Shown here: positions 1-64,000 of the stretch, one piece after another
How the letters are laid out: each line of letters starts with the position of its first letter
Numbering within the stretch: the first letter of the stretch is position 1
Assembly: GCA_005239675.1 (NCBI GenBank)
Contig: SBBO01000041.1
Location: 3,187 to 67,186, forward strand
Length of the DNA: 64,000 nt
Direction: 5' to 3'
Source of the DNA: Planctomycetales bacterium
GTDB lineage: Bacteria; Omnitrophota; Gorgyraeia; Zapsychrales; Zapsychraceae
Made by a program: the position numbers and the translations under genes
Notes under the pieces: model-generated
Database searches by the model: none
What the model saw: only the letters and a program-made list of their open reading frames with translations
Told to the model about the DNA's origin: nothing

Positions 1-2493
1 GGGCAGTGGTATCACATCGTAGGGACATGGGATGGGACCACCCAGCGTCTTTATAAAAATGGCGTGCAAATAGCCAGTCAAGTGCCGGGAGGCACACTTG
101 ATGCCATCAGCAACGAGAATATCTTTATTAGTTGGGCAGCTGTTGGTCAAGCAATGGATGGCCGCATCGACGAAGTTGCTGTTTACAACACGGCCCTTTC
201 TGCTGCTGAAATCACTACCCTCTATAACAGTGGGACAGGGGTGGAATCTGAACCTTACACCAAATCCCCCGCCACATTTGAGTCAGCCACTATCGATTTA
301 ACTTCCAATAGTCAGTTGGATGCCTTTTATTTTAACTCGACTGTAGCAAGTCAAACCAATGGGAGCGGCACAGAGATTCCTGCGGGGACCTTAGGTCTCG
401 TTGGGCTCTGGCGTTTCAACGATGCCAGTGGTCAAACAGCAGTTAGTGCCGCAGGTTCGAACAATGGAACACTGGGGGCCACCAGCGGGAGTGAGGCAAG
501 TGACCCTACTTGGACTACGGCTGCTAACACTAAGCTAGGTGCCTCAGGGCTTTCTTTTGATGGGGTAGATGATTATGTGAATGTAGGAGCCCCTCCAACC
601 ACTGTCCTGCGTAACTGGACAATGGAGGCATGGATCTATCCTAATAACTTGTCTCAACTTGGAACGGTGGTCAGTAATGGCTTTGAGGATGCTAACGGTG
701 GCGGCGGATATTCATTTGGTATAGGCGATGGTATTGGTGGCGCAGGGGCTAAATTGCAGGGTCGGCTTAATGGATGGATATGGCGCGATAGCGGATATAC
801 ATTTCCCGCAGCGAATCGGTGGTATCACGTCGTCATGATGTGCGACGTAGGTACTGTTAGGTACTATGTGAATGGCGAGCAGACCCCCACTACCGACCCC
901 AATTGTCCTATCTATGCCCCTACTACTCATTTACGGATTGGATCACAATCAGGAATACGATTTTTTAACGGCCGCATCGATGAAGTCGCGATTTATGACC
1001 GCGTCCTTTCCGTGGAGGAAATCAGATCCCATTACAATTCACACCGACTACAGATAGCGTCGTCGAATTGTAGTAACGGTGCAACCAATCCGCCCACGTG
1101 TGATACCGGCACCTGGAACTATGTTGGCCACGATGGATCAGCGAGCAGCTATTTCATCCAGCCAGCAGGATTATGGCATTTAAATGAGGCAACCAGCGGC
1201 AATGTCTCGACCGCTTCAGGGACGATTGTCGATGCCTCCGGCAATGGAAGCCCAGGCACCTTTGTTAATGCCAATGCCAGTGCCTCTCCTACAACGGCGT
1301 ATGAGACCAGTAAGCTCAATGGTGGGATCAAATTCGATGGGGTCGATGATTACGTAGATCTTGGAAATCCCGCCCATCTTCAGTTAAGGGTTGGGACATA
1401 TGAGGCATGGATAAAGACCAGTAATGCTGGGACCGGTGACCGAGGCATTGTTGTCAAACAGTCTGGCTTTGGTATTTATCTCAATGGCAATATATTCGGC
1501 GTCTATCCCGCTGGCAGCGGATTTTTATCAACAGGGGTGAATCTGGCGGATGGCCTGTGGCATCATGTCGCTGCCTCATTTCAGCATGGCGTTACTAACG
1601 GTACCGTTGTGTACATCGATGGGACACCGCGACTTACTACCACCTGGTCGACCTTTAATGAAACTTATGATCCTGTGTTCATTGGCAAGACCTACGGTGG
1701 TGGACGGGAATTTGCCGGCTCCATTGATGAGGTCGCCATTTATAATCGCGTGCTAACGCCAGAGGAGATCAAGGCACATTACAACGCTGGCACTGGCCGT
1801 GAGGTCGCCACGGGGTCGCTACGCATCAGCAAGCCCATTGGCTGGTGGCATTTCAATGAGTCCTCTGGCACCACGGCCGCGGAATCTAGCGGAAATGCTA
1901 ATACCGGCACACTGACCAATATGACCACCACTTCTCTTGCCGGTAACGGTGCTGGGACCAGTGGCTGGAATTCCGATAGCGCCAAACTTACTAATGCCCT
2001 TAAATTTGATGGGACCAATGATTTTGTCAGTATGGCCAACGTTCCAACCGCATTAACCGATAACTGGACACTGGAGGCATGGATTAATCCTGCTAATTTA
2101 TCTCAGATTAGTATGGCGGTAAGTAACGGTTCTGATGATGGTGTTACAGGTGACGGATACGCATTCGGGTTAGGCAATGGTGCTGGTAGCGCAGGCAACA
2201 AGTTGCAGGGTCTCCTTCCCGGTGTTGTATTTATTGATAGCGGATATACGTTTCCTACGGCAAATCAGTGGTACCATGTGGTCATGCTGCGAAGATCGGG
2301 GACGATACATTTCTACGTGAACGGTAAGAAGACTATTAATACCAGCACCAGTGCCCCCCTTGTCCCTACCCAGTTTCGTGTTGGGGCTCAGACAGGACTT
2401 AGATTTTTTAATGGTCTTATTGACGAAGTTGCCGTTTACAACAAAGCGCTCACCGATAGTGAGATCAGGGCGCGGTACAACTCTGGGATTGGG
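1..2493 (+). repeat. Four LamG-like coding modules (approx. 1-240 partial, 394-1040, 1168-1797, 1841-2493)
   Basis: Module ends recur at DNA and protein level: ggccgcatcgacgaagttgctgtttacaac (151), ggccgcatcgatgaagtcgcgatttatgac (970), ggctccattgatgaggtcgccatttataat (1716), ggtcttattgacgaagttgccgtttacaac (2411). Module starts are GLWRFND / GLWHLNE / GWWHFNE. Confidence 0.8.
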
Positions 2494-5400
2494 CGGGAAA
2501 ATATGTCTATTGTTGGGCCTGCCCTTGGTACGGGGGATACCCGCTACGTGCGCTACAAGGCCTATTTGGGAACAGCAGATAAACTCTACACCCCACAGTT
2601 GGATGATCTGGGGTTAGACTATTCCGCCAGCTATCCACCTTCAGCCGTATTGACGTCTTCTAAATTTGATGCGGGGGCAGGTAATATTTTTGTCAAGAAA
2701 TTACAATGGACTGAGGTCCTCAATGGTCAGGATGTCAAATTGCAACTGGCAACTGCTGCCAGCTCAGGAGGCCTCACAACTTTCTGTGGGCCACGGGATG
2801 CCACCACAGGATCATGCACAACTAGTACTTATTTCACTGATCCTGCAGGTACAGAACTAATCGATGATGTCCAGATACCAGGTCGATGGTTCCAATACAA
2901 GGCATTTTTGACCTCCAATGGTTCTGGTACACCGACTTTAGATGGTGTCCAGGTCATTTATGATACTGTAAGTTTTCAAATTACTGGAACGGGCAATGCG
3001 ACTGCAGGGACAGCGTATCCAATCACGGTCAGGGCTGTAGACACCTTAGCTGCCAGCGTCACTGGTTACGACGGTTCTAAAACATTGAGCTTCAGTGGGG
3101 CCAATAATAGCCCTGATGGCACAACGCCTAAGATCAGTATTGACAATAGCTGTGCCACTGCAGGTGATAATTATACATTTACCTCAGTGCCTATATTCTT
3201 TGCCTCTGGTCAATCCACTGTGTATCTATGCGCTTATAAGGCCGAGGCAGCTAGTATTAGCGCCACCGCTGGTGCCATTGTCACGTCAACCTCATTGGCA
3301 GTGACTGTTAATCCAGCCGCAATGATTGTGACGGTGGACCAAATCGTCGATCCCGTGGTTGCCGGCACACCATCAGATGTGCGGGTTACAGTAAAAGACG
3401 CCTTTGGCAATGCGTACACAGGCCTGGTGAGCTTTACCTCTAATGATTCTCAGGCGGTCCTTCCAGCGAATTATACCTTTATACAAGCGGATAATGGGAT
3501 CAAGGTATTCACCGGTGGGGTTACCATGAAGACCGCAGGGGAGAAGACCGTGACAGCTACTGCCGGGGCAGTCAGCGGGACCCAGAGCGCGATCACGGTC
3601 ACAGCGGCTACCGTTGCCAGTCTGATCGTAGACCAGATTGCTGATCCACTGGTTGTAGGCGTCTCATCGAATGTGCGGGTAAAGGCCGTCGACGCCTTTG
3701 GCAATACAGTCACCGGATACGTAGGAACGGTGAGATTTTCCTCTGATGATCCACAGGCAACCCTCCCATCGAACTACACCTTCCAGCCTGCTGATAATGG
3801 GATTAAGACATTCATCGGTTGGATTACCATGAAGACTGTAGGGGAGAGGTCTGTCACTGCCGCGGATACAATTGATGGGACGATTAAGGGGACCCAAAAT
3901 GCGATCACGGTCACTCCCGCCTCAGCTGCGAATCTGATATTAAATGCGCCAGCGGATATCACTGTCAGTACTGAGGCTATCTATACCGTGACCCGCAAGG
4001 ACCAGTTTGGCAATCCGTTGACCAGCGGGGCACAGACCGTGTATTTATCCTCGGATTCAACCGGTAACAAACAATTCCGAGCCACCCCTGGCGGTAGTGC
4101 AGTGACCTCTGTTACGATTGCCAATGGCCAGGGCGCCACAACATTTTTTTACTATGACGATAAAGCGGGGATATGGACCATAACGGCTTCTGATGCCACA
4201 CCGCCCAATGGATTAACAGGACTTGCTGACGCAACAGACGCCCTCGAGGTGCATGCGGTCTATGAGGCGCAGATTAATGCTGTGTACAACGCGTCGAATA
4301 ATTCTATCGACATCTCCTCGTGGTTGACCAGGAAAGGTATCTTCGCCAGCGAGATTACTAACGATCCCTCCGCAGTTATTAGCGTCAATATCTATAATTC
4401 TACCGGGACCCAACTGAACCCAACTGATCTGGGCACAGGGAAGACCGTCAATAGTCAAGGCATATTTAGCGGGGTATCCTATAATCCCGCAGGCGGCTTG
4501 GATCCTAGCCTTGCCTATATTATCAAGGTCACGATCACGTACAACAGCAAACCATACCCTGCAGTTATCCACTTTGTTCCGCCAAGTGTTTTTACCTATG
4601 AGGCAAAGATAGGGGTTGTGTATAACAGTACTCGGGATTCTATTATGGCCAATGCCTGGCTGGAACGTAGTGGTACCACCATCGCTGATCCTGGTGACCT
4701 GAACTTTAGAATACTCAACAGTACCGGCACAGCGCTCTTTACTCAGCCTTACGATGGTTATGATTCGCCAACAGATGTAATCTTCAGCAACCAATTGATT
4801 AATGGGGTTTATACTAACATTGAATACGATCCATCAGGAGGTTTAAGCGCAACCGAGATTTATACGGTGAAGGCTGATATCATATATCGTGGAAAGACTT
4901 TTAATGCAGTCGTCTCTTTTTCTAAGGGGGCATTGACTGCGCTGGCAACGGATATCGCCACACTTCAAGCAGGGCAGGCAACGCAAACAACCTCATTGGC
5001 AAGCACGATCTCTGGTCAGACAACAACCTTACAGAGCACTATCTCTGGCCAGACAACGACCTTGGCCAGCCAGATCGGGACCATTGGGACCAACGTGACT
5101 GCTTTGCCAACATCTGTTACGAGCGCCATTACAACCGCGGTCACCGCCAATATCAATACGCAATTGACCAAAGGTTCGCAGGCCGAACTCTTGACGCGGC
5201 CCATGAACGTAGCTGTAGGCGCAACAGTCCCCATTCGCTTCCGCACCGCACCTGGCCTTTCTCCTAAGATTACTGTGTATGACCCCAATGGCGTCACCCG
5301 GGTCAACGCCGGGCCGATGAGGGAAATCAGTAATATTGGCATTTATGAACACAAGCTCACCTTTAATCCTGCCTGGGGCTCAGGCGATTACACCGTGACT

Positions 5401-6282
5401 GTGACTGAAAGCACCCGCGGCTCAACCGACAGCCTTGTTATGAGCGCTGGGCAGGGAGGGCTTGATGAGATTTATTCGAAGATCGCTAGTCTAAGCACAG
5501 ACCAAACCTCTAGTACTGGGAGTTTTGACCAGATATTGAATAATGTCAAGCTCGCTCAGAGCAACACAACTGGAATTAAATCCGATATAACAAACTTATT
5601 GTCAAAATTGGGCAAGACAAGCGATAGCGCTAACGCCGCTACATTATTTGGTCGTGTCGCAGCCATTGATGCCCTCTCATTGCCGGGCGTAGGTGGTAAT
5701 AGAGATGAAAAAATTCTGGCAGGGATCAAAGAGATCAAAGACTATATGGACTCCCTGGACGCTAAACTGGGCATTCGTAGGGATAAAGCCACTAAGGCCA
5801 AAGATACCATATTGGGTCATCTAACAGAGATGGAGACACTAGAGAAGGGTTTCGATTCTGAGGCTATTAAGAAACTCAAGGCCAAGGCCACGGGCTTATC
5901 CAAGATGACCGAAGAGATCCGTTCTCAGCTGACCAGTGGCAGTATAGCGACCGTAACCGCTAAGCTGGCAACGTTGGGAGAAGAGATGAGTTCTCTAGAG
6001 AATGATTTAGACGTATTGCCAGGGGTAGTTGGTACAGCATCAGTTAATGAGGCCTTTGAAGAGGTGGAGAACGTTGCTAGTAGTGGCGGATTAGAGAAAT
6101 TGGTACCCTTTTTGAAAGAACTCAAAGAGGGTCGGGAGGCGCTTAATCCGGAGAATATAGGGCAGATGCGCAATACCATCGAGGAATTGAAATCTCTCAT
6201 GGCAGAGGTCCGGTTGCTCTTAGACCAAGAAGTCAATAAGCCTGTTATCCATGGCTGGCTCGAGGAGGGAATAGGGGAATAA
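1..6282 (+). CDS. Giant secreted/surface protein, 5'-truncated by the window edge (LamG x4, Ig-like x4, paired ~112-aa domains, helical C-terminal region)
   Basis: Frame 1 is open from nt 1 (GQWYHIVGTWDGTTQRLYKNG precedes the first Met of the ORF track). Four concanavalin/LamG-like modules each end in FxGxIDEVA[IV]YN..L[ST]..EI...YN[SA]G. Ig-like repeats carry V[KR]..DAFGN..TG and NYTF..ADNGIK.F. The last ~430 aa are Ser/Thr/Lys/Glu/Leu-rich and look helical. No C-terminal TM segment or recognisable anchor motif. Confidence 0.85.
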   Translation, partial: GQWYHIVGTWDGTTQRLYKNGVQIASQVPGGTLDAISNENIFISWAAVGQAMDGRIDEVAVYNTALSAAEITTLYNSGTGVESEPYTKSPATFESATIDLTSNSQLDAFYFNSTVASQTNGSGTEIPAGTLGLVGLWRFNDASGQTAVSAAGSNNGTLGATSGSEASDPTWTTAANTKLGASGLSFDGVDDYVNVGAPPTTVLRNWTMEAWIYPNNLSQLGTVVSNGFEDANGGGGYSFGIGDGIGGAGAKLQGRLNGWIWRDSGYTFPAANRWYHVVMMCDVGTVRYYVNGEQTPTTDPNCPIYAPTTHLRIGSQSGIRFFNGRIDEVAIYDRVLSVEEIRSHYNSHRLQIASSNCSNGATNPPTCDTGTWNYVGHDGSASSYFIQPAGLWHLNEATSGNVSTASGTIVDASGNGSPGTFVNANASASPTTAYETSKLNGGIKFDGVDDYVDLGNPAHLQLRVGTYEAWIKTSNAGTGDRGIVVKQSGFGIYLNGNIFGVYPAGSGFLSTGVNLADGLWHHVAASFQHGVTNGTVVYIDGTPRLTTTWSTFNETYDPVFIGKTYGGGREFAGSIDEVAIYNRVLTPEEIKAHYNAGTGREVATGSLRISKPIGWWHFNESSGTTAAESSGNANTGTLTNMTTTSLAGNGAGTSGWNSDSAKLTNALKFDGTNDFVSMANVPTALTDNWTLEAWINPANLSQISMAVSNGSDDGVTGDGYAFGLGNGAGSAGNKLQGLLPGVVFIDSGYTFPTANQWYHVVMLRRSGTIHFYVNGKKTINTSTSAPLVPTQFRVGAQTGLRFFNGLIDEVAVYNKALTDSEIRARYNSGIGRENMSIVGPALGTGDTRYVRYKAYLGTADKLYTPQLDDLGLDYSASYPPSAVLTSSKFDAGAGNIFVKKLQWTEVLNGQDVKLQLATAASSGGLTTFCGPRDATTGSCTTSTYFTDPAGTELIDDVQIPGRWFQYKAFLTSNGSGTPTLDGVQVIYDTVSFQITGTGNATAGTAYPITVRAVDTLAASVTGYDGSKTLSFSGANNSPDGTTPKISIDNSCATAGDNYTFTSVPIFFASGQSTVYLCAYKAEAASISATAGAIVTSTSLAVTVNPAAMIVTVDQIVDPVVAGTPSDVRVTVKDAFGNAYTGLVSFTSNDSQAVLPANYTFIQADNGIKVFTGGVTMKTAGEKTVTATAGAVSGTQSAITVTAATVASLIVDQIADPLVVGVSSNVRVKAVDAFGNTVTGYVGTVRFSSDDPQATLPSNYTFQPADNGIKTFIGWITMKTVGERSVTAADTIDGTIKGTQNAITVTPASAANLILNAPADITVSTEAIYTVTRKDQFGNPLTSGAQTVYLSSDSTGNKQFRATPGGSAVTSVTIANGQGATTFFYYDDKAGIWTITASDATPPNGLTGLADATDALEVHAVYEAQINAVYNASNNSIDISSWLTRKGIFASEITNDPSAVISVNIYNSTGTQLNPTDLGTGKTVNSQGIFSGVSYNPAGGLDPSLAYIIKVTITYNSKPYPAVIHFVPPSVFTYEAKIGVVYNSTRDSIMANAWLERSGTTIADPGDLNFRILNSTGTALFTQPYDGYDSPTDVIFSNQLINGVYTNIEYDPSGGLSATEIYTVKADIIYRGKTFNAVVSFSKGALTALATDIATLQAGQATQTTSLASTISGQTTTLQSTISGQTTTLASQIGTIGTNVTALPTSVTSAITTAVTANINTQLTKGSQAELLTRPMNVAVGATVPIRFRTAPGLSPKITVYDPNGVTRVNAGPMREISNIGIYEHKLTFNPAWGSGDYTVTVTESTRGSTDSLVMSAGQGGLDEIYSKIASLSTDQTSSTGSFDQILNNVKLAQSNTTGIKSDITNLLSKLGKTSDSANAATLFGRVAAIDALSLPGVGGNRDEKILAGIKEIKDYMDSLDAKLGIRRDKATKAKDTILGHLTEMETLEKGFDSEAIKKLKAKATGLSKMTEEIRSQLTSGSIATVTAKLATLGEEMSSLENDLDVLPGVVGTASVNEAFEEVENVASSGGLEKLVPFLKELKEGREALNPENIGQMRNTIEELKSLMAEVRLLLDQEVNKPVIHGWLEEGIGE
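3313..3920 (+). repeat. Tandem pair of ~100-aa Ig-like (invasin/Big-type) coding repeats
   Basis: 3313-3607 and 3608-3920 align along their length (DQIVDPVVAGTPSDVRVTVKDAFGNAYTG... vs DQIADPLVVGVSSNVRVKAVDAFGNTVTG...). More divergent copies flank them at about 2990-3310 and 3920-4215. Confidence 0.8.
4252..4925 (+). repeat. Two copies of an unassigned ~112-aa domain
   Basis: HAVYEAQINAVYNASNNSIDISSWLTRKG...YNPAGGLDPSLAYIIKVTITYNSKPYPAVIHF aligns with TYEAKIGVVYNSTRDSIMANAWLERSG...YDPSGGLSATEIYTVKADIIYRGKTFNAVVSF. Confidence 0.7.
5002..5067 (+). repeat. 2 x 33-nt in-frame tandem repeat (STISGQTTTL[QA])
   Basis: AGCAC[G/T]ATCTCTGG[T/C]CAGACAAC[A/G]ACCTT occurs at 5002 and again at 5035. Confidence 0.85.
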
Positions 6283-6331
6283 AACCCAGCCATCTTTCTC
6301 GAAGAGAAGTCATCCAAAAGAATTAACCAAC

Positions 6332-6375
6332 CCCCGCTGTTTTATCCCATTGTTCACAAACAGCGGGGTTTTATT
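6332..6375 (+). terminator. Rho-independent terminator after the giant gene
   Basis: CCCCGCTGTTT (6332-6342) pairs with AAACAGCGGGG (6358-6368), a perfect 11-bp stem followed by TTTTATT. Confidence 0.8.
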
Positions 6376-6381
6376 GTACGG

Positions 6382-7200
6382 TTGATATGCCCTATGTCCA
6401 GATTCCGGAGGTCTTACTCAACGCAGTTACATCAGAAGATATTGGAGGCAGCGCGTCTTGGGCGTACGCTGCAAGTACGTATAGCAATAATGATAGTGTC
6501 CTTAGCCCCGACGTTTTTCGCGGTTATTGGTAATGCCGTCGGCACAGCATCCCAGGAAGTCATCTACGCCACCACACCCGAAACCCTCCGGGGATACCTG
6601 TGCCGTCCATCTGGGGCGGGCCCATTCCCAGCGGTTGTGTACAATCACGGCGGGCTCGGTCCTGTCATTGGTGGCGCACCGCAGGAGACCTGTGAGGCCT
6701 TAGCTGCCGCAGGCTTTGTTGGATTCGCGCCCATTCGCCGCCAGACGCATTCGATGGCTGGGCATCTCGATGACGTACAAGCTGGGCTGGATTATTTGCT
6801 TGGGTTTGACTATGTCGACCGTGATCGGGTCGCCATGATCGGCTTTTCTCGGGGAGGTGCGCTCACCTTTATGATTGCCGCACGAGGCGCCCCGATCACG
6901 GCAGCGGTAATCATGGCCAGTGCCATGCCCCCGCCTCAAAGCGGTTTTACATTGAGGGATGCAGTTAATGTCTCGATTCCGGTCCTTCTTCTGGTGGCCG
7001 AGAATGATACTGGCTCGCGCAAGACAAAGGGTCAGAATATTCTTGAGGGCATGCGGTATATGTCACAGGCATTGACCGAGGCGGGCAATATACCAAAGTT
7101 GATTGTTTACCCATCCCATAAGGGCGGTGGACATGAGATGTTTTTTACAATCGGCACCTACTGGATAGACGTCATTGAGTTCCTCAAAAAGCACCTGTGA
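6382..7200 (+). CDS. Alpha/beta hydrolase, dienelactone-hydrolase-like
   Basis: GFSRGG nucleophile elbow (GxSxG), a late acidic residue (ENDTG) and C-terminal GGGHEMF, consistent with a Ser-Asp-His triad order. The start is uncertain (TTG 6382, ATG 6394 or ATG 6490). Confidence 0.6.
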   Translation: MICPMSRFRRSYSTQLHQKILEAARLGRTLQVRIAIMIVSLAPTFFAVIGNAVGTASQEVIYATTPETLRGYLCRPSGAGPFPAVVYNHGGLGPVIGGAPQETCEALAAAGFVGFAPIRRQTHSMAGHLDDVQAGLDYLLGFDYVDRDRVAMIGFSRGGALTFMIAARGAPITAAVIMASAMPPPQSGFTLRDAVNVSIPVLLLVAENDTGSRKTKGQNILEGMRYMSQALTEAGNIPKLIVYPSHKGGGHEMFFTIGTYWIDVIEFLKKHL

Positions 7201-7234
7201 TATCTCTTTCCAACATGCGATCAACTGCAACAGT

Positions 7235-7268
7235 TATCCATCGCTAGTCCGCGGTGGATATTTTTTTT
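7235..7268 (+). terminator. Rho-independent terminator after the hydrolase gene
   Basis: TATCCATCGC (7235-7244) pairs with GCGGTGGATA (7251-7260), a 10-bp stem with one G-U pair and a 6-nt loop, followed by T8 (7261-7268). Confidence 0.8.
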
Positions 7269-7345
7269 AGATAAAAAGAGATGCAATTCACTGCGAAGAG
7301 TTTTATAATAATAATTATAGCTTAAGCAGATACTATTAAAAATGT

Positions 7346-7370
7346 TATCCATCGCTAGTCGCGATGGATA
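7346..7370 (+). promoter_or_regulatory. Perfect 10-bp-stem palindrome abutting the Shine-Dalgarno sequence of the next gene; near-copy of the 7235 hairpin but without a U-tract
   Basis: TATCCATCGC tagtc GCGATGGATA is followed directly by AGGAGG (7371-7376) and ATG 7382. GTTATCCATCGCTAGTC is identical at 7233-7249 and 7344-7360. Confidence 0.6.
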
Positions 7371-7381
7371 AGGAGGCTATC

Positions 7382-8260
7382 ATGTTAAGATATGTATTGA
7401 TATTTGTTGCAGTATTATTTATTGCGCCTCTTGCCTGCGGGGAAGAGTCGCAAGACAATGTGGTCATTAAGATACGCGCGATCAATCCCTTGGAGGAAAA
7501 AGCCAGCATCACTATCCGTTACTCGCTTCCCATCGGATTAACATCAGAGGATATTCTGGCCAAATACATCAAGCGCGGCAATAAGCCTACCAAACGTCAG
7601 AATTTTAAAATTCGTCTCGATAAAGAAAAGAAGACTTATTTTGTCGATCAACCCATGACGCTTGCCCCGAAGGAAGTGGTGGTTTTAGAAATAGAGGTCA
7701 AGGACGTATGGGCTATCCCAGCGCAGAAGCTTGATGACCTTCAAGCGCAAACAGAAAATTTACTTAAAACTCCCATCGAGAGGGAATCGACCTCAGCGGA
7801 TTTCATGAATGATGGGTCAGCGCCAGATCCCATCGTTATAAAATTAAAAGAAGAAATATTAAGACAGTTAGAAAAGATTTCAGCAACGCAGGAGGCTAAT
7901 ACCATCGCCAAGGCGGGCGTTACGGCACATATCGATGCGTATCGCAAGAATGCCGAGACACTCAAACAGGTCCAGATGGATATCGCGATGCTGGAGAATA
8001 TATTAGGTGAAAAGGAAACGCTCAAGAAAGAGGAGCTGCTTGAGGATGCCCCGTTGTCGGAGCCGCCTAGCCTTCCAAAGATCCCTGTACAGTCAGAAGA
8101 ACAAGCGCAGCCCCCTCTAGAGGTAGGTCAAGATCAGCCTGTGCCATCTGCATCCATTGAGGGCGAGAATCGCGCGGTGCAACCCGCCGCTACTATCGAG
8201 CCGTTTTCTGTAAAACCAAGCATCGCAGATAAATTGAGAAGTTGGTTTAGGCGCAGATAA
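7382..8260 (+). CDS. Secreted protein: signal peptide, one copy of an unassigned beta-rich plus helical periplasmic module, Pro/Glu/Gln-rich tail
   Basis: AGGAGG lies 5 nt upstream of ATG 7382. The N-terminus MLRYVLIFVAVLFIAPLACG is signal-peptide-like. The module is paralogous to two modules in the next gene (LAPKE..V..[IV]E[IV].D[VI]W.I and HI.AY..N.ETLK). Confidence 0.7.
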   Translation: MLRYVLIFVAVLFIAPLACGEESQDNVVIKIRAINPLEEKASITIRYSLPIGLTSEDILAKYIKRGNKPTKRQNFKIRLDKEKKTYFVDQPMTLAPKEVVVLEIEVKDVWAIPAQKLDDLQAQTENLLKTPIERESTSADFMNDGSAPDPIVIKLKEEILRQLEKISATQEANTIAKAGVTAHIDAYRKNAETLKQVQMDIAMLENILGEKETLKKEELLEDAPLSEPPSLPKIPVQSEEQAQPPLEVGQDQPVPSASIEGENRAVQPAATIEPFSVKPSIADKLRSWFRRR

Positions 8261-8326
8261 CAATCCTACATAGAAGGATAACCGTTTTCTGAAGCTTATG
8301 GAAATCAGTCGTTGGAAGGCAAGTAG

Positions 8327-10246
8327 ATGAATAATGAGTCTCCACGCATTCCCGCGCATTTCCATAAAATTCAATTTGTCTTAGCCGGGATAATTTTATT
8401 GTTCGTAACACCGCTTCATGCCAGTGTCAAGTTGAAAGTCTCCGCTTCTAATCCTTCACCGTTCCAGGAGCAGGTTGTCCCCGTTAAGTCTTATCTTCCC
8501 AAAGGTATCGGGCCGCAGGATATCATCAACGCCGGGGGCCTTACGATCGGTTACGACATAAGGAAGGGGCAGTATTATGTGTACAAAGAGGTTGTCTTGG
8601 CGCCTAAGGAAATGGCGGTCTATCAGGTGGAAATTAACGACATCTGGCTTATTAGCGAAGCAGATTTAGAGAAGCAGCGTGCCTATATTAATAAGCTGAC
8701 AGATCGTTTGAAGAATTCACAATACGCTAAAAGCGTCCAGAAGCTCATCGGAGAGATTGATGAGAGCATAACAATCATTATTAACCACCAGAATGAGAAT
8801 CTGATCGAGAAGGTATCTGCTGTTGATCACATCGCTGCCTATGAGTTGAACACGGAAACGCTCAAAAAGATTAAAGAAGACATTGACATCATAGAGAGCA
8901 TGGTTATGACACTTTCGAAGACAGGCGCGGTGGTCGGCGTTTCGCAGGACCAGGCGGCGCAAGCCTGTCTTGCGCAGGAGGCGATGCGATACGCGGACAT
9001 TAAAGGTATCGCGTTAGAGACACCACAGGACGTCAGGTTCACTATCGACGTCCAGAATTCATCGGATGTTGATACTCAGAATGTCCCTCTGCGGTATTAT
9101 CTGGCCCAAGAGGTTGGGGCCAATGATATCCTTGATTCTGCTGGCTTGAACGTAGGGTTTGATTTTGAAAAAGCGGTGCATTATCTTTTTCAAGACAGCA
9201 TCCTCTTGGGACCTGGCGAAAAAAAGATCTTCGATATTACTTTGCGCAACAAATGGGTCATCGATAAACTTTATTTGCTTACGCTTAAAGTAAATAGCGA
9301 TAATGTGGCCCTTGCCTTAGGCAGTCGCGCTGGTTTTGAAAAGTTTCGTCAGAGAAATGATGAAATCCAGTCTCAGCTAGATCAATTGCTGAAGGCAAAG
9401 AGCTTCACTGAACTGACTGAAGAGCATATCCGTACTTTTCGCAATAATCATCAGCAATTGAAAAATATTGAGCAAGAAATTGCTAAATTAGAGAATATGG
9501 TGATCACCTCCAATGGCGCAGGCGTTGTCACGGCCCAAGCGAGAGAGAGGTTGTGTGAAGAAAAGCGGGACCAGAAGATTATCGCGGCCGCAAAGGGTCC
9601 TGAGATCATTAAAGAATTTAAGATGGCCGCTGGAACAATCTTCAAGGGAAAATCCCTTAAGACGACCACCACCTGGGAGCTGATCATCGGTATTATCATT
9701 TTCTTAGGGTTCTTGAGTTCGGCGTTCTATTATATGCAAATCAGAGAACAGAAGGTCGTTATGTTGGATCCTTTGACCGGTGCTTTTTCGAGGGCGTATA
9801 TATTGGAACGATTCCGGGAAGAGCTCAGGATTTCCCAGAATACTGGCACGAAGTGTTCGCTTTTGGTGATGGATATTGATAAGTTCAAGTCTATTAACGA
9901 CACTTATGGGCATGCGGTGGGCGATACAATCCTTAAGGAATTTGTTATCACTATCCGTAAAGGCCTGCGCGCAACTGACCTTGTCGGCAGGTACGGCGGG
10001 GACGAATTTTTAATCATTTTGCCAACCAGCAATAAAGAGCGGGCTCATAAGATCGGTGAAGGTATCGCCAAGATTGTCCAAAAGAGTGTCATCCAAATTG
10101 AGAAACAAACATTTAAGATCACGACCAGTATTGGGACAGCGACCTATCCTGATGACAGCAAGGTCCCCGAGGACGTATTTTTGAAGGCGGATGGCGCCAT
10201 GTACCAGACTAAACGCCGGGGCGGCAATGGAGTGTCAACGGCATAA
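8327..10246 (+). CDS. Membrane diguanylate cyclase: two periplasmic modules, one TM segment, GGDEF domain
   Basis: N-terminal hydrophobic segment, TM WELIIGIIIFLGFLSSAFYYM, and a C-terminal GGDEF domain with an intact GGDEF (GRYGGDEFLIILP). An RxxD I-site (RATD) lies five residues upstream of it. Confidence 0.85.
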   Translation: MNNESPRIPAHFHKIQFVLAGIILLFVTPLHASVKLKVSASNPSPFQEQVVPVKSYLPKGIGPQDIINAGGLTIGYDIRKGQYYVYKEVVLAPKEMAVYQVEINDIWLISEADLEKQRAYINKLTDRLKNSQYAKSVQKLIGEIDESITIIINHQNENLIEKVSAVDHIAAYELNTETLKKIKEDIDIIESMVMTLSKTGAVVGVSQDQAAQACLAQEAMRYADIKGIALETPQDVRFTIDVQNSSDVDTQNVPLRYYLAQEVGANDILDSAGLNVGFDFEKAVHYLFQDSILLGPGEKKIFDITLRNKWVIDKLYLLTLKVNSDNVALALGSRAGFEKFRQRNDEIQSQLDQLLKAKSFTELTEEHIRTFRNNHQQLKNIEQEIAKLENMVITSNGAGVVTAQARERLCEEKRDQKIIAAAKGPEIIKEFKMAAGTIFKGKSLKTTTTWELIIGIIIFLGFLSSAFYYMQIREQKVVMLDPLTGAFSRAYILERFREELRISQNTGTKCSLLVMDIDKFKSINDTYGHAVGDTILKEFVITIRKGLRATDLVGRYGGDEFLIILPTSNKERAHKIGEGIAKIVQKSVIQIEKQTFKITTSIGTATYPDDSKVPEDVFLKADGAMYQTKRRGGNGVSTA

Positions 10247-10280
10247 CTTTGGATAAAGTGACTACCAAGACTTTGGAGAT

Positions 10281-10508
10281 ATGTTCAACGTCATTCTCCT
10301 TGACCAGACACACGTGATTTTCGATGGGATGGCCAAGAGCGTCATCCTGCCGGGTGATGGGGGGGAATTTGAGGTCTTGGATTTTCATAAACCGATTATT
10401 ACTTCTTTGAGACGCGGGGAGATCGTCATCCACGGGATGGGGTTTCCCATATCCCGGGGTATTATGCGTTTTCACAAGGATCAGATGATTGTGTTAGTGG
10501 AATTGTAA
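10281..10508 (+). CDS. atpC: F-type ATPase epsilon-like subunit, beta-sandwich domain only (75 aa)
   Basis: VILLDQTHVIFDGMAKSVILPGDGGEFEVLDFHKPIITSLRRGEIVI matches the epsilon N-terminal pattern (..F.G.v..v.lPg.eGe.g.L..H.P.it.L..G.v.i). The protein ends where the C-terminal helical hairpin would begin. Confidence 0.7.
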   Translation: MFNVILLDQTHVIFDGMAKSVILPGDGGEFEVLDFHKPIITSLRRGEIVIHGMGFPISRGIMRFHKDQMIVLVEL

Positions 10509-10538
10509 GACATAAGAAATGGATTTAAGAGAATTCTA

Positions 10539-10757
10539 ATGGAAAATTTTGTCATCTTATTTATTATATTCTTGGTTGTCATAGGCCCATTGGCCGTCAT
10601 TGCGGTCCTCGGTTTCGCTACGATACGCGCCCTGGGGCGTAATCCTTCGGCCTCTTCTAAGATCTTGCCAACGATGATTATAAATCTTGTCTACACGGCG
10701 GGGGTCGCCATTATTGGGCTTTTGGTATTATTTCACATATTCGGGACGTCTTCATAG
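10539..10757 (+). CDS. F-type ATPase c-subunit-like hairpin protein (72 aa) without an ion-binding carboxylate
   Basis: Two hydrophobic helices are joined by a polar loop, LGRNPSA (compare ARQPE of c subunits). An ungapped alignment to the bacterial c-subunit pattern, written from memory, places Ala where the essential Glu/Asp sits. The only acidic residue in the protein is E2. Confidence 0.6.
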   Translation: MENFVILFIIFLVVIGPLAVIAVLGFATIRALGRNPSASSKILPTMIINLVYTAGVAIIGLLVLFHIFGTSS

Positions 10758-10774
10758 ATGTGAAAGGAAAATCT

Positions 10775-11503
10775 ATGTCTATCATTTTATTGGTCGTTAT
10801 CATCTTGGGAGCTTTTATTGCCTTGGTATTTACTTTTCAACGAGTTATGATCTCTACGGCCTCGCAGGAGACGAAGCGCTTGCAAGACCTTAATCTGGAA
10901 AACACAAAGAAGGCCGTCGCCTTGCAGGAAAAGATTGAGGAGGCCGACAGACAATATAAAGAAAAGCTCGCCCAGGCCCAGGAGGAAATTCGGCAATTAA
11001 AGGAAAAAGCCATTCAGGAGACAGGGGCTGTGCGCGCTGACATGCTGGCCAAGGCCAAGGAAGAACGAGGACACTTGATTGACCAGGCCCTTGACGCCCG
11101 CGAGAAATTACGTGAAGAGATAGAAAGCAGTCTTTTAGAAAAAAGTCTCGAGCTGGCGCGTAGGATCATTGCTGAGATCTTGCATTCCCCGCACCAACGA
11201 TTGGTTTATGACGGCTTAATGGAGGATGTGCTGCAGGAAATGGAGGTGATGGATATTGGGATCTTAAGGGGGAGCGAGGTTCGATCATGTCATGTGCAGA
11301 CTTCTCACCCACTCGATGTCCGCCAGAAGGAACGGTTGACTAAGATTTTGTCAGAGAAGACTGGTCAAAAGATTTTCATTGAAGAGACTATCGATAAAAA
11401 GGTTATCACCGGGATTATTGTCCACATCGGTAGTTTTATGATTGATGGTAGCCTGATGACAAAATTTAAAAAAGCGGGAGAGCGTATTCGGCATGGGGGA
11501 TAA
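10775..11503 (+). CDS. F-type ATPase b-like stalk fused to a delta/OSCP-like C-terminal domain
   Basis: N-terminal TM IILLVVIILGAFIALVF, then ~110 aa of charged coiled coil. The C-terminus ITGIIVHIGSFMIDGSLMTKFKKAGERI resembles the delta C-terminal motif (GG..v..Gd.viDgSv...L..l). AAAGGA lies 6 nt upstream of ATG 10775; a GTG at 10760 is an alternative start. Confidence 0.6.
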   Translation: MSIILLVVIILGAFIALVFTFQRVMISTASQETKRLQDLNLENTKKAVALQEKIEEADRQYKEKLAQAQEEIRQLKEKAIQETGAVRADMLAKAKEERGHLIDQALDAREKLREEIESSLLEKSLELARRIIAEILHSPHQRLVYDGLMEDVLQEMEVMDIGILRGSEVRSCHVQTSHPLDVRQKERLTKILSEKTGQKIFIEETIDKKVITGIIVHIGSFMIDGSLMTKFKKAGERIRHGG

Positions 11504-11539
11504 GATCTGAATTCAACATTGATTTCTTAGATTGAATAT

Positions 11540-13023
11540 ATGCCAACCATCCATATTCAAGAAGTCGGTCGGGTCAAGGAAACTAAAAAAAGCATCGCCA
11601 AGATCACGGGGTTGACCCAATGCATGATCGGTCAGCTCATGCGTTTGAGCGATCATGCCCGAGGAATCGTTGTTGGATTCTCACGGGGTGAGGCGGTGGT
11701 CTTTCTCTTGGGCAGAATTGAAGAAGTGCGCATCGGGGATTTGGCCTATAGCCTTATGGAGCCGTTTACTATTCCGGTGGGGGAAGGGTTTTTGGGCCGG
11801 GTTGTCAATGCCCTGGCCGAGCCGATCGATGGGAAAGGATTCATTGGTGAGGTGGGGCATGGAGAATATCCTGTTTTTCGCAAGGCCCCGGGTGTTCTGC
11901 AGCGCGTTCCGATCACCAGGACCTTTGAAACGGGAGTTTTCATCGTTGATGCCACGATTCCCATCGGGAAGGGGCAGCGGGAACTAATTATTGGCGACCG
12001 GATGACGGGAAAGACCAGCATCTGCATGGATGCCCTGTTGAACCAGAAAGGCAAGGGGGTGGTGTGCATTTACTGCTGTGTGGGACGCACCTATACCTCA
12101 TTATTAAAAGCTATTGAGACCTTTAAAGAGACAGGTGCCTTGGGATATACGATCGTTGTCGCTGCGCATGCAGCTAGTCCCAGCGGTGAGCAATATCTGG
12201 TTCCGTATACCGCCTGCGCCCTGGGGGAATATTTTATGGATCACGGCCGCGACGTTTTTGTCGTATTTGACGATCTGACCAAACATGCCTGGGTCTATCG
12301 ACAGCTGTCCTTGCTATTAGAACGTCCGCCCGGGCGCGACGCGTATCCTGGAGATATTTTCTATCTGCATTCCCAGTTGATGGAGCGCGCCGGACAATAC
12401 AGTCCGGAGTTTGGTGGCGGCTCAATGACTTTCTTTCCCATTGTGGACACATTGCATGGTGACGTGACTGGTTATATCCCCTCCAATCTTATTTCTATGA
12501 CCGATGGGCAGATCTATATGAATACGTCGTTATTTAATAGCGGTTTTAGGCCGGCTATCGACTTGGGGCTTTCAGTATCTAGGATCGGCAATAAGGTCCA
12601 ATCACCGGTGATGCGTGAATTGACCGCCATGCTACGCCTGGAATATATGCGTTATAATGAACTGCTCAAGATCGCCCGGTTTAGAACGAATGTCTCTGGC
12701 CAGACAGATCAACGATTGCGTGAGGGTGAGGTCCTGACACAGTTGTTCCTGCAGATCAATGGCGAGCCGCACCCTGTCGCCAGGCAGATAATTTTTCTTT
12801 ATGCATTACGTCGCAAGATTTTACTCACCATGCCCGCAACCGAGATTGATTATTTCAAAAAGAACATTTATGATTTTGCTCAGAGAAAATATCCTGATGT
12901 GATAGACGAGCTAGTCGGGAAGATGGAATGGACGCCGCAATTGCGTCGTCGACTGGACGAGTGTTTCTTTGAGTTCTTTATGGAAAGAGGAGTGGTCATT
13001 AAAAGCCTGGAGTCGTCGCGTTA

Positions 13024-13024
<1 letters not shown>
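11540..13024 (+). CDS. atpA: F1 ATPase alpha-like subunit
   Basis: GDRMTGKTSI (P-loop), DDLTKHAWVYRQLSLLLERPPGRDAYPGDIFYLHSQLMERAG, GGGSMTFFPIVDT..GDVTGYIPSNLISMTDGQIY and LSVSRIG (Arg finger position). Confidence 0.9.
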
Positions 13025-15320
<2,296 letters not shown>

Positions 15321-15382
15321 ATGATCAAATCTTGATTCTTTAGGATGTCCCAATAAAAAAGCTTGAAAATGGAGTTAAGGGC

Positions 15383-17080
15383 ATGGCGTTACGCATAGGG
15401 GATATTTTGATCGAAAAAGGACTGATCACGCGGGATCAGTTGGAGAGGGCCGTACAGGAACATCAAAAGACCAAAGAGTTCCTTGGTCAGACCTTCATTC
15501 GCATGGGGTTTGTTACTGAAGAAAAACTTCTTAGAGTCCTGGCTGAGCAGCAGGGCATCGCTTTTCTTAGTTTAAGAGATGTCAAGTTTGACGATGCCGT
15601 CATTAAGAAAATACCGGTAAAATTTTCTTGGCATTATAAGATCATGCCGATTCGATGGCATGATAACGTCTTGACCGTTGCGACATCGAATCCTTTCGAC
15701 AAGTGGTTCATCGATGATTTAGAAACAAATTTGGGTTACCGGGTGGAGATGGTATTGGCATTATCTTCGGATATTATGAAGACCATCCAGAAATATTACG
15801 GTGTCGGTGCTGACACCATTGAACGCATTCTCGCCGAAACCCCCCACGAGGAGAAGGCCGCGGAGGTGGGGGTCAAGGAAAAAGTCGAGGATCTGGAAAA
15901 GGTCTCTGATGCCGCCTCGGTCGTTAAATTGGTTAACCAGATCCTTCAGCAGGCCATCCGTGACCGAGCGACCGACATCCACTTCGAGCATTTCCGCGGC
16001 AATCTGGCCCTTCGTTATCGTATTGATGGGATTTTGTATGATGCACAGGTCTCTGAGAATATGCGGTATCTTTATTCGGCCATTATCTCGCGCATTAAGG
16101 TCATGGCGAATATGGATATTGTGGAGCGCCGCGTTCCCCAGGACGGCCGGGCTAAAGTCAAAATAGGCGATAAAGAATATGAACTGCGCGTTTCGATTCT
16201 ACCCACTTTACACGGTGAGAATATCGCCATTCGCATCCTGCCGACCTTGATGCTTTTTAACATGAGTGATCTTGGGATGCACGATAAAGAATTGCAGGTC
16301 CTGCAGCGCGTCCTGCAAAAACCACACGGTATCATATTCGTGACCGGCCCCACCGGCAGCGGCAAGACGACAACCTTGTACACGTGCCTGAGCCAGGTGA
16401 ACACCCGCGAACGCAAAATCATTACAATCGAAGATCCCGTTGAGTATGAATTAAAGGGGGTCTCGCAGATTCAGGTCAATCCCAAAATAAGCCTTACCTT
16501 TGCCAGCGTCTTAAGAAGTATCTTGCGCCATGATCCTGACATCATTATGGTGGGGGAGGTTCGAGATTTTGAGACAGCGAGTATTACTATCCAGACTGCT
16601 CTCACTGGACATCTGGTATTCTCAACGATACACACGAATAACGCCGCCAGCGGGGCAACACGCCTGATCGATATGGGTATTGATCCGTTTCTTATTACCT
16701 CATCTGTGGAGATGTTTATTGCGCAGCGACTGGTGCGTCGGATTTGCCCCGATTGCAAGGAAGAATCCAGAATCGATGGCGACAAAATTGGCCTGAAGGA
16801 TATCCCCCAAGGGATGGATATCACTAGGCCAATCTTTCGCGGCAAGGGTTGCCCTACCTGCAACCATACCGGCTATAAAGGCAGGACCGGCATTTACGAA
16901 CTTTTGGTGATGAACGAAAAAATTCGGGACTTAATTCTTCATAAAGAGTCAGCGGACAAGGTTCAGCTTAAGGCCATTGAGACAGGGATGAATCCTATGG
17001 TGCTCGATGGATGGGAAAAAGTTTTTGCTGGTATGACAACACCTGAAGAGGTGCATAGGGTAACGCAGGTGGAGGAGTAA
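15383..17080 (+). CDS. gspE: GspE/PilB/MshE-family secretion ATPase with N-terminal MshEN-like domain and C-terminal tetracysteine motif
   Basis: GPTGSGKTTT Walker A; Asp and His boxes (ITIEDPVEY, GHLVFSTIHTNNA); CPDC...CPTCNHTGYKGRTGIYE. The N-terminus is RIGDILIEKGLITRDQLERAV / LGQTFIRMGFVTEEKLLRVLAEQ. Confidence 0.9.
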   Translation: MALRIGDILIEKGLITRDQLERAVQEHQKTKEFLGQTFIRMGFVTEEKLLRVLAEQQGIAFLSLRDVKFDDAVIKKIPVKFSWHYKIMPIRWHDNVLTVATSNPFDKWFIDDLETNLGYRVEMVLALSSDIMKTIQKYYGVGADTIERILAETPHEEKAAEVGVKEKVEDLEKVSDAASVVKLVNQILQQAIRDRATDIHFEHFRGNLALRYRIDGILYDAQVSENMRYLYSAIISRIKVMANMDIVERRVPQDGRAKVKIGDKEYELRVSILPTLHGENIAIRILPTLMLFNMSDLGMHDKELQVLQRVLQKPHGIIFVTGPTGSGKTTTLYTCLSQVNTRERKIITIEDPVEYELKGVSQIQVNPKISLTFASVLRSILRHDPDIIMVGEVRDFETASITIQTALTGHLVFSTIHTNNAASGATRLIDMGIDPFLITSSVEMFIAQRLVRRICPDCKEESRIDGDKIGLKDIPQGMDITRPIFRGKGCPTCNHTGYKGRTGIYELLVMNEKIRDLILHKESADKVQLKAIETGMNPMVLDGWEKVFAGMTTPEEVHRVTQVEE

Positions 17081-17092
17081 TTTAAAGTAGAT

Positions 17093-18370
17093 ATGCCCAC
17101 TTTTGTTTATAAGGCCAAGCGTGGTCCAGATCATCAGGAGACTGGGGAAGTCGTTGCCCTCCATCAGGACGATGCGGTCATCAAATTAGAAGCCTTAGGA
17201 TTGAGTCCTGTTAGTATTGTTGAAAAAGAGACCGTCGTTGGTGGATCCAGGACTGTCCAGAAAGTGGCCGGTGCCTCCGTGGGGGGGCTAGATTCGGTCC
17301 CTCCAGGATCTGTGTCTTATAGTGGGCTGATTAAAGTAAGGACACGCGACATTGATAGTTTTACTTGGCAATTGGCGACCCTAGTTAAGGCTAGTGTCCC
17401 CATGCTGCGCTCATTGGCCTTAATCTCCCAGCAAACCGAGAGCAGGGCCCTTAAGACGGTCGTTGATGATCTGCATCATCAGATCAAAAATGGTAAGACG
17501 CTTTCTGATGGGATGCGTCGATACCCCCAGCTATTTAATAATCTCTATTTGAGTATGATCAAATCCGGTGAGCATAGCGGCGCCCTACAGGAGGTCTTGT
17601 ATCGCATCGCCCAGTATCGCGAGAAGGAGCAGGCGGTCCTGCGTAAGATCCAGGCAGCCTTGGCCTATCCGGCCGTGATGATTGTGGTTGGCATCGCGAC
17701 GGTTTTTATTATGTTGACGGTCTTTATGCCCAAGTTTATTGGTATTTTTGCTACGATGAAGAAGGCCCTGCCCGTACCGACCCGTGTCTTGATTGGGATC
17801 AGCAATTTTTTAGTACATCATTGGTTCTGGTTTCTCATGGCCTTTCTCTTTGTCATGATCATTTTTGGTCGGGTCCGATCTTCGAGTCACAAGAAATTTA
17901 TCTTTGATTTGATTAAACTGCATATTCCATTCATCAACACGTTCGTGCGTAATGCCGAGATCGCCAAATTCGCTAGGACTTTAGGGTTGCTGTTGAAAAG
18001 CGGTCTGTCAGTCCACGATAGTCTTTTGTTGGCGACCGACACCCTTGACAACGACGCCCTACGTACTCAGCTAAGAGGCGCTGGTCAGGACATCGTTCAG
18101 CGGGGGGCAACACTCTCTTCAAGTCTTACTAAACTCAAGGCATTCCCTCCTTTTGCCGTCAACATGATTACGATTGGTGAAGAATCTGGAAGGCTCGATG
18201 AGTCGCTAGGCAGTATTGCCGGTGTCTACGAGAGAGAAGTAGAACAAGCGATTGGCGTTTTGACATCATTATTGGAGCCTATGCTTATTCTGGTGATTGG
18301 GGGGGTTATCGGATTTATCGTGTTTGCCTTGCTGTTACCGATATTTGACATAGGGACCATGGCGAGATAA
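17093..18370 (+). CDS. gspF: GspF/PilC-family inner-membrane platform protein
   Basis: Size is 425 aa, with a duplicated T2SSF-type architecture (two cytoplasmic helical domains, each followed by TM segments). It lies immediately after gspE. Confidence 0.85.
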   Translation: MPTFVYKAKRGPDHQETGEVVALHQDDAVIKLEALGLSPVSIVEKETVVGGSRTVQKVAGASVGGLDSVPPGSVSYSGLIKVRTRDIDSFTWQLATLVKASVPMLRSLALISQQTESRALKTVVDDLHHQIKNGKTLSDGMRRYPQLFNNLYLSMIKSGEHSGALQEVLYRIAQYREKEQAVLRKIQAALAYPAVMIVVGIATVFIMLTVFMPKFIGIFATMKKALPVPTRVLIGISNFLVHHWFWFLMAFLFVMIIFGRVRSSSHKKFIFDLIKLHIPFINTFVRNAEIAKFARTLGLLLKSGLSVHDSLLLATDTLDNDALRTQLRGAGQDIVQRGATLSSSLTKLKAFPPFAVNMITIGEESGRLDESLGSIAGVYEREVEQAIGVLTSLLEPMLILVIGGVIGFIVFALLLPIFDIGTMAR

Positions 18371-18408
18371 AAATTGATTATCTAAAAGGGTGATAAAGGA
18401 GATATACC

Positions 18409-18819
18409 ATGAAGAAAGGATTTACGCTCATTGAGCTCATGATCGTTGTTATTATCATTGCTGCGTTAGCGGCGATGGTCGTCCCGCGACTGGGGTCGCG
18501 TTCTGAACAGGCCAAGGTGGCAGTTGCAGAGGCAGACATCAATGCGAACATTAGTCTGGCCCTTAAGCTCTACAAGTTGGATAACGGCCGCTATCCAACG
18601 ACCTCTCAAGGGCTCAAGGCCCTTCTTGAAAGGCCCACCGCGAGCCCAATGCCAACGAACTGGAACGGCCCGTATCTTGAGAAAGAACCCTTGGATCCAT
18701 GGAACAATGCCTATCAATATAAGAACCCAGGCGCCCAGAATAAGGACAATTATGATCTGTATTCGATGGGAACCGATGGCACTGAAGGAACAGAAGATGA
18801 TATTAAGAACTGGCAATAG
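18409..18819 (+). CDS. gspG: Major pseudopilin, GspG type
   Basis: Prepilin signal MKKG|FTLIELMIVV with E+5, and the GspG hallmark DPWNNAYQYKNPG...YDLYSMGTDGTEGTEDDIKNW. AAGGAG lies upstream of the ATG. Confidence 0.9.
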   Translation: MKKGFTLIELMIVVIIIAALAAMVVPRLGSRSEQAKVAVAEADINANISLALKLYKLDNGRYPTTSQGLKALLERPTASPMPTNWNGPYLEKEPLDPWNNAYQYKNPGAQNKDNYDLYSMGTDGTEGTEDDIKNWQ

Positions 18820-18837
18820 CACAAGACATCACAGTAA

Positions 18838-18893
18838 GGTCTTCGGTCTTGGGTCTTGGGTCTACAGTCTAAGATCTTCGGTCTATGGTCTGA
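18838..18893 (+). repeat. Eight tandem heptanucleotide repeats (consensus GGTCTTN)
   Basis: GGTCTTC GGTCTTG GGTCTTG GGTCTAC AGTCTAA GATCTTC GGTCTAT GGTCTGA, with an exact 7-nt period starting at 18838. Confidence 0.9.
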
Positions 18894-19267
18894 ATAAAGG
18901 GGTCACCTTTTTTGAGATTCTTCTTACTGTCGTCGTTCTTTCTGTGGGCATGGTGGGCGTATTGCGGGTATATGCCGCATCTTTAAGTATCTTGGAAGTT
19001 GTGGGCGATACTATAAATAGCCTAGTATTGACCCAGGAGAAGATGGCAGATAGCGAACAGACGGCCCTAGAGGAGGGTGGGATCTCAATAGGAACTTCGA
19101 GCGGCCAGTTTAACAAAAGATTGGGGGATTATATCTGGGAGTCTAACGCTACGGCTTCAGCCATCGCAGGGCTTGATGCATTGACATTCACCGTGTATCG
19201 TGCGGGTAGTTCTAGAAGATTTCAGTTGGCGACTTATATCGAAGATAAGAATGATGAATTACCGTAA
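18890..19267 (+). CDS. Minor pseudopilin (GspI-like); start codon unresolved
   Basis: (L/M)NKG|VTFFEILLTVVVLSVGMVGVL is a class-III signal-like N-terminus with E+5. No in-frame ATG/GTG/TTG lies between the gspG stop and this motif. CTG 18890 sits where the Met of a 4-residue leader is expected. Confidence 0.5.
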   Translation: MNKGVTFFEILLTVVVLSVGMVGVLRVYAASLSILEVVGDTINSLVLTQEKMADSEQTALEEGGISIGTSSGQFNKRLGDYIWESNATASAIAGLDALTFTVYRAGSSRRFQLATYIEDKNDELP

Positions 19268-19898
19268 GGGTTTTACACTTATCGAACTTGCGATTGCCGC
19301 GTCCATTTTAAGTATGGTTGCGTTGGCTATTTTGTCGGTTTTTGGGGCAGGTCTGCGCACCTTTGACCGTGTGGCAGTGTTTGGTGGTTCCCAATCAGGA
19401 TTTTTATTATTTTTGCAAAATTTTGAAACGGATATACGCAATGCCTTCGAGCTCCCCGGAGTTCCCTTTACGGGTAACACTCAAAAGATGAGCTTTGCGG
19501 GGATTACCTCTGAGCTCAATGAAGATAATGAGGTTTCTGTCGCATTAGTCAAAAAGTTATATTATTTTGACAATGCCCGCAATACTTTGTTTAATAAAGA
19601 AGAAGGGTACCCTCAGGCGGTATTTCCTTTTGATGTCCCGTCAGAACAGGTTGGGTCGCTCATGGACGTTCGGTTCCAGTATTATGCGTATACGAAGACC
19701 ATAGAAGAGGGAAAAGAAAATATTCAATATGGATGGCAGGACGCGTGGAGCGAAGAAGGCAGTTTGCCTAGAGGGGTCAAGATAGTCTTGACATTTAATA
19801 ATGGCGATCAGGATGTCATCTGGGAGCGGACGGTATTTATCCCGACTGGTGGGGATGTTCCTTTCTTACCAGCAACAGAGGAAGAACAGGAAGGTTAG
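19251..19898 (+). CDS. Minor pseudopilin (GspJ/H-like)
   Basis: MMNYRKG|FTLIELAIAASILSMVALAIL prepilin motif; 215 aa. It overlaps the previous gene by 17 nt. Confidence 0.75.
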   Translation: MMNYRKGFTLIELAIAASILSMVALAILSVFGAGLRTFDRVAVFGGSQSGFLLFLQNFETDIRNAFELPGVPFTGNTQKMSFAGITSELNEDNEVSVALVKKLYYFDNARNTLFNKEEGYPQAVFPFDVPSEQVGSLMDVRFQYYAYTKTIEEGKENIQYGWQDAWSEEGSLPRGVKIVLTFNNGDQDVIWERTVFIPTGGDVPFLPATEEEQEG

Positions 19899-19899
19899 G

Positions 19900-20919
19900 G
19901 TGAGGTCTAGATGTCGCCGGGCGAGTGTTTTGATTGTGGCCCTTTGGTGCCTTTTCTTTTTAAGTGGACTGGCGGTTGCCATCTATGTGCGCATTGCGCC
20001 GCAGGTTAGGTTGGTAGGGCATTTGCGGGACAAGGTCAAAGGCTATTATGCGGCTAAGGCTGGGGTCAGGCAAGCTATGTTCATGATGAACGCAGATGTG
20101 ACGCAAGATTATGATGCCTTAAACGACATCTGGGTCGATAATGAAGAGACGCTCAAGGATATTGAGATAAGTAAAGAGGCCTCTGTTAGTGTGAAATATG
20201 AGTGGACAGATGAGCAGGGAGTACTGCAGACCCGTTATGGTCTTATCGATGAGGAAAGCAAAATTAATATCAACACGGCGTCTCTGGATACCTTTGAGCA
20301 CCTTCTAGAATCCATTGGTCAGGCGACCTCCTCACAGGTGACAGATATTGCCAATGCCATTTTAGATTGGGTGGACGAAGATAGTGACCTGCGCCCGAAC
20401 AGCGCCGAAGAAGGTTATTATGCCGGCCTCAGCCCTAGTTACCCGTGTGCTAATGCCAAGTTCGCCGTGCCTGAGGAATTGCTTTTGGTTAAAGGCATGA
20501 CGTTGGAAATTTTTAATAAGATAAGGCCTTTTATTACCGTTTACGGCTCAGGCAGGGTCAATATCAACACGGCCGGTGAGCATGTCTTGGAAGCGATAGG
20601 TCTTGAACGTGCGCTCATAGATAAAGTGTTCCGGTTTCGCCGGGGCAACGATGGTCAGGAAGGAACCGCTGATGACAATGTATTTCAGGCCATGACATCG
20701 GTCATCGCGTCATTGAACAGCGCCGTTGGATTATCTGAACCAGAGACGCAACAGTTAAACCTATTGATCGCAGCTGAAGTGCTCAGCGTGGGTTCCAATT
20801 ATTTCTACGGTGAGTCATGGGTGCAGTTGCTCTCCAGTGCAGGGGATTCCCACATGCCTCTTAAGGTTGTCTTTATCTTTGACCGAGGAAAGAATATCCG
20901 GTTCTGGAGGGAAGGGTAA
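19900..20919 (+). CDS. gspK: GspK-like minor pseudopilin
   Basis: GTG 19900 follows the preceding stop directly. The hydrophobic N-terminus is ASVLIVALWCLFFLSGLAVAIYV. Two helix-hairpin-helix-like motifs (KININTASLDTFEHLL, RVNINTAGEHVLEAIG) are typical of GspK. Confidence 0.7.
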   Translation: MRSRCRRASVLIVALWCLFFLSGLAVAIYVRIAPQVRLVGHLRDKVKGYYAAKAGVRQAMFMMNADVTQDYDALNDIWVDNEETLKDIEISKEASVSVKYEWTDEQGVLQTRYGLIDEESKININTASLDTFEHLLESIGQATSSQVTDIANAILDWVDEDSDLRPNSAEEGYYAGLSPSYPCANAKFAVPEELLLVKGMTLEIFNKIRPFITVYGSGRVNINTAGEHVLEAIGLERALIDKVFRFRRGNDGQEGTADDNVFQAMTSVIASLNSAVGLSEPETQQLNLLIAAEVLSVGSNYFYGESWVQLLSSAGDSHMPLKVVFIFDRGKNIRFWREG

Positions 20920-20990
20920 TAGTTTTATTCTCGTAGAAGAAATTTTAAAAAGTCTTTGCATGGACATAGAATTGAGATGATGATAAGGGC

Positions 20991-22469
20991 ATGACGAAAC
21001 TCATGATACCACAAGTTGCGCGCAAATCTGTCGTGGTCGTGGAAATCGGCAATGACTGGCTTAAGGTTGTGGGGGGAACCCGAGTCGGCCAGGAAGGAAT
21101 GATCACCAAGGTCAGTTTTCAGAGACTTGTTGACATTAAGGAGCCTGTTGCCGCGGCCCTGGTTAAGGTTTTTAAAGATCTCAAGCTCAATAAAGAGAAG
21201 GTCATCGCCTGCATGCCTCGACATATGGTGACCGTCAGATTCCTGGAATTCCCTGCGACGAACCCAAAGGACATCCAGGATATGGTCTCGTTGCAGATAG
21301 GTAAGCAAACCCCCTATTCTCGCGATGAAATCATTTTTACTTACAAGACGATTGCCACTACCAACACAGGGTACACCAAGGTTATGCTGGTCATTGCCCG
21401 GCGCAATTTGGTCAATGCACGCATTGCGGTCTTGCAAGAGGCCGGTATTGAGATTGAAAAGGTGGCATTAAGTTCGGAGGGGCTGGCCCATTGGTTTTGC
21501 CTGGCTCAGGATAGCGTCCAGGCGGATAACAAGGCAGTCATTTATGTAGACATTGATTCCGGTTATTCTGATTTTACAGTGATTCGCGGTGGAAAATTAG
21601 TTTATACAAGAAATTTCTTGATCGGGGCTAATCACTTGATGGGGCAAGAGATGAGCTGGCAAGATAAGTTCTGTGAGGAGACGATACATTCCATGGGGCT
21701 GTATCTTAACGAAGATCGAGACGTGAAGATCGCGCGGTTATTCTTGGGTGGGACCGCTGCGCACATTCCTTTATCAATTGTTCGGTTGGCCCAAAAGGTC
21801 GAGGTGCCGATTGCCGTGATCGAACCGCTGCATGCTATTCCCCTCCAGAAGGCCTCGCGATTGTTCGAAAAAAATGAGGGGCAACTCATCTCACCGTGCC
21901 CTTTAATAGGGATTGCGCTGGCAGGATCGGACCTTGAATTGGATTTGACCTCTAGCGAACTGCACATTAAGAAAAATATGGAGGAGAGACGTAAACAGAT
22001 CACGACAACGGGGGTCCTTATGCTTTCCATCCTCATGGCGTTGTCAACCCTATTTTTTATCAGCTATTTTTATAAAAACCATTATATGAGCGAATTGAAG
22101 AAAACCATCGCCACGATGGAAAAAGATGCCCTTGAGGTAGAAAGGATGCGCACGGCGATCAATCTGGTTAAGGGCCGGCTGGACGCGCGCAAGAGTTCGA
22201 TTAATATTCTGCAGGAGATCACTCGGTTGACACCGAAAGAAATTTATTTCACCGACATTAAGATTGAGGAAGAAAAACAGACGATCCTTCAGGGGAGGGC
22301 TGCTGCCATGTCGAATGTCTTTGAATTTGTCACGACCCTGGAGGGTTCCCCTTATTTTGAGAGCGTACAAACGACCTACACAACCACAAAAAAGGAAAAA
22401 GATACCGAGCATGCCCGATTCGAGATTATATGCATCCACGAGAAACACGATGATGACTTCGGGTCATAA
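20991..22469 (+). CDS. PilM-PilN fusion (GspL-like assembly protein)
   Basis: The N-terminal ~330 aa are actin-like and PilM-like (VVVEIGNDWLKVV, YVDIDSGYSDFTVIRGGKLVYTRNFLIGANHL). A TM segment (GVLMLSILMALSTLFFISYFY) follows, then a PilN-like periplasmic domain. Confidence 0.75.
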   Translation: MTKLMIPQVARKSVVVVEIGNDWLKVVGGTRVGQEGMITKVSFQRLVDIKEPVAAALVKVFKDLKLNKEKVIACMPRHMVTVRFLEFPATNPKDIQDMVSLQIGKQTPYSRDEIIFTYKTIATTNTGYTKVMLVIARRNLVNARIAVLQEAGIEIEKVALSSEGLAHWFCLAQDSVQADNKAVIYVDIDSGYSDFTVIRGGKLVYTRNFLIGANHLMGQEMSWQDKFCEETIHSMGLYLNEDRDVKIARLFLGGTAAHIPLSIVRLAQKVEVPIAVIEPLHAIPLQKASRLFEKNEGQLISPCPLIGIALAGSDLELDLTSSELHIKKNMEERRKQITTTGVLMLSILMALSTLFFISYFYKNHYMSELKKTIATMEKDALEVERMRTAINLVKGRLDARKSSINILQEITRLTPKEIYFTDIKIEEEKQTILQGRAAAMSNVFEFVTTLEGSPYFESVQTTYTTTKKEKDTEHARFEIICIHEKHDDDFGS

Positions 22470-22490
22470 TGTATCTTGTAAAAAAATGAT

Positions 22491-23033
22491 ATGTTTTGGG
22501 AAAAACTTTCTAAAAAAGAAACAATAGGATTGACTATTGCCTTTGTGATCCTGGCCGTTGCCTTCCTTGACCGGCTCATGATTGGTCCTATCCGGGCGCG
22601 ATTTAGGGCCATCAACCAGCAGATCAAGATTAGCGAAAAGCAGCTAGGTAGTGATATACGCAATCTCAGGCAAAAGAATATCATTAGTGAAGAGTATGAG
22701 AAATTCTTTCCGTTTATCCACCGCAGCGGTTCTGGTTCCGATGAAGAGGAGGTGGCCAAGATCTTGGGTGAAATTGAATCGCTGGCCAGGAAATCTTCAG
22801 TTTATTTAGTAGATATGAAGCCGCGCAGTAAGCCGCAGGCCATGGAGCTGCACAAGCAGTATACGGTGGAGATCGAGGTGGAAGGGCAAATGGAACCCCT
22901 GGTTAACTTTATTTATCAGCTAAACACCTCATCCCAGTTGCTGCGCATCGAGATGTTGCGCATGAATCCTACGAAGAATGACACCAAGACCCTAACTGCC
23001 TCCATGCTGATTACAAGAGTGCTATGGATTTAA
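22491..23033 (+). CDS. PilO/GspM-like assembly protein
   Basis: Size is 180 aa, with an N-terminal TM (IGLTIAFVILAVAFL), a coiled segment and a C-terminal ferredoxin-like pattern (YTVEIEVEGQMEPLVNFIYQLNTSSQLLRIEMLRM). Confidence 0.6.
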   Translation: MFWEKLSKKETIGLTIAFVILAVAFLDRLMIGPIRARFRAINQQIKISEKQLGSDIRNLRQKNIISEEYEKFFPFIHRSGSGSDEEEVAKILGEIESLARKSSVYLVDMKPRSKPQAMELHKQYTVEIEVEGQMEPLVNFIYQLNTSSQLLRIEMLRMNPTKNDTKTLTASMLITRVLWI

Positions 23034-23143
23034 CAAAAATTTAACAAAAATTTTCAATAAGTAATTGTGTGCCTATTCATAGTATGTTATAGTAAGAATT
23101 AATTATATCGTCAGCAATATAAGCTATTGAAATAATAGAAGCC

Positions 23144-24496
23144 ATGACCCCGCCAATTCTTCCTAAGGTCGATTTCTTAAATAAACTTAAGGGAAAAATA
23201 CCTTTCGATAAAATACAGTCAAAGATCATGACATTGGGTGCATTTAGGCAGAGCGTATTTATCTTGATCCCACTATTGGTTGTTAGTCTTGGACTTACGG
23301 GCCTGACCATTCTCGATAAACGGAAAATAGCGCGACAAAAGATTTCTGTTGAAGGCGACCTTAAGACCGCTCGCGCTCGGGAGAAAGAGAGTCTTGCCGA
23401 ACTCAATAGTTTAAAGGGTCAGCTTAATTTAGCCCAGCAAGAGAAGTTACAATTTGAGCAGACTATAGCTGAATTGCAGAAAAGTATTGAAGAAAGGCTT
23501 ACCGAGATCTCCGCCATAACTGTCCAAGGGGAGCGATCAAGGCAGGCGCTCGAAGAGATTGCTAAAGAGCGCGCTGAATTTATCAAGGAACGTGATGCAC
23601 TCGCCAAAGAACGCGACGAGCTGATCATAAAACTCAAGGAAAAACCTGAAGTGGTCTATGAGCAAAGGGTAGGGGTTGAGGGGACGGGTGGAGCGGGGGA
23701 CATTGCCCAGCCTGCCAGGATCGATCAGGCCTCCTTGGAGGCGGAGATTGAAAGACTTAAAGGGGATATCTTGCAGCGTTCCGTAACGATCGATCAATTT
23801 AAAAAGGAGAACAACGCGCTACGTACTGATCTAGAAGCGCTGCGTCGCGACAAAGAAAAGATAGAAGATGATATCGCTGCGAAAGAAGGGATGATTAATA
23901 ATCTTACCCTTGAACTCAGTAAGGTTAAAGACGACCATAGATTCGTGACTCAGAAAGCAGACAAGTTAACTCAGCAGAACATGGCCTTGCATGAACAGAT
24001 CAAGAGATCTTTTGATGCAAAGGCAGCCCTGGAGCGCTCGATTACCCGCACGATGCGTCAGAAAGACGCCATGGAGAATGAATTGAAGGACGCTCGGGCC
24101 ATCGTGCAGAAAAAAGTGGACGAAATATGGAAAATCAAACACAACCTGGACAATTCGTTTCAGCCCATTGAATCCGTCAGGCAGTCTGCCCCAGGCGAGG
24201 TAGAGCTCTCCCCTATTGTTGTCAATCACCATGGTCCGGTTTCAGCTTCCCGAATCGAGACTGACGCAACCGATTTTGGATTTAAGGCCAAGATCCTGAG
24301 TATCAATGAAGGTAATAATTTTGTCGTCCTAGACACGGGTGAGAAGCACGGCCTGCGCGTGGGAGATACGCTAGGTGTTTACCGTGATTCCGAATATATT
24401 GCGCGTCTTCAAATCATCCAGACTAGGCCTAATATCGCCGCGGCTGACCTGAAAGACCAGTGGTCGAAAGTTCAGGTGGGCGATATAGTCCGATGA
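23144..24496 (+). CDS. Membrane-anchored long coiled-coil protein with a small C-terminal beta-barrel-like domain
   Basis: TM VFILIPLLVVSLGLTGLTIL, then ~300 aa of heptad-rich charged sequence. The C-terminus is KAKILSINEGNNFVVLDTGEKHGLRVGDTLGVYRDSEYIARLQIIQTRPNIAAADL...VQVGDIV. Confidence 0.6.
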   Translation: MTPPILPKVDFLNKLKGKIPFDKIQSKIMTLGAFRQSVFILIPLLVVSLGLTGLTILDKRKIARQKISVEGDLKTARAREKESLAELNSLKGQLNLAQQEKLQFEQTIAELQKSIEERLTEISAITVQGERSRQALEEIAKERAEFIKERDALAKERDELIIKLKEKPEVVYEQRVGVEGTGGAGDIAQPARIDQASLEAEIERLKGDILQRSVTIDQFKKENNALRTDLEALRRDKEKIEDDIAAKEGMINNLTLELSKVKDDHRFVTQKADKLTQQNMALHEQIKRSFDAKAALERSITRTMRQKDAMENELKDARAIVQKKVDEIWKIKHNLDNSFQPIESVRQSAPGEVELSPIVVNHHGPVSASRIETDATDFGFKAKILSINEGNNFVVLDTGEKHGLRVGDTLGVYRDSEYIARLQIIQTRPNIAAADLKDQWSKVQVGDIVR

Positions 24497-24527
24497 CCTT
24501 GCCCTGATCGTCTTGACCAATTAGCCC

Positions 24528-25529
24528 ATGAAAAATAAGCCCAGCATTAATGACGTCGCCCAACGGGCGAAAGTCTCCATCACGACCGTTTCTCGGGTTA
24601 TCAATAATGTCCCTACTGTTATCGCCAAGAATCGCATCCGAGTTGAGGAGGCTATTGCCTTTTATAAGTTTAGACCCAATGTGAGCGCCCAGCGTCTGGC
24701 TCGCGGTCAAAATAATTCCATTGGGTTGGTCATGCCGGGGTATCCGGGTATTTTTCATTCCTTCTACGCTGTGGAATTGATCCGTGGGGTGGGACACGCC
24801 TGCGAGATCCTGCACTTGGATATGGTGTTTCACATTACCAATGGTTTAAATCCTATCAACGTTCACAATGTTGGCGGAGTTATCTTTGCCGATGTCATTG
24901 AGAATCGTCGCCAGATTGAGGCAGCGTTGGCAATCGGAGTCCCCTGCATCGTCATCAACCATAAGATGGATGACGTGGACGTGGCGTACATTGCCGTTGA
25001 CAATTTCAATGGTGGTGCCATAGCGGGGGATTATTTGGTCAGTCTTGGTCACCAAAGGATTGCTACGATCACGGGCAATCTGAATACGCAGGCCGGTAAC
25101 CAACGATTGCAAGGCTTTGAGGATTTGCTTAAGAAAAAAGGCCTTCCTCTTCGTAAGGAATATGTTTATGAGGGTGATTATTCACGCCGTTGCGCTCGTT
25201 GTGCGGCTGAGCAATTTTTAAAACTGCCGGAGCCGCCAACAGGAATCTTCGCTGCCAGCGATGAAATGGCTCTGGAGGTAATTGAAGTAATGTTAGAGAG
25301 GGGTCTTAGGGTTCCCGAGGATGTTTCCATTATCGGCTTTGACGACAACCCAGTGTGTTTATTTGGACCGGTCGCGCTCACGACCATCAAGCAGCCACTT
25401 TTTCAGATGGCTGAGAACGCGGTGCGCCATGTCCATGCACTGATTACCGGCAAAGGCGCTGTTAAAAAGAAAACCATATTTGTCCCCGAACTCATTGTCC
25501 GCGAATCCTGTAGTTCGCCAAAGCCATAG
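24528..25529 (+). CDS. LacI-family transcriptional regulator
   Basis: N-terminal [24 protein letters not shown] followed by a periplasmic-binding-protein-like sugar-binding fold; 333 aa. Confidence 0.85.
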
Positions 25530-25646
25530 GTCTATTCTCTAGTATGATTCTTGCTCTGAGTATTTTTATACACGCACCATTTAGGACAATACGATCGGGT
25601 TTGGCAAGCAATAGATAGTTGAACGGAAAATTCATGGCAGCTGAAT

Positions 25647-26339
25647 ATGTCTAAGGCGAGGATTACAGAAGTCTTTCACTCTATTCAGGGCGAGGGTAAA
25701 TACACCGGTTATGAGCAGGTCTTTGTCCGTTTTTTTGAATGCAACATGCACTGTGTCTGGTGCGACACGCCCCATTCTATTGGCGACACGACACGCCATT
25801 ACAAAGAATACGGTTTGGAGGAATTGATGGCAGAAATCCAAGGGTTGTGGCCTGGTTGTGATTCGGTGAGTCTGACCGGTGGCGAGCCGCTGATGCAGGT
25901 AGATTTTATTCAAATGCTTTTACCTTTGTTAAAACAAGAGAAGATGGCGATCTACTTGGAGACCAATGGCGTCCTCAACCACCGCCTTGAGACTATTATT
26001 GATAATGTGGATATTGTCGCTATGGATTTTAAATTACCTAGTTCTACCGGTTGCCGGCCGTATTGGGAGGAACACGAATCGTTTTTGAAGGTAGCCCGGC
26101 GCAAAGATGTCTTTATCAAAGCTGTTGTTTCAAAAGAGACTTTCCGAGATGATGTCGTCTACGCCGCGCAGTTGATTGCCTCCATTGACCCCAACATCCT
26201 TTTTATTCTACAGCCTAATTATTATGATAAAGACAGTGGTGTCCTTGCGCTGTGTGCCGAGTATCAGGATATTTGTCGGCCTTATCTGACGGATGTACGG
26301 ATAATGAGGCAGATGCACAAGGAATGGAAGATTAGATGA
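25647..26339 (+). CDS. queE: 7-carboxy-7-deazaguanine synthase (radical SAM)
   Basis: ITEVFHSIQGEGKYTGYEQVFVRFFECNMHCVWCDT is the QueE N-terminal signature with the CxxxCxxC cluster. It is translationally coupled to queF. Confidence 0.8.
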   Translation: MSKARITEVFHSIQGEGKYTGYEQVFVRFFECNMHCVWCDTPHSIGDTTRHYKEYGLEELMAEIQGLWPGCDSVSLTGGEPLMQVDFIQMLLPLLKQEKMAIYLETNGVLNHRLETIIDNVDIVAMDFKLPSSTGCRPYWEEHESFLKVARRKDVFIKAVVSKETFRDDVVYAAQLIASIDPNILFILQPNYYDKDSGVLALCAEYQDICRPYLTDVRIMRQMHKEWKIR

Positions 26340-26737
26340 AAAGACAAAAGAGTTCCTATGAAGACCTGCAAAATCATATCCGTGCCTTAAAGACTCCGGT
26401 CATTGAGGTCTGGGAAAATAAGTACCGTGATCGCCATTACACGGTGCATCTCAATATCCCTGAATGCACGTGCATTTGTCCCAAGACGGGACTGCCGGAT
26501 TTCGTGACGATCAATGTTACTTATGGGCCAGACAAGACGTGTGTTGAGTTAAGGTCGTTTAAGATGTACATCATCGCTTTTCGGGAGGTGGGAATTTTCC
26601 ACGAGCATCTCGTTAACAAGATCTTGGATGATTTTATCGTCGCCTGCGCCCCGCGCTGGGCAAAAGTGGAGGGGTTGGTGAGCCCTCGTGGTGGGATTAC
26701 AACGACGGTTGTGGCAGAGTATAAAAAGGGTAAATAG
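26336..26737 (+). CDS. queF: NADPH-dependent 7-cyano-7-deazaguanine reductase (type I)
   Basis: CPKTGLPDF (catalytic Cys motif) and the E(x)nFHE pattern (FREVGIFHEH); 133 aa. Confidence 0.8.
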   Translation: MKRQKSSYEDLQNHIRALKTPVIEVWENKYRDRHYTVHLNIPECTCICPKTGLPDFVTINVTYGPDKTCVELRSFKMYIIAFREVGIFHEHLVNKILDDFIVACAPRWAKVEGLVSPRGGITTTVVAEYKKGK

Positions 26738-26836
26738 TAGATACCACCACACATCACGAGTTATCAATTTTACTTTCTGAGTTTAATGTTAGCGATATCG
26801 TAATATCCACCGACAGCCAGCAGGAGGAGGTTATTT

Positions 26837-27562
26837 ATGGCCCGTAGCGATGGCCGCAGCTTTGATCAATTGCGCGAAATCAAGATCACGACGAATTTTA
26901 TCAAACACCCCGAGGGGTCGTGTCTTATCGAATGCGGCCTGACGCGGATCATCTGCACGGCCAGCGTTGAAGAGGGCGTGCCGTCTTTTTTGAAGGGAAG
27001 CGGTAGCGGTTGGGTCACCGCCGAATACGGAATGCTGCCGCGTTCAACAGACACGCGGATCAATCGGGAGAGGACCCTCTCTTGTGGTCGGACATTGGAA
27101 ATCCAACGACTCATCGGGAGATCGCTACGCAGCGTCATTGATTTAAATCGCATTGGCGAGCGTACGCTTAAGATCGATTGCGATGTGATCGAGGCCGATG
27201 GCGGTACCCGCACCGCCGCGATTACCGGTGGTTTTATCGCCCTGGCCTTGGCGCTCATTAAGATCAAGAAACGCCATATGATTGAGCATGTTCCCTTGCT
27301 TGATTATGTGGCCGCCGTCAGTGTAGGCATTCAGCAGGGGATATGTTTATTAGATTTGAATTATAAGGAAGATTCTTCGGCCGACATGGATATGAATGTT
27401 GTCATGCGCGGCAACGGTACGTTGATCGAGGTCCAGGGTACATCCGAGCGTAAGCCCTTCTCTAGGAAGGAAATGGATCGACTTCTGGACTTAGCAGAGA
27501 AGGGAATTCAGGGATTGATTAAAACACAGAACAAGCATATCGGAAAGTTTATCGGCGATTAG
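26837..27562 (+). CDS. rph: Ribonuclease PH
   Basis: [52 protein letters not shown] and [19 protein letters not shown]. Confidence 0.9.
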
Positions 27563-27568
27563 TCCACC

Positions 27569-28177
27569 ATGACTGAGCTCGTTGTAGCCACCACCAACCT
27601 CGGTAAGCTAAGGGAAATTAAAGAACTTCTCAAAGATTCTAAAATTAAGATTACATCTTTATTCGACTATCCGGACGCCCCCCGCATTGAGGAAGACGCC
27701 TTGACCTTTGCCCAAAACGCGCTAAAGAAGGCAGCGACGATTGCTTTGTATACAGGGAAATTGACGTTAGGCGAAGATTCGGGTTTAGCGGTCAAAGCCC
27801 TAGGGAATCGACCGGGGATTTATTCATCCCGTTTTAGCGGCATTAACGCAACAGACAAAGAAAATAACGCCAAATTGTTGCGTATGCTACGCGGTGTGCC
27901 TCGTTCCCGACGACAGGCCCGCTATATTTGTTGTGCGGCCCTGGTCGATAGTCATCGGATTGTCGATGTCGCGCGTGGGACATGCCCTGGCCTTATCACG
28001 CCTAGGGCAAAGGGCAGGAATGGATTTGGATACGACCCCTTGTTTTTAGTTCCTCTCTATAATAAAACGTTTGGCGAGTTAGACCCTGCCATTAAGGCGA
28101 AAATTAGTCATCGTGCAAAGGCATTTCGCAAAATTAGGAAAGTACTTGAGGAATATTTAGATTCCCTAGCACAATGA
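27569..28177 (+). CDS. rdgB: dITP/XTP pyrophosphatase (Ham1/RdgB family)
   Basis: VVATTNLGKLREIKELL, EDSGL, GFGYDPLF and SHRAKAF motifs. Confidence 0.85.
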   Translation: MTELVVATTNLGKLREIKELLKDSKIKITSLFDYPDAPRIEEDALTFAQNALKKAATIALYTGKLTLGEDSGLAVKALGNRPGIYSSRFSGINATDKENNAKLLRMLRGVPRSRRQARYICCAALVDSHRIVDVARGTCPGLITPRAKGRNGFGYDPLFLVPLYNKTFGELDPAIKAKISHRAKAFRKIRKVLEEYLDSLAQ

Positions 28178-28240
28178 AGACCTGGCTTCGGATAGCGGCG
28201 GATTTTTCCTCGCTCGTCATACTAAAGACCTTTAGCGTGT

Positions 28241-31200
28241 TCAGAAGATTTCTTTTAATATTGCCCCCACCCCTTCCTTCAATATTTCCGTTCCTTCTTT
28301 GAGGGTGTCTATTGTCTTTTCGAGGACCTTGACGGGAAGGACCTGGACCTTGTAGTGGGGTCGGCGTAATGTCCCGGTTAGGCGGATGTTGAGGTAGTCT
28401 TGTGTCTGGGTAAGCAAAAGCGATGTGGCCTTTTTGAGTGATTTAGATTCGATGGCGGTTAATTCGCTAAATATTGGGGTAATGTCAAAATGAATGTTTT
28501 GGTTGAAATCGATCCATCCTTCGCCTTTAATGCTGATCGCTTTGCTGTCGAGCGAGGCGTCTTTGGTGACTGTCTTTCCATCCGCAACAGTAAAATGTGC
28601 CTGTGCGCTGGTAAAAACGACGTTTTGAAATTCAGGGACTAAAAGCGCCCCCCAGAGTCCCTCTAGGATGCCCCACTGCCAGATGTGTCCATCCGTTACG
28701 GTGAACACCCCATCGCCTTTCCATTGCATCGGGATACGGATGTCGCCATTAAGATTGAGAGATCCAGAAAGTTTGCCAGCCAGGAATTTATTCTTGATTA
28801 AGTCGTTGGTGCGTAGCTGGGCCAAGTCCACATCGACCATTGACCCGGAGAATTGGGTCATGATATTATCTGCGGTCAAATCTGTCGAGGAGACGATTTT
28901 AAGTTCGCCATTGTAGAGGTTGCCCTGTAGGTTAAGTTTGCTGATGTTACGGTCGCGCTCTTCTTCTTGAATCACCAGATCATCGATATGAAATCCGCGG
29001 ATGGATACCGTCGGGGCACTGGCTGTAAATGTCAGATTCCAATCACGCCATTGGCTTGGTTTTCCCTGGAATAACCCATCTCCCGTGAGGGTGCCGATGA
29101 GTTGTAGCTGCTTGAGCGTTTTTTGGTGCGCCGGCAATATCATTGCCAGGTCTTCTAAGTTGAGGGCAAACGTCCCCCGTAGGTCCCAGTCAGGCTCACC
29201 GTCCAAGATCCCCCGCACATCCCCTTTGGCATCCAGAGAACTGTTGAGGTATTTTCCGGTCAGTGTAACAATCTGAAATGCATTATTTAAGATTTTAATT
29301 TGCGTTGTTACATCCAACTCGTCGGATACAACCCTTAGGTCGAGTGTGGGGCGGCTGAAATTGGCTAACTGGCCGTTTAGAGTATACCGTCTGGATTGAT
29401 AGAGGCCTTGGAGATCTTTCCAGGTGACGAGGTCTTTTTGATAACTAATCTCACCAGAGACACTGGTAACTCCTTGCGCTAGTTTTGTGGAGGCGATGGC
29501 TGCTTCTTCGAGACGGATGATCGCCTTGATGTCAGCGGTGGCAGGGTCTTGCAACGTTCCGTGATAGGAGGCCTCGAGCTCGGCCGTGCCTATCGGGCGC
29601 AGTGGTATTTTTTCTGTTAATACTGTCAATGTAGCGAACAGTTTCTGTAAATCGAGATTGTTTGTCTTGGCCTGGATGTTTAAAACAGGGTTTAGAAAGT
29701 CGGTCAACGAACCAGAGAGCATTATATCCATGCCTTGGGTCTGAAAGAAAACCTGTTTAATTGAGAGCGTGTCGGTATTAAAGCGAACGTTTCCATGGAT
29801 ATTGGTCAGGGTATCCACGTAAGGGAGACCCTGCAGGGTTGCCTCGGCAAGATTTAAGTCGCCGGCATAGGAATGATGCCTGTCTTGCCTGGGGTCATAA
29901 CGGTAGGCGAGTGTGCCGTGTGGAGAACCTACGAATTTTAACTGCGGGTCCAACTGGAGTAGGGCCTGGGGCAGTTGGACATCTGACTTTATCTTAACAC
30001 GGCCTTCGTGTCCAGTGACGATTGTTCGCTGGGTATTGAGGTCCGATTGCAGGAATCTGTCTTGGCCCCAGTCTAGGCGCCCGTTAGTTAATTGCATGTC
30101 GGTAAGGAATACCCATTGTCTTGGCTCAAAGACTATTTTTGTCTGCCGGGTGACCAGTCGGCCCTTGAGGCCACTGTGTTCTGCAAACACGGCCTGGAGA
30201 CCATCTAGGTTTAGTGCGGCTTGCAGGTGCAGTGCGTTGTTATTTTGGCGCAACATAAGGTCTTTAACTTCTGCCGTTTGTGCGCGCAGATTCTGAGTGC
30301 CTCCCAAGGAAAGAAAGATGTCTCGAATGGTGAGATTCATTTTTCCTCCCAGGCCTTTAGTAGATGCCTCAAGTGACTCGATGTCAGCTGTAATGCTGCC
30401 CTGGAATAAACGGTTGCCAGCCTTCGAGACCTTGGTCTCGGGGAGCTCCAGATGTCCATTGACATGCCAATGATCAGCTTGTCGTTCCAAAGAGAGATTC
30501 GTCACTTTGATGGTGGCAGCAATCTGATTATCTGGGCCGACATCGATGAGCGTCTTGTCGAGTAGCAAGTTTCCCAGGATTTGAATATGCTTTGCTGTCT
30601 GATTTAATGTTATGTCCAAAGATGTTAATTCGCCTTTGTGCATAGTTGTGTTCGCTGGGGCTTTGGCAGACGGTGATAAAGGGAAAAGTGCTGCATAAGC
30701 GGCTAGAGGGATATTTTGGGCAGAGATTCGGGAAGACAGCTCACGCTTGTCGATAGCGTAGTTGCCTTTTACGCTGATAGTGGCCTCGCGGCGCGGTATT
30801 TTGGCCTTCAGGATAAAACGAATGATTTTGTTTAAAGAGATCCGTGTGTCTAAATAGATATCGTTGATGAGCTCCTGAAAAGATTCAGATGTTGTTTGAT
30901 CGGTGTAGGTGATTTCTCCATCTTGGATGATGATTTTGCGTGGGACAATTTGCCATGAATTCTTGGCAGGTTTTTTTGTCTGTCCCGGCATGTTCTGTGG
31001 TGGGACAGGCCCTGTTGGCAGCGGGGTAAACAAATCAGAAAAATTCCATTGGTTCGGGGCCTCGCGCACGATTTGGATAAATGGACCGCTTATGCGCATC
31101 GAAGGGACAAAGATAAGTTTTTGTTGGAATACGGGTATTAGGAGCGCCTGACAAGAGATCTCATCGGCCCGGACAAAGACACGGCTTGAATCGTCTTTTT

Positions 31201-31414
31201 GAAAGACCGTCAGGTTATGTATGATGAAACCACGCAAAAGGCTGAAATGGATTTCTTCGAGGGATACGCGGCGTTGGAGAAATTCTTGCGCCTTGGTAAT
31301 GATGAAGCGTTTGAACTGGAGAGGGAGGAAGATATTTTCGATATAGAAGTAGAAGAAGTATATGAGGATGAAGGCAGTCAGGATGGCGTATGTTGTCTTG
31401 CGTGTCCAGTGCAT
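28241..31414 (-). CDS. AsmA/TamB-like large envelope protein
   Basis: Size is 1057 aa, with a single N-terminal TM (YAILTAFILIYFFYFYI) and a long beta-rich body with repeated LxGxLxL segments. The C-terminal region is typical of the AsmA family. Confidence 0.55.
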   Translation of the reverse strand: MHWTRKTTYAILTAFILIYFFYFYIENIFLPLQFKRFIITKAQEFLQRRVSLEEIHFSLLRGFIIHNLTVFQKDDSSRVFVRADEISCQALLIPVFQQKLIFVPSMRISGPFIQIVREAPNQWNFSDLFTPLPTGPVPPQNMPGQTKKPAKNSWQIVPRKIIIQDGEITYTDQTTSESFQELINDIYLDTRISLNKIIRFILKAKIPRREATISVKGNYAIDKRELSSRISAQNIPLAAYAALFPLSPSAKAPANTTMHKGELTSLDITLNQTAKHIQILGNLLLDKTLIDVGPDNQIAATIKVTNLSLERQADHWHVNGHLELPETKVSKAGNRLFQGSITADIESLEASTKGLGGKMNLTIRDIFLSLGGTQNLRAQTAEVKDLMLRQNNNALHLQAALNLDGLQAVFAEHSGLKGRLVTRQTKIVFEPRQWVFLTDMQLTNGRLDWGQDRFLQSDLNTQRTIVTGHEGRVKIKSDVQLPQALLQLDPQLKFVGSPHGTLAYRYDPRQDRHHSYAGDLNLAEATLQGLPYVDTLTNIHGNVRFNTDTLSIKQVFFQTQGMDIMLSGSLTDFLNPVLNIQAKTNNLDLQKLFATLTVLTEKIPLRPIGTAELEASYHGTLQDPATADIKAIIRLEEAAIASTKLAQGVTSVSGEISYQKDLVTWKDLQGLYQSRRYTLNGQLANFSRPTLDLRVVSDELDVTTQIKILNNAFQIVTLTGKYLNSSLDAKGDVRGILDGEPDWDLRGTFALNLEDLAMILPAHQKTLKQLQLIGTLTGDGLFQGKPSQWRDWNLTFTASAPTVSIRGFHIDDLVIQEEERDRNISKLNLQGNLYNGELKIVSSTDLTADNIMTQFSGSMVDVDLAQLRTNDLIKNKFLAGKLSGSLNLNGDIRIPMQWKGDGVFTVTDGHIWQWGILEGLWGALLVPEFQNVVFTSAQAHFTVADGKTVTKDASLDSKAISIKGEGWIDFNQNIHFDITPIFSELTAIESKSLKKATSLLLTQTQDYLNIRLTGTLRRPHYKVQVLPVKVLEKTIDTLKEGTEILKEGVGAILKEIF

Positions 31415-31585
31415 AGAAATTTATTATAACCAAGCGCAGCATGGGTTGTAAAGGGAATCCGTGCCAGCATCTCATTATCCTTCACAATTTATGTCCAGCG
31501 AGCATCTCGGTTAATTAAGACTCGAGATCGGATCTTTAGAATAAAGTTTTACTTATTTTAGCTTTAAGTATAAACTTGAATACAT

Positions 31586-32644
31586 ATGCGAGTCCTTATT
31601 ATTAATATTTTTGGTATAGGGGACGTACTTTTCACGACGCCGCTTATCAGTAACCTTAAGGCAGCTTACCCTGATAGTTACATCGGGTACCTGTGCAATC
31701 GCAGGACCTCCCCACTTCTGGAACGTAACCCCCATATCGCCCGGATTTTTGTATATGAGCGCGATCAATTGAACGCTGTGCGCCAGAAATCGCAGTTGGA
31801 ATACTGGGGGGCGCTGGGAGAATTGGTGATCGACATCCGTAAGGAGCGGTTTGATATCGTTTTAGATGTGTCCTTGAATAGTTTTATGGGATTTATCGGT
31901 TGGGCGGCTGGCATCCCTAAACGCATCGGCTTCAATTATAAAGGCCGAGGGTTTTTTTTGAATAAACAAATCTTTCTGGCGGGTTACCAAGACAGGCATG
32001 TGGTGGAATACTACCTCGACCTTTTGGCCGAAATTAGCGTACCGGTTTCTCAGCAAAGAATGGAATTTCCTCTTACAGTTCAGGATATACAATGGGCAGA
32101 ACAATTTGTGCAAGAAAATTGTGCGATGGGTACAGGACCAATCATTGGGCTTGTTCCTGGAGGGGGAGAAAGCTGGGGTAAAGATGCCAGATACAAGCGT
32201 TGGCCGGCGCAGTGTTTCTCAAAATTAGCTGACAAATTGATTGAAAAACTTGAGGCGCAGATTATACTGATGGGTGCTTGTCTGGAGGCGAATTTGTGCC
32301 GTGAGGTTGTCCACGGGATGAATTATCCTTGCATTGATGTATGCGGGAAGACATCTTTAAGTCAGTTCGCGGCGCTGACTAAGCAATGTGTGCTTATGGT
32401 CGTCAATGACGGTGGCCCTCTGCACGTGGCGGTCGCGGCTGGGGCCAAGACCGTTTCCATCTTTGGACCAGTGGATGAAGTTGTTTATGGACCATATCCC
32501 ATTGAAGGACAGAAGGTTTTGAAGAAAAATATTGCCTGTCAGCCTTGCTATCGGCAGTTCCGGCGAGCAAGTTGCGATCATATCCGCTGTCTTAACGAAC
32601 TTAGTGTAGACGAAGTATTTGAGAAAGTGGCGGAATTTTTATGA
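31586..32644 (+). CDS. Glycosyltransferase family 9 (LPS heptosyltransferase-like)
   Basis: MRVLIINIFGIGDVLFTTPLISNLKAAYP is a GT9 N-terminus. It also has a C-terminal NDGGPLHVAVAAG motif. Confidence 0.75.
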   Translation: MRVLIINIFGIGDVLFTTPLISNLKAAYPDSYIGYLCNRRTSPLLERNPHIARIFVYERDQLNAVRQKSQLEYWGALGELVIDIRKERFDIVLDVSLNSFMGFIGWAAGIPKRIGFNYKGRGFFLNKQIFLAGYQDRHVVEYYLDLLAEISVPVSQQRMEFPLTVQDIQWAEQFVQENCAMGTGPIIGLVPGGGESWGKDARYKRWPAQCFSKLADKLIEKLEAQIILMGACLEANLCREVVHGMNYPCIDVCGKTSLSQFAALTKQCVLMVVNDGGPLHVAVAAGAKTVSIFGPVDEVVYGPYPIEGQKVLKKNIACQPCYRQFRRASCDHIRCLNELSVDEVFEKVAEFL

Positions 32645-33780
32645 AGGTCCCTTTTATTGATTTTCGTGAACAGTATTATGTCGTCAGAGACCAGATTGAC
32701 GCTGGTCTCAAAAAAGTCTTTGAGGATGGTACTTTTATTTTAGGTCCGCAGGAAAGAGATTTTGAGCAGGCCTTTGCGCGGTATTGTGAGGCCCCTTATG
32801 CTGTAGGGGTTAATTCCGGAACAGATGCCTTGTATTTGGCATTGGTCGCGCTCAATGTCGGCCCCGGAGATGAGGTTATCCTGCCTAGTTTTACTTTTAT
32901 TGCAACGGCCTTGTGCGTTTCGTACACAGGCGCCAAACCGGTCTTTGTGGATATCGAAGAGAGGACCTACAACATTGATCCTGATAAATTTGCCGCAGCC
33001 ATTACCCCCAGAACAAAGGTTATTATCCCCGTGCATATTTACGGCCAGCCAGCCGATATAAATCAAATCACAGAGCTGGCCAAACGCCATAAAATCGCGG
33101 TGGTTGAGGACGCCTGTCAGGCGCATGGCGCGACCTATCAGGGCAGAAAGACGGGGTCCCTGGGCGATATCGCCTGTTTTAGTTTTTATCCAACTAAAAG
33201 CCTGGGAGGCTGCGGAGATGGTGGCATGATTGTCACTAACAACAAAGAAATTTACGAAAAGATATTGATGCTGCGCGATTACGGACGCCAGGGACGTTAT
33301 GACCACAAAATCAAAGGATACAATTCACGTCTCGATACAGTGCAGGCGGTCGTGTTGGCGGCAAAATTGCCGCATCTTGATCAATGGAACAGGATGCGCA
33401 ACGACGTTGCCGTGCAGTACGGGCAGTTATTAAAGAATATCGATAGCATTATAACCCCTTTTCTTGAAAAGGACCGCACCCACGTTTTCCAGACTTATGC
33501 CGTGCGGGTGCCTAACCGTGACAAGGTTTGTGGGCAGATGAAAAATAGAGGGGTGGATGTCTTGATCCATTATCCTATTGCACTCCATTTGCAGGAGGCC
33601 TACGCGGACCTGGGATACAAGAGAGGGGATTGTCCGGTGTCGGAAGCGGTTGCCGATGATATTTTGTCTTTGCCTATATTTCCACACATGAAGAAAGAAC
33701 AAATTGATTATGTGTGCGCAGCCCTGAGAGAATTGGTGGAAAATAAGCAACGGGTTGGGTTGAGGGCAATTGACACATGA
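32641..33780 (+). CDS. DegT/DnrJ/EryC1/StrS-family sugar aminotransferase
   Basis: GPQERDFEQAFARY, GTDALYLAL, EDACQAHGA, and SFYPTKSLGGCGDGGMIVTN (PLP lysine). Confidence 0.85.
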   Translation: MKVPFIDFREQYYVVRDQIDAGLKKVFEDGTFILGPQERDFEQAFARYCEAPYAVGVNSGTDALYLALVALNVGPGDEVILPSFTFIATALCVSYTGAKPVFVDIEERTYNIDPDKFAAAITPRTKVIIPVHIYGQPADINQITELAKRHKIAVVEDACQAHGATYQGRKTGSLGDIACFSFYPTKSLGGCGDGGMIVTNNKEIYEKILMLRDYGRQGRYDHKIKGYNSRLDTVQAVVLAAKLPHLDQWNRMRNDVAVQYGQLLKNIDSIITPFLEKDRTHVFQTYAVRVPNRDKVCGQMKNRGVDVLIHYPIALHLQEAYADLGYKRGDCPVSEAVADDILSLPIFPHMKKEQIDYVCAALRELVENKQRVGLRAIDT

Positions 33781-34553
33781 TAGGCAAGGTTCCTGTGACC
33801 GTTGTTGTCATCACAAAGAATGAAGAGGCCAATATTGAGGAGTGCCTAGGCAGCATCTATGGGTGGGCCGGGGAAATTATGGTGGTTGACGATGAAAGCA
33901 CTGATCGCACTGTTACGCTGGCGCGTGCATATACCGATCGCGTCTTGTCGCGCAAGATGGACAATGAAGGGATCCACCGCAACTGGGCGCATGCTAAGGC
34001 CAGCCATGCGTGGGTCATGATTCTGGATGCTGATGAGCGGGCGACTGAAGGGCTCAAAGAGGAAATAGACGCCGTCTTGCCGGAGACGACACACAGTTGT
34101 TTCTCTATTCCAATCAAGACATATATCGGCAATACGTGGATTCGGTATTCAGGCTGGTATCCGGCAAGCAAGATTCGGCTCTTTAAGAAGAATGATTTCC
34201 AGTACGAACCAGTCGGCGTTCATCCACGGGCGATCTTAGCTGAGGGGAAAACCGAAGGGCGCCTCACTAAAGACATCATTCACAAGGGCTATCCGGACAT
34301 TGAGCATTTCCTGTCCAGCGTTAATCGCCAGACGACGCTGGAGGCGCAGAAATGGCTTACAACCGGACGTAAGATGTCTCTAGGGATGGCGCTGTGGCGG
34401 GTGATCGACCGTTTTCCGCGGCGGTATCTGCGCAAGAGAGGATACCAGGATGGGTTATACGGCTTTGTGATTGCCTTCTTTGATTCCTTGTATCAGCTCC
34501 TGAGCTACCTAAAATATGTGGAGATGAGAAAAAATAGTGTTAAGAATTGTTAG
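33777..34553 (+). CDS. Glycosyltransferase family 2
   Basis: VVVITKNEEANIEECLGS...VVDDESTDRT...ILDADE (DxD). This is a GT-A fold pattern. Confidence 0.75.
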   Translation: MIGKVPVTVVVITKNEEANIEECLGSIYGWAGEIMVVDDESTDRTVTLARAYTDRVLSRKMDNEGIHRNWAHAKASHAWVMILDADERATEGLKEEIDAVLPETTHSCFSIPIKTYIGNTWIRYSGWYPASKIRLFKKNDFQYEPVGVHPRAILAEGKTEGRLTKDIIHKGYPDIEHFLSSVNRQTTLEAQKWLTTGRKMSLGMALWRVIDRFPRRYLRKRGYQDGLYGFVIAFFDSLYQLLSYLKYVEMRKNSVKNC

Positions 34554-34600
34554 AGAGGTCTACGGATTTCCATTGTCAACATATTATAACTTTCGATACG

Positions 34601-35173
34601 ATGAAATTAGTCTTCCTTGATCGAGACGGTGTCATTAATGAATTTCCAGGTAACGGGCGCTATGTGACCAAAGTAAAGGAATTTCATTTCATCTCAGGAT
34701 CCTTGGAGGGCCTGCGGATTTTAAGCGAAAATGATTTTACGATTTTTGTCATCTCTAACCAGGCTGGTGTTGGCAAGGGAGTCTACAGCCGGAAAAAGCT
34801 TAATCATATCACGCGCTATATGCTCAGGAAGGTAAAGAATGCCGGTGGGCGCATCAAAAAGATTTTTTATTGCACGCATCCCTCCAACCATGGCTGCGAT
34901 TGTCGTAAGCCAGAGATCGGGTCTGTCCGTCGGGCGCTGGAATCCATGAATAAAACCATCCGTTCAGCCCAAAAAGCCTTTTTTGTTGGCGATACGCAGG
35001 TAGATATCCTGGCTGGACACAATGCTGGGTGCAAAACTATTTTTATCCTCTCTGGCCGCGAAACCCGTCGGGACATGCGTCGGTGGACCGTTCAGCCAGA
35101 TTTTGTCGCTCCTAATTTGCTAGAGGCCGCGATCATCATTAATCGTAGCTATGCCAAGAGGCCTTCTGCATAG
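34601..35173 (+). CDS. gmhB: D-glycero-D-manno-heptose 1,7-bisphosphate phosphatase (HAD)
   Basis: FLDRDGVIN, ISNQAGVGKG, CxxxxxxxCDCRKP zinc motif, and VGDTQVDILAG. The start is taken at ATG 34601 rather than the upstream ORF-track start. Confidence 0.8.
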   Translation: MKLVFLDRDGVINEFPGNGRYVTKVKEFHFISGSLEGLRILSENDFTIFVISNQAGVGKGVYSRKKLNHITRYMLRKVKNAGGRIKKIFYCTHPSNHGCDCRKPEIGSVRRALESMNKTIRSAQKAFFVGDTQVDILAGHNAGCKTIFILSGRETRRDMRRWTVQPDFVAPNLLEAAIIINRSYAKRPSA

Positions 35174-35179
35174 TTCTCA

Positions 35180-36280
35180 ATGAAAGTCCTCGTCATCCAT
35201 ACTTGCGCAGGGGCTGGCCATCTTAAGGCGGCTGAGGCCCTGTATGCCGGCCTTAAACAAAATACGCCCCATGAGATTGTCCTGGTGGATGCCCTCGATT
35301 ATACCAGCCCTTCTTTCAAGACCTTCTACCAGCGCGGTTACGTGCTTTTGGTCACCCGATTTCCTTGGTTGTGGGGATTCTTATTCCGGTTGTTAGATAT
35401 AGACATTGTTCAGCCGTTATTGCGACTTTTTCACAGGATAGGCAATGGATGGAACGCGCGACGCTTAGTTGCCTTTCTTAGGGAACAGGAATTTGATTAT
35501 ATTTTTTCTACGCATTTTATGCCCAGTGAAGTAGTGGCAACTGCCAAGCAATCAGGCTTAATTCATGCGAAGCTCATTACGGTCGTGACGGATTTTGACG
35601 TGCACAAAATCTGGCTGCATCCAGCAACGGATTTCTACACCGTTGCCTGTAATTGGACACATGACAAGATCAAGCATCTAGGGGTCAAAGAAGAGAAGAT
35701 CTGTATCTGCGGGATCCCGACCCATGGACAATTCGCATTACCGCATGACATAGGTCGGCTTAAAGAAAAGTTAGGACTCAAAAAAGATGTGTTTACCGTT
35801 TTGATCGCGACCGGTTCTTTCGGGATAGGGCCCATTGAACAATTGTTGGAGGCCTTGGGTGAGTTTCAAAGGGTTGTGGTCTGCGGTCGCAATCAAGCCC
35901 TTTTCCAGCGGCTCGTGCGGAAAAATTATCCTTTCGCGAAGATCTTGGGGCTAGTTGACAACATGCCCGAATTGATGGCGGTTGCTGACGTTATGGTCAC
36001 CAAACCCGGCGGACTTTCCATCGCCGAGGCCCTCGTGCGGCAAGTGCCGATGATTTTTTTTCATCCTATCGCCGGCCAAGAGACGAATAATGTCCATGTC
36101 CTTAAGGAGCATGGGATAGGCGTCATGGCGGCTGATGTGCCGGCTATTGTTCGCGCAATAAAAGAATTGCACGATTCAAGGGACTTATATCTGACCGCAG
36201 CCAAACAAACCAATCAGTTGGCGCGTCCAGAGGCAGTCCGGGATATTATTGCTTTAATAAATTCGCAGCACAAAGCATAG
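35180..36280 (+). CDS. MGDG-synthase-like / GT28-family glycolipid glycosyltransferase
   Basis: N-terminal VLVIHTCAGAGHLKAAEAL and C-terminal VTKPGGLSIAEAL...P...P.AGQE..N pattern. Confidence 0.65.
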   Translation: MKVLVIHTCAGAGHLKAAEALYAGLKQNTPHEIVLVDALDYTSPSFKTFYQRGYVLLVTRFPWLWGFLFRLLDIDIVQPLLRLFHRIGNGWNARRLVAFLREQEFDYIFSTHFMPSEVVATAKQSGLIHAKLITVVTDFDVHKIWLHPATDFYTVACNWTHDKIKHLGVKEEKICICGIPTHGQFALPHDIGRLKEKLGLKKDVFTVLIATGSFGIGPIEQLLEALGEFQRVVVCGRNQALFQRLVRKNYPFAKILGLVDNMPELMAVADVMVTKPGGLSIAEALVRQVPMIFFHPIAGQETNNVHVLKEHGIGVMAADVPAIVRAIKELHDSRDLYLTAAKQTNQLARPEAVRDIIALINSQHKA

Positions 36281-36555
36281 GACCTCTACTTGTCCCCTGC
36301 GGATTTCCTGAAGGCGGATAGCCGGCTGGAACAAATCTGAAATCTTAACCAGGATTTTGTTAATTTTTACGGTGGTTAATAAAATTTTGAGATTTCAGGC
36401 CTAAGAATTTGAAAGTTTAGGGGGCAGTGTTTGGATCCCGAGACGAAGCAGGAAGGACAGCGACGTTACGGTTTTTTCCAACGGCCTAAGACACCGCGGT
36501 ATTGGAGTTGTATGTTAAAAATTATCATATTTTCATATTATCGGAGGATCTTGGT

Positions 36556-37401
36556 ATGATGATAAAGCCTAAGACAGCGCATGATTTAGTTCGATGGGCA
36601 CCTTGTGGTCAATATGCGGACATTCAATACTATAAGGCTGATGGGATTGCCAAGATCACGATCAATCGTCCTGAGGTGCATAATGCCTTCCGGCCACAGA
36701 CGGTTAAAGAGATGGCCCAGGCCATGAATGACGCGCGTGATGATAATACAATTGGGGTGATTATCTTGACCGGCGCCGGTCAAGAGGCCTTTTGCTCCGG
36801 CGGTGACCAGCGGATTCGCGGTGAGGCCGGTTACAAAGATGAGCTAGGCATTCATCGCCTCAACGTCTTGGACTTTCAGCGTCAGATGCGCAGTTGCCCG
36901 AAGCCCATTATCGCGATGGTCGCTGGCTACGCCATTGGCGGTGGGCATGTGTTGCATCTTTTGTGTGATTTGACGATTGCGGCGGATAACGCGATCTTCG
37001 GTCAGACCGGACCCAAGGTCGGTTCCTTCGACGGTGGATATGGCGCCAGTTATCTGGCGCGGGTCGTTGGACAAAAAAAGGCGCGCGAGATTTGGTATCT
37101 GTGCCGGCAATATACGGCCCAAGAGGCGCTCGCTATGGGCCTTGTGAATAAAGTTGTTCCCTACGCGCAATTAGAAAAAGAGACCGTGCGCTGGTGCCGG
37201 GAAATTTTAGCGAATTCGCCCATGGCCATCCGTTGTCTCAAGGCCGCTTTTAATGCAGATTGCGATGGTCAGGCCGGTCTTCAGGAGCTCGCTGGCAACG
37301 CGACCATGCTTTTTTATATGAGTGAAGAAGGACAGGAAGGACGTAATGCGTTCTTGGAGAAACGCAAACCAAATTTTGGAAAGTTTCCGCGACGACCTTA
37401 G
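36556..37401 (+). CDS. menB: 1,4-dihydroxy-2-naphthoyl-CoA synthase
   Basis: Crotonase fold with [53 protein letters not shown], and C-terminal [19 protein letters not shown] lies 8 nt upstream of ATG 36556. Confidence 0.9.
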
Positions 37402-37421
37402 GGGTTAGGGACAATAATCTC

Positions 37422-38303
37422 ATGGGACAATTCTTTAAGTGTTGGTTTTTAGCTATTCGCCCCAAGACGCTGCCTGCCGCGATTGCGCCAGTTTTGACAG
37501 GTACGGCCATGGCCTTGGGTGATGGTATTGCCGATTTACCAACGGCATTGTTTTGCCTTTTGGCCGCCGTTACTCTCCAGGTTGGCACCAATCTTGCCAA
37601 CGATTATTACGACCACAAGAAGGGTGTTGATACCACGCAACGGATCGGTCCCATCCGGGTGACGCAGGCAGGATTGATTGCGTCGGAGAGTGTAAGGGCG
37701 GCATTTATCGCCGTATTTATACTGGCAGCGTTTATCTGTGTGGGCTTGGTGGTGCGCGCGGGATGGCCGATTGCGGTCATTGGCATCTTGGCTATCCTTT
37801 CCGGAATTTTCTATACAGCAGGACCAAGCCCTTTAGGATATAGGGGCTGGGGAGACATTTTGGTTTTTATTTTTTTTGGACCGGTCGCTGTGGCTGGGAC
37901 GTATTATGTGCAATCGCTGGAACTAAACACTGCTATTATTTTCGCCGGATTCGGGCCCGGGCTTTTGTCGGTTGCAATTTTGACCATCAACAATCTGCGC
38001 GACATGGACTCCGATCGCAAATCAGGCAAAAATACGCTCGCCGTGCGCTTTGGGCGTTCGTTTGCATTGTCGGAATATCTGGTTTGCGTTCTTGGCGCGA
38101 TGTTTGTGCCCATCTTCATTTATGTATTCATCGAAGACCATTTGGCGATTTTAGGATCTACGATTGTCAGTTTGATTGCCATCCCCACGATCAAGACTGT
38201 ATTGATCGCAACCGATGGACCGTCACTCAATGCCGCCTTGGCCTCCACTGCTCAGCTTTTACTTATCTATAGCATTTTGTTTTCCATCGGATGGATCCTG
38301 TGA
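37422..38303 (+). CDS. menA: 1,4-dihydroxy-2-naphthoate polyprenyltransferase
   Basis: UbiA-family membrane protein with NDYYDHKKGVD and NNLRDMDSDRKSGKNTLAV Asp-rich motifs. It sits in the men context. Confidence 0.85.
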   Translation: MGQFFKCWFLAIRPKTLPAAIAPVLTGTAMALGDGIADLPTALFCLLAAVTLQVGTNLANDYYDHKKGVDTTQRIGPIRVTQAGLIASESVRAAFIAVFILAAFICVGLVVRAGWPIAVIGILAILSGIFYTAGPSPLGYRGWGDILVFIFFGPVAVAGTYYVQSLELNTAIIFAGFGPGLLSVAILTINNLRDMDSDRKSGKNTLAVRFGRSFALSEYLVCVLGAMFVPIFIYVFIEDHLAILGSTIVSLIAIPTIKTVLIATDGPSLNAALASTAQLLLIYSILFSIGWIL

Positions 38304-39388
38304 AGATAGGGTCTGTTCGCCTGTATACGTACTCTCTGGAATTAGTACGACCGCTTTCTATTGGTGGCGTTCGTTTGACCCACCGCAAAGGTATGATTAT
38401 CCATTTAACCTCGGAGGATGGGATTGACGGGTTCGGAGAAATCATTCCCTTGGAGGGACGAAGTCGAGAAAGTTTGCGACAGGCCCAAGCTCAAGCCAAG
38501 CGCTTGAAGCCCCAGCTAGTTGGCCAATCGATTCCTTCTGGGGCGGCATGTCTGGATGGCAAATTGCAGGCGTGGTTAGAGGCCTTTGACCTTTGGCCTT
38601 CGGTGCGCTTTGGTATCGAGATGGCCGTATTGCATTTAATTGCCAACACGCGCAATACCCCTCTTTTCCAGCCTATCCCACATAACTGTCATGACTACAT
38701 CCGCGTTCACGCCCTTCTCGATGGCGATCGACAGGAGGTTGTTTGCCAGGCCCAGCAACTCAAGGCTGAAGGGTTTGCTGACATGAAGTTGAAGGTGAAC
38801 GGCTCTGTCCAGGAATCTGCAGACAAGGTACGGGCAGTTAACGATATCCTGCAGGGGAAGGCCCTGCTCCATCTGGATGCGAATCAGGCGTGGGAATTGG
38901 AAGAGGCCATCCGCTTCGGGAGGGAAATCGAATGCAGCGCGGTGAGTTATATTGAAGAGCCATTGAAACATGTTTACAATATCCCAGAATTTTACCAAGA
39001 GACCCTGATCCCTGTTGCCTTAGATGAATCGCTCTCACAGTTGTCGTTTGATGAATTCAAGATGATGAACGGTGTGGATGTGGTGGTCCTTAAACCCACC
39101 GTCTTGGGGGGAATAGAAAAGACATGGCAGATGATGCAGCAGGCAACGGCCTTGGGATTAAATGCGGTTGTTAGCTCCTCTTTTGAATCGGGACTAGGGT
39201 TGTTCACGCTGGGGAACTTAGGGGGGTGCGCTGCGCACGCTTACGCGGTCGGCCTCGATACCATTAAATGGTTCCGTCAGGATTTGTTAAAAGAAAGACT
39301 TTTGATTCAGCACGGCAAGATGGATATCCGTCATCGCTTGATCCGTCACGATGATATCGATTTCAGTTTACTTCAGGAAATTCGATGA
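38291..39388 (+). CDS. menC: o-succinylbenzoate synthase (enolase superfamily)
   Basis: MKLKV, HLDANQAW, YIEEP and ALDES metal/catalytic positions. It lies between menA and menE. Confidence 0.75.
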   Translation: MDPVKIGSVRLYTYSLELVRPLSIGGVRLTHRKGMIIHLTSEDGIDGFGEIIPLEGRSRESLRQAQAQAKRLKPQLVGQSIPSGAACLDGKLQAWLEAFDLWPSVRFGIEMAVLHLIANTRNTPLFQPIPHNCHDYIRVHALLDGDRQEVVCQAQQLKAEGFADMKLKVNGSVQESADKVRAVNDILQGKALLHLDANQAWELEEAIRFGREIECSAVSYIEEPLKHVYNIPEFYQETLIPVALDESLSQLSFDEFKMMNGVDVVVLKPTVLGGIEKTWQMMQQATALGLNAVVSSSFESGLGLFTLGNLGGCAAHAYAVGLDTIKWFRQDLLKERLLIQHGKMDIRHRLIRHDDIDFSLLQEIR

Positions 39389-40800
39389 CCCAATCATTTG
39401 CCTGTCCGGTTTATCGTCACGCCAAAGACGACAGACAAAATCCCGCCATTATCCGCGGTGATCGTATTCTTACCTACCAACGATTGGAAGCCACGATTGG
39501 ATCTGCGACCCAGCGACTGAAGGCGCTAGGCGTCAAAGAAGGTGATCGCGTTGCCTTGGCGACACAAAATAGCGTGGAATATCTGATTGTCCTGTTTGCG
39601 TTATGGCGTCTGGGCGCGGTCGTTTGTCTTGTTAACCCGCGTCTGCCACCTACGGCCCTTCAGAGATCTCTTGCAGGTATTCAGTGTTCACGTGTCCTGG
39701 ACGCATTGAATGAATTGTGCCAGGTGGGGGTGCCCGAGGCTACTTTCGATGGCCGTTATGCATGTCAAGATCTCGCAGATATCATGTGGACCTCCGGGAG
39801 TAGTGGAGAACCTAAGGCGGTTGTGCACAGTTTTGGCAATCATTATTACAACGCCTTAGGCGCCAACGCTCATATTCCCATTGCATCAGGCGACCGATGG
39901 CTTTTGTCACTGCCGCTTTATCATGTGAGCGGACTGGGCATTGTCTGGCGAACATGGCTCGCGGCAGGGACGCTGGTTATTCCTGCCTCTGTACAGGAAA
40001 TCACCCAGGAAAAAGTCACGCACATCTCTTTAGTTGCTACTCAACTGCACCGTCTCTTGGAGGATCCTCAGGGCGTGGACTTCTTGCAAGGTTTAAAGGC
40101 CATTTTAATTGGTGGCGGCCCTATTTCAGAGGCCTTAATTCACCAAGTCGTCGCACAAGATCTGCCGGTCTATGTCACGTATGGATTAACCGAGATGGCC
40201 TCGCAGGTCGCCACCTCTTTACGGCTGACGAGGAGAGCCCCATTACCCCGGCCGCATATCTTAAAACACGCTGAGGTTGGTATTTCAGTCGAAGGAGAAA
40301 TCTTGGTCAAAGGTAAGACGTTGTTTCCGGGATATGCCGCTATCAACGCCGATGGAGCCATGACAGTGATGCCTGCCTTAGATCAAGAAGGCTGGTTTCA
40401 TACGGGAGACTTAGGGTGTCTGCACACGGCCGGGACGCTTTCGGTCGCCGGCCGCAAGGACAACATGTTTATTTGCGGCGGTGAAAACATCCAACCCGAA
40501 GAGATCGAGCGACATTTGTGTTGCCTTGAGGGAATCATTCAGGCCGTGGTCGTGCCTGTGCCGGATGAAGAATTTGGGGTGCGACCCGTTGCCTTTATAC
40601 AGACTCGGAAAGGCGCCAATAGTCGGGTCACGCGTAGTGAAATTCTATCGTCCTTGCGAGGAGAATTGCCGTCTTTTAAATTGCCGGTGCACATTTACCC
40701 CTGGCCGTTTGATACCGTCGCGCAGGATACAAAACCTGATCGTTTGTTATTGAAGCGATTGGCTCAATGGCCATCACCTACATTAACGGATATTTCTTAG
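39385..40800 (+). CDS. menE: o-succinylbenzoate-CoA ligase
   Basis: Adenylate-forming enzyme motifs WTSGSSGEPKAV, YGLTE, GDLG and GRKDNMFICGGENI, in the men context. Confidence 0.8.
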   Translation: MTQSFACPVYRHAKDDRQNPAIIRGDRILTYQRLEATIGSATQRLKALGVKEGDRVALATQNSVEYLIVLFALWRLGAVVCLVNPRLPPTALQRSLAGIQCSRVLDALNELCQVGVPEATFDGRYACQDLADIMWTSGSSGEPKAVVHSFGNHYYNALGANAHIPIASGDRWLLSLPLYHVSGLGIVWRTWLAAGTLVIPASVQEITQEKVTHISLVATQLHRLLEDPQGVDFLQGLKAILIGGGPISEALIHQVVAQDLPVYVTYGLTEMASQVATSLRLTRRAPLPRPHILKHAEVGISVEGEILVKGKTLFPGYAAINADGAMTVMPALDQEGWFHTGDLGCLHTAGTLSVAGRKDNMFICGGENIQPEEIERHLCCLEGIIQAVVVPVPDEEFGVRPVAFIQTRKGANSRVTRSEILSSLRGELPSFKLPVHIYPWPFDTVAQDTKPDRLLLKRLAQWPSPTLTDIS

Positions 40801-41211
40801 AGGCTTAGTCGGCTGCAGACCTTCGAGTTTGTGGCGCAGATCCAAGGGGAGAGGAATTTTTTGGAGTGTTTTTTTGTCTACGCTCACATGGACAGTCTGG
40901 CCTGTCCCTACACACTCTTGCCTGGCGTTAACCAGGCTATAGTTTAGGGTAAAGGATGTCTGTCCGATTTTTTCTACGACGACCCGGACTTCAATGGTGT
41001 CCCCGACGGATAAGGGAGCTTTATAGTCGGACTCGGCGTGGACGATAGGTAGCAAGAAGTCTTTGTGGCTGATGATCTCGGCGAAGCCGAAGCCGACTCG
41101 CTCTAGTAGGGATTCATACGCGTCATGGAGAATCTTGAATTGGTTGCTGAAAAAAAGCACCCTTGCCGCGTCGGTCTCATGGAGCTTGATTTTGGTTTGA
41201 TAAATGTGCAC
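40783..41211 (-). CDS. Hotdog-fold (4HBT-type) acyl-CoA thioesterase, candidate DHNA-CoA thioesterase
   Basis: Size is 142 aa. The N-terminal IKLHETDAARVLFFSNQF carries the 4HBT catalytic Asp position. It converges on and overlaps menE by 18 nt. Confidence 0.6.
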   Translation of the reverse strand: MHIYQTKIKLHETDAARVLFFSNQFKILHDAYESLLERVGFGFAEIISHKDFLLPIVHAESDYKAPLSVGDTIEVRVVVEKIGQTSFTLNYSLVNARQECVGTGQTVHVSVDKKTLQKIPLPLDLRHKLEGLQPTKPLRNIR

Positions 41212-41361
41212 ACAGATCCTTTTGAATATGATTTATTATACCATAGGCGCATTTAGTCTTCAGTTCAATAAATTTTGCATAATTGTACAAACGCGGTATA
41301 ATATTTATTTTATGATCGACGTGGAGATTATAAATTCAACGAATAAGGCAGGTTAGAAGTT

Positions 41362-42390
41362 ATGGTGAATACAGTCAATGTCGGGATAGTGGGCATCAGC
41401 GGATATTCGGGGGGCAAGGCCCTTGAGCTGTTGCTCAACCATCCTCAGGTACGCGTTTGTTATATCAGTGCGAATAATACGCAGGGGAAGATAGCGAGCA
41501 TTTGGCCGAAATTGGCTGGCCGCACACCGTTGGTATGCCAGCGGTTTGATGCCCAAAAGGCCGCTAAGCTTTGCGATCTGGTCTTTCTTGCGGTTCCCCA
41601 CACGGTGTCCATGAAAATCACGCCGCAACTGTTGTCCCTTGGAAAGCGCGTCATTGATCTAAGTGGGGATTACAGGCTGAGCAATGCCTCTCAATACGCG
41701 CAGTGGTATGGCGTCCCACATGAGGATGTCAAAAATCTTGCTCAGGCCGTTTATGGGCTTTGTGAATTGTACCGCGAAGATATCCGCCGCGCCAAGCTGA
41801 TCGCCAACCCCGGTTGTTATCCAACGGCCGCGTTATTGGCGCTGGCACCATTGGCGACAAGCCATGCATCGGTAATCGAATCTATTGCCATTGATGCCAA
41901 GTCAGGGGTGACTGGCGCTGGGCGTAAGGTAAAATTAGAGTTGGGCTTCAGTGAGGTGAATGAAAATTTCAAGGCATACAAACCGCTGGCGCATCAACAC
42001 GTCCCAGAAATGGAACTGTACTTGTCTAAAGTGGCAGGCAAGAATCTTTCTATCGATTTTGTGCCGCACCTCTTGCCGATCAATTGTGGGATCCTGGAGA
42101 CTATTTATGTGCGGTTACATGGGAAATTGACGCTTAATACCGTTTACAAGATCTACCAACGTTTTTACAAGAAAGAGCCGTTTGTGCGTATTCTCGATAG
42201 CGGAGAGCAGCCGGAATTAAAAAATGTCGTCAACACAAATTATTGTGATATAGGCTTTGCGTTGAGCGCGGACAGCCGTCTACTGGTCGTCACCAGCGCT
42301 ATTGATAACCTGACGAAGGGGGCTGCTGGCCAGGCCGTGCAGAATATGAACATCATGTGCGGGTTTAAGGAAAAGGAAGGACTTGTTTAG
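41362..42390 (+). CDS. argC: N-acetyl-gamma-glutamyl-phosphate reductase
   Basis: VGIVGISGYSGGKALELL, the active-site NPGCYPTA, and C-terminal DNLTKGAAGQAVQNMN. Confidence 0.9.
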   Translation: MVNTVNVGIVGISGYSGGKALELLLNHPQVRVCYISANNTQGKIASIWPKLAGRTPLVCQRFDAQKAAKLCDLVFLAVPHTVSMKITPQLLSLGKRVIDLSGDYRLSNASQYAQWYGVPHEDVKNLAQAVYGLCELYREDIRRAKLIANPGCYPTAALLALAPLATSHASVIESIAIDAKSGVTGAGRKVKLELGFSEVNENFKAYKPLAHQHVPEMELYLSKVAGKNLSIDFVPHLLPINCGILETIYVRLHGKLTLNTVYKIYQRFYKKEPFVRILDSGEQPELKNVVNTNYCDIGFALSADSRLLVVTSAIDNLTKGAAGQAVQNMNIMCGFKEKEGLV

Positions 42391-42394
42391 TGCG

Positions 42395-43540
42395 ATGAAG
42401 ATACTTAAAGATGGCACCGTGACCTCGCCCAAAGGATTCAGGGCCAACGGTGTTGTGGCGGGAATCAAGCGTTCGGGTAAACGCGATTTGGCCCTTATTG
42501 TGAGCGATATCCCGGCCAACAGCGCTGCCGTTTTCACGAAGAATTCGATTAAGGCAGCACCGCTCATTGTCAGTCAGAAAAATATGCGTAACGGCAAGAT
42601 ACAGGCGATCGTTGCCAATAGCGGTAACGCTAATTGTTTTACCGGAAAATTTGGATTGATTTACGCGCAACGGACAACAGAAATTGTTGCCCAATATTTG
42701 GGTATTGCCGCGGGAGATGTGGTTGTTGCCTCAACTGGGATCATCGGCCGGCCGTTACCTTTTAAGAAGATCCGCAGGGCCGTTAAGGGATTGGTTGTTG
42801 GATTGGGTCGTGACGCAGGCCTCAAGGCCGCAGAGGCTATCTTGACTACCGATACGAAAGTCAAGACCGCGGCCGTGACGGTTATGTTGGGCGCTAAGAA
42901 GATCACGATCGGCGCCTGCGCCAAAGGGTCAGGGATGATCGCGCCTGATATGGCAACGATGCTTAGCTTTATCACAACCGATGCCGCCATTACCCGTCAG
43001 ATGTTGAAAATGGCCCTGCGTCATGCCAGCGATCAAACATTCAACAACATTACGGTCGATGGGTGTATGAGCACCAACGACATGGTCGTCGTGATGGCCA
43101 ATGGCCTGGCTAACAACGAGCCTATCGCTGCCGCCGGACCAGATTTTCAGAAATTTACCCAAGCACTTCATTGGGTCTGTCTCAATTTGGCCAAGAAGAT
43201 TGTTTTGGATGGAGAGGGCGCGACCAAGTTTATTGAAATTCAGGTGACGGGTGGCCAAAATCATGCCCAGGCCAAAAGGGCAGGGCTGGCCGTTGCCAAT
43301 TCTGTATTGGTCAAGACGGCTGCCTTTGGGAGTAACCCTAACTGGGGCAGGGTCGCTGCTGCCGTGGGGTCTTTAGGGATTCCTGGTCTTGGCGAGGATA
43401 GCTTGAAGATTAAGTTTAGCAATTTTTCCTGTAAAGATATTGTGATGGCTATTGATTTAAATCAAGGGCGGGCCAAGGCAACTGTTTATACGTGCGACCT
43501 TTCCTACGCCTATGTCAAGATCAATGGAGAATATAATTAA
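42395..43540 (+). CDS. argJ: Glutamate N-acetyltransferase / ornithine acetyltransferase
   Basis: PKGFRANGVVAGIK, GNANCFTG, the autoprocessing site ATMLSFITTDA, and DGCMSTND. TTG 42383 is an alternative start. Confidence 0.85.
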   Translation: MKILKDGTVTSPKGFRANGVVAGIKRSGKRDLALIVSDIPANSAAVFTKNSIKAAPLIVSQKNMRNGKIQAIVANSGNANCFTGKFGLIYAQRTTEIVAQYLGIAAGDVVVASTGIIGRPLPFKKIRRAVKGLVVGLGRDAGLKAAEAILTTDTKVKTAAVTVMLGAKKITIGACAKGSGMIAPDMATMLSFITTDAAITRQMLKMALRHASDQTFNNITVDGCMSTNDMVVVMANGLANNEPIAAAGPDFQKFTQALHWVCLNLAKKIVLDGEGATKFIEIQVTGGQNHAQAKRAGLAVANSVLVKTAAFGSNPNWGRVAAAVGSLGIPGLGEDSLKIKFSNFSCKDIVMAIDLNQGRAKATVYTCDLSYAYVKINGEYN

Positions 43541-44378
43541 AAAAGCAGCAGTCTTGGTTGAGGCAATTCCTTATATCCATGCCTTTCGCCGCAAGGTATT
43601 TGTCATCAAATACGGGGGCAGTATTTTAGAAGATGCGGTCATTCGAAAGAATATTCTCCAGGATATTATTTTTTTAAGTTATGTCGGCATCCGAACGGTC
43701 CTGGTGCATGGCGGAGGGCCGCACATCACGACGCGCCTCAAGGAGGCCGGGATCAGATCGGAGTTTCACGAAGGAATCCGTGTGACCAACAAGGAGACCT
43801 TGGCTATTGTCCGTGAAGAATTGGACAAATTGAATAAACGCATCGTGCAAGAAATCAGAGATCTAAAAGGCGCGGTGACTGGTCTCAAGGGCGATGAAAA
43901 TATCGTCTATGTGGAGAAAAAGAAAGCTGAGAGAGACCTTGGATTTGTTGGTACTATTACGAATATTGAGCGAGCGGTCCTGGAGGCACATCTAAAGCAG
44001 GAATATATTACGGTTGTCTCACCGATGGGGATATCCCTTGAGAAACAGCCGCACAATATCAATGCCGATGAAGTGGCGAGCGCTATCGCGGGGTCGCTTA
44101 TGGCCGAGAAGCTTGTCTTATTGACCAATGTGCAGGGTGTCATGCGTAATATCGAGGATCCACAGTCGCTGATTTCAACTTTGACCGCCAAAGAAGTAAT
44201 GAGCCTGATTGAGCAGAAAGTCATTGTGGGTGGGATGATCCCAAAGGCCAGGGCGTGTGTGGAGGCATTAATCAGCAGCGTCAGTAAGGCGCACATCGTT
44301 GATGCCCGCGTCCAGCATGGGCTCTTGTTGGAGATTTTTACAGATCGCGGTATTGGAACACAAATTTTAAGAGAGTAA
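43512..44378 (+). CDS. argB: Acetylglutamate kinase
   Basis: FVIKYGGS, VLVHGGGP, NINADEVA, and LLTNVQGV. Confidence 0.9.
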   Translation: MSRSMENIIKKAAVLVEAIPYIHAFRRKVFVIKYGGSILEDAVIRKNILQDIIFLSYVGIRTVLVHGGGPHITTRLKEAGIRSEFHEGIRVTNKETLAIVREELDKLNKRIVQEIRDLKGAVTGLKGDENIVYVEKKKAERDLGFVGTITNIERAVLEAHLKQEYITVVSPMGISLEKQPHNINADEVASAIAGSLMAEKLVLLTNVQGVMRNIEDPQSLISTLTAKEVMSLIEQKVIVGGMIPKARACVEALISSVSKAHIVDARVQHGLLLEIFTDRGIGTQILRE

Positions 44379-44444
44379 CTCTCGAGTATAAAGAACATCG
44401 TAAAATGTCTTATCCTAGAATACTTAACAGTTAGCGGTAATAAC

Positions 44445-45677
44445 ATGCACAAGACAGAGATATTTCAGGCCTACGACGAATATATCCTCTCAACCTATGC
44501 CCGGACTGCGATTGCGTTTGTCAAGGGCAAGGGGATGAACTTGATTGACGTGACGGGGAAAAAATATCTCGACTTTTTTCCGGGGTGGGGGGTTAATAAT
44601 GTTGGACACTGCCATCCTAAGGTGATGGCCGCGGTGCGCGATCAAATCGGGCGGCTCATTCATATCCCGAATAATTTTTATCACGCCCAACAGGCCAAGC
44701 TGGCTAAGGAGATCATCCGTTGGTCGTTTCCCGGCAAGGTCTTCTTTTGTAACAGCGGGGCAGAGGGTTGTGAGGCCGCCATTAAATTTGCCCGCGCCTA
44801 TGGTCGTGGTCAACGTCATGAGATCATAACTATGGCCAATTCGTTCCATGGCCGTACGCTGGGCGCGCTTGCGGCGACAGGTCAGGCGAAATATCAGGAG
44901 GGTTTTCAGCCGTTACCATCGGGATTTAAGACAATTCCATTTAATAACATCGATAGCTTGCAAGCGGCGGTTAGTGGCCAGACGATTGCCATTATGTTGG
45001 AGCTGGTTCAGGGCGAGGGCGGGATTCATGTTGCCGGCAAGGAATATGTCCAGCAGATTCGCGAGCTGTGCACGCAGGAAGACATTTTGTTTATTTTAGA
45101 CGAAGTCCAGACCGGCATGGGGCGTACCGGTGAGATGTTTTGTTTTAAGCATTACGGCGTAGTGCCGGATTTAATGATCCTGGCCAAGGCCCTGGGCGGC
45201 GGCCTTCCCATTGGAGCGTTGGTTGTTAAGAAAGAAATTGCCGGCACGTTTAAGCCGGGCATGCACGCCTCGACCTTCGGCGGGAGTCCTTTAGTCTGCA
45301 AGGCCGCCCTGGGGACGTTTAAGGCGATCGTTACGGACAAGATGCTCCAGAACGCGCGCGTGATGGGAGATTATTTAACGGCGCGACTCAATAAACTTAA
45401 ACAACAATTACCATGCATTGAGGAGGTACGCACCCTAGGGTTGATGATCGGCATTCAGTTAAACTTTCCTGTCCCACCAGGTGAGACGCAGGGTAAGACA
45501 AAAAAGGAAGGCAAGATCGTCTTCGAGAAATGTCTAAGGCGCGGGCTTATCATCAATTGCACGCAGGGCAATGTGCTGCGCATCATGCCGGCGTTGAATG
45601 TGACCAAAAAGCAAGCGGATAAAGCGGTGTTTATCTTAGAACAAGTTTTACGTGAGGTGTCGGGCGATGAAACGTGA
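44445..45677 (+). CDS. argD: Acetylornithine aminotransferase
   Basis: Class-III aminotransferase motifs: FCNSGAEGCEAAIKFAR, SFHGRT, LDEVQTGMGRTG, and DLMILAKALGGGLP (PLP Lys). Confidence 0.85.
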   Translation: MHKTEIFQAYDEYILSTYARTAIAFVKGKGMNLIDVTGKKYLDFFPGWGVNNVGHCHPKVMAAVRDQIGRLIHIPNNFYHAQQAKLAKEIIRWSFPGKVFFCNSGAEGCEAAIKFARAYGRGQRHEIITMANSFHGRTLGALAATGQAKYQEGFQPLPSGFKTIPFNNIDSLQAAVSGQTIAIMLELVQGEGGIHVAGKEYVQQIRELCTQEDILFILDEVQTGMGRTGEMFCFKHYGVVPDLMILAKALGGGLPIGALVVKKEIAGTFKPGMHASTFGGSPLVCKAALGTFKAIVTDKMLQNARVMGDYLTARLNKLKQQLPCIEEVRTLGLMIGIQLNFPVPPGETQGKTKKEGKIVFEKCLRRGLIINCTQGNVLRIMPALNVTKKQADKAVFILEQVLREVSGDET

Positions 45678-46605
45678 TTTGATCAGCTTGGAAGACTGGA
45701 CGCGCTTTGAAATTACGGCACTTTTTGAGCTAGCAGCTAAGCTCAAAGGCAACCGGACTCATTTAGGGGGACATCTGAGCGGCAAATCCATCGGACTTGT
45801 CTTTCAGAAGCCTTCCAACCGCACGCGGGTTTCCTTTGAGGTGGGGGTCTTTCATCTGGGCGGTAATTGTCTCTATTTGGGGCCGGAGGAGATCAATCTC
45901 GGGGTGCGTGAATCAGCCGCGGATGTGGCAAAGACCCTCTCCCGTTATCTGGACGCCATCGTCGCACGCACCTTTACGCATCAGGACATCGTGGATTTGG
46001 CCCGTTACGCGGATATCCCGGTTATTAATGGTCTCTCCGATAAGCATCATCCCTGCCAGGCCTTGACGGATATTTTTTCCATTAGGGAGAAATTTGGAAA
46101 AACAGAAGGGATCATCTTTGCCTATGTTGGCGACGGGAATAACAATGTCTGTCATTCGCTCTTGCTCGGCTGTGCCAAGATGGGGATCCCTATGCGCGTG
46201 GCGACACCAAAAAGCTATGAACCAGACAAAGAAATCTTGAACATGGCCAAATCCTTTGCGCAGGAGACCGTTGGTCAGATTTTTTTAACGCATTCACCCA
46301 AGGAGGCGGTCGCCGGGGCGGATGTGATTTATGCGGATGTATGGGTCAGCATGGGTCAGGAGAAAGAGGCCAAGAAACGCCTGAAGGATTTCAAAGGTTT
46401 TCAGATCAATGGGGCGCTTGTTGCGGGCGCTAAGAAGGATTTTATTTTTATGCATTGTCTGCCAGCGCATCGAGGACAGGAAGTAACGTCAGAGGTTATC
46501 GATGGTGAGCATTCTATTGTGTTTGATCAGGCCGAGAATCGGTTGCACGTGCAAAAGGCCGTTATGGCACTCTTGATCGAAGAGAGTCGTGCCTTAAAGA
46601 AATGA
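45667..46605 (+). CDS. argF: Ornithine carbamoyltransferase
   Basis: FQKPSNRTRVSFE, HPCQALTD, DVWVSMG, and FMHCLPAHRGQEV. Confidence 0.9.
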   Translation: MKRDLISLEDWTRFEITALFELAAKLKGNRTHLGGHLSGKSIGLVFQKPSNRTRVSFEVGVFHLGGNCLYLGPEEINLGVRESAADVAKTLSRYLDAIVARTFTHQDIVDLARYADIPVINGLSDKHHPCQALTDIFSIREKFGKTEGIIFAYVGDGNNNVCHSLLLGCAKMGIPMRVATPKSYEPDKEILNMAKSFAQETVGQIFLTHSPKEAVAGADVIYADVWVSMGQEKEAKKRLKDFKGFQINGALVAGAKKDFIFMHCLPAHRGQEVTSEVIDGEHSIVFDQAENRLHVQKAVMALLIEESRALKK

Positions 46606-46615
46606 GGAACGTTTT

Positions 46616-47779
46616 ATGAAGAAAATTATTTTAGCGTATTCGGGCGGACTGGATACGTCATGTGCCATTAAATGGCTTCAGGGCCGCGGGTATGAGGTGA
46701 TCGCCTTTGTCGCGGATGTGGGACAAGGCGAGGATTTTGGTCTCATCAAAAAGCGTGCGCGTAGGACCGGCGCATCCAAGGTCCATGTGGTTAATCTCAA
46801 GCAAGAATTTGTCCGAGATTATGTATTGCCTGCGCTACGCGCTGGCGCTGTTTATGAGAACAAATATTATCTGGCAACTGCCTTGTCGCGGCCATTGATC
46901 GCCAGGCATCAGGTCGCCATCGCCCATCAAGAAAAGGCGACAGTGCTTGCTCATGGGTGTACAGGCAAAGGTAACGATCAGGTGCGTTTTGAGGTGACCG
47001 CGCGCTTACTTGATCCTCGTCTAGAAATTATCGCTCCGGTGCGGTTATGGGAATTTAAGACGCGCGAGGAAGAGATTGAATATGCCCAACGCCATCGGAT
47101 CCCTATTGATGTTACGAAAAAAAGTCCGTATAGTGTTGATATTAATTTGTATGGCCGCAGTATTGAATGCGGTGTTCTTGAGGACCCCTGGGTCGAGCCA
47201 CCAGAGGAAATTTATAAATTGACATTAAGTCCGCGCAAGGCCCCCCACGTGGCGGTTTATGTTGAGCTGGATTTCCAGCAAGGGGTGCCGGTTGCGATCA
47301 ACGGCAGGGCATTGAAGTCCATTGATCTTATTGGTCAACTTAATGTGCTTGGTGGACAAAACGGTATTGGGCGCGTGGATATGGTGGAGAATCGACTGGT
47401 TGGCATTAAATCCCGTGAGATCTATGAGAATCCGGCTGCGACCATCCTTCATGCGGCCCGCCATGAATTGGAATGTCTGGTTCTCGACCGTGAGACCTTG
47501 CATTATAAAGAGATGCTTTCTGAGAAATACGCCGAATTGGTTTATTACGGCCTATGGGAAACGCCTTTAAAAAAGCAGCTCGATGCGTATTTTAATAAAA
47601 TCGCCGAACGTGTCAGCGGCACGGTGCGCTTCAAATTATATAAAGGCAATTGCACGGTTGTTGGGCGTAAGTCGCCCAACTCACGTTACAAAGAGGAATT
47701 GGCCACTTACGGCAAGAAAGATGTCTTTGACCAGAAGCTTGCTGAGGGGTTCATTAAATTGTGGGGATTGCCATTTTAA
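46616..47779 (+). CDS. argG: Argininosuccinate synthase
   Basis: ILAYSGGLDTS, AHGCTGKGNDQVRFE, and GRVDMVENRLVGIKSREIYE. Confidence 0.9.
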   Translation: MKKIILAYSGGLDTSCAIKWLQGRGYEVIAFVADVGQGEDFGLIKKRARRTGASKVHVVNLKQEFVRDYVLPALRAGAVYENKYYLATALSRPLIARHQVAIAHQEKATVLAHGCTGKGNDQVRFEVTARLLDPRLEIIAPVRLWEFKTREEEIEYAQRHRIPIDVTKKSPYSVDINLYGRSIECGVLEDPWVEPPEEIYKLTLSPRKAPHVAVYVELDFQQGVPVAINGRALKSIDLIGQLNVLGGQNGIGRVDMVENRLVGIKSREIYENPAATILHAARHELECLVLDRETLHYKEMLSEKYAELVYYGLWETPLKKQLDAYFNKIAERVSGTVRFKLYKGNCTVVGRKSPNSRYKEELATYGKKDVFDQKLAEGFIKLWGLPF

Positions 47780-47793
47780 CGGATGGTGGAATT

Positions 47794-49167
47794 ATGACCA
47801 AGTTATGGGGTAGCCGTTTTGCCAAAGGGACTGATGTCCTGGCAGATCAATTCAGTTTTAGCATTGCCTATGACCAGAATCTGGCCAAGTATGACGTCCA
47901 GGTAGGGATTGCCCATGCCCGCATGTTGGGCAAATGCGGAATAATTCCTAAGCAAGACGCTGCTCGTCTTGTATCGGGGCTGCAGAAGATTGCCAGCCAG
48001 ATTGCCGATGGCGTGTTTAAATTCGATCCCAAGGCAGAAGACGTGCATACCAATATTCAGACAGCGCTTAAAGGACTTATCGGTCCGGCTGCGGACAGGC
48101 TGCATACAGCCCGTTCGCGTAACGATCTTATCGCGCTGGATATGAAATTGTATTGTCGAGAGGAAATTAAGGTCATCATTGGTCTTATTGCGCAATTACA
48201 GAAGGCAATCGTTGGGTTCGCGGGCCGCCACCAAGACGTTATTATGCCGGCCTACACGCATCTGCAGTCCGCACAGGTTGTCTTGTTGGCGCATCATATG
48301 CTCGCCTATGTGGAGATGTTGGAACGCGACAAGGGGCGCCTCAAGGCCGCTGTAGCACATATGGACAGCATGCCCTTGGGGAGCTGCGCCCTCTCGGGGA
48401 CATCACTTCCTATTGACCGTGATTTTGTGGCGAAGACGCTTGGCTTCGCACGCCCAACGGCTAACAGCATGGATTCGGTTAGCGACCGCGATTTTGCTGT
48501 GGAGACATTAGCGGATGTGGCCATTTTGGGGATGCACTGCTCGCGCGTTGCGGAGGATTTCATTCTTTGGGGGACTAGTGAATTTAATTTCCTGGATATT
48601 GATTGGTCGTTGTGCACGGGGTCTTCCATTATGCCGCATAAAAAGAATCCAGATGTCTTGGAATTGATTCGTGGCGAGACCGCCAATCTCTATAGTCGCC
48701 TTAATGAGGTCTTAATTTTAATGAAAGGATTGCCCCTGACCTACAATCGCGACATGCAGCTAGACAAGCCGCCTTTATTTGAATCCGTTGATAAAATCAA
48801 GGTGATCCTGAAATTATTAACGAAACTTTTCACCGGGGTGAAGGTCAAGAAGCAGGATATTGTCCGACGGATTTATGACGAGGGATTCTTTTCCGTTGAT
48901 GTGATGGAATACCTTATTAAGAAAGGCGTTTCCTACCGCGCGGCGCATGATCTGGTGGGGACGATGATTAAAGGATGCGTTGACCAGGGCAAAAAGATTG
49001 TTGATCTAACCTTAGGCCAATTAAAGGCCTATTCGCCGTATTTTGAAGAAGATGTCAAAGCACTCTTGGATCCCAAGATTTCCGTTGAGAGTAAAAAGTC
49101 TTTTGGTTCCACAAATCCAAAATTGGTTCGACAACAAATAGCGAAGTGGAAGAAGTTGTTGGATTAG
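47794..49167 (+). CDS. argH: Argininosuccinate lyase
   Basis: LWGSRF, HTARSRNDL, and the fumarate-lyase signature GSSIMPHKKNPD. Confidence 0.9.
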   Translation: MTKLWGSRFAKGTDVLADQFSFSIAYDQNLAKYDVQVGIAHARMLGKCGIIPKQDAARLVSGLQKIASQIADGVFKFDPKAEDVHTNIQTALKGLIGPAADRLHTARSRNDLIALDMKLYCREEIKVIIGLIAQLQKAIVGFAGRHQDVIMPAYTHLQSAQVVLLAHHMLAYVEMLERDKGRLKAAVAHMDSMPLGSCALSGTSLPIDRDFVAKTLGFARPTANSMDSVSDRDFAVETLADVAILGMHCSRVAEDFILWGTSEFNFLDIDWSLCTGSSIMPHKKNPDVLELIRGETANLYSRLNEVLILMKGLPLTYNRDMQLDKPPLFESVDKIKVILKLLTKLFTGVKVKKQDIVRRIYDEGFFSVDVMEYLIKKGVSYRAAHDLVGTMIKGCVDQGKKIVDLTLGQLKAYSPYFEEDVKALLDPKISVESKKSFGSTNPKLVRQQIAKWKKLLD

Positions 49168-49169
49168 GT

Positions 49170-50429
49170 ATGCACGATTTTAAATTTAAAAATGGCGAGC
49201 TTTGTTGTGAGCAGGTCAAAGTAAGCGATGTGGCCGCACAGGTAGGGACACCCTTTTATCTCTACAGCCATCATACGCTTGTTGACCATTTTACAAAAAT
49301 TGAGCAGGCCTTTGCGCCTGTTAGGCCCTTGATCTGTTTTGCCATGAAGGCTAATGATAATTTAGCTGTTTTAAAGACGATGGCGAATCTGGGTGCAGGG
49401 TTTGATGTGGTCTCCGGTGGCGAGCTTAAGAAGGCCTTGCGGATTAACGCCGACCCTGCGAAGATTGTTTTTGCTTCGGTTGGTAAGACCGAAGAAGAAA
49501 TCGTTGCGGCAATTCAGGCTGGAATTCTTTTATTCAACGTGGAATCTTTGCCCGAACTAGAGGAGATCCATCGTATCGCGCAGCAATTGAATAGGCGTCC
49601 TCAGGTTGCTTTACGGATTAACCCTGACGTCAAGGCGTTGACGCATACCAAGATCACGACTGGCACGCTTAAAAATAAATTTGGGATCGATATGCGCACG
49701 GCCCGTAAGATCCTAAAATCCAGCGCTCGCTATCCTCACATCCAATTAAGCGGCCTGCATGTACATATTGGCTCGCAGATCACGACGCGTGCGCCGTTTA
49801 TTAAGGCGCTCACCAGGGTGCTGGAGTTTCTGGAGGTCTTGCGGCAGGACGGTATCAGGCTTGAATACCTTGATATTGGCGGTGGTATGGGGATTATTTA
49901 TAAGGATGAGCAGCCGCAAACGGCTAAGGATCTTGCTGGGGCCATCTTGCCGTATTTGCAGAAAACTGGTTTAAAGATTATTATGGAACCAGGACGGTTT
50001 ATCGTAGGCAACGCTGGTATTCTTGTCAGCCGGGTCCTGTATTTGAAGGATAACGGTTTCAAAAAGTTCTTGATTGTGGATGCGGGGATGAATGACCTTA
50101 TCCGTCCTGCGCTCTATGATGCATACCACGAAATTGTCCCCGTCGTGGTGACGCCCCGACGCAAGGTCAAGATGGATATCGTTGGGCCCATCTGCGAGAG
50201 TGGAGATTTTTTCGCCAAAGACCGGCTGTTTCCGGTCTTAAAGAAGGGGGACCTGGTCGCCGTGATGAGTGCGGGCGCCTATGGGTATGTGATGGCCAGC
50301 AACTACAACGTCCGTGGCCGTTCACCGGAGATTATGGTTAAAGGAAGCGCATTTGAGATTACCAAACAGCGGGAAACCTTCGAAGATTTAATGCGCACAG
50401 AGACACTGCCCACATTTCTCGCAGGATAA
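49170..50429 (+). CDS. lysA: Diaminopimelate decarboxylase
   Basis: GTPFYLYS, FAMKAN (PLP Lys), GLHVHIGSQ, DIGGG, EPGR, and CESGD. Confidence 0.9.
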   Translation: MHDFKFKNGELCCEQVKVSDVAAQVGTPFYLYSHHTLVDHFTKIEQAFAPVRPLICFAMKANDNLAVLKTMANLGAGFDVVSGGELKKALRINADPAKIVFASVGKTEEEIVAAIQAGILLFNVESLPELEEIHRIAQQLNRRPQVALRINPDVKALTHTKITTGTLKNKFGIDMRTARKILKSSARYPHIQLSGLHVHIGSQITTRAPFIKALTRVLEFLEVLRQDGIRLEYLDIGGGMGIIYKDEQPQTAKDLAGAILPYLQKTGLKIIMEPGRFIVGNAGILVSRVLYLKDNGFKKFLIVDAGMNDLIRPALYDAYHEIVPVVVTPRRKVKMDIVGPICESGDFFAKDRLFPVLKKGDLVAVMSAGAYGYVMASNYNVRGRSPEIMVKGSAFEITKQRETFEDLMRTETLPTFLAG

Positions 50430-50531
50430 ATTGAGGAGAAAAGATGGTCAGGGCAATGATTAAAAAATCTTTGATAGATATAAGCAGGAATTAGGGCAGA
50501 TCGTCATAGATACAAATCAATTGATATAGAA

Positions 50532-51353
50532 ATGAGAAAAATTGATTTTACCAAGATGTCAGGGGCGGGAAATGACTTCCTCGTACTGGAGGCCCACGCT
50601 GGATTGAATTACCCCAGGCTTGCCCTCAAGGCGTGCGCGCGCACGAACGGTATCGGTGCCGATGGGCTTTTAATCTTAGACAAGTCCATCAAGGCCGATT
50701 ATAAAATGCGGATTATCAACGCCAATGGGTCTGAGGCCGAGATGTGCGGTAACGGGATACGCTGTCTGGCGGCGTATATTAGCCGCAACAAGAAACCCCG
50801 GAAGAAAATGTTTACGATTGAAACACTGGCGGGGATAATTGAGGCGACCGTCATCGGCACCAGGCCCCAAGTTCATTTACCTGCACCAACGGGATATCGG
50901 GCGTGTATTCCGATTATGGTAAACGGCCACCAACGTCAAGTCAGTTATATTGATACCGGCGTGCCGCACACCATTGTCTTCGTCAATGATTTGGATAAAA
51001 TCGATGTTGCCACGATCGGCCGGGTCATCCGTTATCATGATCAATTTAAACCGCGGGGCACCAATGTGGATTTTGTTGAAGAGGTCAATAATCGGCTCGT
51101 CTGTGTCCGCACCTACGAACGTGGGGTGGAGGCTGAAACCAAGGCGTGTGGGACAGGAAGCGTTGCCACTGCCATCATCTTTTATCTGAGGATAAATCCC
51201 GATATTCGTTTTAAGAAGGCCGTGCAGGTCAAGGTGCGTACCATCGGCGGCGAAATTTTGGAGGTAACCTTTGATATCAACGAAGGGCAGGCGATAAACG
51301 TCTGGCTCAAAGGCAGCGCTAACTTTATTGCAAGGGGGGAATATTATGTTTAA
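50532..51353 (+). CDS. dapF: Diaminopimelate epimerase
   Basis: FTKMSGAGNDF, NANGSEAEMCGNG (Cys 1) and ETKACGTG (Cys 2). Confidence 0.9.
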   Translation: MRKIDFTKMSGAGNDFLVLEAHAGLNYPRLALKACARTNGIGADGLLILDKSIKADYKMRIINANGSEAEMCGNGIRCLAAYISRNKKPRKKMFTIETLAGIIEATVIGTRPQVHLPAPTGYRACIPIMVNGHQRQVSYIDTGVPHTIVFVNDLDKIDVATIGRVIRYHDQFKPRGTNVDFVEEVNNRLVCVRTYERGVEAETKACGTGSVATAIIFYLRINPDIRFKKAVQVKVRTIGGEILEVTFDINEGQAINVWLKGSANFIARGEYYV

Positions 51354-52236
51354 GGGATCCATTGTCGCTATCGTGACACCCTTTAAAGACGGTCTGGTGG
51401 ATGAAAAGAAATTTCGTGAATTGATTGAGTTTCAGATTGAAAATGGAACACAAGGCATTGTCCCCTGCGGTACGACAGGAGAGTCTCCGACCCTCACCCA
51501 TGAAGAACACTCTCGAGTGATCGAAATCTGTGTGGCCGCGGTCCGCAAGCGCATACCCGTTATTGCCGGCACCGGTTCGAATGCCACGGCAGAGGCAGTT
51601 GACTTGACCAGGCAGGCGGCCAGGGCCGGCGTTGATGGGGCGCTTGTGGTTACTCCTTACTATAATAAACCAACACAGAAAGGACTCTATCTCCATTTCA
51701 GGGCAATTGCCGAAAGTGTTTCTATTCCTATCATTTTGTACAATATTGAGGGAAGAACCGCCCGTAATATTGAGACCGATACGGTTGCGCGTCTCGCCCG
51801 TGACTGTAAGAATATCGTTGGCATCAAGGAGGCCTCGGGCAATGTGCAGCAGATCAAGGATGTTTATCGTGCCTGTGGGGAGAAGTTTATCATCCTTTCC
51901 GGAGACGACGCCCTGACCTTGCCGGTCCTGGAACTGGGGGGTCAGGGGGTTATCTCAGTTGTGGCCAATATCGTCCCCGCGGACGTGGCGGCCTTGATTG
52001 CCGCCTTTAATACGGGCAACAAACAAAAGGCCTCTGCCATCAATGATCGATTGATGCCCCTCATTAAGGCGATGTTCTTGGAAACGAATCCTATTCCCCT
52101 GAAGCATGCTATGGGTCTTTTGGGATTGTGTTCTGCACAGATGCGGCTTCCTTTATGTGCCATGGAGGAAGCTAATTTAGAGAAACTAAAAGTCGCGCTG
52201 CACGATTACGGATTGTTGAAAGGCGAGCTAGTATGA
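51346..52236 (+). CDS. dapA: 4-hydroxy-tetrahydrodipicolinate synthase
   Basis: GSIVAIVTPF, GTTGES, TPYYNKP, and IVGIKEASG (Schiff-base Lys). Confidence 0.9.
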   Translation: MFKGSIVAIVTPFKDGLVDEKKFRELIEFQIENGTQGIVPCGTTGESPTLTHEEHSRVIEICVAAVRKRIPVIAGTGSNATAEAVDLTRQAARAGVDGALVVTPYYNKPTQKGLYLHFRAIAESVSIPIILYNIEGRTARNIETDTVARLARDCKNIVGIKEASGNVQQIKDVYRACGEKFIILSGDDALTLPVLELGGQGVISVVANIVPADVAALIAAFNTGNKQKASAINDRLMPLIKAMFLETNPIPLKHAMGLLGLCSAQMRLPLCAMEEANLEKLKVALHDYGLLKGELV

Positions 52237-53006
52237 TTAATCTTTTGACTCCCGGGCCCAAAAGGGAAGGTCTGAATGCTGTCGAACGTATCCAGTTGGC
52301 CGTGAGCGGCTGCCAGGGCCGGATGGGCTCGCGCATCCTCCAATTGGCATTTGCCGACACTCAATTTAGCGTGAAGACGCTCTTGGAGCATACGCAGCAT
52401 CCGGGGGTTCAGGAGGTCATCAACGGCATTCCCATTCAAACACAAGTCGCCGCGCTAGAAGGCTGCGATGTCCTTGTTGAATTTACGACACCCGCGGCCA
52501 CCCTCGAGCACCTGAGGGCCTGCATCCAATACCACGTTAAGATGGTCATTGGCACAACGGGATTGAATCCAATACAGATAAGAGAAATTAAGAAGGCAGC
52601 GAGCAAAATTCCGATTATTTTTTCTTCGAATATGTCGGTGGGGGTTAATATCCTTTTTAAATTGACAGAACTAGCCAGCCAGAAAACCGCCAAGGCATAT
52701 ACCACTAAGATTACGGAAGCGCATCATATCCATAAGAAGGACACGCCGTCAGGCACGGCAAAGACCTTGGCGCAGATCACAGAGGCCGCATCAGGGTTAA
52801 AGGTGGCTGACATCCAATCCATTCGGGAAGGGGAGATCATCGGCGATCATGCGGTCATTTTTGAAAGTGCGGAGGATCTGATCACGATTTCTCATCACGC
52901 TAAGAATCGGGATATTTTTGCGAAAGGCGCCCTTGTTGCCGCCAAGTTCTTAGTAGGAAAGAGAAAGGGGTTGTTTGACATGCAGGATGTGTTGGGATTA
53001 GATTGA
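52233..53006 (+). CDS. dapB: 4-hydroxy-tetrahydrodipicolinate reductase
   Basis: AVSGCQGRMG, VIGTTG, NMSVGVN, and EAHHIHKKDTPSGTA. The N-terminal ~20 aa are atypical, so the start is uncertain. Confidence 0.8.
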   Translation: MINLLTPGPKREGLNAVERIQLAVSGCQGRMGSRILQLAFADTQFSVKTLLEHTQHPGVQEVINGIPIQTQVAALEGCDVLVEFTTPAATLEHLRACIQYHVKMVIGTTGLNPIQIREIKKAASKIPIIFSSNMSVGVNILFKLTELASQKTAKAYTTKITEAHHIHKKDTPSGTAKTLAQITEAASGLKVADIQSIREGEIIGDHAVIFESAEDLITISHHAKNRDIFAKGALVAAKFLVGKRKGLFDMQDVLGLD

Positions 53007-53030
53007 TGATAAAAAGTGGAGAAAGGGGAT

Positions 53031-54197
53031 ATGCCGGTGAACATTGAGTTTGCAGAGCGGCTTAAAGTGTTACCGCCGTATTTATTTGTGGAGATCGATA
53101 AGGCCAAGCGCGCCGCCCTTGCCCAGGGGCGCGATGTGATTAATCTAGGCATTGGAGATCCGGATTATCCGACCCCAAGACCCATCATTGACGCGATGAA
53201 AAAGGCACTGGATGACGGAAGCAATCATCATTATGCCCTCGACGCTGGGCTGCTAGGGTTGCGCCAGGAAATTAGCCGCTGGTTTCAGGGGCGTTTTAAT
53301 GTGGGGCTTGACCCTGACACGGAAATTTATCCACTGATCGGCTCCAAGGAGGGATTGGCACATCTGCCGCTGGGAGTTATTAATCCCAGAGATAAGGTGG
53401 CCTTGACGGACCCTGCTTATCCAGCGTACCGGCCCGCAATTATCTTTGCCGGCGGGAAAATTGTTGCTGTACCGCTTAAGGCAAGCCAAGGGTTCCTGCC
53501 TGATTTGGCCAAGATAGCGAAGATTAAAGATTTGAAGATGGTCGTGGTCAATTACCCCAATAATCCAACGGCGGTAACCGCATCGCGTGGATTTTATCAG
53601 GGGTTAGTTGATTTGGCACGCAACAAAGGTTTTATGATCATCTCGGATATGGCCTACGCACAGGTATATTTTGACGATGAAAAACCAATAAGCATCTTGG
53701 AGATTGATGGCGCCAAGGATGTCACCATCGAATTCCATTCGTTTTCCAAGACTTATTACATGACGGGTTGGCGTATTGGCTGGGCCTGTGGTAATTCTAC
53801 CCTCATTGCGGCCTTGGCTAAGATAAAGACGAATTTTGATTCAGGAATCTTTCAGGCCATTCAGCTGGCCGCGATTGCCGCGCTCAAAAGCCCGCCATCC
53901 TTGATCGAAGAGATGCGCGCGCTGTATCAGGAGCGTCGAGATTTGTTGATTAATGGGCTGCGCAATATTGGTTGGAAGATCACCTCTCCTAAGGCCGCGT
54001 ATTATGTCTGGGCCAAGATTCCTAGAGGGTTCAGTACCTCAATGGAAACAGCTAAGGCGTTTTTGGATCAAGCAGATATAGTGGTAACGCCGGGCAATGG
54101 TTTTGGTAGTGCCGGTGAGGGGTATGTCCGTATGGCCTTGACCGTACCCAAAGAGCGCCTCCAGGAAGCCGTGGAACGTTTAAGAAAGGTTTTGTAA
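53031..54197 (+). CDS. dapL: LL-diaminopimelate aminotransferase (class I aminotransferase)
   Basis: LPPYLFVEIDKAK....INLGIGDPDYPTP, NYPNNPT, and SFSKTYYMTGWRIGW (PLP Lys). It follows dapF-dapA-dapB, and no dapD/C/E genes are in the window. Confidence 0.65.
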   Translation: MPVNIEFAERLKVLPPYLFVEIDKAKRAALAQGRDVINLGIGDPDYPTPRPIIDAMKKALDDGSNHHYALDAGLLGLRQEISRWFQGRFNVGLDPDTEIYPLIGSKEGLAHLPLGVINPRDKVALTDPAYPAYRPAIIFAGGKIVAVPLKASQGFLPDLAKIAKIKDLKMVVVNYPNNPTAVTASRGFYQGLVDLARNKGFMIISDMAYAQVYFDDEKPISILEIDGAKDVTIEFHSFSKTYYMTGWRIGWACGNSTLIAALAKIKTNFDSGIFQAIQLAAIAALKSPPSLIEEMRALYQERRDLLINGLRNIGWKITSPKAAYYVWAKIPRGFSTSMETAKAFLDQADIVVTPGNGFGSAGEGYVRMALTVPKERLQEAVERLRKVL

Positions 54198-54198
54198 G

Positions 54199-54669
54199 TT
54201 GGCTATCGCCTATATCGGTTTGGGATCGAATTTAGGCGACCGCGCTGCCCATATCCAGACCGCTATTGACCTGTTACAGGAAATGGGAACGGTTATCTTG
54301 AAATGTTCGAAGATAATCGAGACTGATCCGGTGGGTGGGCCGGCACAAAATAAATTTCTTAATGCCGTTGTTAAGATCGAGACACCCTTATCTCCTTTTA
54401 AGTTGTTGTCCCAATGCCAGAGGATTGAACAGCGCTTGGGCCGGGTGCGTGATATCCATCATGGTCCGCGCACCATCGATCTGGATATTCTTTTGTATGA
54501 CCAACTGCTGGTGGACACGCAATCCTTAAGGATCCCACACCCGCGCATGCTGGAGCGAAATTTTGTGTTGGAGCCATTAAAAGAAATCGAACCTGATCTA
54601 TGCGGCTCTCTTATTGACCTTTTCTCAACTAAAAACATTAAAGAGGTCAATATTAGGCCTTTTTTCTAG
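54199..54669 (+). CDS. folK: 2-amino-4-hydroxy-6-hydroxymethyldihydropteridine pyrophosphokinase
   Basis: AYIGLGSNLGDR, GPRTIDLDILLY, and IPHPRMLERNFVLEPL. A TTG start follows the dapL stop directly. Confidence 0.85.
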   Translation: MAIAYIGLGSNLGDRAAHIQTAIDLLQEMGTVILKCSKIIETDPVGGPAQNKFLNAVVKIETPLSPFKLLSQCQRIEQRLGRVRDIHHGPRTIDLDILLYDQLLVDTQSLRIPHPRMLERNFVLEPLKEIEPDLCGSLIDLFSTKNIKEVNIRPFF

Positions 54670-54731
54670 AAAGAAAAGGTCTTTATATTGGGCTTCCACT
54701 ACGTTTTTAATTTGGAAAAGGCCAATAAGCG

Positions 54732-55580
54732 ATGCGCGTCATAAAATCCATTCAATCCCTTCAGCGTCTTATTCAGAAGGCAAAACGCTCCGGCGAGAGC
54801 ATTGGTTTTGTCCCAACGATGGGCGCCTTGCACCAAGGGCATCAGTCGCTCATCCGTTGCTGTCGTCGGGAAAACAAGATCACGGTCTTAAGTATTTTTG
54901 TCAACCCCCAACAATTTGGTCCCCACGAAGATTTTCTTCGTTATCCGCGACCCGGGCGCTTGGATAAAATGCTGGCGGAAAAAGAAAAGGTTGATATAAT
55001 ATTCACACCGACGGAGAAGACGATGTATCCCGACGGCTATCAGACTACCGTCATTGTTGGTGATAGGGCGCAAGGCATGTGTGGAAGATTTCGGCCGGGA
55101 CATTTTCAAGGAGTCGCGACTGTTGTTATTAAGCTTCTTCATATCGTGATGCCTGACCGTTTGTATCTAGGAGAGAAAGACGCCCAGCAGGTGGCTGTCT
55201 TAAGGCAGGTAGTTCGAGATTTAAATTTTCCCGTTACTATTAGGGTTTGCCCAACGGTTCGGGAAAAAGATGGTCTGGCCATGAGTTCCCGCAATAGGTA
55301 TTTGAGTGCCATCGAGCGCAACGAGGCAGCGGTTTTATACCACGCATTACAGGAGGCCCGTTTTCACATCAGGCAGGGGATGCGTAACGCGGGTACAATC
55401 TTAAGGAGGATACGTTCCCGTATCCAACGGCAAAGTTCGGCCACAATCGATTACATCGTCTGCGTTGATCGTGCTACGCTCAAGCCTTTGGTCACTGTCC
55501 ATGGCAAGGTCATGCTCGCCTTGGCGGTTCGGTTTGGTCGCACACGCCTCATCGACAATATCCTGGTGAATGTGCCATGA
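54732..55580 (+). CDS. panC: Pantoate-beta-alanine ligase
   Basis: GFVPTMGALHQGHQSL, SIFVNPQQF, FRPGHFQGVATVV, GEKDAQQ, and GLAMSSRN. Confidence 0.9.
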   Translation: MRVIKSIQSLQRLIQKAKRSGESIGFVPTMGALHQGHQSLIRCCRRENKITVLSIFVNPQQFGPHEDFLRYPRPGRLDKMLAEKEKVDIIFTPTEKTMYPDGYQTTVIVGDRAQGMCGRFRPGHFQGVATVVIKLLHIVMPDRLYLGEKDAQQVAVLRQVVRDLNFPVTIRVCPTVREKDGLAMSSRNRYLSAIERNEAAVLYHALQEARFHIRQGMRNAGTILRRIRSRIQRQSSATIDYIVCVDRATLKPLVTVHGKVMLALAVRFGRTRLIDNILVNVP

Positions 55581-56404
55581 TGCGTGTGCAGCGCAGGCTC
55601 AAGATTGGTATTGTTGGCTGTGGTGCGATCGGCGGTGGGATTGCCCGCTATATCCGAAAGAGATTAAAAAAAGATTGTCAATTGACGGGTCTTTATGATA
55701 TTGAATATGGGAAGGCAGAGCGCCTCAGACGGGAACTTCGCCTTCGTGGTGTTGAAAAAAGTTCTTTGAAATCGCTTATCCAACGTTGCGATCTTATGAT
55801 TGAAGCGGTTAATAGTCTTAGCACCCGTTCTATTATTTATGAGGCCCTAGCACGTCGTAGGGATGTGATTGCCATGAGCGTTGGAAAACTTTTACGCACC
55901 CCAGGTCTTTTTCGGGTGGCGCGTAAGCATCATTGTCACCTCTTGTTGCCTTCTGGGGCTGTTGCTGGGATTGACGCCATCAAGGCGGCCGCCCTGGGGC
56001 GCATTCGTCAGATTCGTCTTACCACACGAAAACCGTTGGAAAGTTTTATTCATAATCCATATCTTAAGGAGCAAGGATTTGAGTTGGCCTGCATCAAGGG
56101 TGAGACAGTCCTTTTTGATGGCGATGTGGCGACGTGCGTCAAATTTTTTCCGCAAAATATCAATGTGGCCGCGACCATCGCCCTCGCCTCAGGCGCCCAG
56201 GATAAGATGCGGGTACGCATCGTGACTTCGCCGGATTACAAAAATAATTCTCATGAGATTGAGGTCATCGGTGATTTTGGAGAGATCACGACACTGACCG
56301 AGAATATCGTTTGTCCGGAGAATCCTAAAACAAGTTATCTGGCTGTCCTCTCCGCCATTCAGACGTTGCGGCAATTCTGCCAGCGCACATATATAGGGAC
56401 ATAA
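55577..56404 (+). CDS. nadX: L-aspartate dehydrogenase-like oxidoreductase
   Basis: N-terminal Rossmann KIGIVGCGAIGGGIA, LLPSGAVAGIDAIKAA, and a conserved NSHEIEV region. This is a family-level call only. Confidence 0.6.
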   Translation: MMRVQRRLKIGIVGCGAIGGGIARYIRKRLKKDCQLTGLYDIEYGKAERLRRELRLRGVEKSSLKSLIQRCDLMIEAVNSLSTRSIIYEALARRRDVIAMSVGKLLRTPGLFRVARKHHCHLLLPSGAVAGIDAIKAAALGRIRQIRLTTRKPLESFIHNPYLKEQGFELACIKGETVLFDGDVATCVKFFPQNINVAATIALASGAQDKMRVRIVTSPDYKNNSHEIEVIGDFGEITTLTENIVCPENPKTSYLAVLSAIQTLRQFCQRTYIGT

Positions 56405-56443
56405 CACGTATTCAACCGTAATCCAATGAAAGGAAGGGAACTC

Positions 56444-56695
56444 ATGGCTCAAAAAGTAGCAAAGGTAGGGATCAAGAGGGAAAAGGGTTATCTTTATTTT
56501 ATCGACAAAAGTGGCGATGTCTCCTGCGCAAAGATGGCCCGTGGCACTAAGAAGGGTGGTCAGTCCAAGAAGGTCGCTAAGGTAGGTGTAACGAAAAAAT
56601 CAGGATTTCTTTATTTTGTTGATAAACAAGGCGATGTCTCCTGCGCGAAGATGGTTCGCGGAGGGAAGAAACGAAAAGCAGCTAAAAGAAAATAA
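56444..56695 (+). CDS. Small, very basic protein made of two ~39-aa tandem repeats
   Basis: KVAKVGIKREKGYLYFIDKSGDVSCAKMARGTKKGGQSK is followed by KVAKVGVTKKSGFLYFVDKQGDVSCAKMVRGGKKRKAAK. AAGGAAGGG lies upstream of ATG 56444, and a terminator follows. Confidence 0.6.
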   Translation: MAQKVAKVGIKREKGYLYFIDKSGDVSCAKMARGTKKGGQSKKVAKVGVTKKSGFLYFVDKQGDVSCAKMVRGGKKRKAAKRK

Positions 56696-56719
56696 TTGAA
56701 TTTTTAATCTATGCAACGT

Positions 56720-56766
56720 CGCCATGCCGCGGGGGTCAGTCTTCACGGCATGGCGATTATTTTAAT
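56720..56766 (+). terminator. Rho-independent terminator ending the long biosynthetic run
   Basis: CGCCATGCCG (56720-56729) pairs with CGGCATGGCG (56746-56755), a perfect 10-bp stem followed by ATTATTTTAAT. Confidence 0.65.
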
Positions 56767-56791
56767 CCACCTACAATTTTTCCGCCATTTA

Positions 56792-59587
56792 ATGAAATCC
56801 GATGATATTATCATTCGTGGTGCCAAAGAACACAACCTGAAGAATGTCAATCTGACTATCCCGCGCAACGCCTTGGTGGTGGTGACCGGATTGAGCGGTT
56901 CGGGGAAATCATCGCTTGCCTTTGACACGATTTATGCCGAAGGTCAGCGTCGTTATGTGGAGAGCCTCTCGGCCTATGCCCGGCAATTTCTGGAACAGCT
57001 CCAGAAGCCTGATGTCGAGCATATCGCCGGATTATCGCCCACGATTTCTATTGAACAAAAAACAACCAGCCGCAACCCGCGTTCTACCGTCGCCACCCAA
57101 ACAGAGATTTACGATTATCTGCGCCTTTTGTTTGCTCGGGTGGGCACCCCTCATTGTTATCAATGCGGCAAGATCATTGAACGTCAGACGGTCCCTGAGA
57201 TTGTTGGGCAGATTATGGATTTAGGGGAAGGTGCCCAGACAACATTGTTGGCGCCCTTAGTGCGTGGTCGTAAGGGTGAATATCGTGACATCGGTAATCG
57301 GGTGGCCAAGGCGGGATTCGCGCGCCTGAGAATCGATGGGAAGATATACGGTGTGGAGGACCCAATTAAATTGGATAAATACCGAGCCCATCAGATCGAT
57401 GTTGTTATTGATCGTTTGAGCGTAAGACCGGCCGTTAAAAAACGGCTGACGGATTCAGTCGAGACGGCCCTTAAGATCGGTCAGGGGATCGTGATAGTCG
57501 ACTCGCCAAACCAACACGAACAACCACAGCGGATTTTTAGTGAGAACTACGCCTGCGCCGATTGTGGAATCAGCATCCCTGAGATTGAACCGCGCAATTT
57601 TTCGTTTAATTCTCCGTATGGGGCCTGTGAGGGCTGTAACGGATTGGGGACCCGTATCGAGATCGATCCTGGGCTTCTTGTCCCTGACCCAACGAGACCA
57701 TGGATTAATGCCATTGCGCCATCCCAGCGCGGACGCCGAGGGTATCTTATGTATTATCGAGCCGTCATGCGGGAATTGGCAGATCTTTACCGCGTTGAAT
57801 GCAGCCAGCCGTTTAAGGGGTTGACCAAGAAATTTAAAGATATTGTTCTAAATGGCAGCGATGATGATATCTGGGGCAGGCCTTATGAGGGGGTGATTCG
57901 TTATTTGGAACGGATGTTCCGGGAGACTGACAACGATTGGTTGAAAGATGAGATCGCCCGTTACATGTCTATCTTGCCTTGCCCGCTGTGTCAGGGGGCG
58001 CGACTAAAGAAGGAATCGCTGGCAGTCAAGATCGCTGGTTATCATATCGCTGACTTAACCGCTCTTTCCATTACACAGGTCAAGGTCTTTTTTACTGATC
58101 TTCAGCTTGTGCGTGAGAAAAAAGTCATCAGTGAATCAATTCTTAAAGAAATCCTGCGGCGGTTGAATTTTTGCATCAACGTTGGGCTAGGATACCTTAC
58201 TTTAGACCGCCGCAGTGCTACGTTGTCCGGCGGAGAGGCCGGGCGTATACGTCTGGCGACCCAAGTAGGGTCGGGCCTAGTTGGTGTAATCTATGTCTTA
58301 GATGAGCCCTCGATCGGATTGCATCAGAAGGATAACGAGCGTCTTTTATCGACTTTGCATACCTTACGGGACCTCGGCAATACGTTAATTGTCGTTGAGC
58401 ATGATGAGGCAACCATCCGTAGTGCCGATTACTTGATCGACCTGGGGCCTGGGGCGGGTGTTCACGGTGGTGAGATTGTCTATGCCGGGACAATTGCAGG
58501 GCTTTTGCAGTGCCCCCAATCTTTGACTGGACAGTATCTGAGCAGGTGCTTTCAAATTCCTATCCCTTCCCTGCGCCGTCCCTTGGATAAGGTACCATAC
58601 CTGAAGATTATCGGCGCTAAGGAGAATAATCTAAAAGATATCGATGTGGCCATTCCCTTGGGTCGATTTGTCTGCGTTACAGGCGTTTCCGGATCGGGAA
58701 AATCCACCCTGGTTGATGAGGTCTTATTTAAGGCGCTTGCCCAGAAAATTTATCATGCCAAAGACAAACCAGGCAAGCACCGCAAGATTGAAGGTATCGA
58801 GCGCATTGATAAAGTCATCGTGGTGGACCAGTCCCCTATCGGCAGGACCCCGCGCTCTAATCCGGCGACGTATACCGGCGTCTTTGGCTATATCCGCGAT
58901 ATCTTTAGTCGTCTTCCTGAGGCGAAGATACGCGGATACCGGCCGGGGCGATTTAGTTTTAACGTCAAGGGTGGTCGTTGTGAGGCCTGCCAGGGCGATG
59001 GGATTCTCAAGATTGAGATGCATTTTCTGCCGGACGTCTATGTGACCTGCGAGGTCTGCCAGGGTCAGCGGTTTAATGAACAGACACTGGCTATTCAATT
59101 TAGGGGCAAGAATATTGCTGATGTCCTCAACCAATCGGTTGAGCAGGCGTTGGAGCTCTTTGCAGATATCCCCAGGATTAAGAAGACATTGCAGACACTC
59201 TATGATGTGGGGCTTGGTTATATTTGCCTGGGTCAATCCGCCACGACCATTTCTGGTGGAGAGGCCCAGCGGGTCAAGTTGGCCAGCGAGTTGTGTAAGC
59301 TCTCGACGGGAAATACGTTCTATATTTTAGATGAGCCCACGACAGGACTGCATTTTGCAGACGTGGACAAACTCTTGCAGGTCTTGCAGCGCTTGGTGGC
59401 TAAGGGTAATACGGTCCTTGTCATTGAACATAATATGGATGTCGTTAAGAATGCCGATTATGTCATCGACTTGGGACCCGATGGGGGAGATTACGGTGGC
59501 CGGCTGGTCTTTGGCGGGACGCCTGAGGCCTTGGCTGAACATAAGACTTCCTATACAGGACAGTACCTCAAAGAATATCTCCGTTAG
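56792..59587 (+). CDS. uvrA: Excinuclease ABC subunit A
   Basis: [48 protein letters not shown], two ABC modules (second Walker [11 protein letters not shown]), and zinc modules. The start is set after the terminator that lies inside the ORF-track extension. Confidence 0.9.
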
Positions 59588-59619
59588 TATTAGTCTATAA
59601 AAGTTGATATAAGGAGCGC

Positions 59620-62109
59620 ATGGTGCGGCGATCAAGGATTCATTTAATCGGTATCACGGTGACCCTGGGTACTTTTCTTTGCCTGGCCCCCGCATTCGCC
59701 CAATCCGGCGAAAAAGAACTATTTCTGGTCGCCCAAAAGGCGTTTGAAGACGGATTTTACGATGTGGCGATGCGGTATATCCAACAACTTCAAGAGCAGT
59801 ATCCCCAGACACAACGGCACATCGAATCGAACATCCTTTTGGGGCAGTGTTATTTTTTTAAAGGCCAGTATCTCAAGAGCTATGAGATTTTTCATGAACT
59901 TCTCAAGGAATCTAGTTTTAAGGATGCCACGTTATTCTGGCTGGGGGAGACGTACCTTAAGGGTGGCGATTACAGTCAGGCGCAGGAACAATACCATCAG
60001 TTAATTAAGTTCTACGCGGATTCTCCATATACCCCTCAGGCCTATTATTCACTCGGATGGGTCTATTTTGAACAAAACCACCTGGAGAAATCTCAGCAGG
60101 CCTTTGCTGAGTTGTTGCAAAAATTTCCCCATCATCAGCTCGTCGAAGAGGCACATTTTAAGATCGGCGAAATCGTCTTTCAACGCAAAGATTATCAAGA
60201 CGTGATTAAGTATTTTAAGGGGTATATTGCCCAATATCCGCAGTCCATTCACCGGGCGCAGGCATATTTTTATATGGGAGAATCGTCCTATCTTTCGGAA
60301 GATTTCTTGACTGCCGTGACGTATTACGCCAAGGCCGCCGAAATGGCTTATGACCACAAGTTCACCGTGATGGCTCAGTTGGGTCTTGGCTGGAGCTATC
60401 TGAAGCTCGAGCGCCTGAAATTAGCTCAACAGTATTTTGAAGAGGCGTATACGTTAGCCCATGATCAGGGGATACTCTCTGAGGATGTCTTGTTGGGTAG
60501 GGCGAGTCTTGCGATTGCCATGAAAGACTATGAACAGGCCTTGAAGGCCTATGCGGAATTGATCGAGACCTTGCCCCATAGCAATAAAATGATTGACGCC
60601 TATTTGGGCCAAGCTAATCTTTATTATTTAAGAGAAGATTATCCCCATGCCATCCAATCTTATCAGGACACGATCGACCGATTTACATCTAATGAGGGGT
60701 CTACCGATATGTTGGACAAGGCTTATTTTGGATTGGCGTGGTCCTATCTGAAGATGGGCTACATTGATACATCCGTCAAGTATTTTGAGATTATCAAGGA
60801 CAAGACTGCCAGTAAAACGGTCAAGATTAGCGCCCTGGCTCAAATAGGAGATGCCTATCAGGATGTGGGTCACCCGGAGAAGGCCATTGAAGTGTATGAT
60901 GAGATCCTGCGGGATCACCCCGAAAGTGTTTATACGGATTATGTCCAATACCGGCAGGGAATAGCGCTCCTGAAGACTGAAAGAAACGACGCCGCTATCT
61001 TGTCCTTTCGTAGTCTTAAGACCAATTTTGTGAACAGTCGATATCTAAGCGACGCGGATTATTACCTGTCGCTGGCGTATTTTAAAAAAGGAGATTGGGG
61101 CGCGGCACGTGATCAAATCATCCAATTTATCGACCAGACGTCAAGAGATAACCCCTTTATGCCTGAGGCTTATTATATCGCGGCCTTATCTTACTTTAAT
61201 CTTCAGGACTATGGCAACGCCCTCAAGAGATTCCAATCGATTATTCAAATTTATCCCCTGGAGACAGCCTTGATTAAAAACGTTGAGATGGGTATGGCCA
61301 GATGTTATGATAAAATGGGCAATGTTCAGGAAGCGATACGGCGGTTCGTCCAGATCGTCACCACGTATCCGCAGGCAACGATCGCCCAAGAGGCGCTCAT
61401 CTGGCTGGGTGATCATTACCTGCAGCAGGCTGATTACGCAACCGCGATCGGTTATTATCGAAAGTTTATCGACGATTTTCCCGGGAGCCCAAGATTGAGT
61501 CTGGTTTTTTATGAATTAGGGCAGGCCCATCAGGCCAAAGGAGAATATAGCGATGCCCTTAATTTCTACCAACAGATCGATAATCTTGCGGGGGGAGATC
61601 TGTACGCCAGGGCCCGTTTGGCCATTGCGGATATCTTTGCGCAGGAGCTAGATACGGCATCGGCGATCGCAACTTATCGGAATATTATCGCCGCCTCGAG
61701 TGAATTTCAGCGGGACGCCTGGGGTCAATTGGCTGAGATATACAAAAAGAACGGAGAATATGAAAAGGCTATTATGGCCTATCAAAGCGCCTTGAGCGCC
61801 TCCCCAGGCTTGGGTGAGTGGAAGGATGTGGCCTTGCAGTTTGCGATTGGAGATGCATATGAACTTTTAAACAAGCGTGACAAGGCCCTTGAGGAATATC
61901 TGAAAATTTCTTATCTTTACCCGCAAGAGACGCCATGGATTGTTAAGGCGTATTTGCACGTAGGACGGATTTTTGAGGATGATGAGAAATGGGATGAGGC
62001 CAAGAAGATATATCAGAAGATAACACAGCTTAAGACCGACGAATTGAAATTCGCCCAGGAAAGGGTGGATTGGATCGACGAACATATTTTTCACACCATC
62101 AAACGATAG
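59620..62109 (+). CDS. Secreted multi-TPR protein (YbgF/CpoB-like repeats, 829 aa)
   Basis: Signal peptide IGITVTLGTFLCLAPAFAQ, then about 20 tandem TPR-like units (Y..G......G.Y..A...F..........P....A.Y). Confidence 0.7.
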   Translation: MVRRSRIHLIGITVTLGTFLCLAPAFAQSGEKELFLVAQKAFEDGFYDVAMRYIQQLQEQYPQTQRHIESNILLGQCYFFKGQYLKSYEIFHELLKESSFKDATLFWLGETYLKGGDYSQAQEQYHQLIKFYADSPYTPQAYYSLGWVYFEQNHLEKSQQAFAELLQKFPHHQLVEEAHFKIGEIVFQRKDYQDVIKYFKGYIAQYPQSIHRAQAYFYMGESSYLSEDFLTAVTYYAKAAEMAYDHKFTVMAQLGLGWSYLKLERLKLAQQYFEEAYTLAHDQGILSEDVLLGRASLAIAMKDYEQALKAYAELIETLPHSNKMIDAYLGQANLYYLREDYPHAIQSYQDTIDRFTSNEGSTDMLDKAYFGLAWSYLKMGYIDTSVKYFEIIKDKTASKTVKISALAQIGDAYQDVGHPEKAIEVYDEILRDHPESVYTDYVQYRQGIALLKTERNDAAILSFRSLKTNFVNSRYLSDADYYLSLAYFKKGDWGAARDQIIQFIDQTSRDNPFMPEAYYIAALSYFNLQDYGNALKRFQSIIQIYPLETALIKNVEMGMARCYDKMGNVQEAIRRFVQIVTTYPQATIAQEALIWLGDHYLQQADYATAIGYYRKFIDDFPGSPRLSLVFYELGQAHQAKGEYSDALNFYQQIDNLAGGDLYARARLAIADIFAQELDTASAIATYRNIIAASSEFQRDAWGQLAEIYKKNGEYEKAIMAYQSALSASPGLGEWKDVALQFAIGDAYELLNKRDKALEEYLKISYLYPQETPWIVKAYLHVGRIFEDDEKWDEAKKIYQKITQLKTDELKFAQERVDWIDEHIFHTIKR

Positions 62110-62121
62110 GAGGAGTTAACG

Positions 62122-62778
62122 ATGGAAGGTATATGGACAATGGGCGCATGGAAGGTGATTCAACTGGGCGGTCCTATTATGTGGCCCATTCTTTTGTGTT
62201 CGCTGTTTGCGCTGGGGATCGTTATCGAGAAATTCGTGTATTTTAATTTAATTAAGACTGATACCTCAGCGCTCAAGACAAAGCTCTTTGGCCTTGTCAG
62301 GGATAATAAAGTCAAAGAGGCCATTACGATTTGCGATGCCAGTCCCTCGCCTATTGCCAAGATATTCAAGGCAGGGATACTGAAATTTGGTTCAAGCCGG
62401 GAAGAAATTAGGCAAAGCATGGAAGAGGCCAGTTCATTCGAAATTCCTAAGCTGGAGACCCGCCTGGGGGCGTTGGCAACGATCGCGCACATCTCACCTT
62501 TGTTGGGTCTGCTGGGCACGGTGACCGGCATGACGACGGCCTTTCATACAATCCAGGTGCGGGCAGCATCCTTAAGTCCGGTTACGCCGGGGGATCTTGC
62601 TGGAGGGATCAGTGAAGCGCTCTTAACAACGGTGGCGGGTCTTATGGTAGCCATCCCGACCTTTGTTGCCTATAACTATTGCGTGAGCCGCGTGAACCGG
62701 TTCATCTTGGATATGGAGCATAGCGCGGTCGAGCTGGTGAACTTTATTAGTCATATCGCCGATACGGGCACGGCATAA
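62122..62778 (+). CDS. MotA/TolQ/ExbB-family proton channel
   Basis: Three-TM topology and the conserved C-terminal region ATIAHISPLLGLLGTVTGM...GGISEALLTTVAGLMVAIP. Confidence 0.85.
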   Translation: MEGIWTMGAWKVIQLGGPIMWPILLCSLFALGIVIEKFVYFNLIKTDTSALKTKLFGLVRDNKVKEAITICDASPSPIAKIFKAGILKFGSSREEIRQSMEEASSFEIPKLETRLGALATIAHISPLLGLLGTVTGMTTAFHTIQVRAASLSPVTPGDLAGGISEALLTTVAGLMVAIPTFVAYNYCVSRVNRFILDMEHSAVELVNFISHIADTGTA

Positions 62779-62806
62779 GAATGGCCAATCTTATTAGAGA
62801 AGCAGC

Positions 62807-63208
62807 ATGAAATTCAAACGATATAATAAGTTCGAGCACGGCCTGCGACAAATCGATATCGCTCCAATGATTGATTGCGTTTTTTTGCTTCTTATTTTTT
62901 TCATGCTAACATCGTCATTTACCTCTCAGTCAGGGATTCATGTGAAACTGCCCAAGGCAGTGACGAGTGATGTCCTGACAGAGGAAAACGTCGTTGTAAC
63001 GGTCACCCGCGAAAACGTCATTTATTTTAATGGAGTCGTGATCACGCTCAAGGAGTTAACCGGGAAGCTAGAAAAATTTGATTATAAAAAACAGCCCCTA
63101 TTGATTCGGGCAGATCGTAGGGCTTCGGTAGGGCGCGTCGTGGAGATCTGGGACCTGTGTAGGAACCTGGGCATTGAACGCATCCATGTTGCGACCAATC
63201 AGGATTGA
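62807..63208 (+). CDS. ExbD/TolR-family protein
   Basis: IDIAPMIDCVFLLLIFFM carries the conserved TM Asp. The periplasmic domain has LLIRADRRASVGRVVEIWDLCRNLG. Confidence 0.85.
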   Translation: MKFKRYNKFEHGLRQIDIAPMIDCVFLLLIFFMLTSSFTSQSGIHVKLPKAVTSDVLTEENVVVTVTRENVIYFNGVVITLKELTGKLEKFDYKKQPLLIRADRRASVGRVVEIWDLCRNLGIERIHVATNQD

Positions 63209-63318
63209 TATGTTTGGCCTCCGCCAGAGACGAGGGTGCAGTAAATAATTAATCCTGCCGTCTTGACTTCTTTACGATTGAAGCGATGTCGGGGAGTTTT
63301 AGTTGAAGGATTGATTTC

Positions 63319-63798
63319 ATGAGCGGTTGTCCTGCGGCGGTGCGTTATCTTCCTCTTCAGTCATTATTCTTGTCGATTTTTATCCATCTGATGATCTTTA
63401 GCATCTTTGTGTTCACATTTCCGGTGTCATCGATTAGTTTTAAACCAACATTGATTTTTTTGGGATCCATCTTGCATGAGGAAGACCTAACCACCCTATA
63501 TGGATTGGCCGATGGGGACAATACCCCTGCCCAAGAGGTATTAAGCGCTGCTCATGAGGAGTTGTTCGTTTCCTCCCATGAGATGATCAGCCGACCGTTC
63601 GGGAAGATTATCGAACAAAAATTCGTTTTTCTGCCCTCTGGGGACAAGAACCAAGTTGCCACCCATGCAAAGCCAACGATGAAAACCACGTTTCCTTTGC
63701 CTGTCCTGGACGCTTCATCGCAGGCGCCTGCCGCTACAGATTCATGGGACGACCATGAAGCAGTGCCTTACAAGCCGTTGAGGCTTCCCGAACGATGA
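63319..63798 (+). CDS. Membrane protein in the TolA/TonB position (no recognisable TonB C-terminal domain)
   Basis: One N-terminal TM (LFLSIFIHLMIFSIFVFTF), 159 aa. It follows exbB/exbD-like genes on the same strand. Confidence 0.4.
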   Translation: MSGCPAAVRYLPLQSLFLSIFIHLMIFSIFVFTFPVSSISFKPTLIFLGSILHEEDLTTLYGLADGDNTPAQEVLSAAHEELFVSSHEMISRPFGKIIEQKFVFLPSGDKNQVATHAKPTMKTTFPLPVLDASSQAPAATDSWDDHEAVPYKPLRLPER

Positions 63799-64000
63799 TC
63801 ACCATTGATATCTTTCTTGCCCTAGCCATCTTTTTATCTGTCGCCTTAGGTATTGTATTTTTCGCGTGGATATTCTATAATTATTTTAATGAAAAGACTA
63901 AGACCGGCGTCATGGGATCCGTCCATCAGTGTCCCTATTGTACGCATGTCTTTGTCAATTATAAAGAGCAAGGGGCCTGCGTGTGCCCACAGTGTCGCAG
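63795..64000 (+). CDS. Membrane-anchored zinc-ribbon protein, 3'-truncated by the window edge
   Basis: ATG 63795 overlaps the preceding stop (ATGA). The sequence reads MITIDIFLALAIFLSVALGIVFFAWIFY...CPYC...CVCPQC and is open to the end of the window. It is not in the ORF track. Confidence 0.45.
   Translation, partial: MITIDIFLALAIFLSVALGIVFFAWIFYNYFNEKTKTGVMGSVHQCPYCTHVFVNYKEQGACVCPQCR

Follow-up and report, generated by a model that had tools for sequence, protein, structure and literature searches.

An F-type ATPase within a conserved type IV filament gene array of Candidatus Omnitrophota: a candidate accessory motor

Introduction

Why should the genes of an F-type ATPase stand among those of a secretion or type IV filament machine? 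The question is raised by a gene array of Candidatus Omnitrophota that occupies positions 7382-24496 of a 64-kb stretch of DNA, the whole of which was analysed here and is referred to as the window. The original prediction held that this array lies on one strand and that an ATPase without subunit a is embedded in it, between a regulator and genes resembling a type II secretion system (T2SS) or type IV filament machine, rather than being a mere neighbour. Here we ask how far gene content, conservation among relatives and the make-up of the subunits bear this out.

Results

The array is tight and lies entirely on the + strand, with every predicted gene in its predicted place. A periplasmic-module protein and a diguanylate cyclase are followed by the ATPase subunits epsilon, c, b-delta, alpha, gamma and beta, and then by the secretion genes in the order GspE, GspF, GspG, two minor pseudopilins, GspK, a PilM-PilN fusion and PilO/GspM. 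The junction gaps were recomputed after the start codons of three genes (minor pseudopilin 1, minor pseudopilin 2 and GspK) had been refined. They measure 66 nt from the periplasmic-module gene to the cyclase, 34 nt from the cyclase to epsilon, 30 nt from epsilon to c, 2 nt from c to b-delta, 36 nt from b-delta to alpha, -1 nt (an overlap) from alpha to gamma, 8 nt from gamma to beta and 62 nt from beta to GspE; in the secretion half they measure 12 nt (GspE/GspF), 38 nt (GspF/GspG), -23 nt (GspG/minor pseudopilin 1, overlapping), -17 nt (minor pseudopilin 1/minor pseudopilin 2, overlapping), 1 nt (minor pseudopilin 2/GspK), 71 nt (GspK/PilM-PilN), 21 nt (PilM-PilN/PilO/GspM) and 110 nt (PilO/GspM/last gene). 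These values agree with the gaps given earlier, at most 71 nt except before the last gene, and a scan of the beta-GspE spacer (15321-15382) found no terminator-like site, again as expected. We infer from the sequence that the array is co-transcribed.

The two terminators proposed to precede the array were both found as terminator-like hairpins with T-rich tails on the + strand. The first, 3' of a giant gene, has an 11-bp stem and a 15-nt loop followed by TTTTATT (hairpin 6332-6368, element 6332..6375), and was read directly from the sequence because its loop is too long for the hairpin scanner used. The second resembles an intrinsic terminator, with a 10-bp stem followed by T8 (hairpin 7235-7260, element 7235..7268). 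Its hairpin sequence recurs at 7345..7371 (+ strand; fold z-score -3.5), where the 3' arm runs right up to the ribosome-binding site (AGGAGG) of the gene at 7382, and an exact 16-nt repeat is found at 7234 and 7345 (0.43 expected by chance).

Co-orientation is weak evidence for linkage here, since almost all of the window reads in one direction: the + strand run spans the window start to 28177, and the sole - strand ORF taken as a gene in the 64 kb lies at 28241-31414. The end of the array at 24496 is likewise arbitrary, because a LacI-type gene starts 31 nt further on. From this co-directionality one could argue that two unrelated operons happen to be neighbours in this phylum and have simply inherited their order, with no bearing on function. 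The evidence that counts for linkage is conservation across relatives. We surveyed 103 non-redundant related loci, 61 of which had enough sequence past beta, and 58 of these 61 have GspE no more than 600 nt after beta; clusters without subunit a thus adjoin GspE far beyond this window, and the ATPase is embedded in the array as had been proposed. Among the first 31 species-level loci that could be used, 29 have GspE as the very next gene after beta, with a median gap of 31 nt and with 10 gaps of 3 nt or less or overlapping. Moreover, the junction is kept down to ~31-36% gamma identity, and it persists although the ATPase block shows at least four gene arrangements among relatives and the genes beyond PilO differ; one locus (L028) even has a second GspE-like gene within its ATPase block. 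Three relatives (L031, L034 and L082) carry the ATPase without an adjacent GspE, as neighbours of no functional consequence might. Even so, the tight junctions and their survival through rearrangement make mere inheritance of gene order a very doubtful explanation.

The secretion genes all lie on the + strand. The GspE/PilB-type ATPase (15383..17080; Pfam T2SSE, 448.8 bits) has GspE as its best equivalog match (NCBIfam, 597.6 bits, below the 630.25 cutoff), and the GspF/PilC platform protein (17093..18370) matches Pfam T2SSF twice (197.5 bits) and NCBIfam GspF at 354.7 bits, below the cutoff of 424. The major pseudopilin is of the GspG type (18409..18819; NCBIfam TIGR01710, 163.6 bits against a cutoff of 88.85; Pfam T2SSG and N_methyl). 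Three genes with refined starts follow: minor pseudopilin 1 (18797..19267), with the prepilin-like N-terminus KGVTFFEILL and a family kept in 23 loci; minor pseudopilin 2 (19251..19898; Pfam N_methyl), also of a conserved family; and a GspK-like minor pseudopilin (19900..20919; Pfam T2SSK_1st, 74.9 bits; NCBIfam T2SS_GspK, 99.1, below the cutoff of 130). The PilM-PilN fusion, a GspL-like assembly-platform protein (20991..22469; Pfam PilM_2 and PilN), is conserved in relatives, and the PilO/GspM-like protein (22491..23033; Pfam PilO and T2SSM_b, NCBIfam GspM weakly) marks the conserved 3' end of the cluster, beyond which genes vary among relatives. The last gene of the array encodes a membrane-anchored coiled-coil protein with a small C-terminal beta domain (23144..24496; weak Pfam matches only) that is confined to close relatives, with homologs downstream in L007, L009 and L048.

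At the other end of the array, the membrane diguanylate cyclase (8327..10246, + strand; Pfam GGDEF, 144.6 bits) consists of a signal sequence, two periplasmic modules, one TM helix and a GGDEF domain whose motifs (RATD..GGDEF) comprise an intact GGDEF plus an RxxD I-site. In 34 of 42 loci the gene immediately before the ATPase block belongs to this family. The N-terminus of GspE (residues 4-56) carries a tandem MshEN c-di-GMP-binding motif (NCBIfam NF053729, 68.9 bits against a cutoff of 38), visibly kept in the N-termini of most relatives' GspE, and this predicted c-di-GMP-binding domain matches the upstream cyclase. It is tempting to suggest that c-di-GMP controls the filament machine. Against this, the true GGDEF motif is present in only 13 of the examined set (40 loci and the window).

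The first gene of the array (7382..8260, + strand) encodes a predicted secreted or periplasmic protein of one beta-sandwich + helical module, which aligns with the N-terminal repeats of the cyclase directly downstream, where it occurs twice, and with upstream genes of related loci. It has no Pfam match, and its AF2 model (mean pLDDT 80.8) gave no Foldseek PDB match at E<=0.001. Upstream lie an alpha/beta hydrolase of the dienelactone hydrolase family (6382..7200, + strand; Pfam DLH, 46.6 bits), of which no homolog was found in related loci, and a giant LamG-domain surface protein (64..6282, + strand; Pfam Laminin_G_3, three stretches, 267.8 bits), which is clipped by the 5' end of the window, its frame being open back to base 1. 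The C-terminal ~550 residues of the giant (about 1520-2067) form a module that matches upstream genes in at least 12 related loci; of the 28 non-redundant loci whose upstream sequence spans at least 5 kb, 18 have it there. The giant had been put forward as a plausible cargo or partner, and its recurrence as an upstream neighbour fits this.

The catalytic part of the ATPase, like all its genes on the + strand, is of ordinary F1 type. Alpha (11540..13024; NCBIfam TIGR00962 atpA, 509.9 bits) and beta (13917..15320; TIGR01039 atpD, 554.7 bits) exceed the equivalog cutoffs of 484.45 and 462.85, respectively. Alpha has the P-loop GDRMTGKT and the Arg finger SVSRIG, the latter in all primary alphas of relatives but one, and the catalytic motifs of beta are intact, its P-loop and GERxREG motif being found in all full-length relatives but one. 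Beta shares 47% identity with an E. coli AtpD sequence, and its best PDB matches are bacterial F1 beta chains at 475 bits, compared with 323 bits for the M. mobile G1-ATPase. Alpha and beta both score as canonical F1 rather than as Mycoplasma type 2/3.

Gamma (13024..13908; Pfam ATP-synt, 77.6 bits, cutoff 39.9) is divergent, its best PDB gamma match reaching only E 1.8e-7. Epsilon (10281..10508; 75 aa) is an N-terminal beta-sandwich only (Pfam ATP-synt_DE_N, 42.3 bits, cutoff 27, residues 3-74), without the C-terminal regulatory helices, and its homologs measure 75-94 aa. The b-delta fusion stalk protein (10760..11503; 247 aa; Pfam OSCP profile positions 102-168 only) has an N-terminal TM helix, a coiled coil and the delta C-terminal domain, and lacks the delta N-terminal domain; the profile of its family finds its best match in mycobacterial b-delta, where the alignment is limited to b (residues 5-164) and the delta C-terminal domain (362-440). 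Alpha lacks the first ~19 canonical residues (PDB alignments begin at query residue 4 versus chain residue 23), and thereby the helix that binds delta in canonical alpha.

The c-subunit homolog (10539..10757; 72 aa, with a GRNP loop) falls below the Pfam ATP-synt_C cutoff (17.5 bits, cutoff 24). Its family profile matches F-type c subunits in the PDB (E 7.6e-9, Glu column aligned), and among the small genes of the set that for c shows the strongest conservation. The original prediction of a non-conducting c-ring is right for this window, where the ion-binding Glu column holds Ala54 and no carboxylate, and wrong as a family trait, since 63 of the 69 homologous c genes retain the Glu. The window, L085 and the L031/L034/L082 lineage have lost it with the remaining ATPase intact, and it appears dispensable in such lineages. 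The search for subunit a agreed with the prediction: the 64-kb window and the neighbourhoods of the 103 loci yielded neither a gene for it nor a multi-TM candidate.

Discussion

Could the enzyme simply be an ion-translocating F-type ATPase or synthase with subunit a encoded elsewhere, placed near the secretion genes for co-regulation or local supply of energy (ATP or an ion gradient) and not mechanically coupled to them? The passing of the atpA and atpD cutoffs, the likeness of beta to AtpD, the c Glu kept in most relatives at the canonical ion-binding column and the presence of gamma, epsilon, b and the delta C-terminal domain all fit this idea. In addition, the b TM helix keeps the Q/N-x-x-x-F...LRK pattern typical of ordinary b subunits, as expected if a subunit-a-like partner exists elsewhere in the genome. 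However, in one ~95%-complete MAG the KOs for alpha and beta occur without that for subunit a, K02108, in keeping with the neighbourhoods; the Glu has been lost in at least three lineages with F1 intact; and the epsilon C-terminal domain, delta N-terminal domain and alpha N-helix are gone. Furthermore, V-type or separate respiratory F-type enzymes are reported in relatives, the V-type ATPase being described as the energy-conserving enzyme in many Omnitrophota, and the idea leaves unexplained why the beta-GspE junction survives the shuffling of the ATPase genes. We therefore regard it as unlikely, while giving it some weight.

An F1 part that works on the soluble face like FliH-FliI-FliJ or a type III secretion ATPase, tethered by the b/delta-like stalk and preparing, unfolding or gating substrates such as the LamG giants at the secretion platform, with c as a mere membrane anchor, seems to us improbable. 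The b-delta fusion shares the b + delta make-up proposed for FliH/YscL, alpha and beta weakly match FliI/SctN models, giant LamG genes are co-conserved upstream, and the Glu seems dispensable in some lineages. However, Sec or Tat normally carries T2SS substrates over the inner membrane and folding takes place in the periplasm, which leaves no obvious client for an unfoldase in the cytoplasm. Moreover, the c gene is highly conserved, mostly with its Glu, and the hexamer is of the hetero alpha3beta3 type with a normal gamma.

We take the array to be one example of the 'symbiotic' supercluster of F-type ATPase and type IV filament genes known from Omnitrophota, and suggest instead, with slightly better than even confidence, that the ATPase is an accessory motor of the filament machine. 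The cyclase would sense a periplasmic signal through its beta-sandwich modules and make c-di-GMP, whose binding to the MshEN domain of GspE would start the assembly of a GspG-type pseudopilus or short pilus. The clients of this machine would be large surface proteins of the LamG type that serve in contact between cells. The F-type ATPase (alpha3beta3, gamma, the epsilon N-domain, the b-delta stalk and the c-ring) would be produced together with this machine, and could be physically coupled to the secretion platform. It would hydrolyse ATP rather than serve as the cell's ATP synthase, a reading suggested by the absence of a subunit a gene nearby, by the loss of the inhibitory domain of epsilon and by the lost contact between the delta N-domain and the alpha N-helix. 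Several observations count against an accessory motor: the ordinary atpA/atpD scores, the c Glu in 63 of 69 genes, the kept b TM pattern and the three relatives without an adjacent GspE, to which we add that co-orientation is uninformative in a one-strand window.

The statement that no described T2SS or type IV pilus system has such an ATPase is refuted by Seymour et al. 2023 (Nat Microbiol), who described 'symbiotic' F-type ATPase / type-4a pilus (T4aP) loci in every Omnitrophota class. Not found in that paper were the scoring of alpha and beta as canonical F1 (versus Mycoplasma type 2/3), the loss of the epsilon C-terminal domain, delta N-terminal domain and alpha N-terminal helix, the MshEN domain on GspE matching the upstream cyclase, the GspG type of the pilin and the co-conserved upstream C-terminal module of the LamG giant. 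The strongly conserved linkage of ATPase and filament genes was thus already reported in 2023: in 57 of 66 contigs, among them that of V. archaeovorus LiM, Seymour et al. found ATPase and T4aP no more than 10 kb apart, and they called the ATPase non-respiratory and co-located with the T4aP.

Organization of the gene cluster

Pfam and NCBIfam searches identified the genes of the array at 7382-24496 and confirmed it as a tightly packed run of 16-17 genes, all on the + strand. It opens with a secreted protein of the periplasmic-module type (7382-8260; no Pfam match) and a membrane diguanylate cyclase (8327-10246) that combines a GGDEF domain with two copies of the periplasmic module and one transmembrane (TM) helix. 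The F-type ATPase block follows, comprising epsilon (10281-10508; 75 aa, N-domain only), a c-like protein (10539-10757; 72 aa), a b-delta stalk fusion (10760-11503; 247 aa), alpha (11540-13024), gamma (13024-13908) and beta (13917-15320). Next come GspE (15383-17080), GspF (17093-18370), GspG (18409-18819), minor pseudopilin 1 (18797-19267), minor pseudopilin 2 (19251-19898) and GspK (19900-20919), the starts of the last three having been refined, and then a PilM-PilN fusion (20991-22469), PilO/GspM (22491-23033) and a coiled-coil membrane protein (23144-24496). The intergenic gaps of the original prediction are correct, both of its terminators upstream of the array are present as hairpins with T-runs, and in the 62-nt spacer between beta and GspE, which it had described as holding only a weak hairpin with no U-tract, a terminator-like site was not found.

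Co-orientation was rejected as evidence for an operon: because nearly the whole 64-kb window lies on the + strand, it carries little weight. Among the ORFs taken to be genes, a single one, at 28241-31414, is on the - strand; it encodes a 1057-aa DUF748 protein. The 3' end at 24496 is arbitrary, since a LacI-type gene starts 31 nt further on. The last protein of the array (23144-24496) has 450 aa, a membrane anchor, a small C-terminal beta domain and a weak FlgT_C match; its gene is separated from the cluster by a 110-nt AT-rich gap, and homologs in the equivalent position occur in close relatives only (L007, L009, L048).

The terminator hairpin downstream of the hydrolase gene (7234-7260) recurs 110 nt on, at 7345-7371, as a 16-nt exact repeat (TTATCCATCGCTAGTC; chance expectation 0.43). 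The second copy lacks the T-run and lies with its 3' arm directly against the AGGAGG ribosome-binding site of the 7382 gene; it may act on translation or stability. A scan of the whole window at Rfam gathering thresholds gave zero matches, so that a riboswitch is absent from the window, which contains no tRNA genes.

In 34 of 42 loci, the gene directly before the ATPase block belongs to the periplasmic-module family, and the upstream gene carries a real GGDEF domain in 13 of those checked (40 loci and the window). This undescribed module, a beta-sandwich of ~95 aa plus ~90 aa of helices with the pattern NP...LP...YD...YYV...KDVW, has no Pfam match and occurs singly or in tandem, terminating in a TM helix or a GGDEF domain. 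Copies lie at 7442-8026, 8423-9016 and 9017-9586 of the window, in P0122-P0125 and in the upstream genes of many loci. A Foldseek search of the PDB with its AF2 model (pLDDT 80.8) gave no match at E ≤ 0.001, and as modelled it is only a generic beta-sandwich. Searching for homologs of this 292-aa protein of the window gave only 5 matches. Further upstream, the reading frame of the giant LamG protein (1-6282) runs open from the window's first base, so that the protein exceeds 2072 aa. Beside related clusters only its last ~550 residues are conserved (a Thr-rich stretch, an Ig-like domain and a coiled coil), and a homolog of this C-terminal part was found upstream in 18 of 28 loci.

The ATPase-filament junction is conserved

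The closest beta homologs share 63-82% identity with the window protein, those with named sources being almost all from Candidatus Omnitrophota/Omnitrophica, and the order from epsilon to PilO is identical in the neighbourhoods of three distant beta homologs. A scan with a gamma alignment over one genome per GTDB species yielded 40 loci and a metagenome scan 80 further loci; collapsing at ≥95% nucleotide identity left 103 clusters, 61 of which extend 1.5 kb or more past beta. In 58 of these 61 usable non-redundant loci, GspE begins no more than 600 nt downstream of beta, so the possibility raised with the original prediction, that the adjacency is unique to one genome, clearly fails. In 29 of the first 31 usable loci, beta is followed immediately by GspE (median gap 31 nt), and the junction measures 0-3 nt or overlaps in ten.

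The order within the ATPase block varies by lineage (epsilon-c-b-delta-alpha-gamma-beta; alpha-alpha2-epsilon-c-b-delta-gamma-beta, where alpha2 is a second alpha paralog; epsilon-b-delta-c-...; or with extra c copies), and the beta-GspE junction is kept throughout these rearrangements. The genes 3' of PilO vary among relatives, and the conserved core therefore stops at 23033. As judged from these comparisons, the linkage between the ATPase and the filament genes is real and old, and the cluster is one conserved gene unit. That a meaningless adjacency was simply inherited, an explanation that has to account for a junction retained through such reshuffling, seems to us very improbable, and less likely than the main rival, a true ion-translocating enzyme.

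Several loci depart from the common arrangement. In L028 the ATPase block is interrupted by a second GspE-like gene (4148-5830), placed between c and b-delta; its product is 41% identical to the window GspE and has N-terminal MshEN-like motifs. The sub-lineage L031/L034/L082 has the ATPase block, a Glu to Gly change in c and no directly adjacent GspE, which in L031 lies 4.5 kb downstream of the block. In L082, genes for large proteins with fn3/FG-GAP and FGE-sulfatase domains come before the block, and two-component regulator genes on the other strand come after it. Some loci with the same cluster (L033, L036, L037, L031/L034/L038, L030, L035) come from metagenome-assembled genomes (MAGs) with non-Omnitrophota submitter labels (Lentisphaeria, Planctomycetota, Verrucomicrobiota, Neomarinimicrobiota or Paceibacterota), which may be mislabelled Omnitrophota or may mark a genuine spread within the PVC group.

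This linkage of the two gene sets is already known. In 56 of 111 Velamenicoccia species, including V. archaeovorus LiM, a non-respiratory homolog of the F-type ATPase is encoded next to type-4a pilus clusters (Seymour et al. 2023, Nat Microbiol 8:727, PMC10066038), and the ATPase and the pilus cluster were at most 10 kb apart in 57 of the 66 contigs carrying both (PMC10066038). The linkage noted in the original prediction is confirmed and strongly conserved, and the interpretation given there is partly supported. Its statement that no type II secretion (T2SS) or type IV pilus system with such an ATPase had been described is wrong, because Seymour et al. 2023 (PMC10066038) had reported one.

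An F1-type ATPase that lacks regulatory and contact domains

By sequence, alpha and beta are of the ordinary F1 type, with NCBIfam scores of 509.9 bits for alpha (TIGR00962, atpA; cutoff 484.45) and 554.7 bits for beta (TIGR01039, atpD; cutoff 462.85). Against the PDB, beta scores 475 bits with a bacterial F1 beta and 323 bits with the G1-ATPase beta of M. mobile, and it shares 47% identity with E. coli AtpD. Walker A, Walker B and the catalytic Glu and Arg residues of beta are all in place, and the beta catalytic motifs and the alpha Arg finger recur in nearly all full-length relatives, so that F1 is catalytically intact as far as motifs can tell. Gamma is genuine but divergent (Pfam ATP-synt, 77.6 bits against a cutoff of 39.9; best PDB match E 1.8e-7).

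The remaining subunits are reduced. Epsilon matches ATP-synt_DE_N (42.3 bits; cutoff 27) and has no C-terminal helices. The single b-delta fusion carries the C-terminal domain of delta and is missing the N-terminal one; when its family profile is aligned with mycobacterial b-delta, the match is limited to b and the C-terminal domain of delta. Alpha starts at about canonical residue 20, its first ~19 residues are missing and its ORF cannot be extended upstream. A full-length delta whose N-domain binds the alpha N-terminus, as in a complete F1Fo enzyme, was thus not found, and three elements that serve regulation or contact in the ordinary enzyme are missing: the inhibitory epsilon C-terminal helices, the delta N-domain and its partner, the alpha N-terminus.

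The stalk and the c protein are membrane-anchored. The latter is a true c-subunit homolog, as the family profile matches c subunits of the PDB (E 7.6e-9) in an alignment that includes the ion-binding Glu column. In the window this column of TM2 holds Ala54 instead of a carboxylate, whereas Glu is kept in 63 of 69 c homologs; the losses are confined to the window, L085, the sub-lineage L031/L034/L082 and a duplicate copy in L007. The non-conducting c-ring of the original prediction therefore stands for the window, where Glu is lost, and not for the family, in which such loss is exceptional. In the window, a conserved polar residue of the b TM helix is lost together with the c Glu, which may hint at a contact between b and c. 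The pattern also holds in L038 (4846-5877), where b-delta directly follows epsilon, a c gene was not detected and the polar residue of b is gone; L031 and L034 do not fit, since there the two losses do not track each other.

Many relatives encode a second alpha paralog beside alpha (L002 3999-5558, L013 5288-6700, L015 4368-5837), as do many metagenome loci, e.g. L092 and L105. Alpha2 keeps the P-loop and is without the SVSR[IV]G Arg-finger motif, a pattern that suggests a heterogeneous alpha/alpha2/beta hexamer.

Subunit a and the energy metabolism of the host

The main rival explanation is that the cluster encodes a true ion-translocating enzyme whose subunit a lies elsewhere. The conservation of the c Glu and of the b TM motif in the family and the canonical scores of alpha and beta all speak for it. 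TM-count screens of all ORFs in the 64-kb window revealed no subunit a or polytopic candidate for one; the only polytopic ORF was rejected, as Pfam assigns it to the UbiA-family prenyltransferases. TM screens and phmmer searches with an E. coli AtpB sequence as query, covering the window and ±10 kb around each of the 103 non-redundant loci, gave neither a subunit a nor a polytopic candidate. Inspection by eye of the TM helices of GspF, PilN and PilO and of the b alignment gave no mid-membrane Arg that might replace that of subunit a. We consider an ion-translocating enzyme unlikely, while regarding it as the most serious of the alternatives.

In the published source data, the ~95% complete MAG DG-1-4-65 has the alpha and beta KOs and V-type subunits and no K02108 (PMC10066038). 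According to other papers, many Omnitrophota conserve energy with V-type ATPases, and complete genomes have an 'incomplete F1F0'. In the respiratory order Zapsychrales, 37 of 39 species have a full F-type module (PMC10066038), and the closer relatives of the window organism include MAGs whose names match Zapsychrales. Its menaquinone genes (MenB-like, a UbiA-family prenyltransferase that is likely MenA, MenC and MenE-like) lie in housekeeping runs at 36502-40800 and 41362-50429. The same runs contain arginine and lysine synthesis genes: a semialdehyde dehydrogenase (likely ArgC), ArgJ, a class-III aminotransferase (likely ArgD), ArgG, ArgH and a PLP decarboxylase (likely LysA). Such quinone genes point to respiration, in which case a separate ATP synthase is probably encoded elsewhere in the genome; from these findings as a whole, we infer that the window organism probably has another ATP synthase.

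A T2SS-like filament machine with a predicted c-di-GMP receptor

The core of a type II secretion machine is present, with GspE, GspF, GspG, minor pseudopilins including GspK, and GspL/M, the role of GspL being taken by the PilM-PilN fusion and that of GspL/M by this fusion and PilO together. GspG exceeds its equivalog cutoff (163.6 against 88.85 bits); GspE, F, K and M match T2SS models best, all below cutoffs. The secretin GspD, GspC, the prepilin peptidase GspO and PilT were not found among the window genes scanned. GspD, GspC and GspO may be encoded elsewhere in the genome; a secretin lies upstream in the relative L004, and L027 has a likely prepilin peptidase. Type 4a pilus (T4aP) features comprise PilM, PilN and PilO domains and a PilB score of 572.7 bits against a cutoff of 675.65; PilP, PilQ and PilT are absent from the window, and the major pilin is of the GspG type, not the PilA type. 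T2SS and T4aP form one superfamily. We would call the machine T2SS-like rather than T4aP, the class to which TXSScan assigned such clusters (Seymour 2023, PMC10066038).

Residues 4-56 of GspE match the c-di-GMP (MshE-type) motif NF053729 (68.9 bits; cutoff 38), and the tandem MshEN motif is visibly conserved among relatives. The upstream cyclase (PF00990, 144.6 bits) has a GGDEF active site with a RATD I-site just upstream. GspE is thus a predicted c-di-GMP receptor beside a cyclase, a pairing that provides a concrete and testable candidate for a regulatory link.

Proposed function

On balance, we lean towards the following joint reading, with moderate confidence. The cluster would be co-expressed as one unit; c-di-GMP would switch on the assembly of a GspG-type filament driven by GspE; this filament would serve large LamG surface proteins; and the F-type ATPase would hydrolyse ATP as an accessory motor of the filament apparatus and would not be the ATP synthase of the cell. 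A bolder version, which we hold to be doubtful, is that F1 and the c-ring form an integrated second rotary motor, with b-delta mounted on the GspL/M-like cage, that turns the platform or filament base, for instance for retraction or counter-rotation where no PilT is present. If true, it would be without known precedent among F-type rotors, in that it would exert mechanical work on a second envelope machine rather than move ions.

If the ATPase works with the filament machine, this would be a second independent recruitment of an F1 motor to export or surface filaments, after the FliHIJ proteins of the flagellar/type III systems; here the c-ring would have been kept, which bears on the mutual evolution of rotary ATPases and secretion machines. 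The cluster is also a candidate part of a contact or predation apparatus in ultra-small Omnitrophota. The function of an ATPase beside filament genes would be a surprise to most specialists in ATP synthases or secretion, and the question is testable because an enrichment culture exists for one carrier, V. archaeovorus LiM.

Comparison with known systems

With the canonical T2SS and MshE, the ATPase of the MSHA pilus that is under c-di-GMP control, the window shares GspE with MshEN, GspF, a GspG-type pseudopilin, GspK, a GspL/M-like PilM-PilN and PilO; we know of no T2SS or MSHA system with F-type ATPase genes. In FliH-FliI-FliJ and SctL-SctN-SctO, an F1-related hexamer, tethered by a b/delta-like component and built around a gamma-like protein, serves an export machine. 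It could be supposed that the Omnitrophota ATPase handles substrates in the same manner. However, those ATPases are homo-hexamers without a c-ring in another secretion system, whereas the window encodes a full hetero-oligomeric alpha3beta3-gamma-epsilon set with c and a membrane-anchored stalk, and the FliI/SctN models reach only 160-208 bits against cutoffs of 380-715. We regard this explanation as improbable, and as less likely than an ion-translocating enzyme.

The N-ATPase (an alternate F1F0, atpDCQRBEFAG) is likewise a second, accessory F-type operon; its b of ~246 aa has a delta-like C-terminus with no separate delta, and its model TIGR03321 weakly matches the window b-delta. It differs in having subunit a together with AtpQ/AtpR and a c of the Na+ type, and to our knowledge has no link to secretion genes. 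The assignment was rejected on the scores of alpha (480 against 750.5) and beta (494.3 against 752), and neither such extra small membrane genes nor subunit a were found in the cluster. The Mycoplasma type 2 (M. mobile MMOB1660/1670) and type 3 (MSC_0618/0619, MIB-MIP-linked) clusters of host-associated bacteria also have F1-type alpha and beta that do not serve ATP synthesis, and no subunit a. Unlike them, the Omnitrophota set keeps c, b-delta, gamma and epsilon. Both types were rejected on the PDB comparison of beta given above and on model cutoffs, type 2 at 409.8 against a cutoff of 600 for alpha (MMOB1660) and 394.2 against 850 for beta (MMOB1670), and type 3 at 299.9 against 520 for alpha (MSC_0619) and 390.8 against 570 for beta (MSC_0618); the model scores thus do not support the Mycoplasma type 2/3 label given to alpha in Seymour 2023.

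The closest system is that of the 'symbiotic' F-type ATPase (sF-ATP) loci of Seymour 2023. No later paper following up these loci was found, nor anything usable on ATPase expression in V. archaeovorus. A mention of subunit a, the c-ring, the stalk or c-di-GMP was not found in that paper or its supplements. What our analysis adds is the exact subunit make-up, with no subunit a nearby; the missing regulatory and contact domains, that is, the truncated epsilon, delta and alpha N-terminus; the c-di-GMP link through the cyclase and MshEN; the T2SS-like character of a filament with a GspG-type pilin; the co-conserved C-terminal module of the LamG protein; and the loss of the c Glu as an exception, one that sets the window genome itself apart from the sF-ATP loci. 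The window corresponds to an sF-ATP/T4aP locus as defined there, with non-respiratory alpha and beta at most 10 kb from a filament cluster in Omnitrophota and only 62 nt between beta and GspE. The phylum and the co-location of a non-respiratory F-type ATPase with type IV filament genes are the same, the relatives share the gene order of the window, and there is no difference in kind.

Follow-up and report, generated by a model that had tools for sequence, protein, structure and literature searches.

A c-subunit homologue with alanine at the ion-binding position, encoded in an F-type ATPase cluster that has no subunit a gene at its locus and adjoins a pilus/secretion module

To our knowledge, the coupling of rotation to ion flow is defined in every studied F-, V- or A-type ATPase by the carboxylate of the c subunit together with subunit a. 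The canonical F-type c subunit (PF00137; structures 9ITJ and 9ITT) has a membrane acid, a glycine-rich helix 1, an acidic residue in its loop (ARQPE or GRNPE) and a partner in subunit a. A 'non-respiratory' or 'symbiotic' F-type ATPase has been described in all classes of Omnitrophota, where its genes adjoin T4aP clusters (Seymour et al. 2023, PMC10066038). This description was based on the phylogeny of alpha and beta, and the enzyme was likened to the Type 2/3 ATPases of Mycoplasma; the terms 'c-subunit', 'subunit c', 'a-subunit', 'proton' and 'rotor' do not occur in the main text of that survey. The Omnitrophota locus was defined by divergent alpha and beta genes situated ≤10 kb from a T4aP cluster and near giant ORFs. 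The same arrangement is present in the window, the whole 64,000-nucleotide stretch of DNA analysed here, and the window locus is almost certainly of the same type. A 2026 preprint covering 176 complete Omnitrophota genomes detected alpha and beta in 125 of them, described an 'incomplete F1F0 chemiosmotic apparatus' and found V/A-type subunits in 70 to 99% of class Gorgyraeia outside Pluralincolimonadales.

A literature search for F-type ATPases that lack subunit a and are associated with T2SS or T4P, or for F1-like ATPases of the PVC group, found the Omnitrophota survey alone. No report was found in this search of a spread of the locus into Kiritimatiellia, Lentisphaerota or Verrucomicrobiota, of an a-less composition in which c is retained, or of an optional carboxylate. 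The Omnitrophota locus type is already known (2023); the features of the c subunit, the wider spread, the missing subunit a and the variable carboxylate are shown in the present analysis.

The c-like protein and its gene cluster

Six intact ATPase ORFs form a tight cluster on one strand of the window in the order epsilon, c, b/delta fusion, alpha, gamma and beta (all features given by coordinates in this report are on the plus strand). The epsilon subunit (10281 to 10508; 75 aa) consists of the N-terminal beta-sandwich only, as indicated by a match to positions 2 to 78 of the 80 in PF02823 (E = 7e-11), and the C-terminal helical domain is missing. The b/delta fusion (10760 to 11503) has an N-terminal TM helix, a coiled coil and the C-terminal part only of OSCP/delta (PF00213, E = 1e-12, profile positions 102 to 168 of 172; the match to PF00430 was weak), and the ATG at 10775 is possibly its true start. 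The F1 alpha subunit (11540 to 13024) scored 509.9 bits against TIGR00962 (cutoff, 484), with residues 4 to 479 aligning to model positions 22 to 497, such that about 20 N-terminal residues of canonical alpha are missing. The F1 gamma subunit (13024 to 13908) is divergent (PF00231, E = 1.8e-21), while the F1 beta subunit (13917 to 15320) scored 554.7 bits against TIGR01039 (cutoff, 462.9). Translations of alpha and beta contained the P-loops, including the Walker A motif of alpha, as well as GERxRE, the catalytic Glu and Arg, the Walker B Asp of beta and the Arg finger of alpha. Judged by these motifs and by the family scores, an alpha3beta3 head with gamma and epsilon would be catalytically competent. 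A full peripheral stalk is not encoded, there being a single b/delta fusion with a shortened OSCP region and an alpha that begins at model position 22. No gap for an extra gene is present around c, with epsilon ending at 10508, c starting at 10539 and b/delta starting at 10760.

Upstream of the cluster, a giant surface-type protein with Laminin_G_3 repeats (64 to 6282; 2072 aa) is a conserved partner, whose counterparts in relatives range from 5977 to 8446 aa. A 298-aa protein (7364 to 8260) shares homology with the repeats at the N-terminus of the GGDEF protein and is kept in the Omnitrophota-type loci; its hydrophobic N-terminal segment is possibly a signal peptide. The GGDEF protein itself, a membrane diguanylate cyclase with two N-terminal repeats (8327 to 10246), is a conserved neighbour upstream of the ATPase genes. 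Downstream, beta ends at 15320 and is followed from 15383 by a GspE/PilB-type ATPase (15383 to 17080) that carries MshEN, a c-di-GMP-binding domain. Next in order are the GspF/PilC platform protein (17093 to 18370), the GspG major pseudopilin with minor pseudopilins and GspK (18409 to 20919), and a PilM-PilN fusion with PilO/GspM (20991 to 23033). The fixed location of the ATPase genes between the GGDEF cyclase and the MshEN-bearing GspE points to a role in a pilus or in secretion, and the ATPase/pilus module is possibly under c-di-GMP control.

The c-like ORF (10539 to 10757) runs from ATG to TAG and has 72 codons, the translation being MENFVILFIIFLVVIGPLAVIAVLGFATIRALGRNPSASSKILPTMIINLVYTAGVAIIGLLVLFHIFGTSS, in which E2 is the only Asp or Glu among 72 residues. 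In a phmmer search of solved structures, the top match was 9itj_H, the c subunit of Chloroflexus aurantiacus (E = 1.6e-5), in an alignment that set the window 'lvytagvai' opposite 'IAFTEALAI' and GRNPSA opposite GRNPEI. By this register, codon 54 (GCG, Ala; 10698 to 10700) falls on the ion-binding Glu, and the cytoplasmic loop G33-R-N-P-S-A38 (10635 to 10652) is the counterpart of ARQPE. A protein database search returned 44 homologues at E ≤ 0.01, the top match (P0001) being the window protein itself, and the profile built from these 44 aligned with 9itj (E = 1.7e-6) and with chloroplast c subunits in an identical register. PF00137 (ATP-synt_C) matched the window protein weakly (E = 0.005; 17.5 bits as compared with a gathering score of 24), and 39 of the 44 homologues had a precomputed match to this family. 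The AlphaFold2 monomer model, made with the homologue alignment as input, was a two-helix hairpin (residues 2 to 34 and 36 to 68; pLDDT, 90.6). The top 50 Foldseek matches of this model in the PDB were all c-ring subunits of rotary ATPases, the best having a TM-score of 0.76 and 31% identity. Hence, the 72-aa protein is a genuine c-subunit homologue. A plain hydrophobic hairpin unrelated to c subunits was ruled out by the profile and fold evidence and by the position in the operon; weak phmmer matches to a GDP-mannose transporter, cytochrome bd and geopilin were hydrophobic noise.

Two hallmarks of the F-type c subunit are missing from this protein, namely the Asp or Glu of helix 2, in place of which there is Ala54, and the GxGxGxG(xG) motif of helix 1. 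The helix-1 stretch from G16 to G25 (GPLAVIAVLG; 10584 to 10613) is glycine-poor, with two glycines in the helix-1 span. Across the window family, 0 to 4 glycines (mostly 1 to 3) were counted in a 15-residue helix-1 span, as compared with mostly 3 to 7 in canonical c subunits with a GRNPE loop; the nearest canonical relatives of the family have GPGIGIGLIG in helix 1 and GRNPE in the loop. No compensating membrane carboxylate was found in the window c protein, the single acidic residue being at position 2. On its residues, the protein is predicted to be incapable of binding ions in the canonical manner. The sequence-only reading had identified a c-type hairpin with an ARQPE-like loop, an Ala in the carboxylate column, E2 as the sole acidic residue and a first helix devoid of GxGxGxG, and each of these points was confirmed by the alignments, the translation and the structural model.

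That reading had also noted a missing subunit a, and the searches extended this observation. In the 64-kb window, no subunit a was detected, and the cluster itself leaves no space for such a gene; three or more TM helices were predicted for just two ORFs of the window, GspF and a UbiA prenyltransferase. PF00119 was absent from all 85 loci used for the detailed locus comparison (1.09 Mb in total) when a hydropathy scan was followed by Pfam searches of the multi-TM ORFs, a procedure that covered the window and locus flanks of up to 8 to 10 kb (shorter at contig ends) and whose hydropathy prefilter may overlook a very atypical subunit a. Thirteen ORFs with four or more TM helices were present in these loci. 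Seven were at the GspF position, and the other six were assigned by Pfam to TauE, MotA/ExbB and DUF7544 (two ORFs) or, for two, to no family. The F-type cluster described here and its counterparts at 84 related loci are, therefore, without a subunit a gene at the locus.

Residue 54 in related loci

Where sources were named among the 44 homologues, they were Omnitrophica/Omnitrophota or Verrucomicrobia. When one genome was scanned for each GTDB species, a c relative was detected in 213 species, and the best 80 of these 213 loci were labelled as Omnitrophota, Kiritimatiellia, Lentisphaerota/Victivallales, Verrucomicrobiota or 'Planctomycet-' MAGs. Synteny was highly conserved over the 85 loci. 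The gene order in Omnitrophota is that of the window: giant protein, 298-aa protein, GGDEF, epsilon, c, b/delta, alpha, gamma, beta, GspE, GspF and GspG. In Kiritimatiellia and Lentisphaerota, the order is GGDEF, alpha, alpha', epsilon, c, b/delta, gamma, beta, GspE, GspF and GspG. Most loci have a single c gene.

Residue 54 was Glu in 77 of the 85 loci, Met in four, Gln in two and Ala in two, so that all of the replacements were uncharged. In the alignment of the 44 homologues, Glu occupied this position in 36 proteins (LVFAEAVAII), the window had YTAG and a divergent subclade had GAA or GTA. The five nearest relatives (L005 to L009) all have Glu54. At codons 52 to 55, the window has TAC ACG GCG GGG and these five relatives have TTC GCG GAG GCG, so that each of four adjoining codons differs by one in-frame, non-synonymous point substitution. 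An identical c protein sequence was recorded from NCBI and from an independent Logan assembly, making an assembly error unlikely; the agreement of two independent assemblies and the in-frame nature of the four point substitutions ruled out a frameshift or assembly artefact at site 54.

In order to place the losses, column 54 was mapped by parsimony onto an NJ tree of the beta subunits of 70 loci. The tips without Glu were scattered over the tree (the window, L004, L040, L057, L076 and the pair L074 plus L080). Fitch parsimony required six changes at column 54, which ranked 16th most variable of 68 columns. Nineteen columns had no change over the 70 loci, including G16, P17, A22, G25, A31 to A38, K41, L50 and F65. 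The GRNPSA loop was invariant in the 44 homologues and, likewise, had zero parsimony steps over the 70 loci. From these alignments and the tree, Glu54 would be the ancestral state of the family, with a loss in the window lineage by GAG to GCG, and Glu54 was lost independently at least six times, to Ala, Gln or Met. A wider comparison made with representatives of clusters at 50% identity showed that the Asp or Glu was missing from the site in 13 of 50 sequences with a non-acidic loop as compared with 2 of 69 with a GRNPE/D loop (Fisher p = 4e-4); the latter two sequences are glycine-poor, like the window family.

These distributions went against two further points of the sequence-only reading. 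The missing carboxylate had been linked to the missing subunit a, and its absence is not characteristic of the a-less system, Glu54 being present in 77 of 85 loci with the same gene context. Close orthologues with Glu or Asp at this position in the same context had been named as a refuting result, and this result was obtained, since L007, L008 and L009, among the nearest relatives, carry Glu54. The further suggestion that such orthologues would indicate a recent inactivating mutation does not seem to hold in its simple form, given the six or more losses, the purifying selection on the genes concerned and an operon that is otherwise intact.

Evidence of selection came from comparisons of c genes without Glu54. 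The two Met54 genes of L074 and L080 differed by a pN of 0.056 and a pS of 0.76 (saturated); dN/dS was 0.03 for L076 (Met54) versus L070 and about 0.03 for both L040 and L057 (Gln54). Outside site 54, the c proteins of E-less loci other than the window were nearly identical to those of E-bearing neighbours, and no new membrane acid was seen in these lineages. The E-less c genes are under strong purifying selection.

The window c gene was the most altered of the E-less variants. Comparisons with L007 and L009 gave a dN/dS of 0.11 to 0.15, while pairs of E-bearing genes had values of 0.04 to 0.05, two- to threefold lower. The p-distance of the window c protein to outgroups was 0.337, with its sisters at 0.154 to 0.234, and a relative-rate count against L007 gave a ratio of 17:2 (p = 0.0007); alpha, beta, gamma, GspE and GspF of the window were merely 1.0 to 1.2 times faster. 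Three changes (S18L, A45T and F52Y) were unique to the window and affected positions that were otherwise invariant over the 70 loci, and A53T and A55G were located near the site. Judged by helix depth, S18, A45 and F52 plausibly surround residue 54. All 17 family-invariant residues were kept in the window c protein.

One explanation for these changes is degeneration confined to this lineage, such that the family as a whole needs Glu54 and the E54A change and its flanking substitutions disable a declining module in the window. The presence of Glu54 in all of the nearest relatives, the four consecutive non-synonymous changes at the site, the specific acceleration of c with its raised dN/dS and the alteration of S18, A45 and F52 in the window alone would all be expected on this basis, and the faster evolution and higher dN/dS are also compatible with a partial loss of function. 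However, the ATPase and pilus genes of the window are all intact and have kept their catalytic motifs, the c protein has retained every family-invariant residue at a dN/dS that is still only 0.11 to 0.15, and at least five other lineages have lost Glu54 with hardly any change in the remainder of c, which is still under strong constraint. Degeneration is, for these reasons, considered unlikely, and the window c is read as a case of remodelling of an obsolete binding pocket under continued overall constraint.

A proposed motor

The reading that we favour, with a probability of somewhat over one-half (roughly 0.55), takes this protein to be the c subunit in a derived, a-less F-type ATPase that is a conserved part of a T4P/T2SS-like module in Omnitrophota and the PVC group, and its ring to be a rotor or anchor that does not translocate ions. 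An alpha3beta3 head with intact catalytic motifs would hydrolyse ATP and turn gamma-epsilon, which would dock on a ring of c hairpins by means of the invariant GRNPSA loop, and the b/delta fusion with its single TM helix would serve as the stator. With subunit a absent, an ion path would also be absent, and the ring would serve in the membrane as a rotor or an anchor and not to carry ions. The invariance of the loop is consistent with docking of gamma-epsilon, and formation of a ring without the glycine motif is assumed. Since the most conserved loop is the one that contacts gamma and epsilon in canonical enzymes, and since the F1 residues are intact and a b/delta stator is encoded, an ATP-hydrolysing rotary motor appears to be the likeliest product of these genes. 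The repeated loss of Glu54 in the absence of subunit a suggests that such a motor would be independent of ion pumping. Ring formation, rotation, a lack of ion transport and coupling to the pilus or secretion apparatus are, in each case, what we infer.

The favoured reading also requires an account of Glu54 where it is present. The ancestral Glu54 may have been permanently protonated and lipid-facing, a residue useful in most lineages and not essential. Without subunit a, neutral replacements of a protonated and lipid-facing Glu54 would be tolerated, and Gln and Met are probably close to protonated Glu in size and shape. In the window lineage, Glu54 would have been replaced by Ala with concurrent remodelling of the pocket (S18L, A45T, F52Y, A53T and A55G). 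The idea that a ring of such subunits is unable to bind ions, in keeping with the missing subunit a, can thus be retained in the sense that a dispensable residue is plausible but not in the sense of a defining absence. That about 90% of species, over a very deep divergence, have retained Glu54 indicates selection for this residue in most lineages, for which a purely passive ring gives no explanation. The Glu54 that has been kept may aid assembly of the ring, contact another partner or work with a subunit a encoded elsewhere.

The last of these possibilities, taken alone, would make the enzyme a normal ion-translocating ATPase whose subunit a is encoded elsewhere in the genome, for example one that also serves the product of a canonical atp operon; in that case, the functional ion site would be Glu54, and variants without it would be non-functional or would use a different site. 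The location of Glu54 on the canonical carboxylate column and its presence in 77 of 85 loci are as this explanation predicts. Against it, the search of 85 loci from four phyla found no gene for subunit a even though c and b are in the operon, the stator is reduced (delta has no N-terminal domain and alpha no N-terminus), and repeated loss of Glu under purifying selection is unlike the behaviour of an essential ion site. An entry in a supplementary table of PMC10066038, which lists K02111, K02112 and V-type subunits and none of K02108 to K02110, gives only a hint of a genome-wide absence of subunit a. An ion-translocating enzyme of the normal kind is, on balance, quite improbable. A mixed ring, in which the A54 protein is combined with a Glu-bearing c paralogue from elsewhere so that some ion sites remain, as in hybrid rotor rings, is highly improbable: a second c paralogue with a GRHPSA loop does occur beside the first in L008 (with Glu) and L009 (with Gly), and fused double-c proteins exist (P0045 and P0046), but there is no space for a second c gene between epsilon and b/delta, no further c-like ORF was detected in the window and most loci have one c gene.

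If the c protein is part of a derived ATPase with a non-translocating ring, as favoured here, then a more specific proposal may be made, which we advance as doubtful. ATP-driven torque might be transmitted through a carboxylate-optional c ring of the inner membrane to the T4P/T2SS-like apparatus, and the whole might represent a new class of surface machine that is powered by a rotary ATPase and is under c-di-GMP control through GGDEF and MshEN. Such torque could be used for rotation or assembly of the pilus or for export or deployment of the adjoining giant adhesin.

A set of F1, c and b/delta genes without subunit a is conserved across several phyla, and within it the loop facing gamma-epsilon is better conserved than the 'essential' Glu. 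If the complex is active, it would amount to a natural experiment on a c ring that does not carry ions, and it may represent the recruitment of a rotary ATPase to a pilus or secretion machine. The existence of natural E, Q, M and A variants, and of relatives within lineages with cultured members (Victivallales and Kiritimatiellia), makes the question testable. For annotation, alpha and beta genes of this type should not be tallied as a chemiosmotic ATP synthase.

Comparison with known systems

The window protein resembles the canonical F-type c subunit in its hairpin, in the R-N-P polar loop and in the location of its gene among F1 and b genes, and most members of the window family share the Glu at the same helix-2 position. 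It differs in having Ala54, a Ser in the loop and no partner a, and the glycine-poor helix 1 is a difference that extends throughout the family.

The F1-like X0 ATPases of Mycoplasma (Types 2 and 3) are similar in that alpha, beta, gamma and epsilon are derived from F1, the enzyme is non-chemiosmotic and there is a tie to a surface machine (gliding; MIB-MIP). In the Mycoplasma clusters, which are described as mycoplasma-specific, homologues of c and b are lacking, and the other genes code for a 12-TM protein, a large protein with two TM helices and a small protein of the cytoplasm (PMC12994834). As these clusters are without c and b, the resemblance to the window is functional rather than a matter of membership. 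Membership was rejected for the window, in which c and b/delta are present and the 12-TM protein is absent; scores of its alpha and beta for the Mycoplasma families MMOB1660/1670 and MSC_0618/0619 were, moreover, far below the cutoffs (409.8 versus 600, 394.2 versus 850, 299.9 versus 520 and 390.8 versus 570).

The N-ATPases are likewise encoded by a second, divergent F-type operon and have a long b subunit that ends in a delta-like C-terminus, to which the window has a weak match (TIGR03321, E = 3.9e-8). In N-ATPases, subunit a is retained, AtpQ and AtpR are present and the Na+ site of the c subunit is complete. Assignment to this group was rejected on scores (494 versus a cutoff of 752 for TIGR03305, 480 versus 750.5 for TIGR03324 and 33 versus 224.7 for TIGR03321) and on gene content, the N-ATPase operon being atpDCQRBEFAG and that of the window being epsilon, c, b/delta, alpha, gamma and beta with no a, AtpQ or AtpR.

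Hairpins without a carboxylate do occur in working rotors, namely in the 16-kDa proteolipids of V-type enzymes and in c1 of Acetobacterium woodii (PDB 4BEM ring). Those rings keep many ion sites and a subunit a, whereas in the window the sole c gene of the operon encodes no site. In the FliI-FliJ-FliH complex of flagella and the T3SS, an F1-related ATPase, a gamma-like stalk and a b/delta-like tether serve a secretion machine, with no subunit a and no ion translocation by the ATPase. FliI is a homohexamer without a c ring, whereas the window locus encodes a c subunit and proteins with much better scores for alpha and beta than for FliI or SctN.

Residues possibly marking the former ion pocket, and additional c subunits

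In the c subunit of the window, the loss of the canonical ion-binding carboxylate (E54A) was accompanied by S18L, A45T and F52Y (codons at 10590-10592, 10671-10673 and 10692-10694, respectively). These three substitutions were found in the window alone, the positions being otherwise invariant across 70 loci, and may be marks of the former ion pocket.

Some Omnitrophota loci contained a second c paralogue, flanked by epsilon and the main c gene, with a GRHPSA loop and a GPLFVIT helix 1. The paralogue of one locus (L008:4235-4450) retained the Glu (LALAEAAGIG), while that of another (L009:7123-7338) had a Gly at the carboxylate site (LALAGASGIG), suggestive of mixed rings and of one more carboxylate loss. 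Separately, two 50%-identity cluster representatives (P0045 and P0046; 138-140 aa) were c hairpins of the same family fused in tandem as doubles, each half having a Glu and an ARNPY/F loop.

Upstream genes, c-di-GMP and the pilus side

The ATPase genes are flanked on one side by a GGDEF cyclase (8327-10246) and on the other by a GspE with an MshEN domain (15383-17080), an arrangement which suggests that the whole module may be under c-di-GMP control. The N-terminal region of the GGDEF cyclase, ahead of its predicted transmembrane helix, contained two tandem repeats homologous to a 298-aa protein encoded at 7364-8260 (BLASTP E values of 4e-17 and 7e-07). No Pfam family was found for this common domain, which accompanies the ATPase-pilus module in Omnitrophota. 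A giant Laminin_G_3-rich protein (64-6282; 2072 aa) also lies upstream of the module in several Omnitrophota-type loci, amounting to approximately half of those with a flank long enough to cover this position, including relatives of 8446 and 5977 aa (L001:1-6253 and L004:1-9754); some of the Kiritimatiellia/Lentisphaerota loci had weaker matches to this protein in their upstream region.

Annotation of the pilus/T2SS genes at 15383-25529 (up to 25.5 kb) revealed no secretin gene, the ORF annotation of the window reaching ∼39 kb. A MotA/ExbB-family proton-channel protein was encoded a short way downstream of GspF in one locus without Glu54 (L057:8384-9418; Gln54), the only occurrence observed. 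Menaquinone-type genes located ∼20 kb downstream (36502-39388; a MenB-like enoyl-CoA hydratase, a UbiA/MenA prenyltransferase and MenC) are unrelated to the c-subunit finding.

Composition of the F1 head and stator

Kiritimatiellia, Lentisphaerota and Verrucomicrobiota loci (L011-L084) had two alpha genes, alpha and alpha' (e.g., L012:4839-7716), both relocated 5′ of epsilon and encoding proteins with ∼45 to 55% identity to the window alpha. Such a duplication would imply an F1 head with two kinds of noncatalytic subunit in these loci. The regulatory and stator parts of the window ATPase were jointly reduced: epsilon (10281-10508) lacked the C-terminal helices, delta (10760-11503) consisted of the C-terminal domain only, fused to b, and alpha (11540-13024) was missing ∼20 N-terminal residues, normally the delta-binding part of this subunit.

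Follow-up and report, generated by a model that had tools for sequence, protein, structure and literature searches.

What is a run of eight tandem heptanucleotides doing just downstream of the stop codon of gspG, the gene of the major pseudopilin, in a member of the Omnitrophota? The original prediction, made from a 64 kb stretch of DNA (hereafter the window, by which we mean the whole of the stretch analysed), placed this run at 18838-18893, between gspG and the first of the minor pseudopilin genes, and considered it either as a slipped-strand substrate able to alter frame and initiation or as a multimeric array of protein-binding sites. Read directly, the tract consists of the eight 7-nt units GGTCTTC, GGTCTTG, GGTCTTG, GGTCTAC, AGTCTAA, GATCTTC, GGTCTAT and GGTCTGA. 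TRF recovers it as 18838-18884 (period 7, 6.7 copies, 75% matches, zero indels), and over the 56 nt the self-match at period 7 is 35 of 49 positions, compared with at most 30 (mean 25.2) in 200 sequences of 64 kb simulated under a first-order Markov model. Furthermore, the tract is base-for-base identical in L001, an independent assembly of the same population (Logan SRR6943130). Given this degree of self-match and this identity, the repeat is therefore real and non-random; its exact 7-nt period, and its start 19 nt after the gspG stop, had both been described correctly. Head-to-tail 7-nt units beyond chance are what characterizes STRR-like heptameric simple sequence repeats (SSRs), and the position of the tract agrees with the rule that such repeats lie less than ~50 bp from a stop codon among co-oriented ORFs (Rehm 2015). 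Within the window it is the sole array of at least three units at periods 4-12; six of the seven matches to GGTCTNNGGTCT fall inside it, and no other GGTCT array was found there. An Rfam scan of 18300-19400 gave nothing above noise, and a promoter and terminator scan gave no site at the tract. A G-quadruplex, which needs at least four G3+ runs with short loops, was also considered; the tract has just two GGG runs, and this reading suits only the CAGGG-type families of relatives, in which (CAGGGGT)4, (AGGGTAC)4 and (CAGGGTT)4 provide the necessary runs.

The placement of the tract between two genes did not survive an inspection of the gene models. On the forward strand gspG (18409..18819; 136 aa, leader MKKG|FTLIEL), taken from the ORF list and identified by TIGR01710 (2.4e-48) and PF08334 T2SSG (5.9e-36), ends in a TAG at 18817-18819. 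The first minor pseudopilin gene (18797..19267, same strand; 156 aa), recognized from its translation, an identical NCBI protein (P0001) and 120 homologues, begins upstream of that stop codon and overlaps gspG by 23 nt, and its own stop (19265-19267) in turn overlaps the next pseudopilin gene (ATG 19251). Its ATG is preceded at a distance of 7 nt by a Shine-Dalgarno-like GAAGGA (18784..18789, forward strand) that is read within the 3' end of gspG; the start of gspG itself has AAGGAG at a similar spacing. There is no in-frame ATG, GTG or TTG between the gspG stop and the glycine at -1 (18899-18901), and the pseudopilin frame is open upstream to ATG 18797. Since no canonical start lies downstream and the frame stays open to an ATG with a Shine-Dalgarno sequence, the tract is therefore not intergenic. 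The NCBI protein starts at this ATG, the Logan gene call starts further upstream still, and both span the tract. The start of the minor pseudopilin is ATG 18797, its leader has 35 residues (MILRTGNSTRHHSKVFGLGSWVYSLRSSVYGLNKG), of which the tract forms codons 14-33, and there is no intergenic regulatory tract. The original prediction had itself named translation as part of a longer protein as an outcome that would speak against it, and this is the outcome to which the ATG, the gene calls and the frame in relatives point. Apart from correcting the gene model of the window, this serves as a warning that prepilin leaders and gene starts are easily mis-called in these genomes.

The N-terminus so defined (...LNKG|VTFFEILLTVVVLSVGMVGVL) has the features of a type IV prepilin-like leader sequence, with Gly at -1, Glu at +5, ~20 hydrophobic residues and a basic residue before the glycine. 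The protein is called GspI-like from its position, between gspG and the GspJ-like and GspK genes, and from the names of its homologues, some of which are entered by JGI as 'type II secretion system protein I'; no Pfam or NCBIfam model matched it. The spacer could still be untranslated if the pseudopilin began at the non-canonical CTG 18890 (MNKG|VTFFE), which is in frame and would yield a classic 4-residue leader. We consider this very improbable, since no Shine-Dalgarno sequence precedes the CTG, while a strong one accompanies the ATG at 18797, and insert-bearing relatives lack both an equivalent codon and any start near the cleavage site, their frame being kept from the upstream ATG. ATG 18885, likewise considered as a start, lies outside the frame and would give MV-stop. 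The suggestion that a change in unit number might create an initiation context was not borne out, as no variant of +1 or -1 unit brings this ATG usefully into frame and no unit change rescues it.

The origin of the additional leader codons becomes apparent when the same junction is compared among relatives. Searches with single sequences and with profiles found 120 homologous pseudopilins, the relatives being Candidatus Omnitrophota, and in ~20 loci the DNA was read from the gspG stop to the mature N-terminus. Five loci (L006, L007, L013, L015 and L023) are insert-free and read ATG TTA CGA ATT GGY AAT AGC GGT GTA ACG; they encode M(M)LRIGNSG|VTLVE from a start codon that overlaps the 3' end of gspG and is the only one available. 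Other relatives have 57-81 extra nt at exactly the same site, directly 3' of the gspG stop, in the form of inverted heptamer arrays around an A-rich loop, the arrays beginning 0-4 nt after the upstream stop codon. The heptamers themselves vary: (CAGGGGT)4-CAG-A8-(CTGTACC)4 in L009, L014 and L003; the L009 type with one CAGGGGT unit instead of four in L010; (CAGCGTA)3...(CCKATCC)4 in L008; CAGGGGA TAGGGGC TAGGGGT CAGGGGT...(CTAAACC)2 CTGTACC CTGCACC in L016; and (AGACCAA)4-AGAAAAATAATGG-(AGTCTTC)5 in L019, L022 and L026. The original prediction had proposed a search for the tract in orthologous clusters; heptamer arrays do occur at the same site in some of these, several of them with unrelated units, and others have no insert.

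Against this background the leader in the window can be divided into its parts, all on the forward strand. The ancestral codons 1-8, MILRTGNS (18797..18820), correspond in protein alignment, and in the DNA of the five insert-free loci, to MLRIGNSG|. They are followed by a 78-nt in-frame insert (18821..18898; codons 9-34, TRHHSKVFGLGSWVYSLRSSVYGLNK), delimited by alignment to the insert-free L006 and L007, which lengthens the prepilin leader from ~8 to 35 residues. The cassette closes with CTGAATAAAGGG (18890..18901), encoding L-N-K-G(-1) directly before the predicted prepilin cleavage site; this 3' end is conserved, the cassettes of relatives ending likewise in CTGAAAAAGGT, CTTAACAAAGGT and CTGAACGAGGT (common ending CTGAAAAAGG). 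The mature pseudopilin (VTFFEILLTVVVLSVG..., with its Glu at +5; 18902..19264, from translation and alignment) comes next. Within the insert, the eight direct GGTCTNN units of the tract (18838..18893) are homologous to the 3' arm (AGTCTTC/GGTCTAT) of the hairpin cassettes of relatives. Units GGTCTTN and GGTCTAT agree with the 3' arm of the AGAC/GTCT family in 6 of their 7 positions, an array in the gspG leader of L019 and L023 (GGTCTATGGTCTTAACAAAGGT) likewise matches them, and the 3' end of the tract (GGTCTATGGTCTGAATAAAGGGG) resembles the gspG leader of L019 (GGTCTATGGTCTTAACAAAGGTT); moreover, AACTGG and the mature start are exactly 100 nt apart in the window, L002, L019, L022 and L026. The stretch that precedes the tract (ACAAGACATCACAGTAA; 18821..18837) may be a decayed remnant of the 5' arm, having partial similarity to the AGACCAA and CAGACAT units of relatives. 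The 5' end of the insert (ACAAGACATCACAG) resembles a decayed AGACNAA / CAGACAT arm, and so does that of the L005 insert (ACAGACATCAG), with which it was compared, together with the AGACCAA arms of L019, L022 and L026. Because three heptamers make seven codons, the peptide encoded by the tract has a 7-residue rhythm.

In the relatives the two arms can pair with each other. Scored against dinucleotide shuffles, their cassettes fold at -50.4, -49.8, -39.2, -30.2, -27.5 and -28.7 kcal/mol (z -3.6 to -6.6), and a palindromic hairpin is present in L003, L009, L016, L019, L022, L024 and L026. The segment in the window reaches only -19.2 kcal/mol (z +0.5), with neither a significant structure nor a palindrome, nor do the segments of L002 and L008 fold significantly (z -0.3 and +0.3). 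The tempo of change is given by L002, which comes from a different sample and whose protein is 83% identical to that of the window. Nucleotide identity between the two is 95.1% in gspG and 91.9% in the mature pseudopilin, but 76.8% in the tract; the 26 insert codons differ by 10 nonsynonymous and 4 synonymous codon changes and zero indels, and GGTCT is retained in 3 of the 8 units. The tract diverges faster than the synonymous sites in its flanks, which may reflect ongoing slippage or conversion instead of passive decay. In this comparison peptide, motif and structure are all unconserved, only the open frame and the length being kept, and this argues against both a binding array and an RNA element in this lineage. 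Nor does the comparison point to any rapid switching of length. We read the sequences as indicating that the 5' arm and the loop of the window cassette were lost or overwritten, via unit turnover or a length-preserving inversion; an inversion of the 5' arm that produced the eight direct units would account for the length of 78 nt shared with L019, L022 and L026, but the T-rich inverted loop to be expected from it is not visible.

The same divergence bears on the proposal that the eight phased GGTCT motifs are sites to which an RNA- or DNA-binding protein binds cooperatively. In favor of this are the exact 7-nt phasing and the proposal, made for TAACTGA heptamer arrays near start codons of the Beggiatoaceae, that they serve as sites for a regulator (PMC4679880). 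Nonetheless, a motif that has survived in just three units of its 83%-identical counterpart, in a tract so much less conserved than its 92-95% identical flanks, is replaced in other lineages by unrelated heptamers at the same site, and the window has no further array of it; we regard a binding array as exceedingly improbable.

What has been kept is the reading frame. With L005 set aside, 11 of 11 distinct DNA-checked inserts at the gspI site (window, L002, L003, L008, L009, L010, L016, L019, L022, L024 and L026) are open and in frame from the ancestral ATG, and the sole exception, L005, has a second element nested in the first. Leaders of 13-51 residues that are continuous with the ancestral N-terminus occur in 51 of the 120 homologues (mode 32-36 aa) and leaders of 12 residues or fewer in 29, and at most ~8 of the 120 are possibly frame-broken. 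Three short gene calls (P0040, P0031 and P0038) that could have been frame-broken arrays proved, at the level of the DNA, to be in frame or insert-free, and reflect the choices of the gene callers. Given at least eight unrelated insert sequences, the probability of such in-frame status by chance is ~ (1/3)^8. That the frame has been retained in all of these argues that it is under selection and hence that ribosomes read through the tract, which, judged from the comparison of sequences, appears to be translated.

A 7-nt unit inside an ORF, near its 5' end, is also what led to the suspicion of a contingency locus, in which single-heptamer slippage would switch the first minor pseudopilin on or off and, via translational coupling, the downstream pseudopilins with it. 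The tract is a genuine tandem array and, as such, a substrate of the slipped-strand type, and the anticipated effect of unit gain or loss on the frame was confirmed by simulation: adding or removing 1 or 2 units of the tract leads to stops after 22-35 codons and so truncates the pseudopilin, whereas +/-3 units keep the protein. Unit number does differ among relatives, and in L005 and L007 the contig starts partway through a heptamer array, possibly a sign of heterogeneity. However, phase variation is associated with long runs of identical units, and those of the window are imperfect, with their 75% match and a longest perfect run of 2.7 units. All DNA-checked relatives except L005 are in frame, the three apparent frame breaks being the gene-caller choices just mentioned. 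The predicted variation in repeat number is found as one versus four CAGGGGT units in L010 and L009; at the level of assemblies there is none among the window, L001 and L002, the last having the same length despite 23% tract divergence. The L010/L009 difference, the sole one within a shared family, amounts to exactly 3 units (21 nt), fewer than which would shift the frame, and this argues for selection against frame switching. Phase variation at this locus, as the original prediction envisaged it, is quite unlikely.

Elements of this sort are by no means confined to the gspG-gspI junction. In six relatives (L019, L023, L024, L026, L008 and L022) gspG is itself flanked by a 5' array, directly after the gspF stop, and a 3' array, just before ...NKG|FTLIEL; the loop between them holds the Shine-Dalgarno sequence, the ATG and ~22 leader codons, and the long-range stems have -56 to -65 kcal/mol (z ~ -5). 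For the third pseudopilin, a hairpin follows the stop of the gspI-like gene and lies, with the frame intact, in the leader that comes next (L009, L010, L016, L019 and L024). The comparison, which included a sliding RNAfold scan, also took in two 20-kb loci (L024 and L025) with the atp-gspEFG-IJK-pilMNO synteny of the window. These loci have heptamer palindromes in the atpH-atpA, atpA-atpG and atpG-atpD spacers, AT-rich palindromes in the gspE-gspF and gspF-gspG spacers, a direct (GGAAGAG)8 array in the gspF linker and, within atpA, a hairpin cassette that is carried in frame (...IDGKGP-VQGIGYRGQGTEKELSPIPHPLSPEK-YPVFRKAPG). The atpA of the window (11822) has no insert at the site of this cassette. 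The hypothesis that the arrays are specific to pseudopilins is refuted by the elements in the atp spacers, atpA and gspF. Cassettes within a genome have a common core, AGAC/GTCT in L019 and CAGGG/CCCTG in L009, L010 and L016; L025 has AGTAACC/GGTTACT palindromes at two atp spacers, L024 has GGGTACA/CTATCCC cassettes in both atpA and the third pseudopilin, and L025 has, at 1000-1215, a further occurrence of the family that is nested in L005. These elements are thus a genome-wide and not a pilin-specific feature of some Omnitrophota, and pseudopilin leaders are among the few coding places that tolerate them. Many dispersed copies per genome, of the kind present in L024 and L025, are not a feature of the window, in which no second locus of the tract's family was seen. 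The genome from which the window comes has very few such elements, and the tract is the only copy in the 64 kb.

The L005 locus gives some indication of how the inserts move. Its nested second palindrome is AT-rich, and its mature pseudopilin is identical to that of L006, in which the insert is absent; the two differ by a cluster of 8 synonymous changes just downstream of the insert. Identical mature proteins next to such a synonymous cluster suggest a spread by recombination. Inspected for the terminal inverted repeats and target-site duplication of a MITE, the elements show short CAGAC...GTCTG-like ends and AATA...AATA flanks, and no clear duplication.

Hairpins placed between the cistrons of an operon are not without precedent, since those of the REP type stabilize upstream mRNA, for example in malEFG. 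The junction could be occupied by a functional intercistronic RNA element that acts after the gspG stop, and the copy of the window would then be weakened or altered but still active via its sequence. In the relatives several observations favor this: strong hairpins stand 0-4 nt past the upstream stop both at gspG-gspI and between gspI and the third gene, and they bracket the gspG ribosome-binding site; the arms remain complementary across different heptamer families; and similar palindromes separate the atp cistrons of L025. Against it, there is no significant fold in the window, L002 or L008, presence or absence differs between the close relatives L005 and L006, many homologues are in-frame deletion derivatives, the hairpins are not followed by a U-run, and the sequence of the tract is not conserved. 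We hold such an element to be doubtful here, and no less doubtful the action proposed for it, that of shielding the abundant gspG mRNA from 3' exonucleases or of slowing or gating ribosomes and so setting the ratio of major to minor pseudopilin. In our judgement an RNA valve is attractive for the relatives that bear hairpins and unsupported for the unfolded, fast-evolving copy of the window.

The explanation that we favor, and think probable, is that the tract is a translated and largely neutral relic of a heptamer-array palindrome, slippage-derived, tolerated since the leader is removed and constrained in its frame only. The tract would be what erosion has left of the 3' arm of a small palindrome made of tandem 7-nt units; the full element, ~78 nt long, has two arrays around an A-rich loop, the 3' one inverted relative to the 5' one, and directly follows the gspG stop. 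Because the start codon of the next gene precedes the gspG stop, an element inserted there would be carried in frame in the leader codons, and translation from ATG 18797 would add 26 residues to the leader. Prepilin peptidase presumably cuts after Gly35 and removes the extra residues, so that the mature pseudopilin would be unchanged. Replication slippage would give rise to such arrays and homogenize them; in the genome of the window the hairpin has been lost and the units seem to be decaying by point mutation, the one visible remaining constraint being the open reading frame. On this relic explanation the tract probably has little or no regulatory role here. Some observations sit less comfortably with it. 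The cleavage of a 35-residue leader is a prediction, and a simple pattern search of the window gave no prepilin peptidase motif; in several genomes hairpin cassettes recur at the 5' ends of all three pseudopilins; and diverged lineages have kept the total length of the insert at 78 nt. This recurrence and this constant length could indicate function instead of tolerance. Taken to its limit, such a view would see in the Omnitrophota an undescribed class of heptamer palindromes after stop codons, threaded in frame, where genes overlap, through all pseudopilin leaders and even AtpA and maintained as post-transcriptional stoichiometry valves or frame-sensitive switches, with the hairpin of the window swapped for direct repeats; we think it unlikely.

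How does such a relic relate to repeats that are already known? Heptameric SSRs are over-represented in bacteria, where their function is unexplained (PMC4692102). The G-rich heptamers of Xanthomonas and Nostoc (GGGNATC / GGGGA(C/T)T) prefer 4 units, lie less than 50 bp from stop codons among co-oriented genes, can form inverted pairs and differ from one close relative to the next (Rehm et al. 2015, PMC4692102), and TAACTGA arrays are found near start codons, occasionally at the ORF periphery, in Beggiatoaceae, cyanobacteria and Bacteroidetes (MacGregor 2015, PMC4679880). The Omnitrophota arrays share with these, and with the cyanobacterial STRR sequences, tandem 7-nt units near ORF ends, on the sense strand of co-oriented genes, typically ~4 units per array, inverted pairs that form stem-loops, and a length and sequence that vary between close relatives. 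They differ in lying within coding sequence (prepilin leaders and atpA), where they are kept in frame, in their host phylum, and in the several unrelated heptamers that occupy one site across lineages; the copy of the window differs further in being single, direct and decayed. Heptamer-repeat palindromes, whose bacterial role is unexplained, are thus common in an uncultured phylum.

In being carried inside genes the elements resemble the Rickettsia palindromic elements (RPEs), the classic in-frame palindromes of ORFs (reviewed in PMC10969869), and other intragenic MITE-like palindromes: all are short, lie in frame in genes that include housekeeping ones, and are translated at tolerated positions. 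Like an RPE, the insert of the window lies in frame in an ORF and is absent from its orthologues in the five insert-free loci. RPEs, in contrast, are ~100-150 bp long with family-conserved peptides, whereas the elements described here have ~78 nt, 7-nt units and no conserved peptide, and the dispersal of one family within a genome is seen only in relatives (L024 and L025) and not in the window. Heptamer palindromes too can persist in coding sequence if the frame is kept. The heptanucleotide contingency loci hmw1A/hmw2A of H. influenzae (PMC8262952) are similar in their 7-nt unit, in belonging to a surface-structure gene and in that a change in unit number would alter expression, but here no length polymorphism was observed in the window's tract, the units are few and imperfect, and the differences among relatives preserve the frame. 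With REP/BIME-type hairpins the relatives have in common a stable hairpin directly after the stop of a highly expressed operon cistron; the difference is that here the element is embedded in the coding sequence of the next gene and that the copy of the window does not fold.

We found no report on pseudopilin leaders or repeats in the Omnitrophota in the literature searched. The union of heptamer-array palindromes with in-frame carriage, here in a prepilin leader, is a combination of known properties; the copy in the window is in itself an ordinary and decayed one, and what makes it interesting is the family to which it led. The many independent in-frame copies, with and without a hairpin, offer a natural test bed in which selfish passengers can be weighed against expression regulators. 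The leaders of the homologues also include a family of the form GDGTDDTDSSADSTDF...ISVISDKG.

Heptamer cassettes like those in the leader codons of the first minor pseudopilin gene of Omnitrophota relatives are present at several other positions in the relatives' DNA loci (here designated by L numbers). Inverted heptamer arrays bracket the translation start of gspG in L019 (930-1125), L023 (900-1100), L024 (9420-9640), L026 (1815-1990), L008 (2405-2640) and L022 (885-1060). Their 5' arm lies directly 3' of the gspF stop and their 3' arm within the leader, just upstream of NKG/FTLIEL (the slash marks the predicted prepilin cleavage site); as a result, the GspG leaders of these relatives are 30-40 residues long, and the two arms can pair over a long range into stems with energies between -56 and -65 kcal/mol. 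In the window, the GspG leader has 4 residues and the upstream spacer is a plain 38 nt. In relatives, a heptamer hairpin likewise sits in frame in the gene of the next minor pseudopilin (GspJ-like), directly 3' of the preceding stop (L009 3472-3565; L010 3445-3525; L016 925-1005; L019 1955-2040; L024 10465-10540), for example (AGGGTAC)4-A8TCAAAT-(CTGAACC)5, at -41 kcal/mol and with a z of -6.3. The window's homologue (start 19251, MMNYRKG/FTLIEL) is without such a heptamer hairpin.

The gspE-F-G-I-J-K-pilMN-pilO cluster, which together with atpD (13917-15320) occupies window positions 13917-24496 and includes a PilM-PilN fusion of 492 aa (20991-22469), adjoins the F-type ATP synthase genes on their downstream side, and this order of atp followed by gsp/pil genes is kept in two further Omnitrophota contigs, L024 and L025. 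In both of these, atpA, the gene of the ATP synthase alpha subunit, has in-frame repeat inserts in the same loop, after IDGKG: a heptamer hairpin cassette in L024 (2716-2795) and an array of the 8-mer CCGGATAC in L025 (2343-2420). The window's atpA (11822) has no insert at this loop. A hypervariable linker joins the N-terminal domain of GspF to its first T2SSF domain; in L024 a direct (GGAAGAG)8 array (8288-8346) encodes it, as EEGRGKREEGRGKREEGRK, and in the window (17230-17350) it is free of repeats and unalignable with the relatives.

The L005 cassette holds a nested second palindromic element (590-745; -65 kcal/mol), AT-rich and built of AATGRCAAAT / ATTTGYCATT units, which breaks the ancestral reading frame; a spacer of the atp operon in a different genome (L025 1000-1215) also has repeats of this family. 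The strains L005 and L006 do not differ in the mature pseudopilin or in the DNA upstream, but only one of them has the insert, and 8 synonymous changes are clustered in 40 nt just 3' of it (columns 295-340 of their alignment). To judge from this pattern, the clustered differences look like a recombination tract that brought the insert. The Logan contigs of L005 (1-30, ACATCAG x4) and L007 (1-30, TCAATGG x4) start inside heptamer arrays; such arrays evidently break assemblies, either via copies elsewhere or via length heterogeneity. Gene callers often place the relatives' pseudopilin start within or past the cassette, which truncates the leader; for the window's minor pseudopilin, the public calls are ATG 18776 (Logan, 163 aa) versus ATG 18797 (NCBI, 156 aa).

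One family of leaders, GDGTDDTDSSADSTDF...NQCNPFQISVISDKG, read as protein (homologues P0016, P0019, P0022, P0034, P0036, P0048, P0057, P0067 and P0068), contains the peptide repeats TD... and ISVIS. Arrays of ACTGATA/TATCAGT would be predicted to encode such peptides; this is the TAACTGA heptamer, which is known from Beggiatoaceae and cyanobacteria (PMC4679880). The arrays (CAGGGGT)4, (AGGGTAC)4 and (CAGGGTT)4-5 (L009 3022-3055 and 3477-3506; L010 3448-3480; L003 110-143) match, with exactly four G-runs, the canonical G-quadruplex motif, which echoes the four-unit preference of the G-rich heptamers of Xanthomonas and Nostoc (PMC4692102); the remaining heptamer families at these sites are not G-rich. 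Finally, a small CCTGGGG x2.1 tandem repeat in the window (58441-58455), whose sequence is akin to the CAGGG/CCCTG cores found in relatives' cassettes, is possibly another relic.
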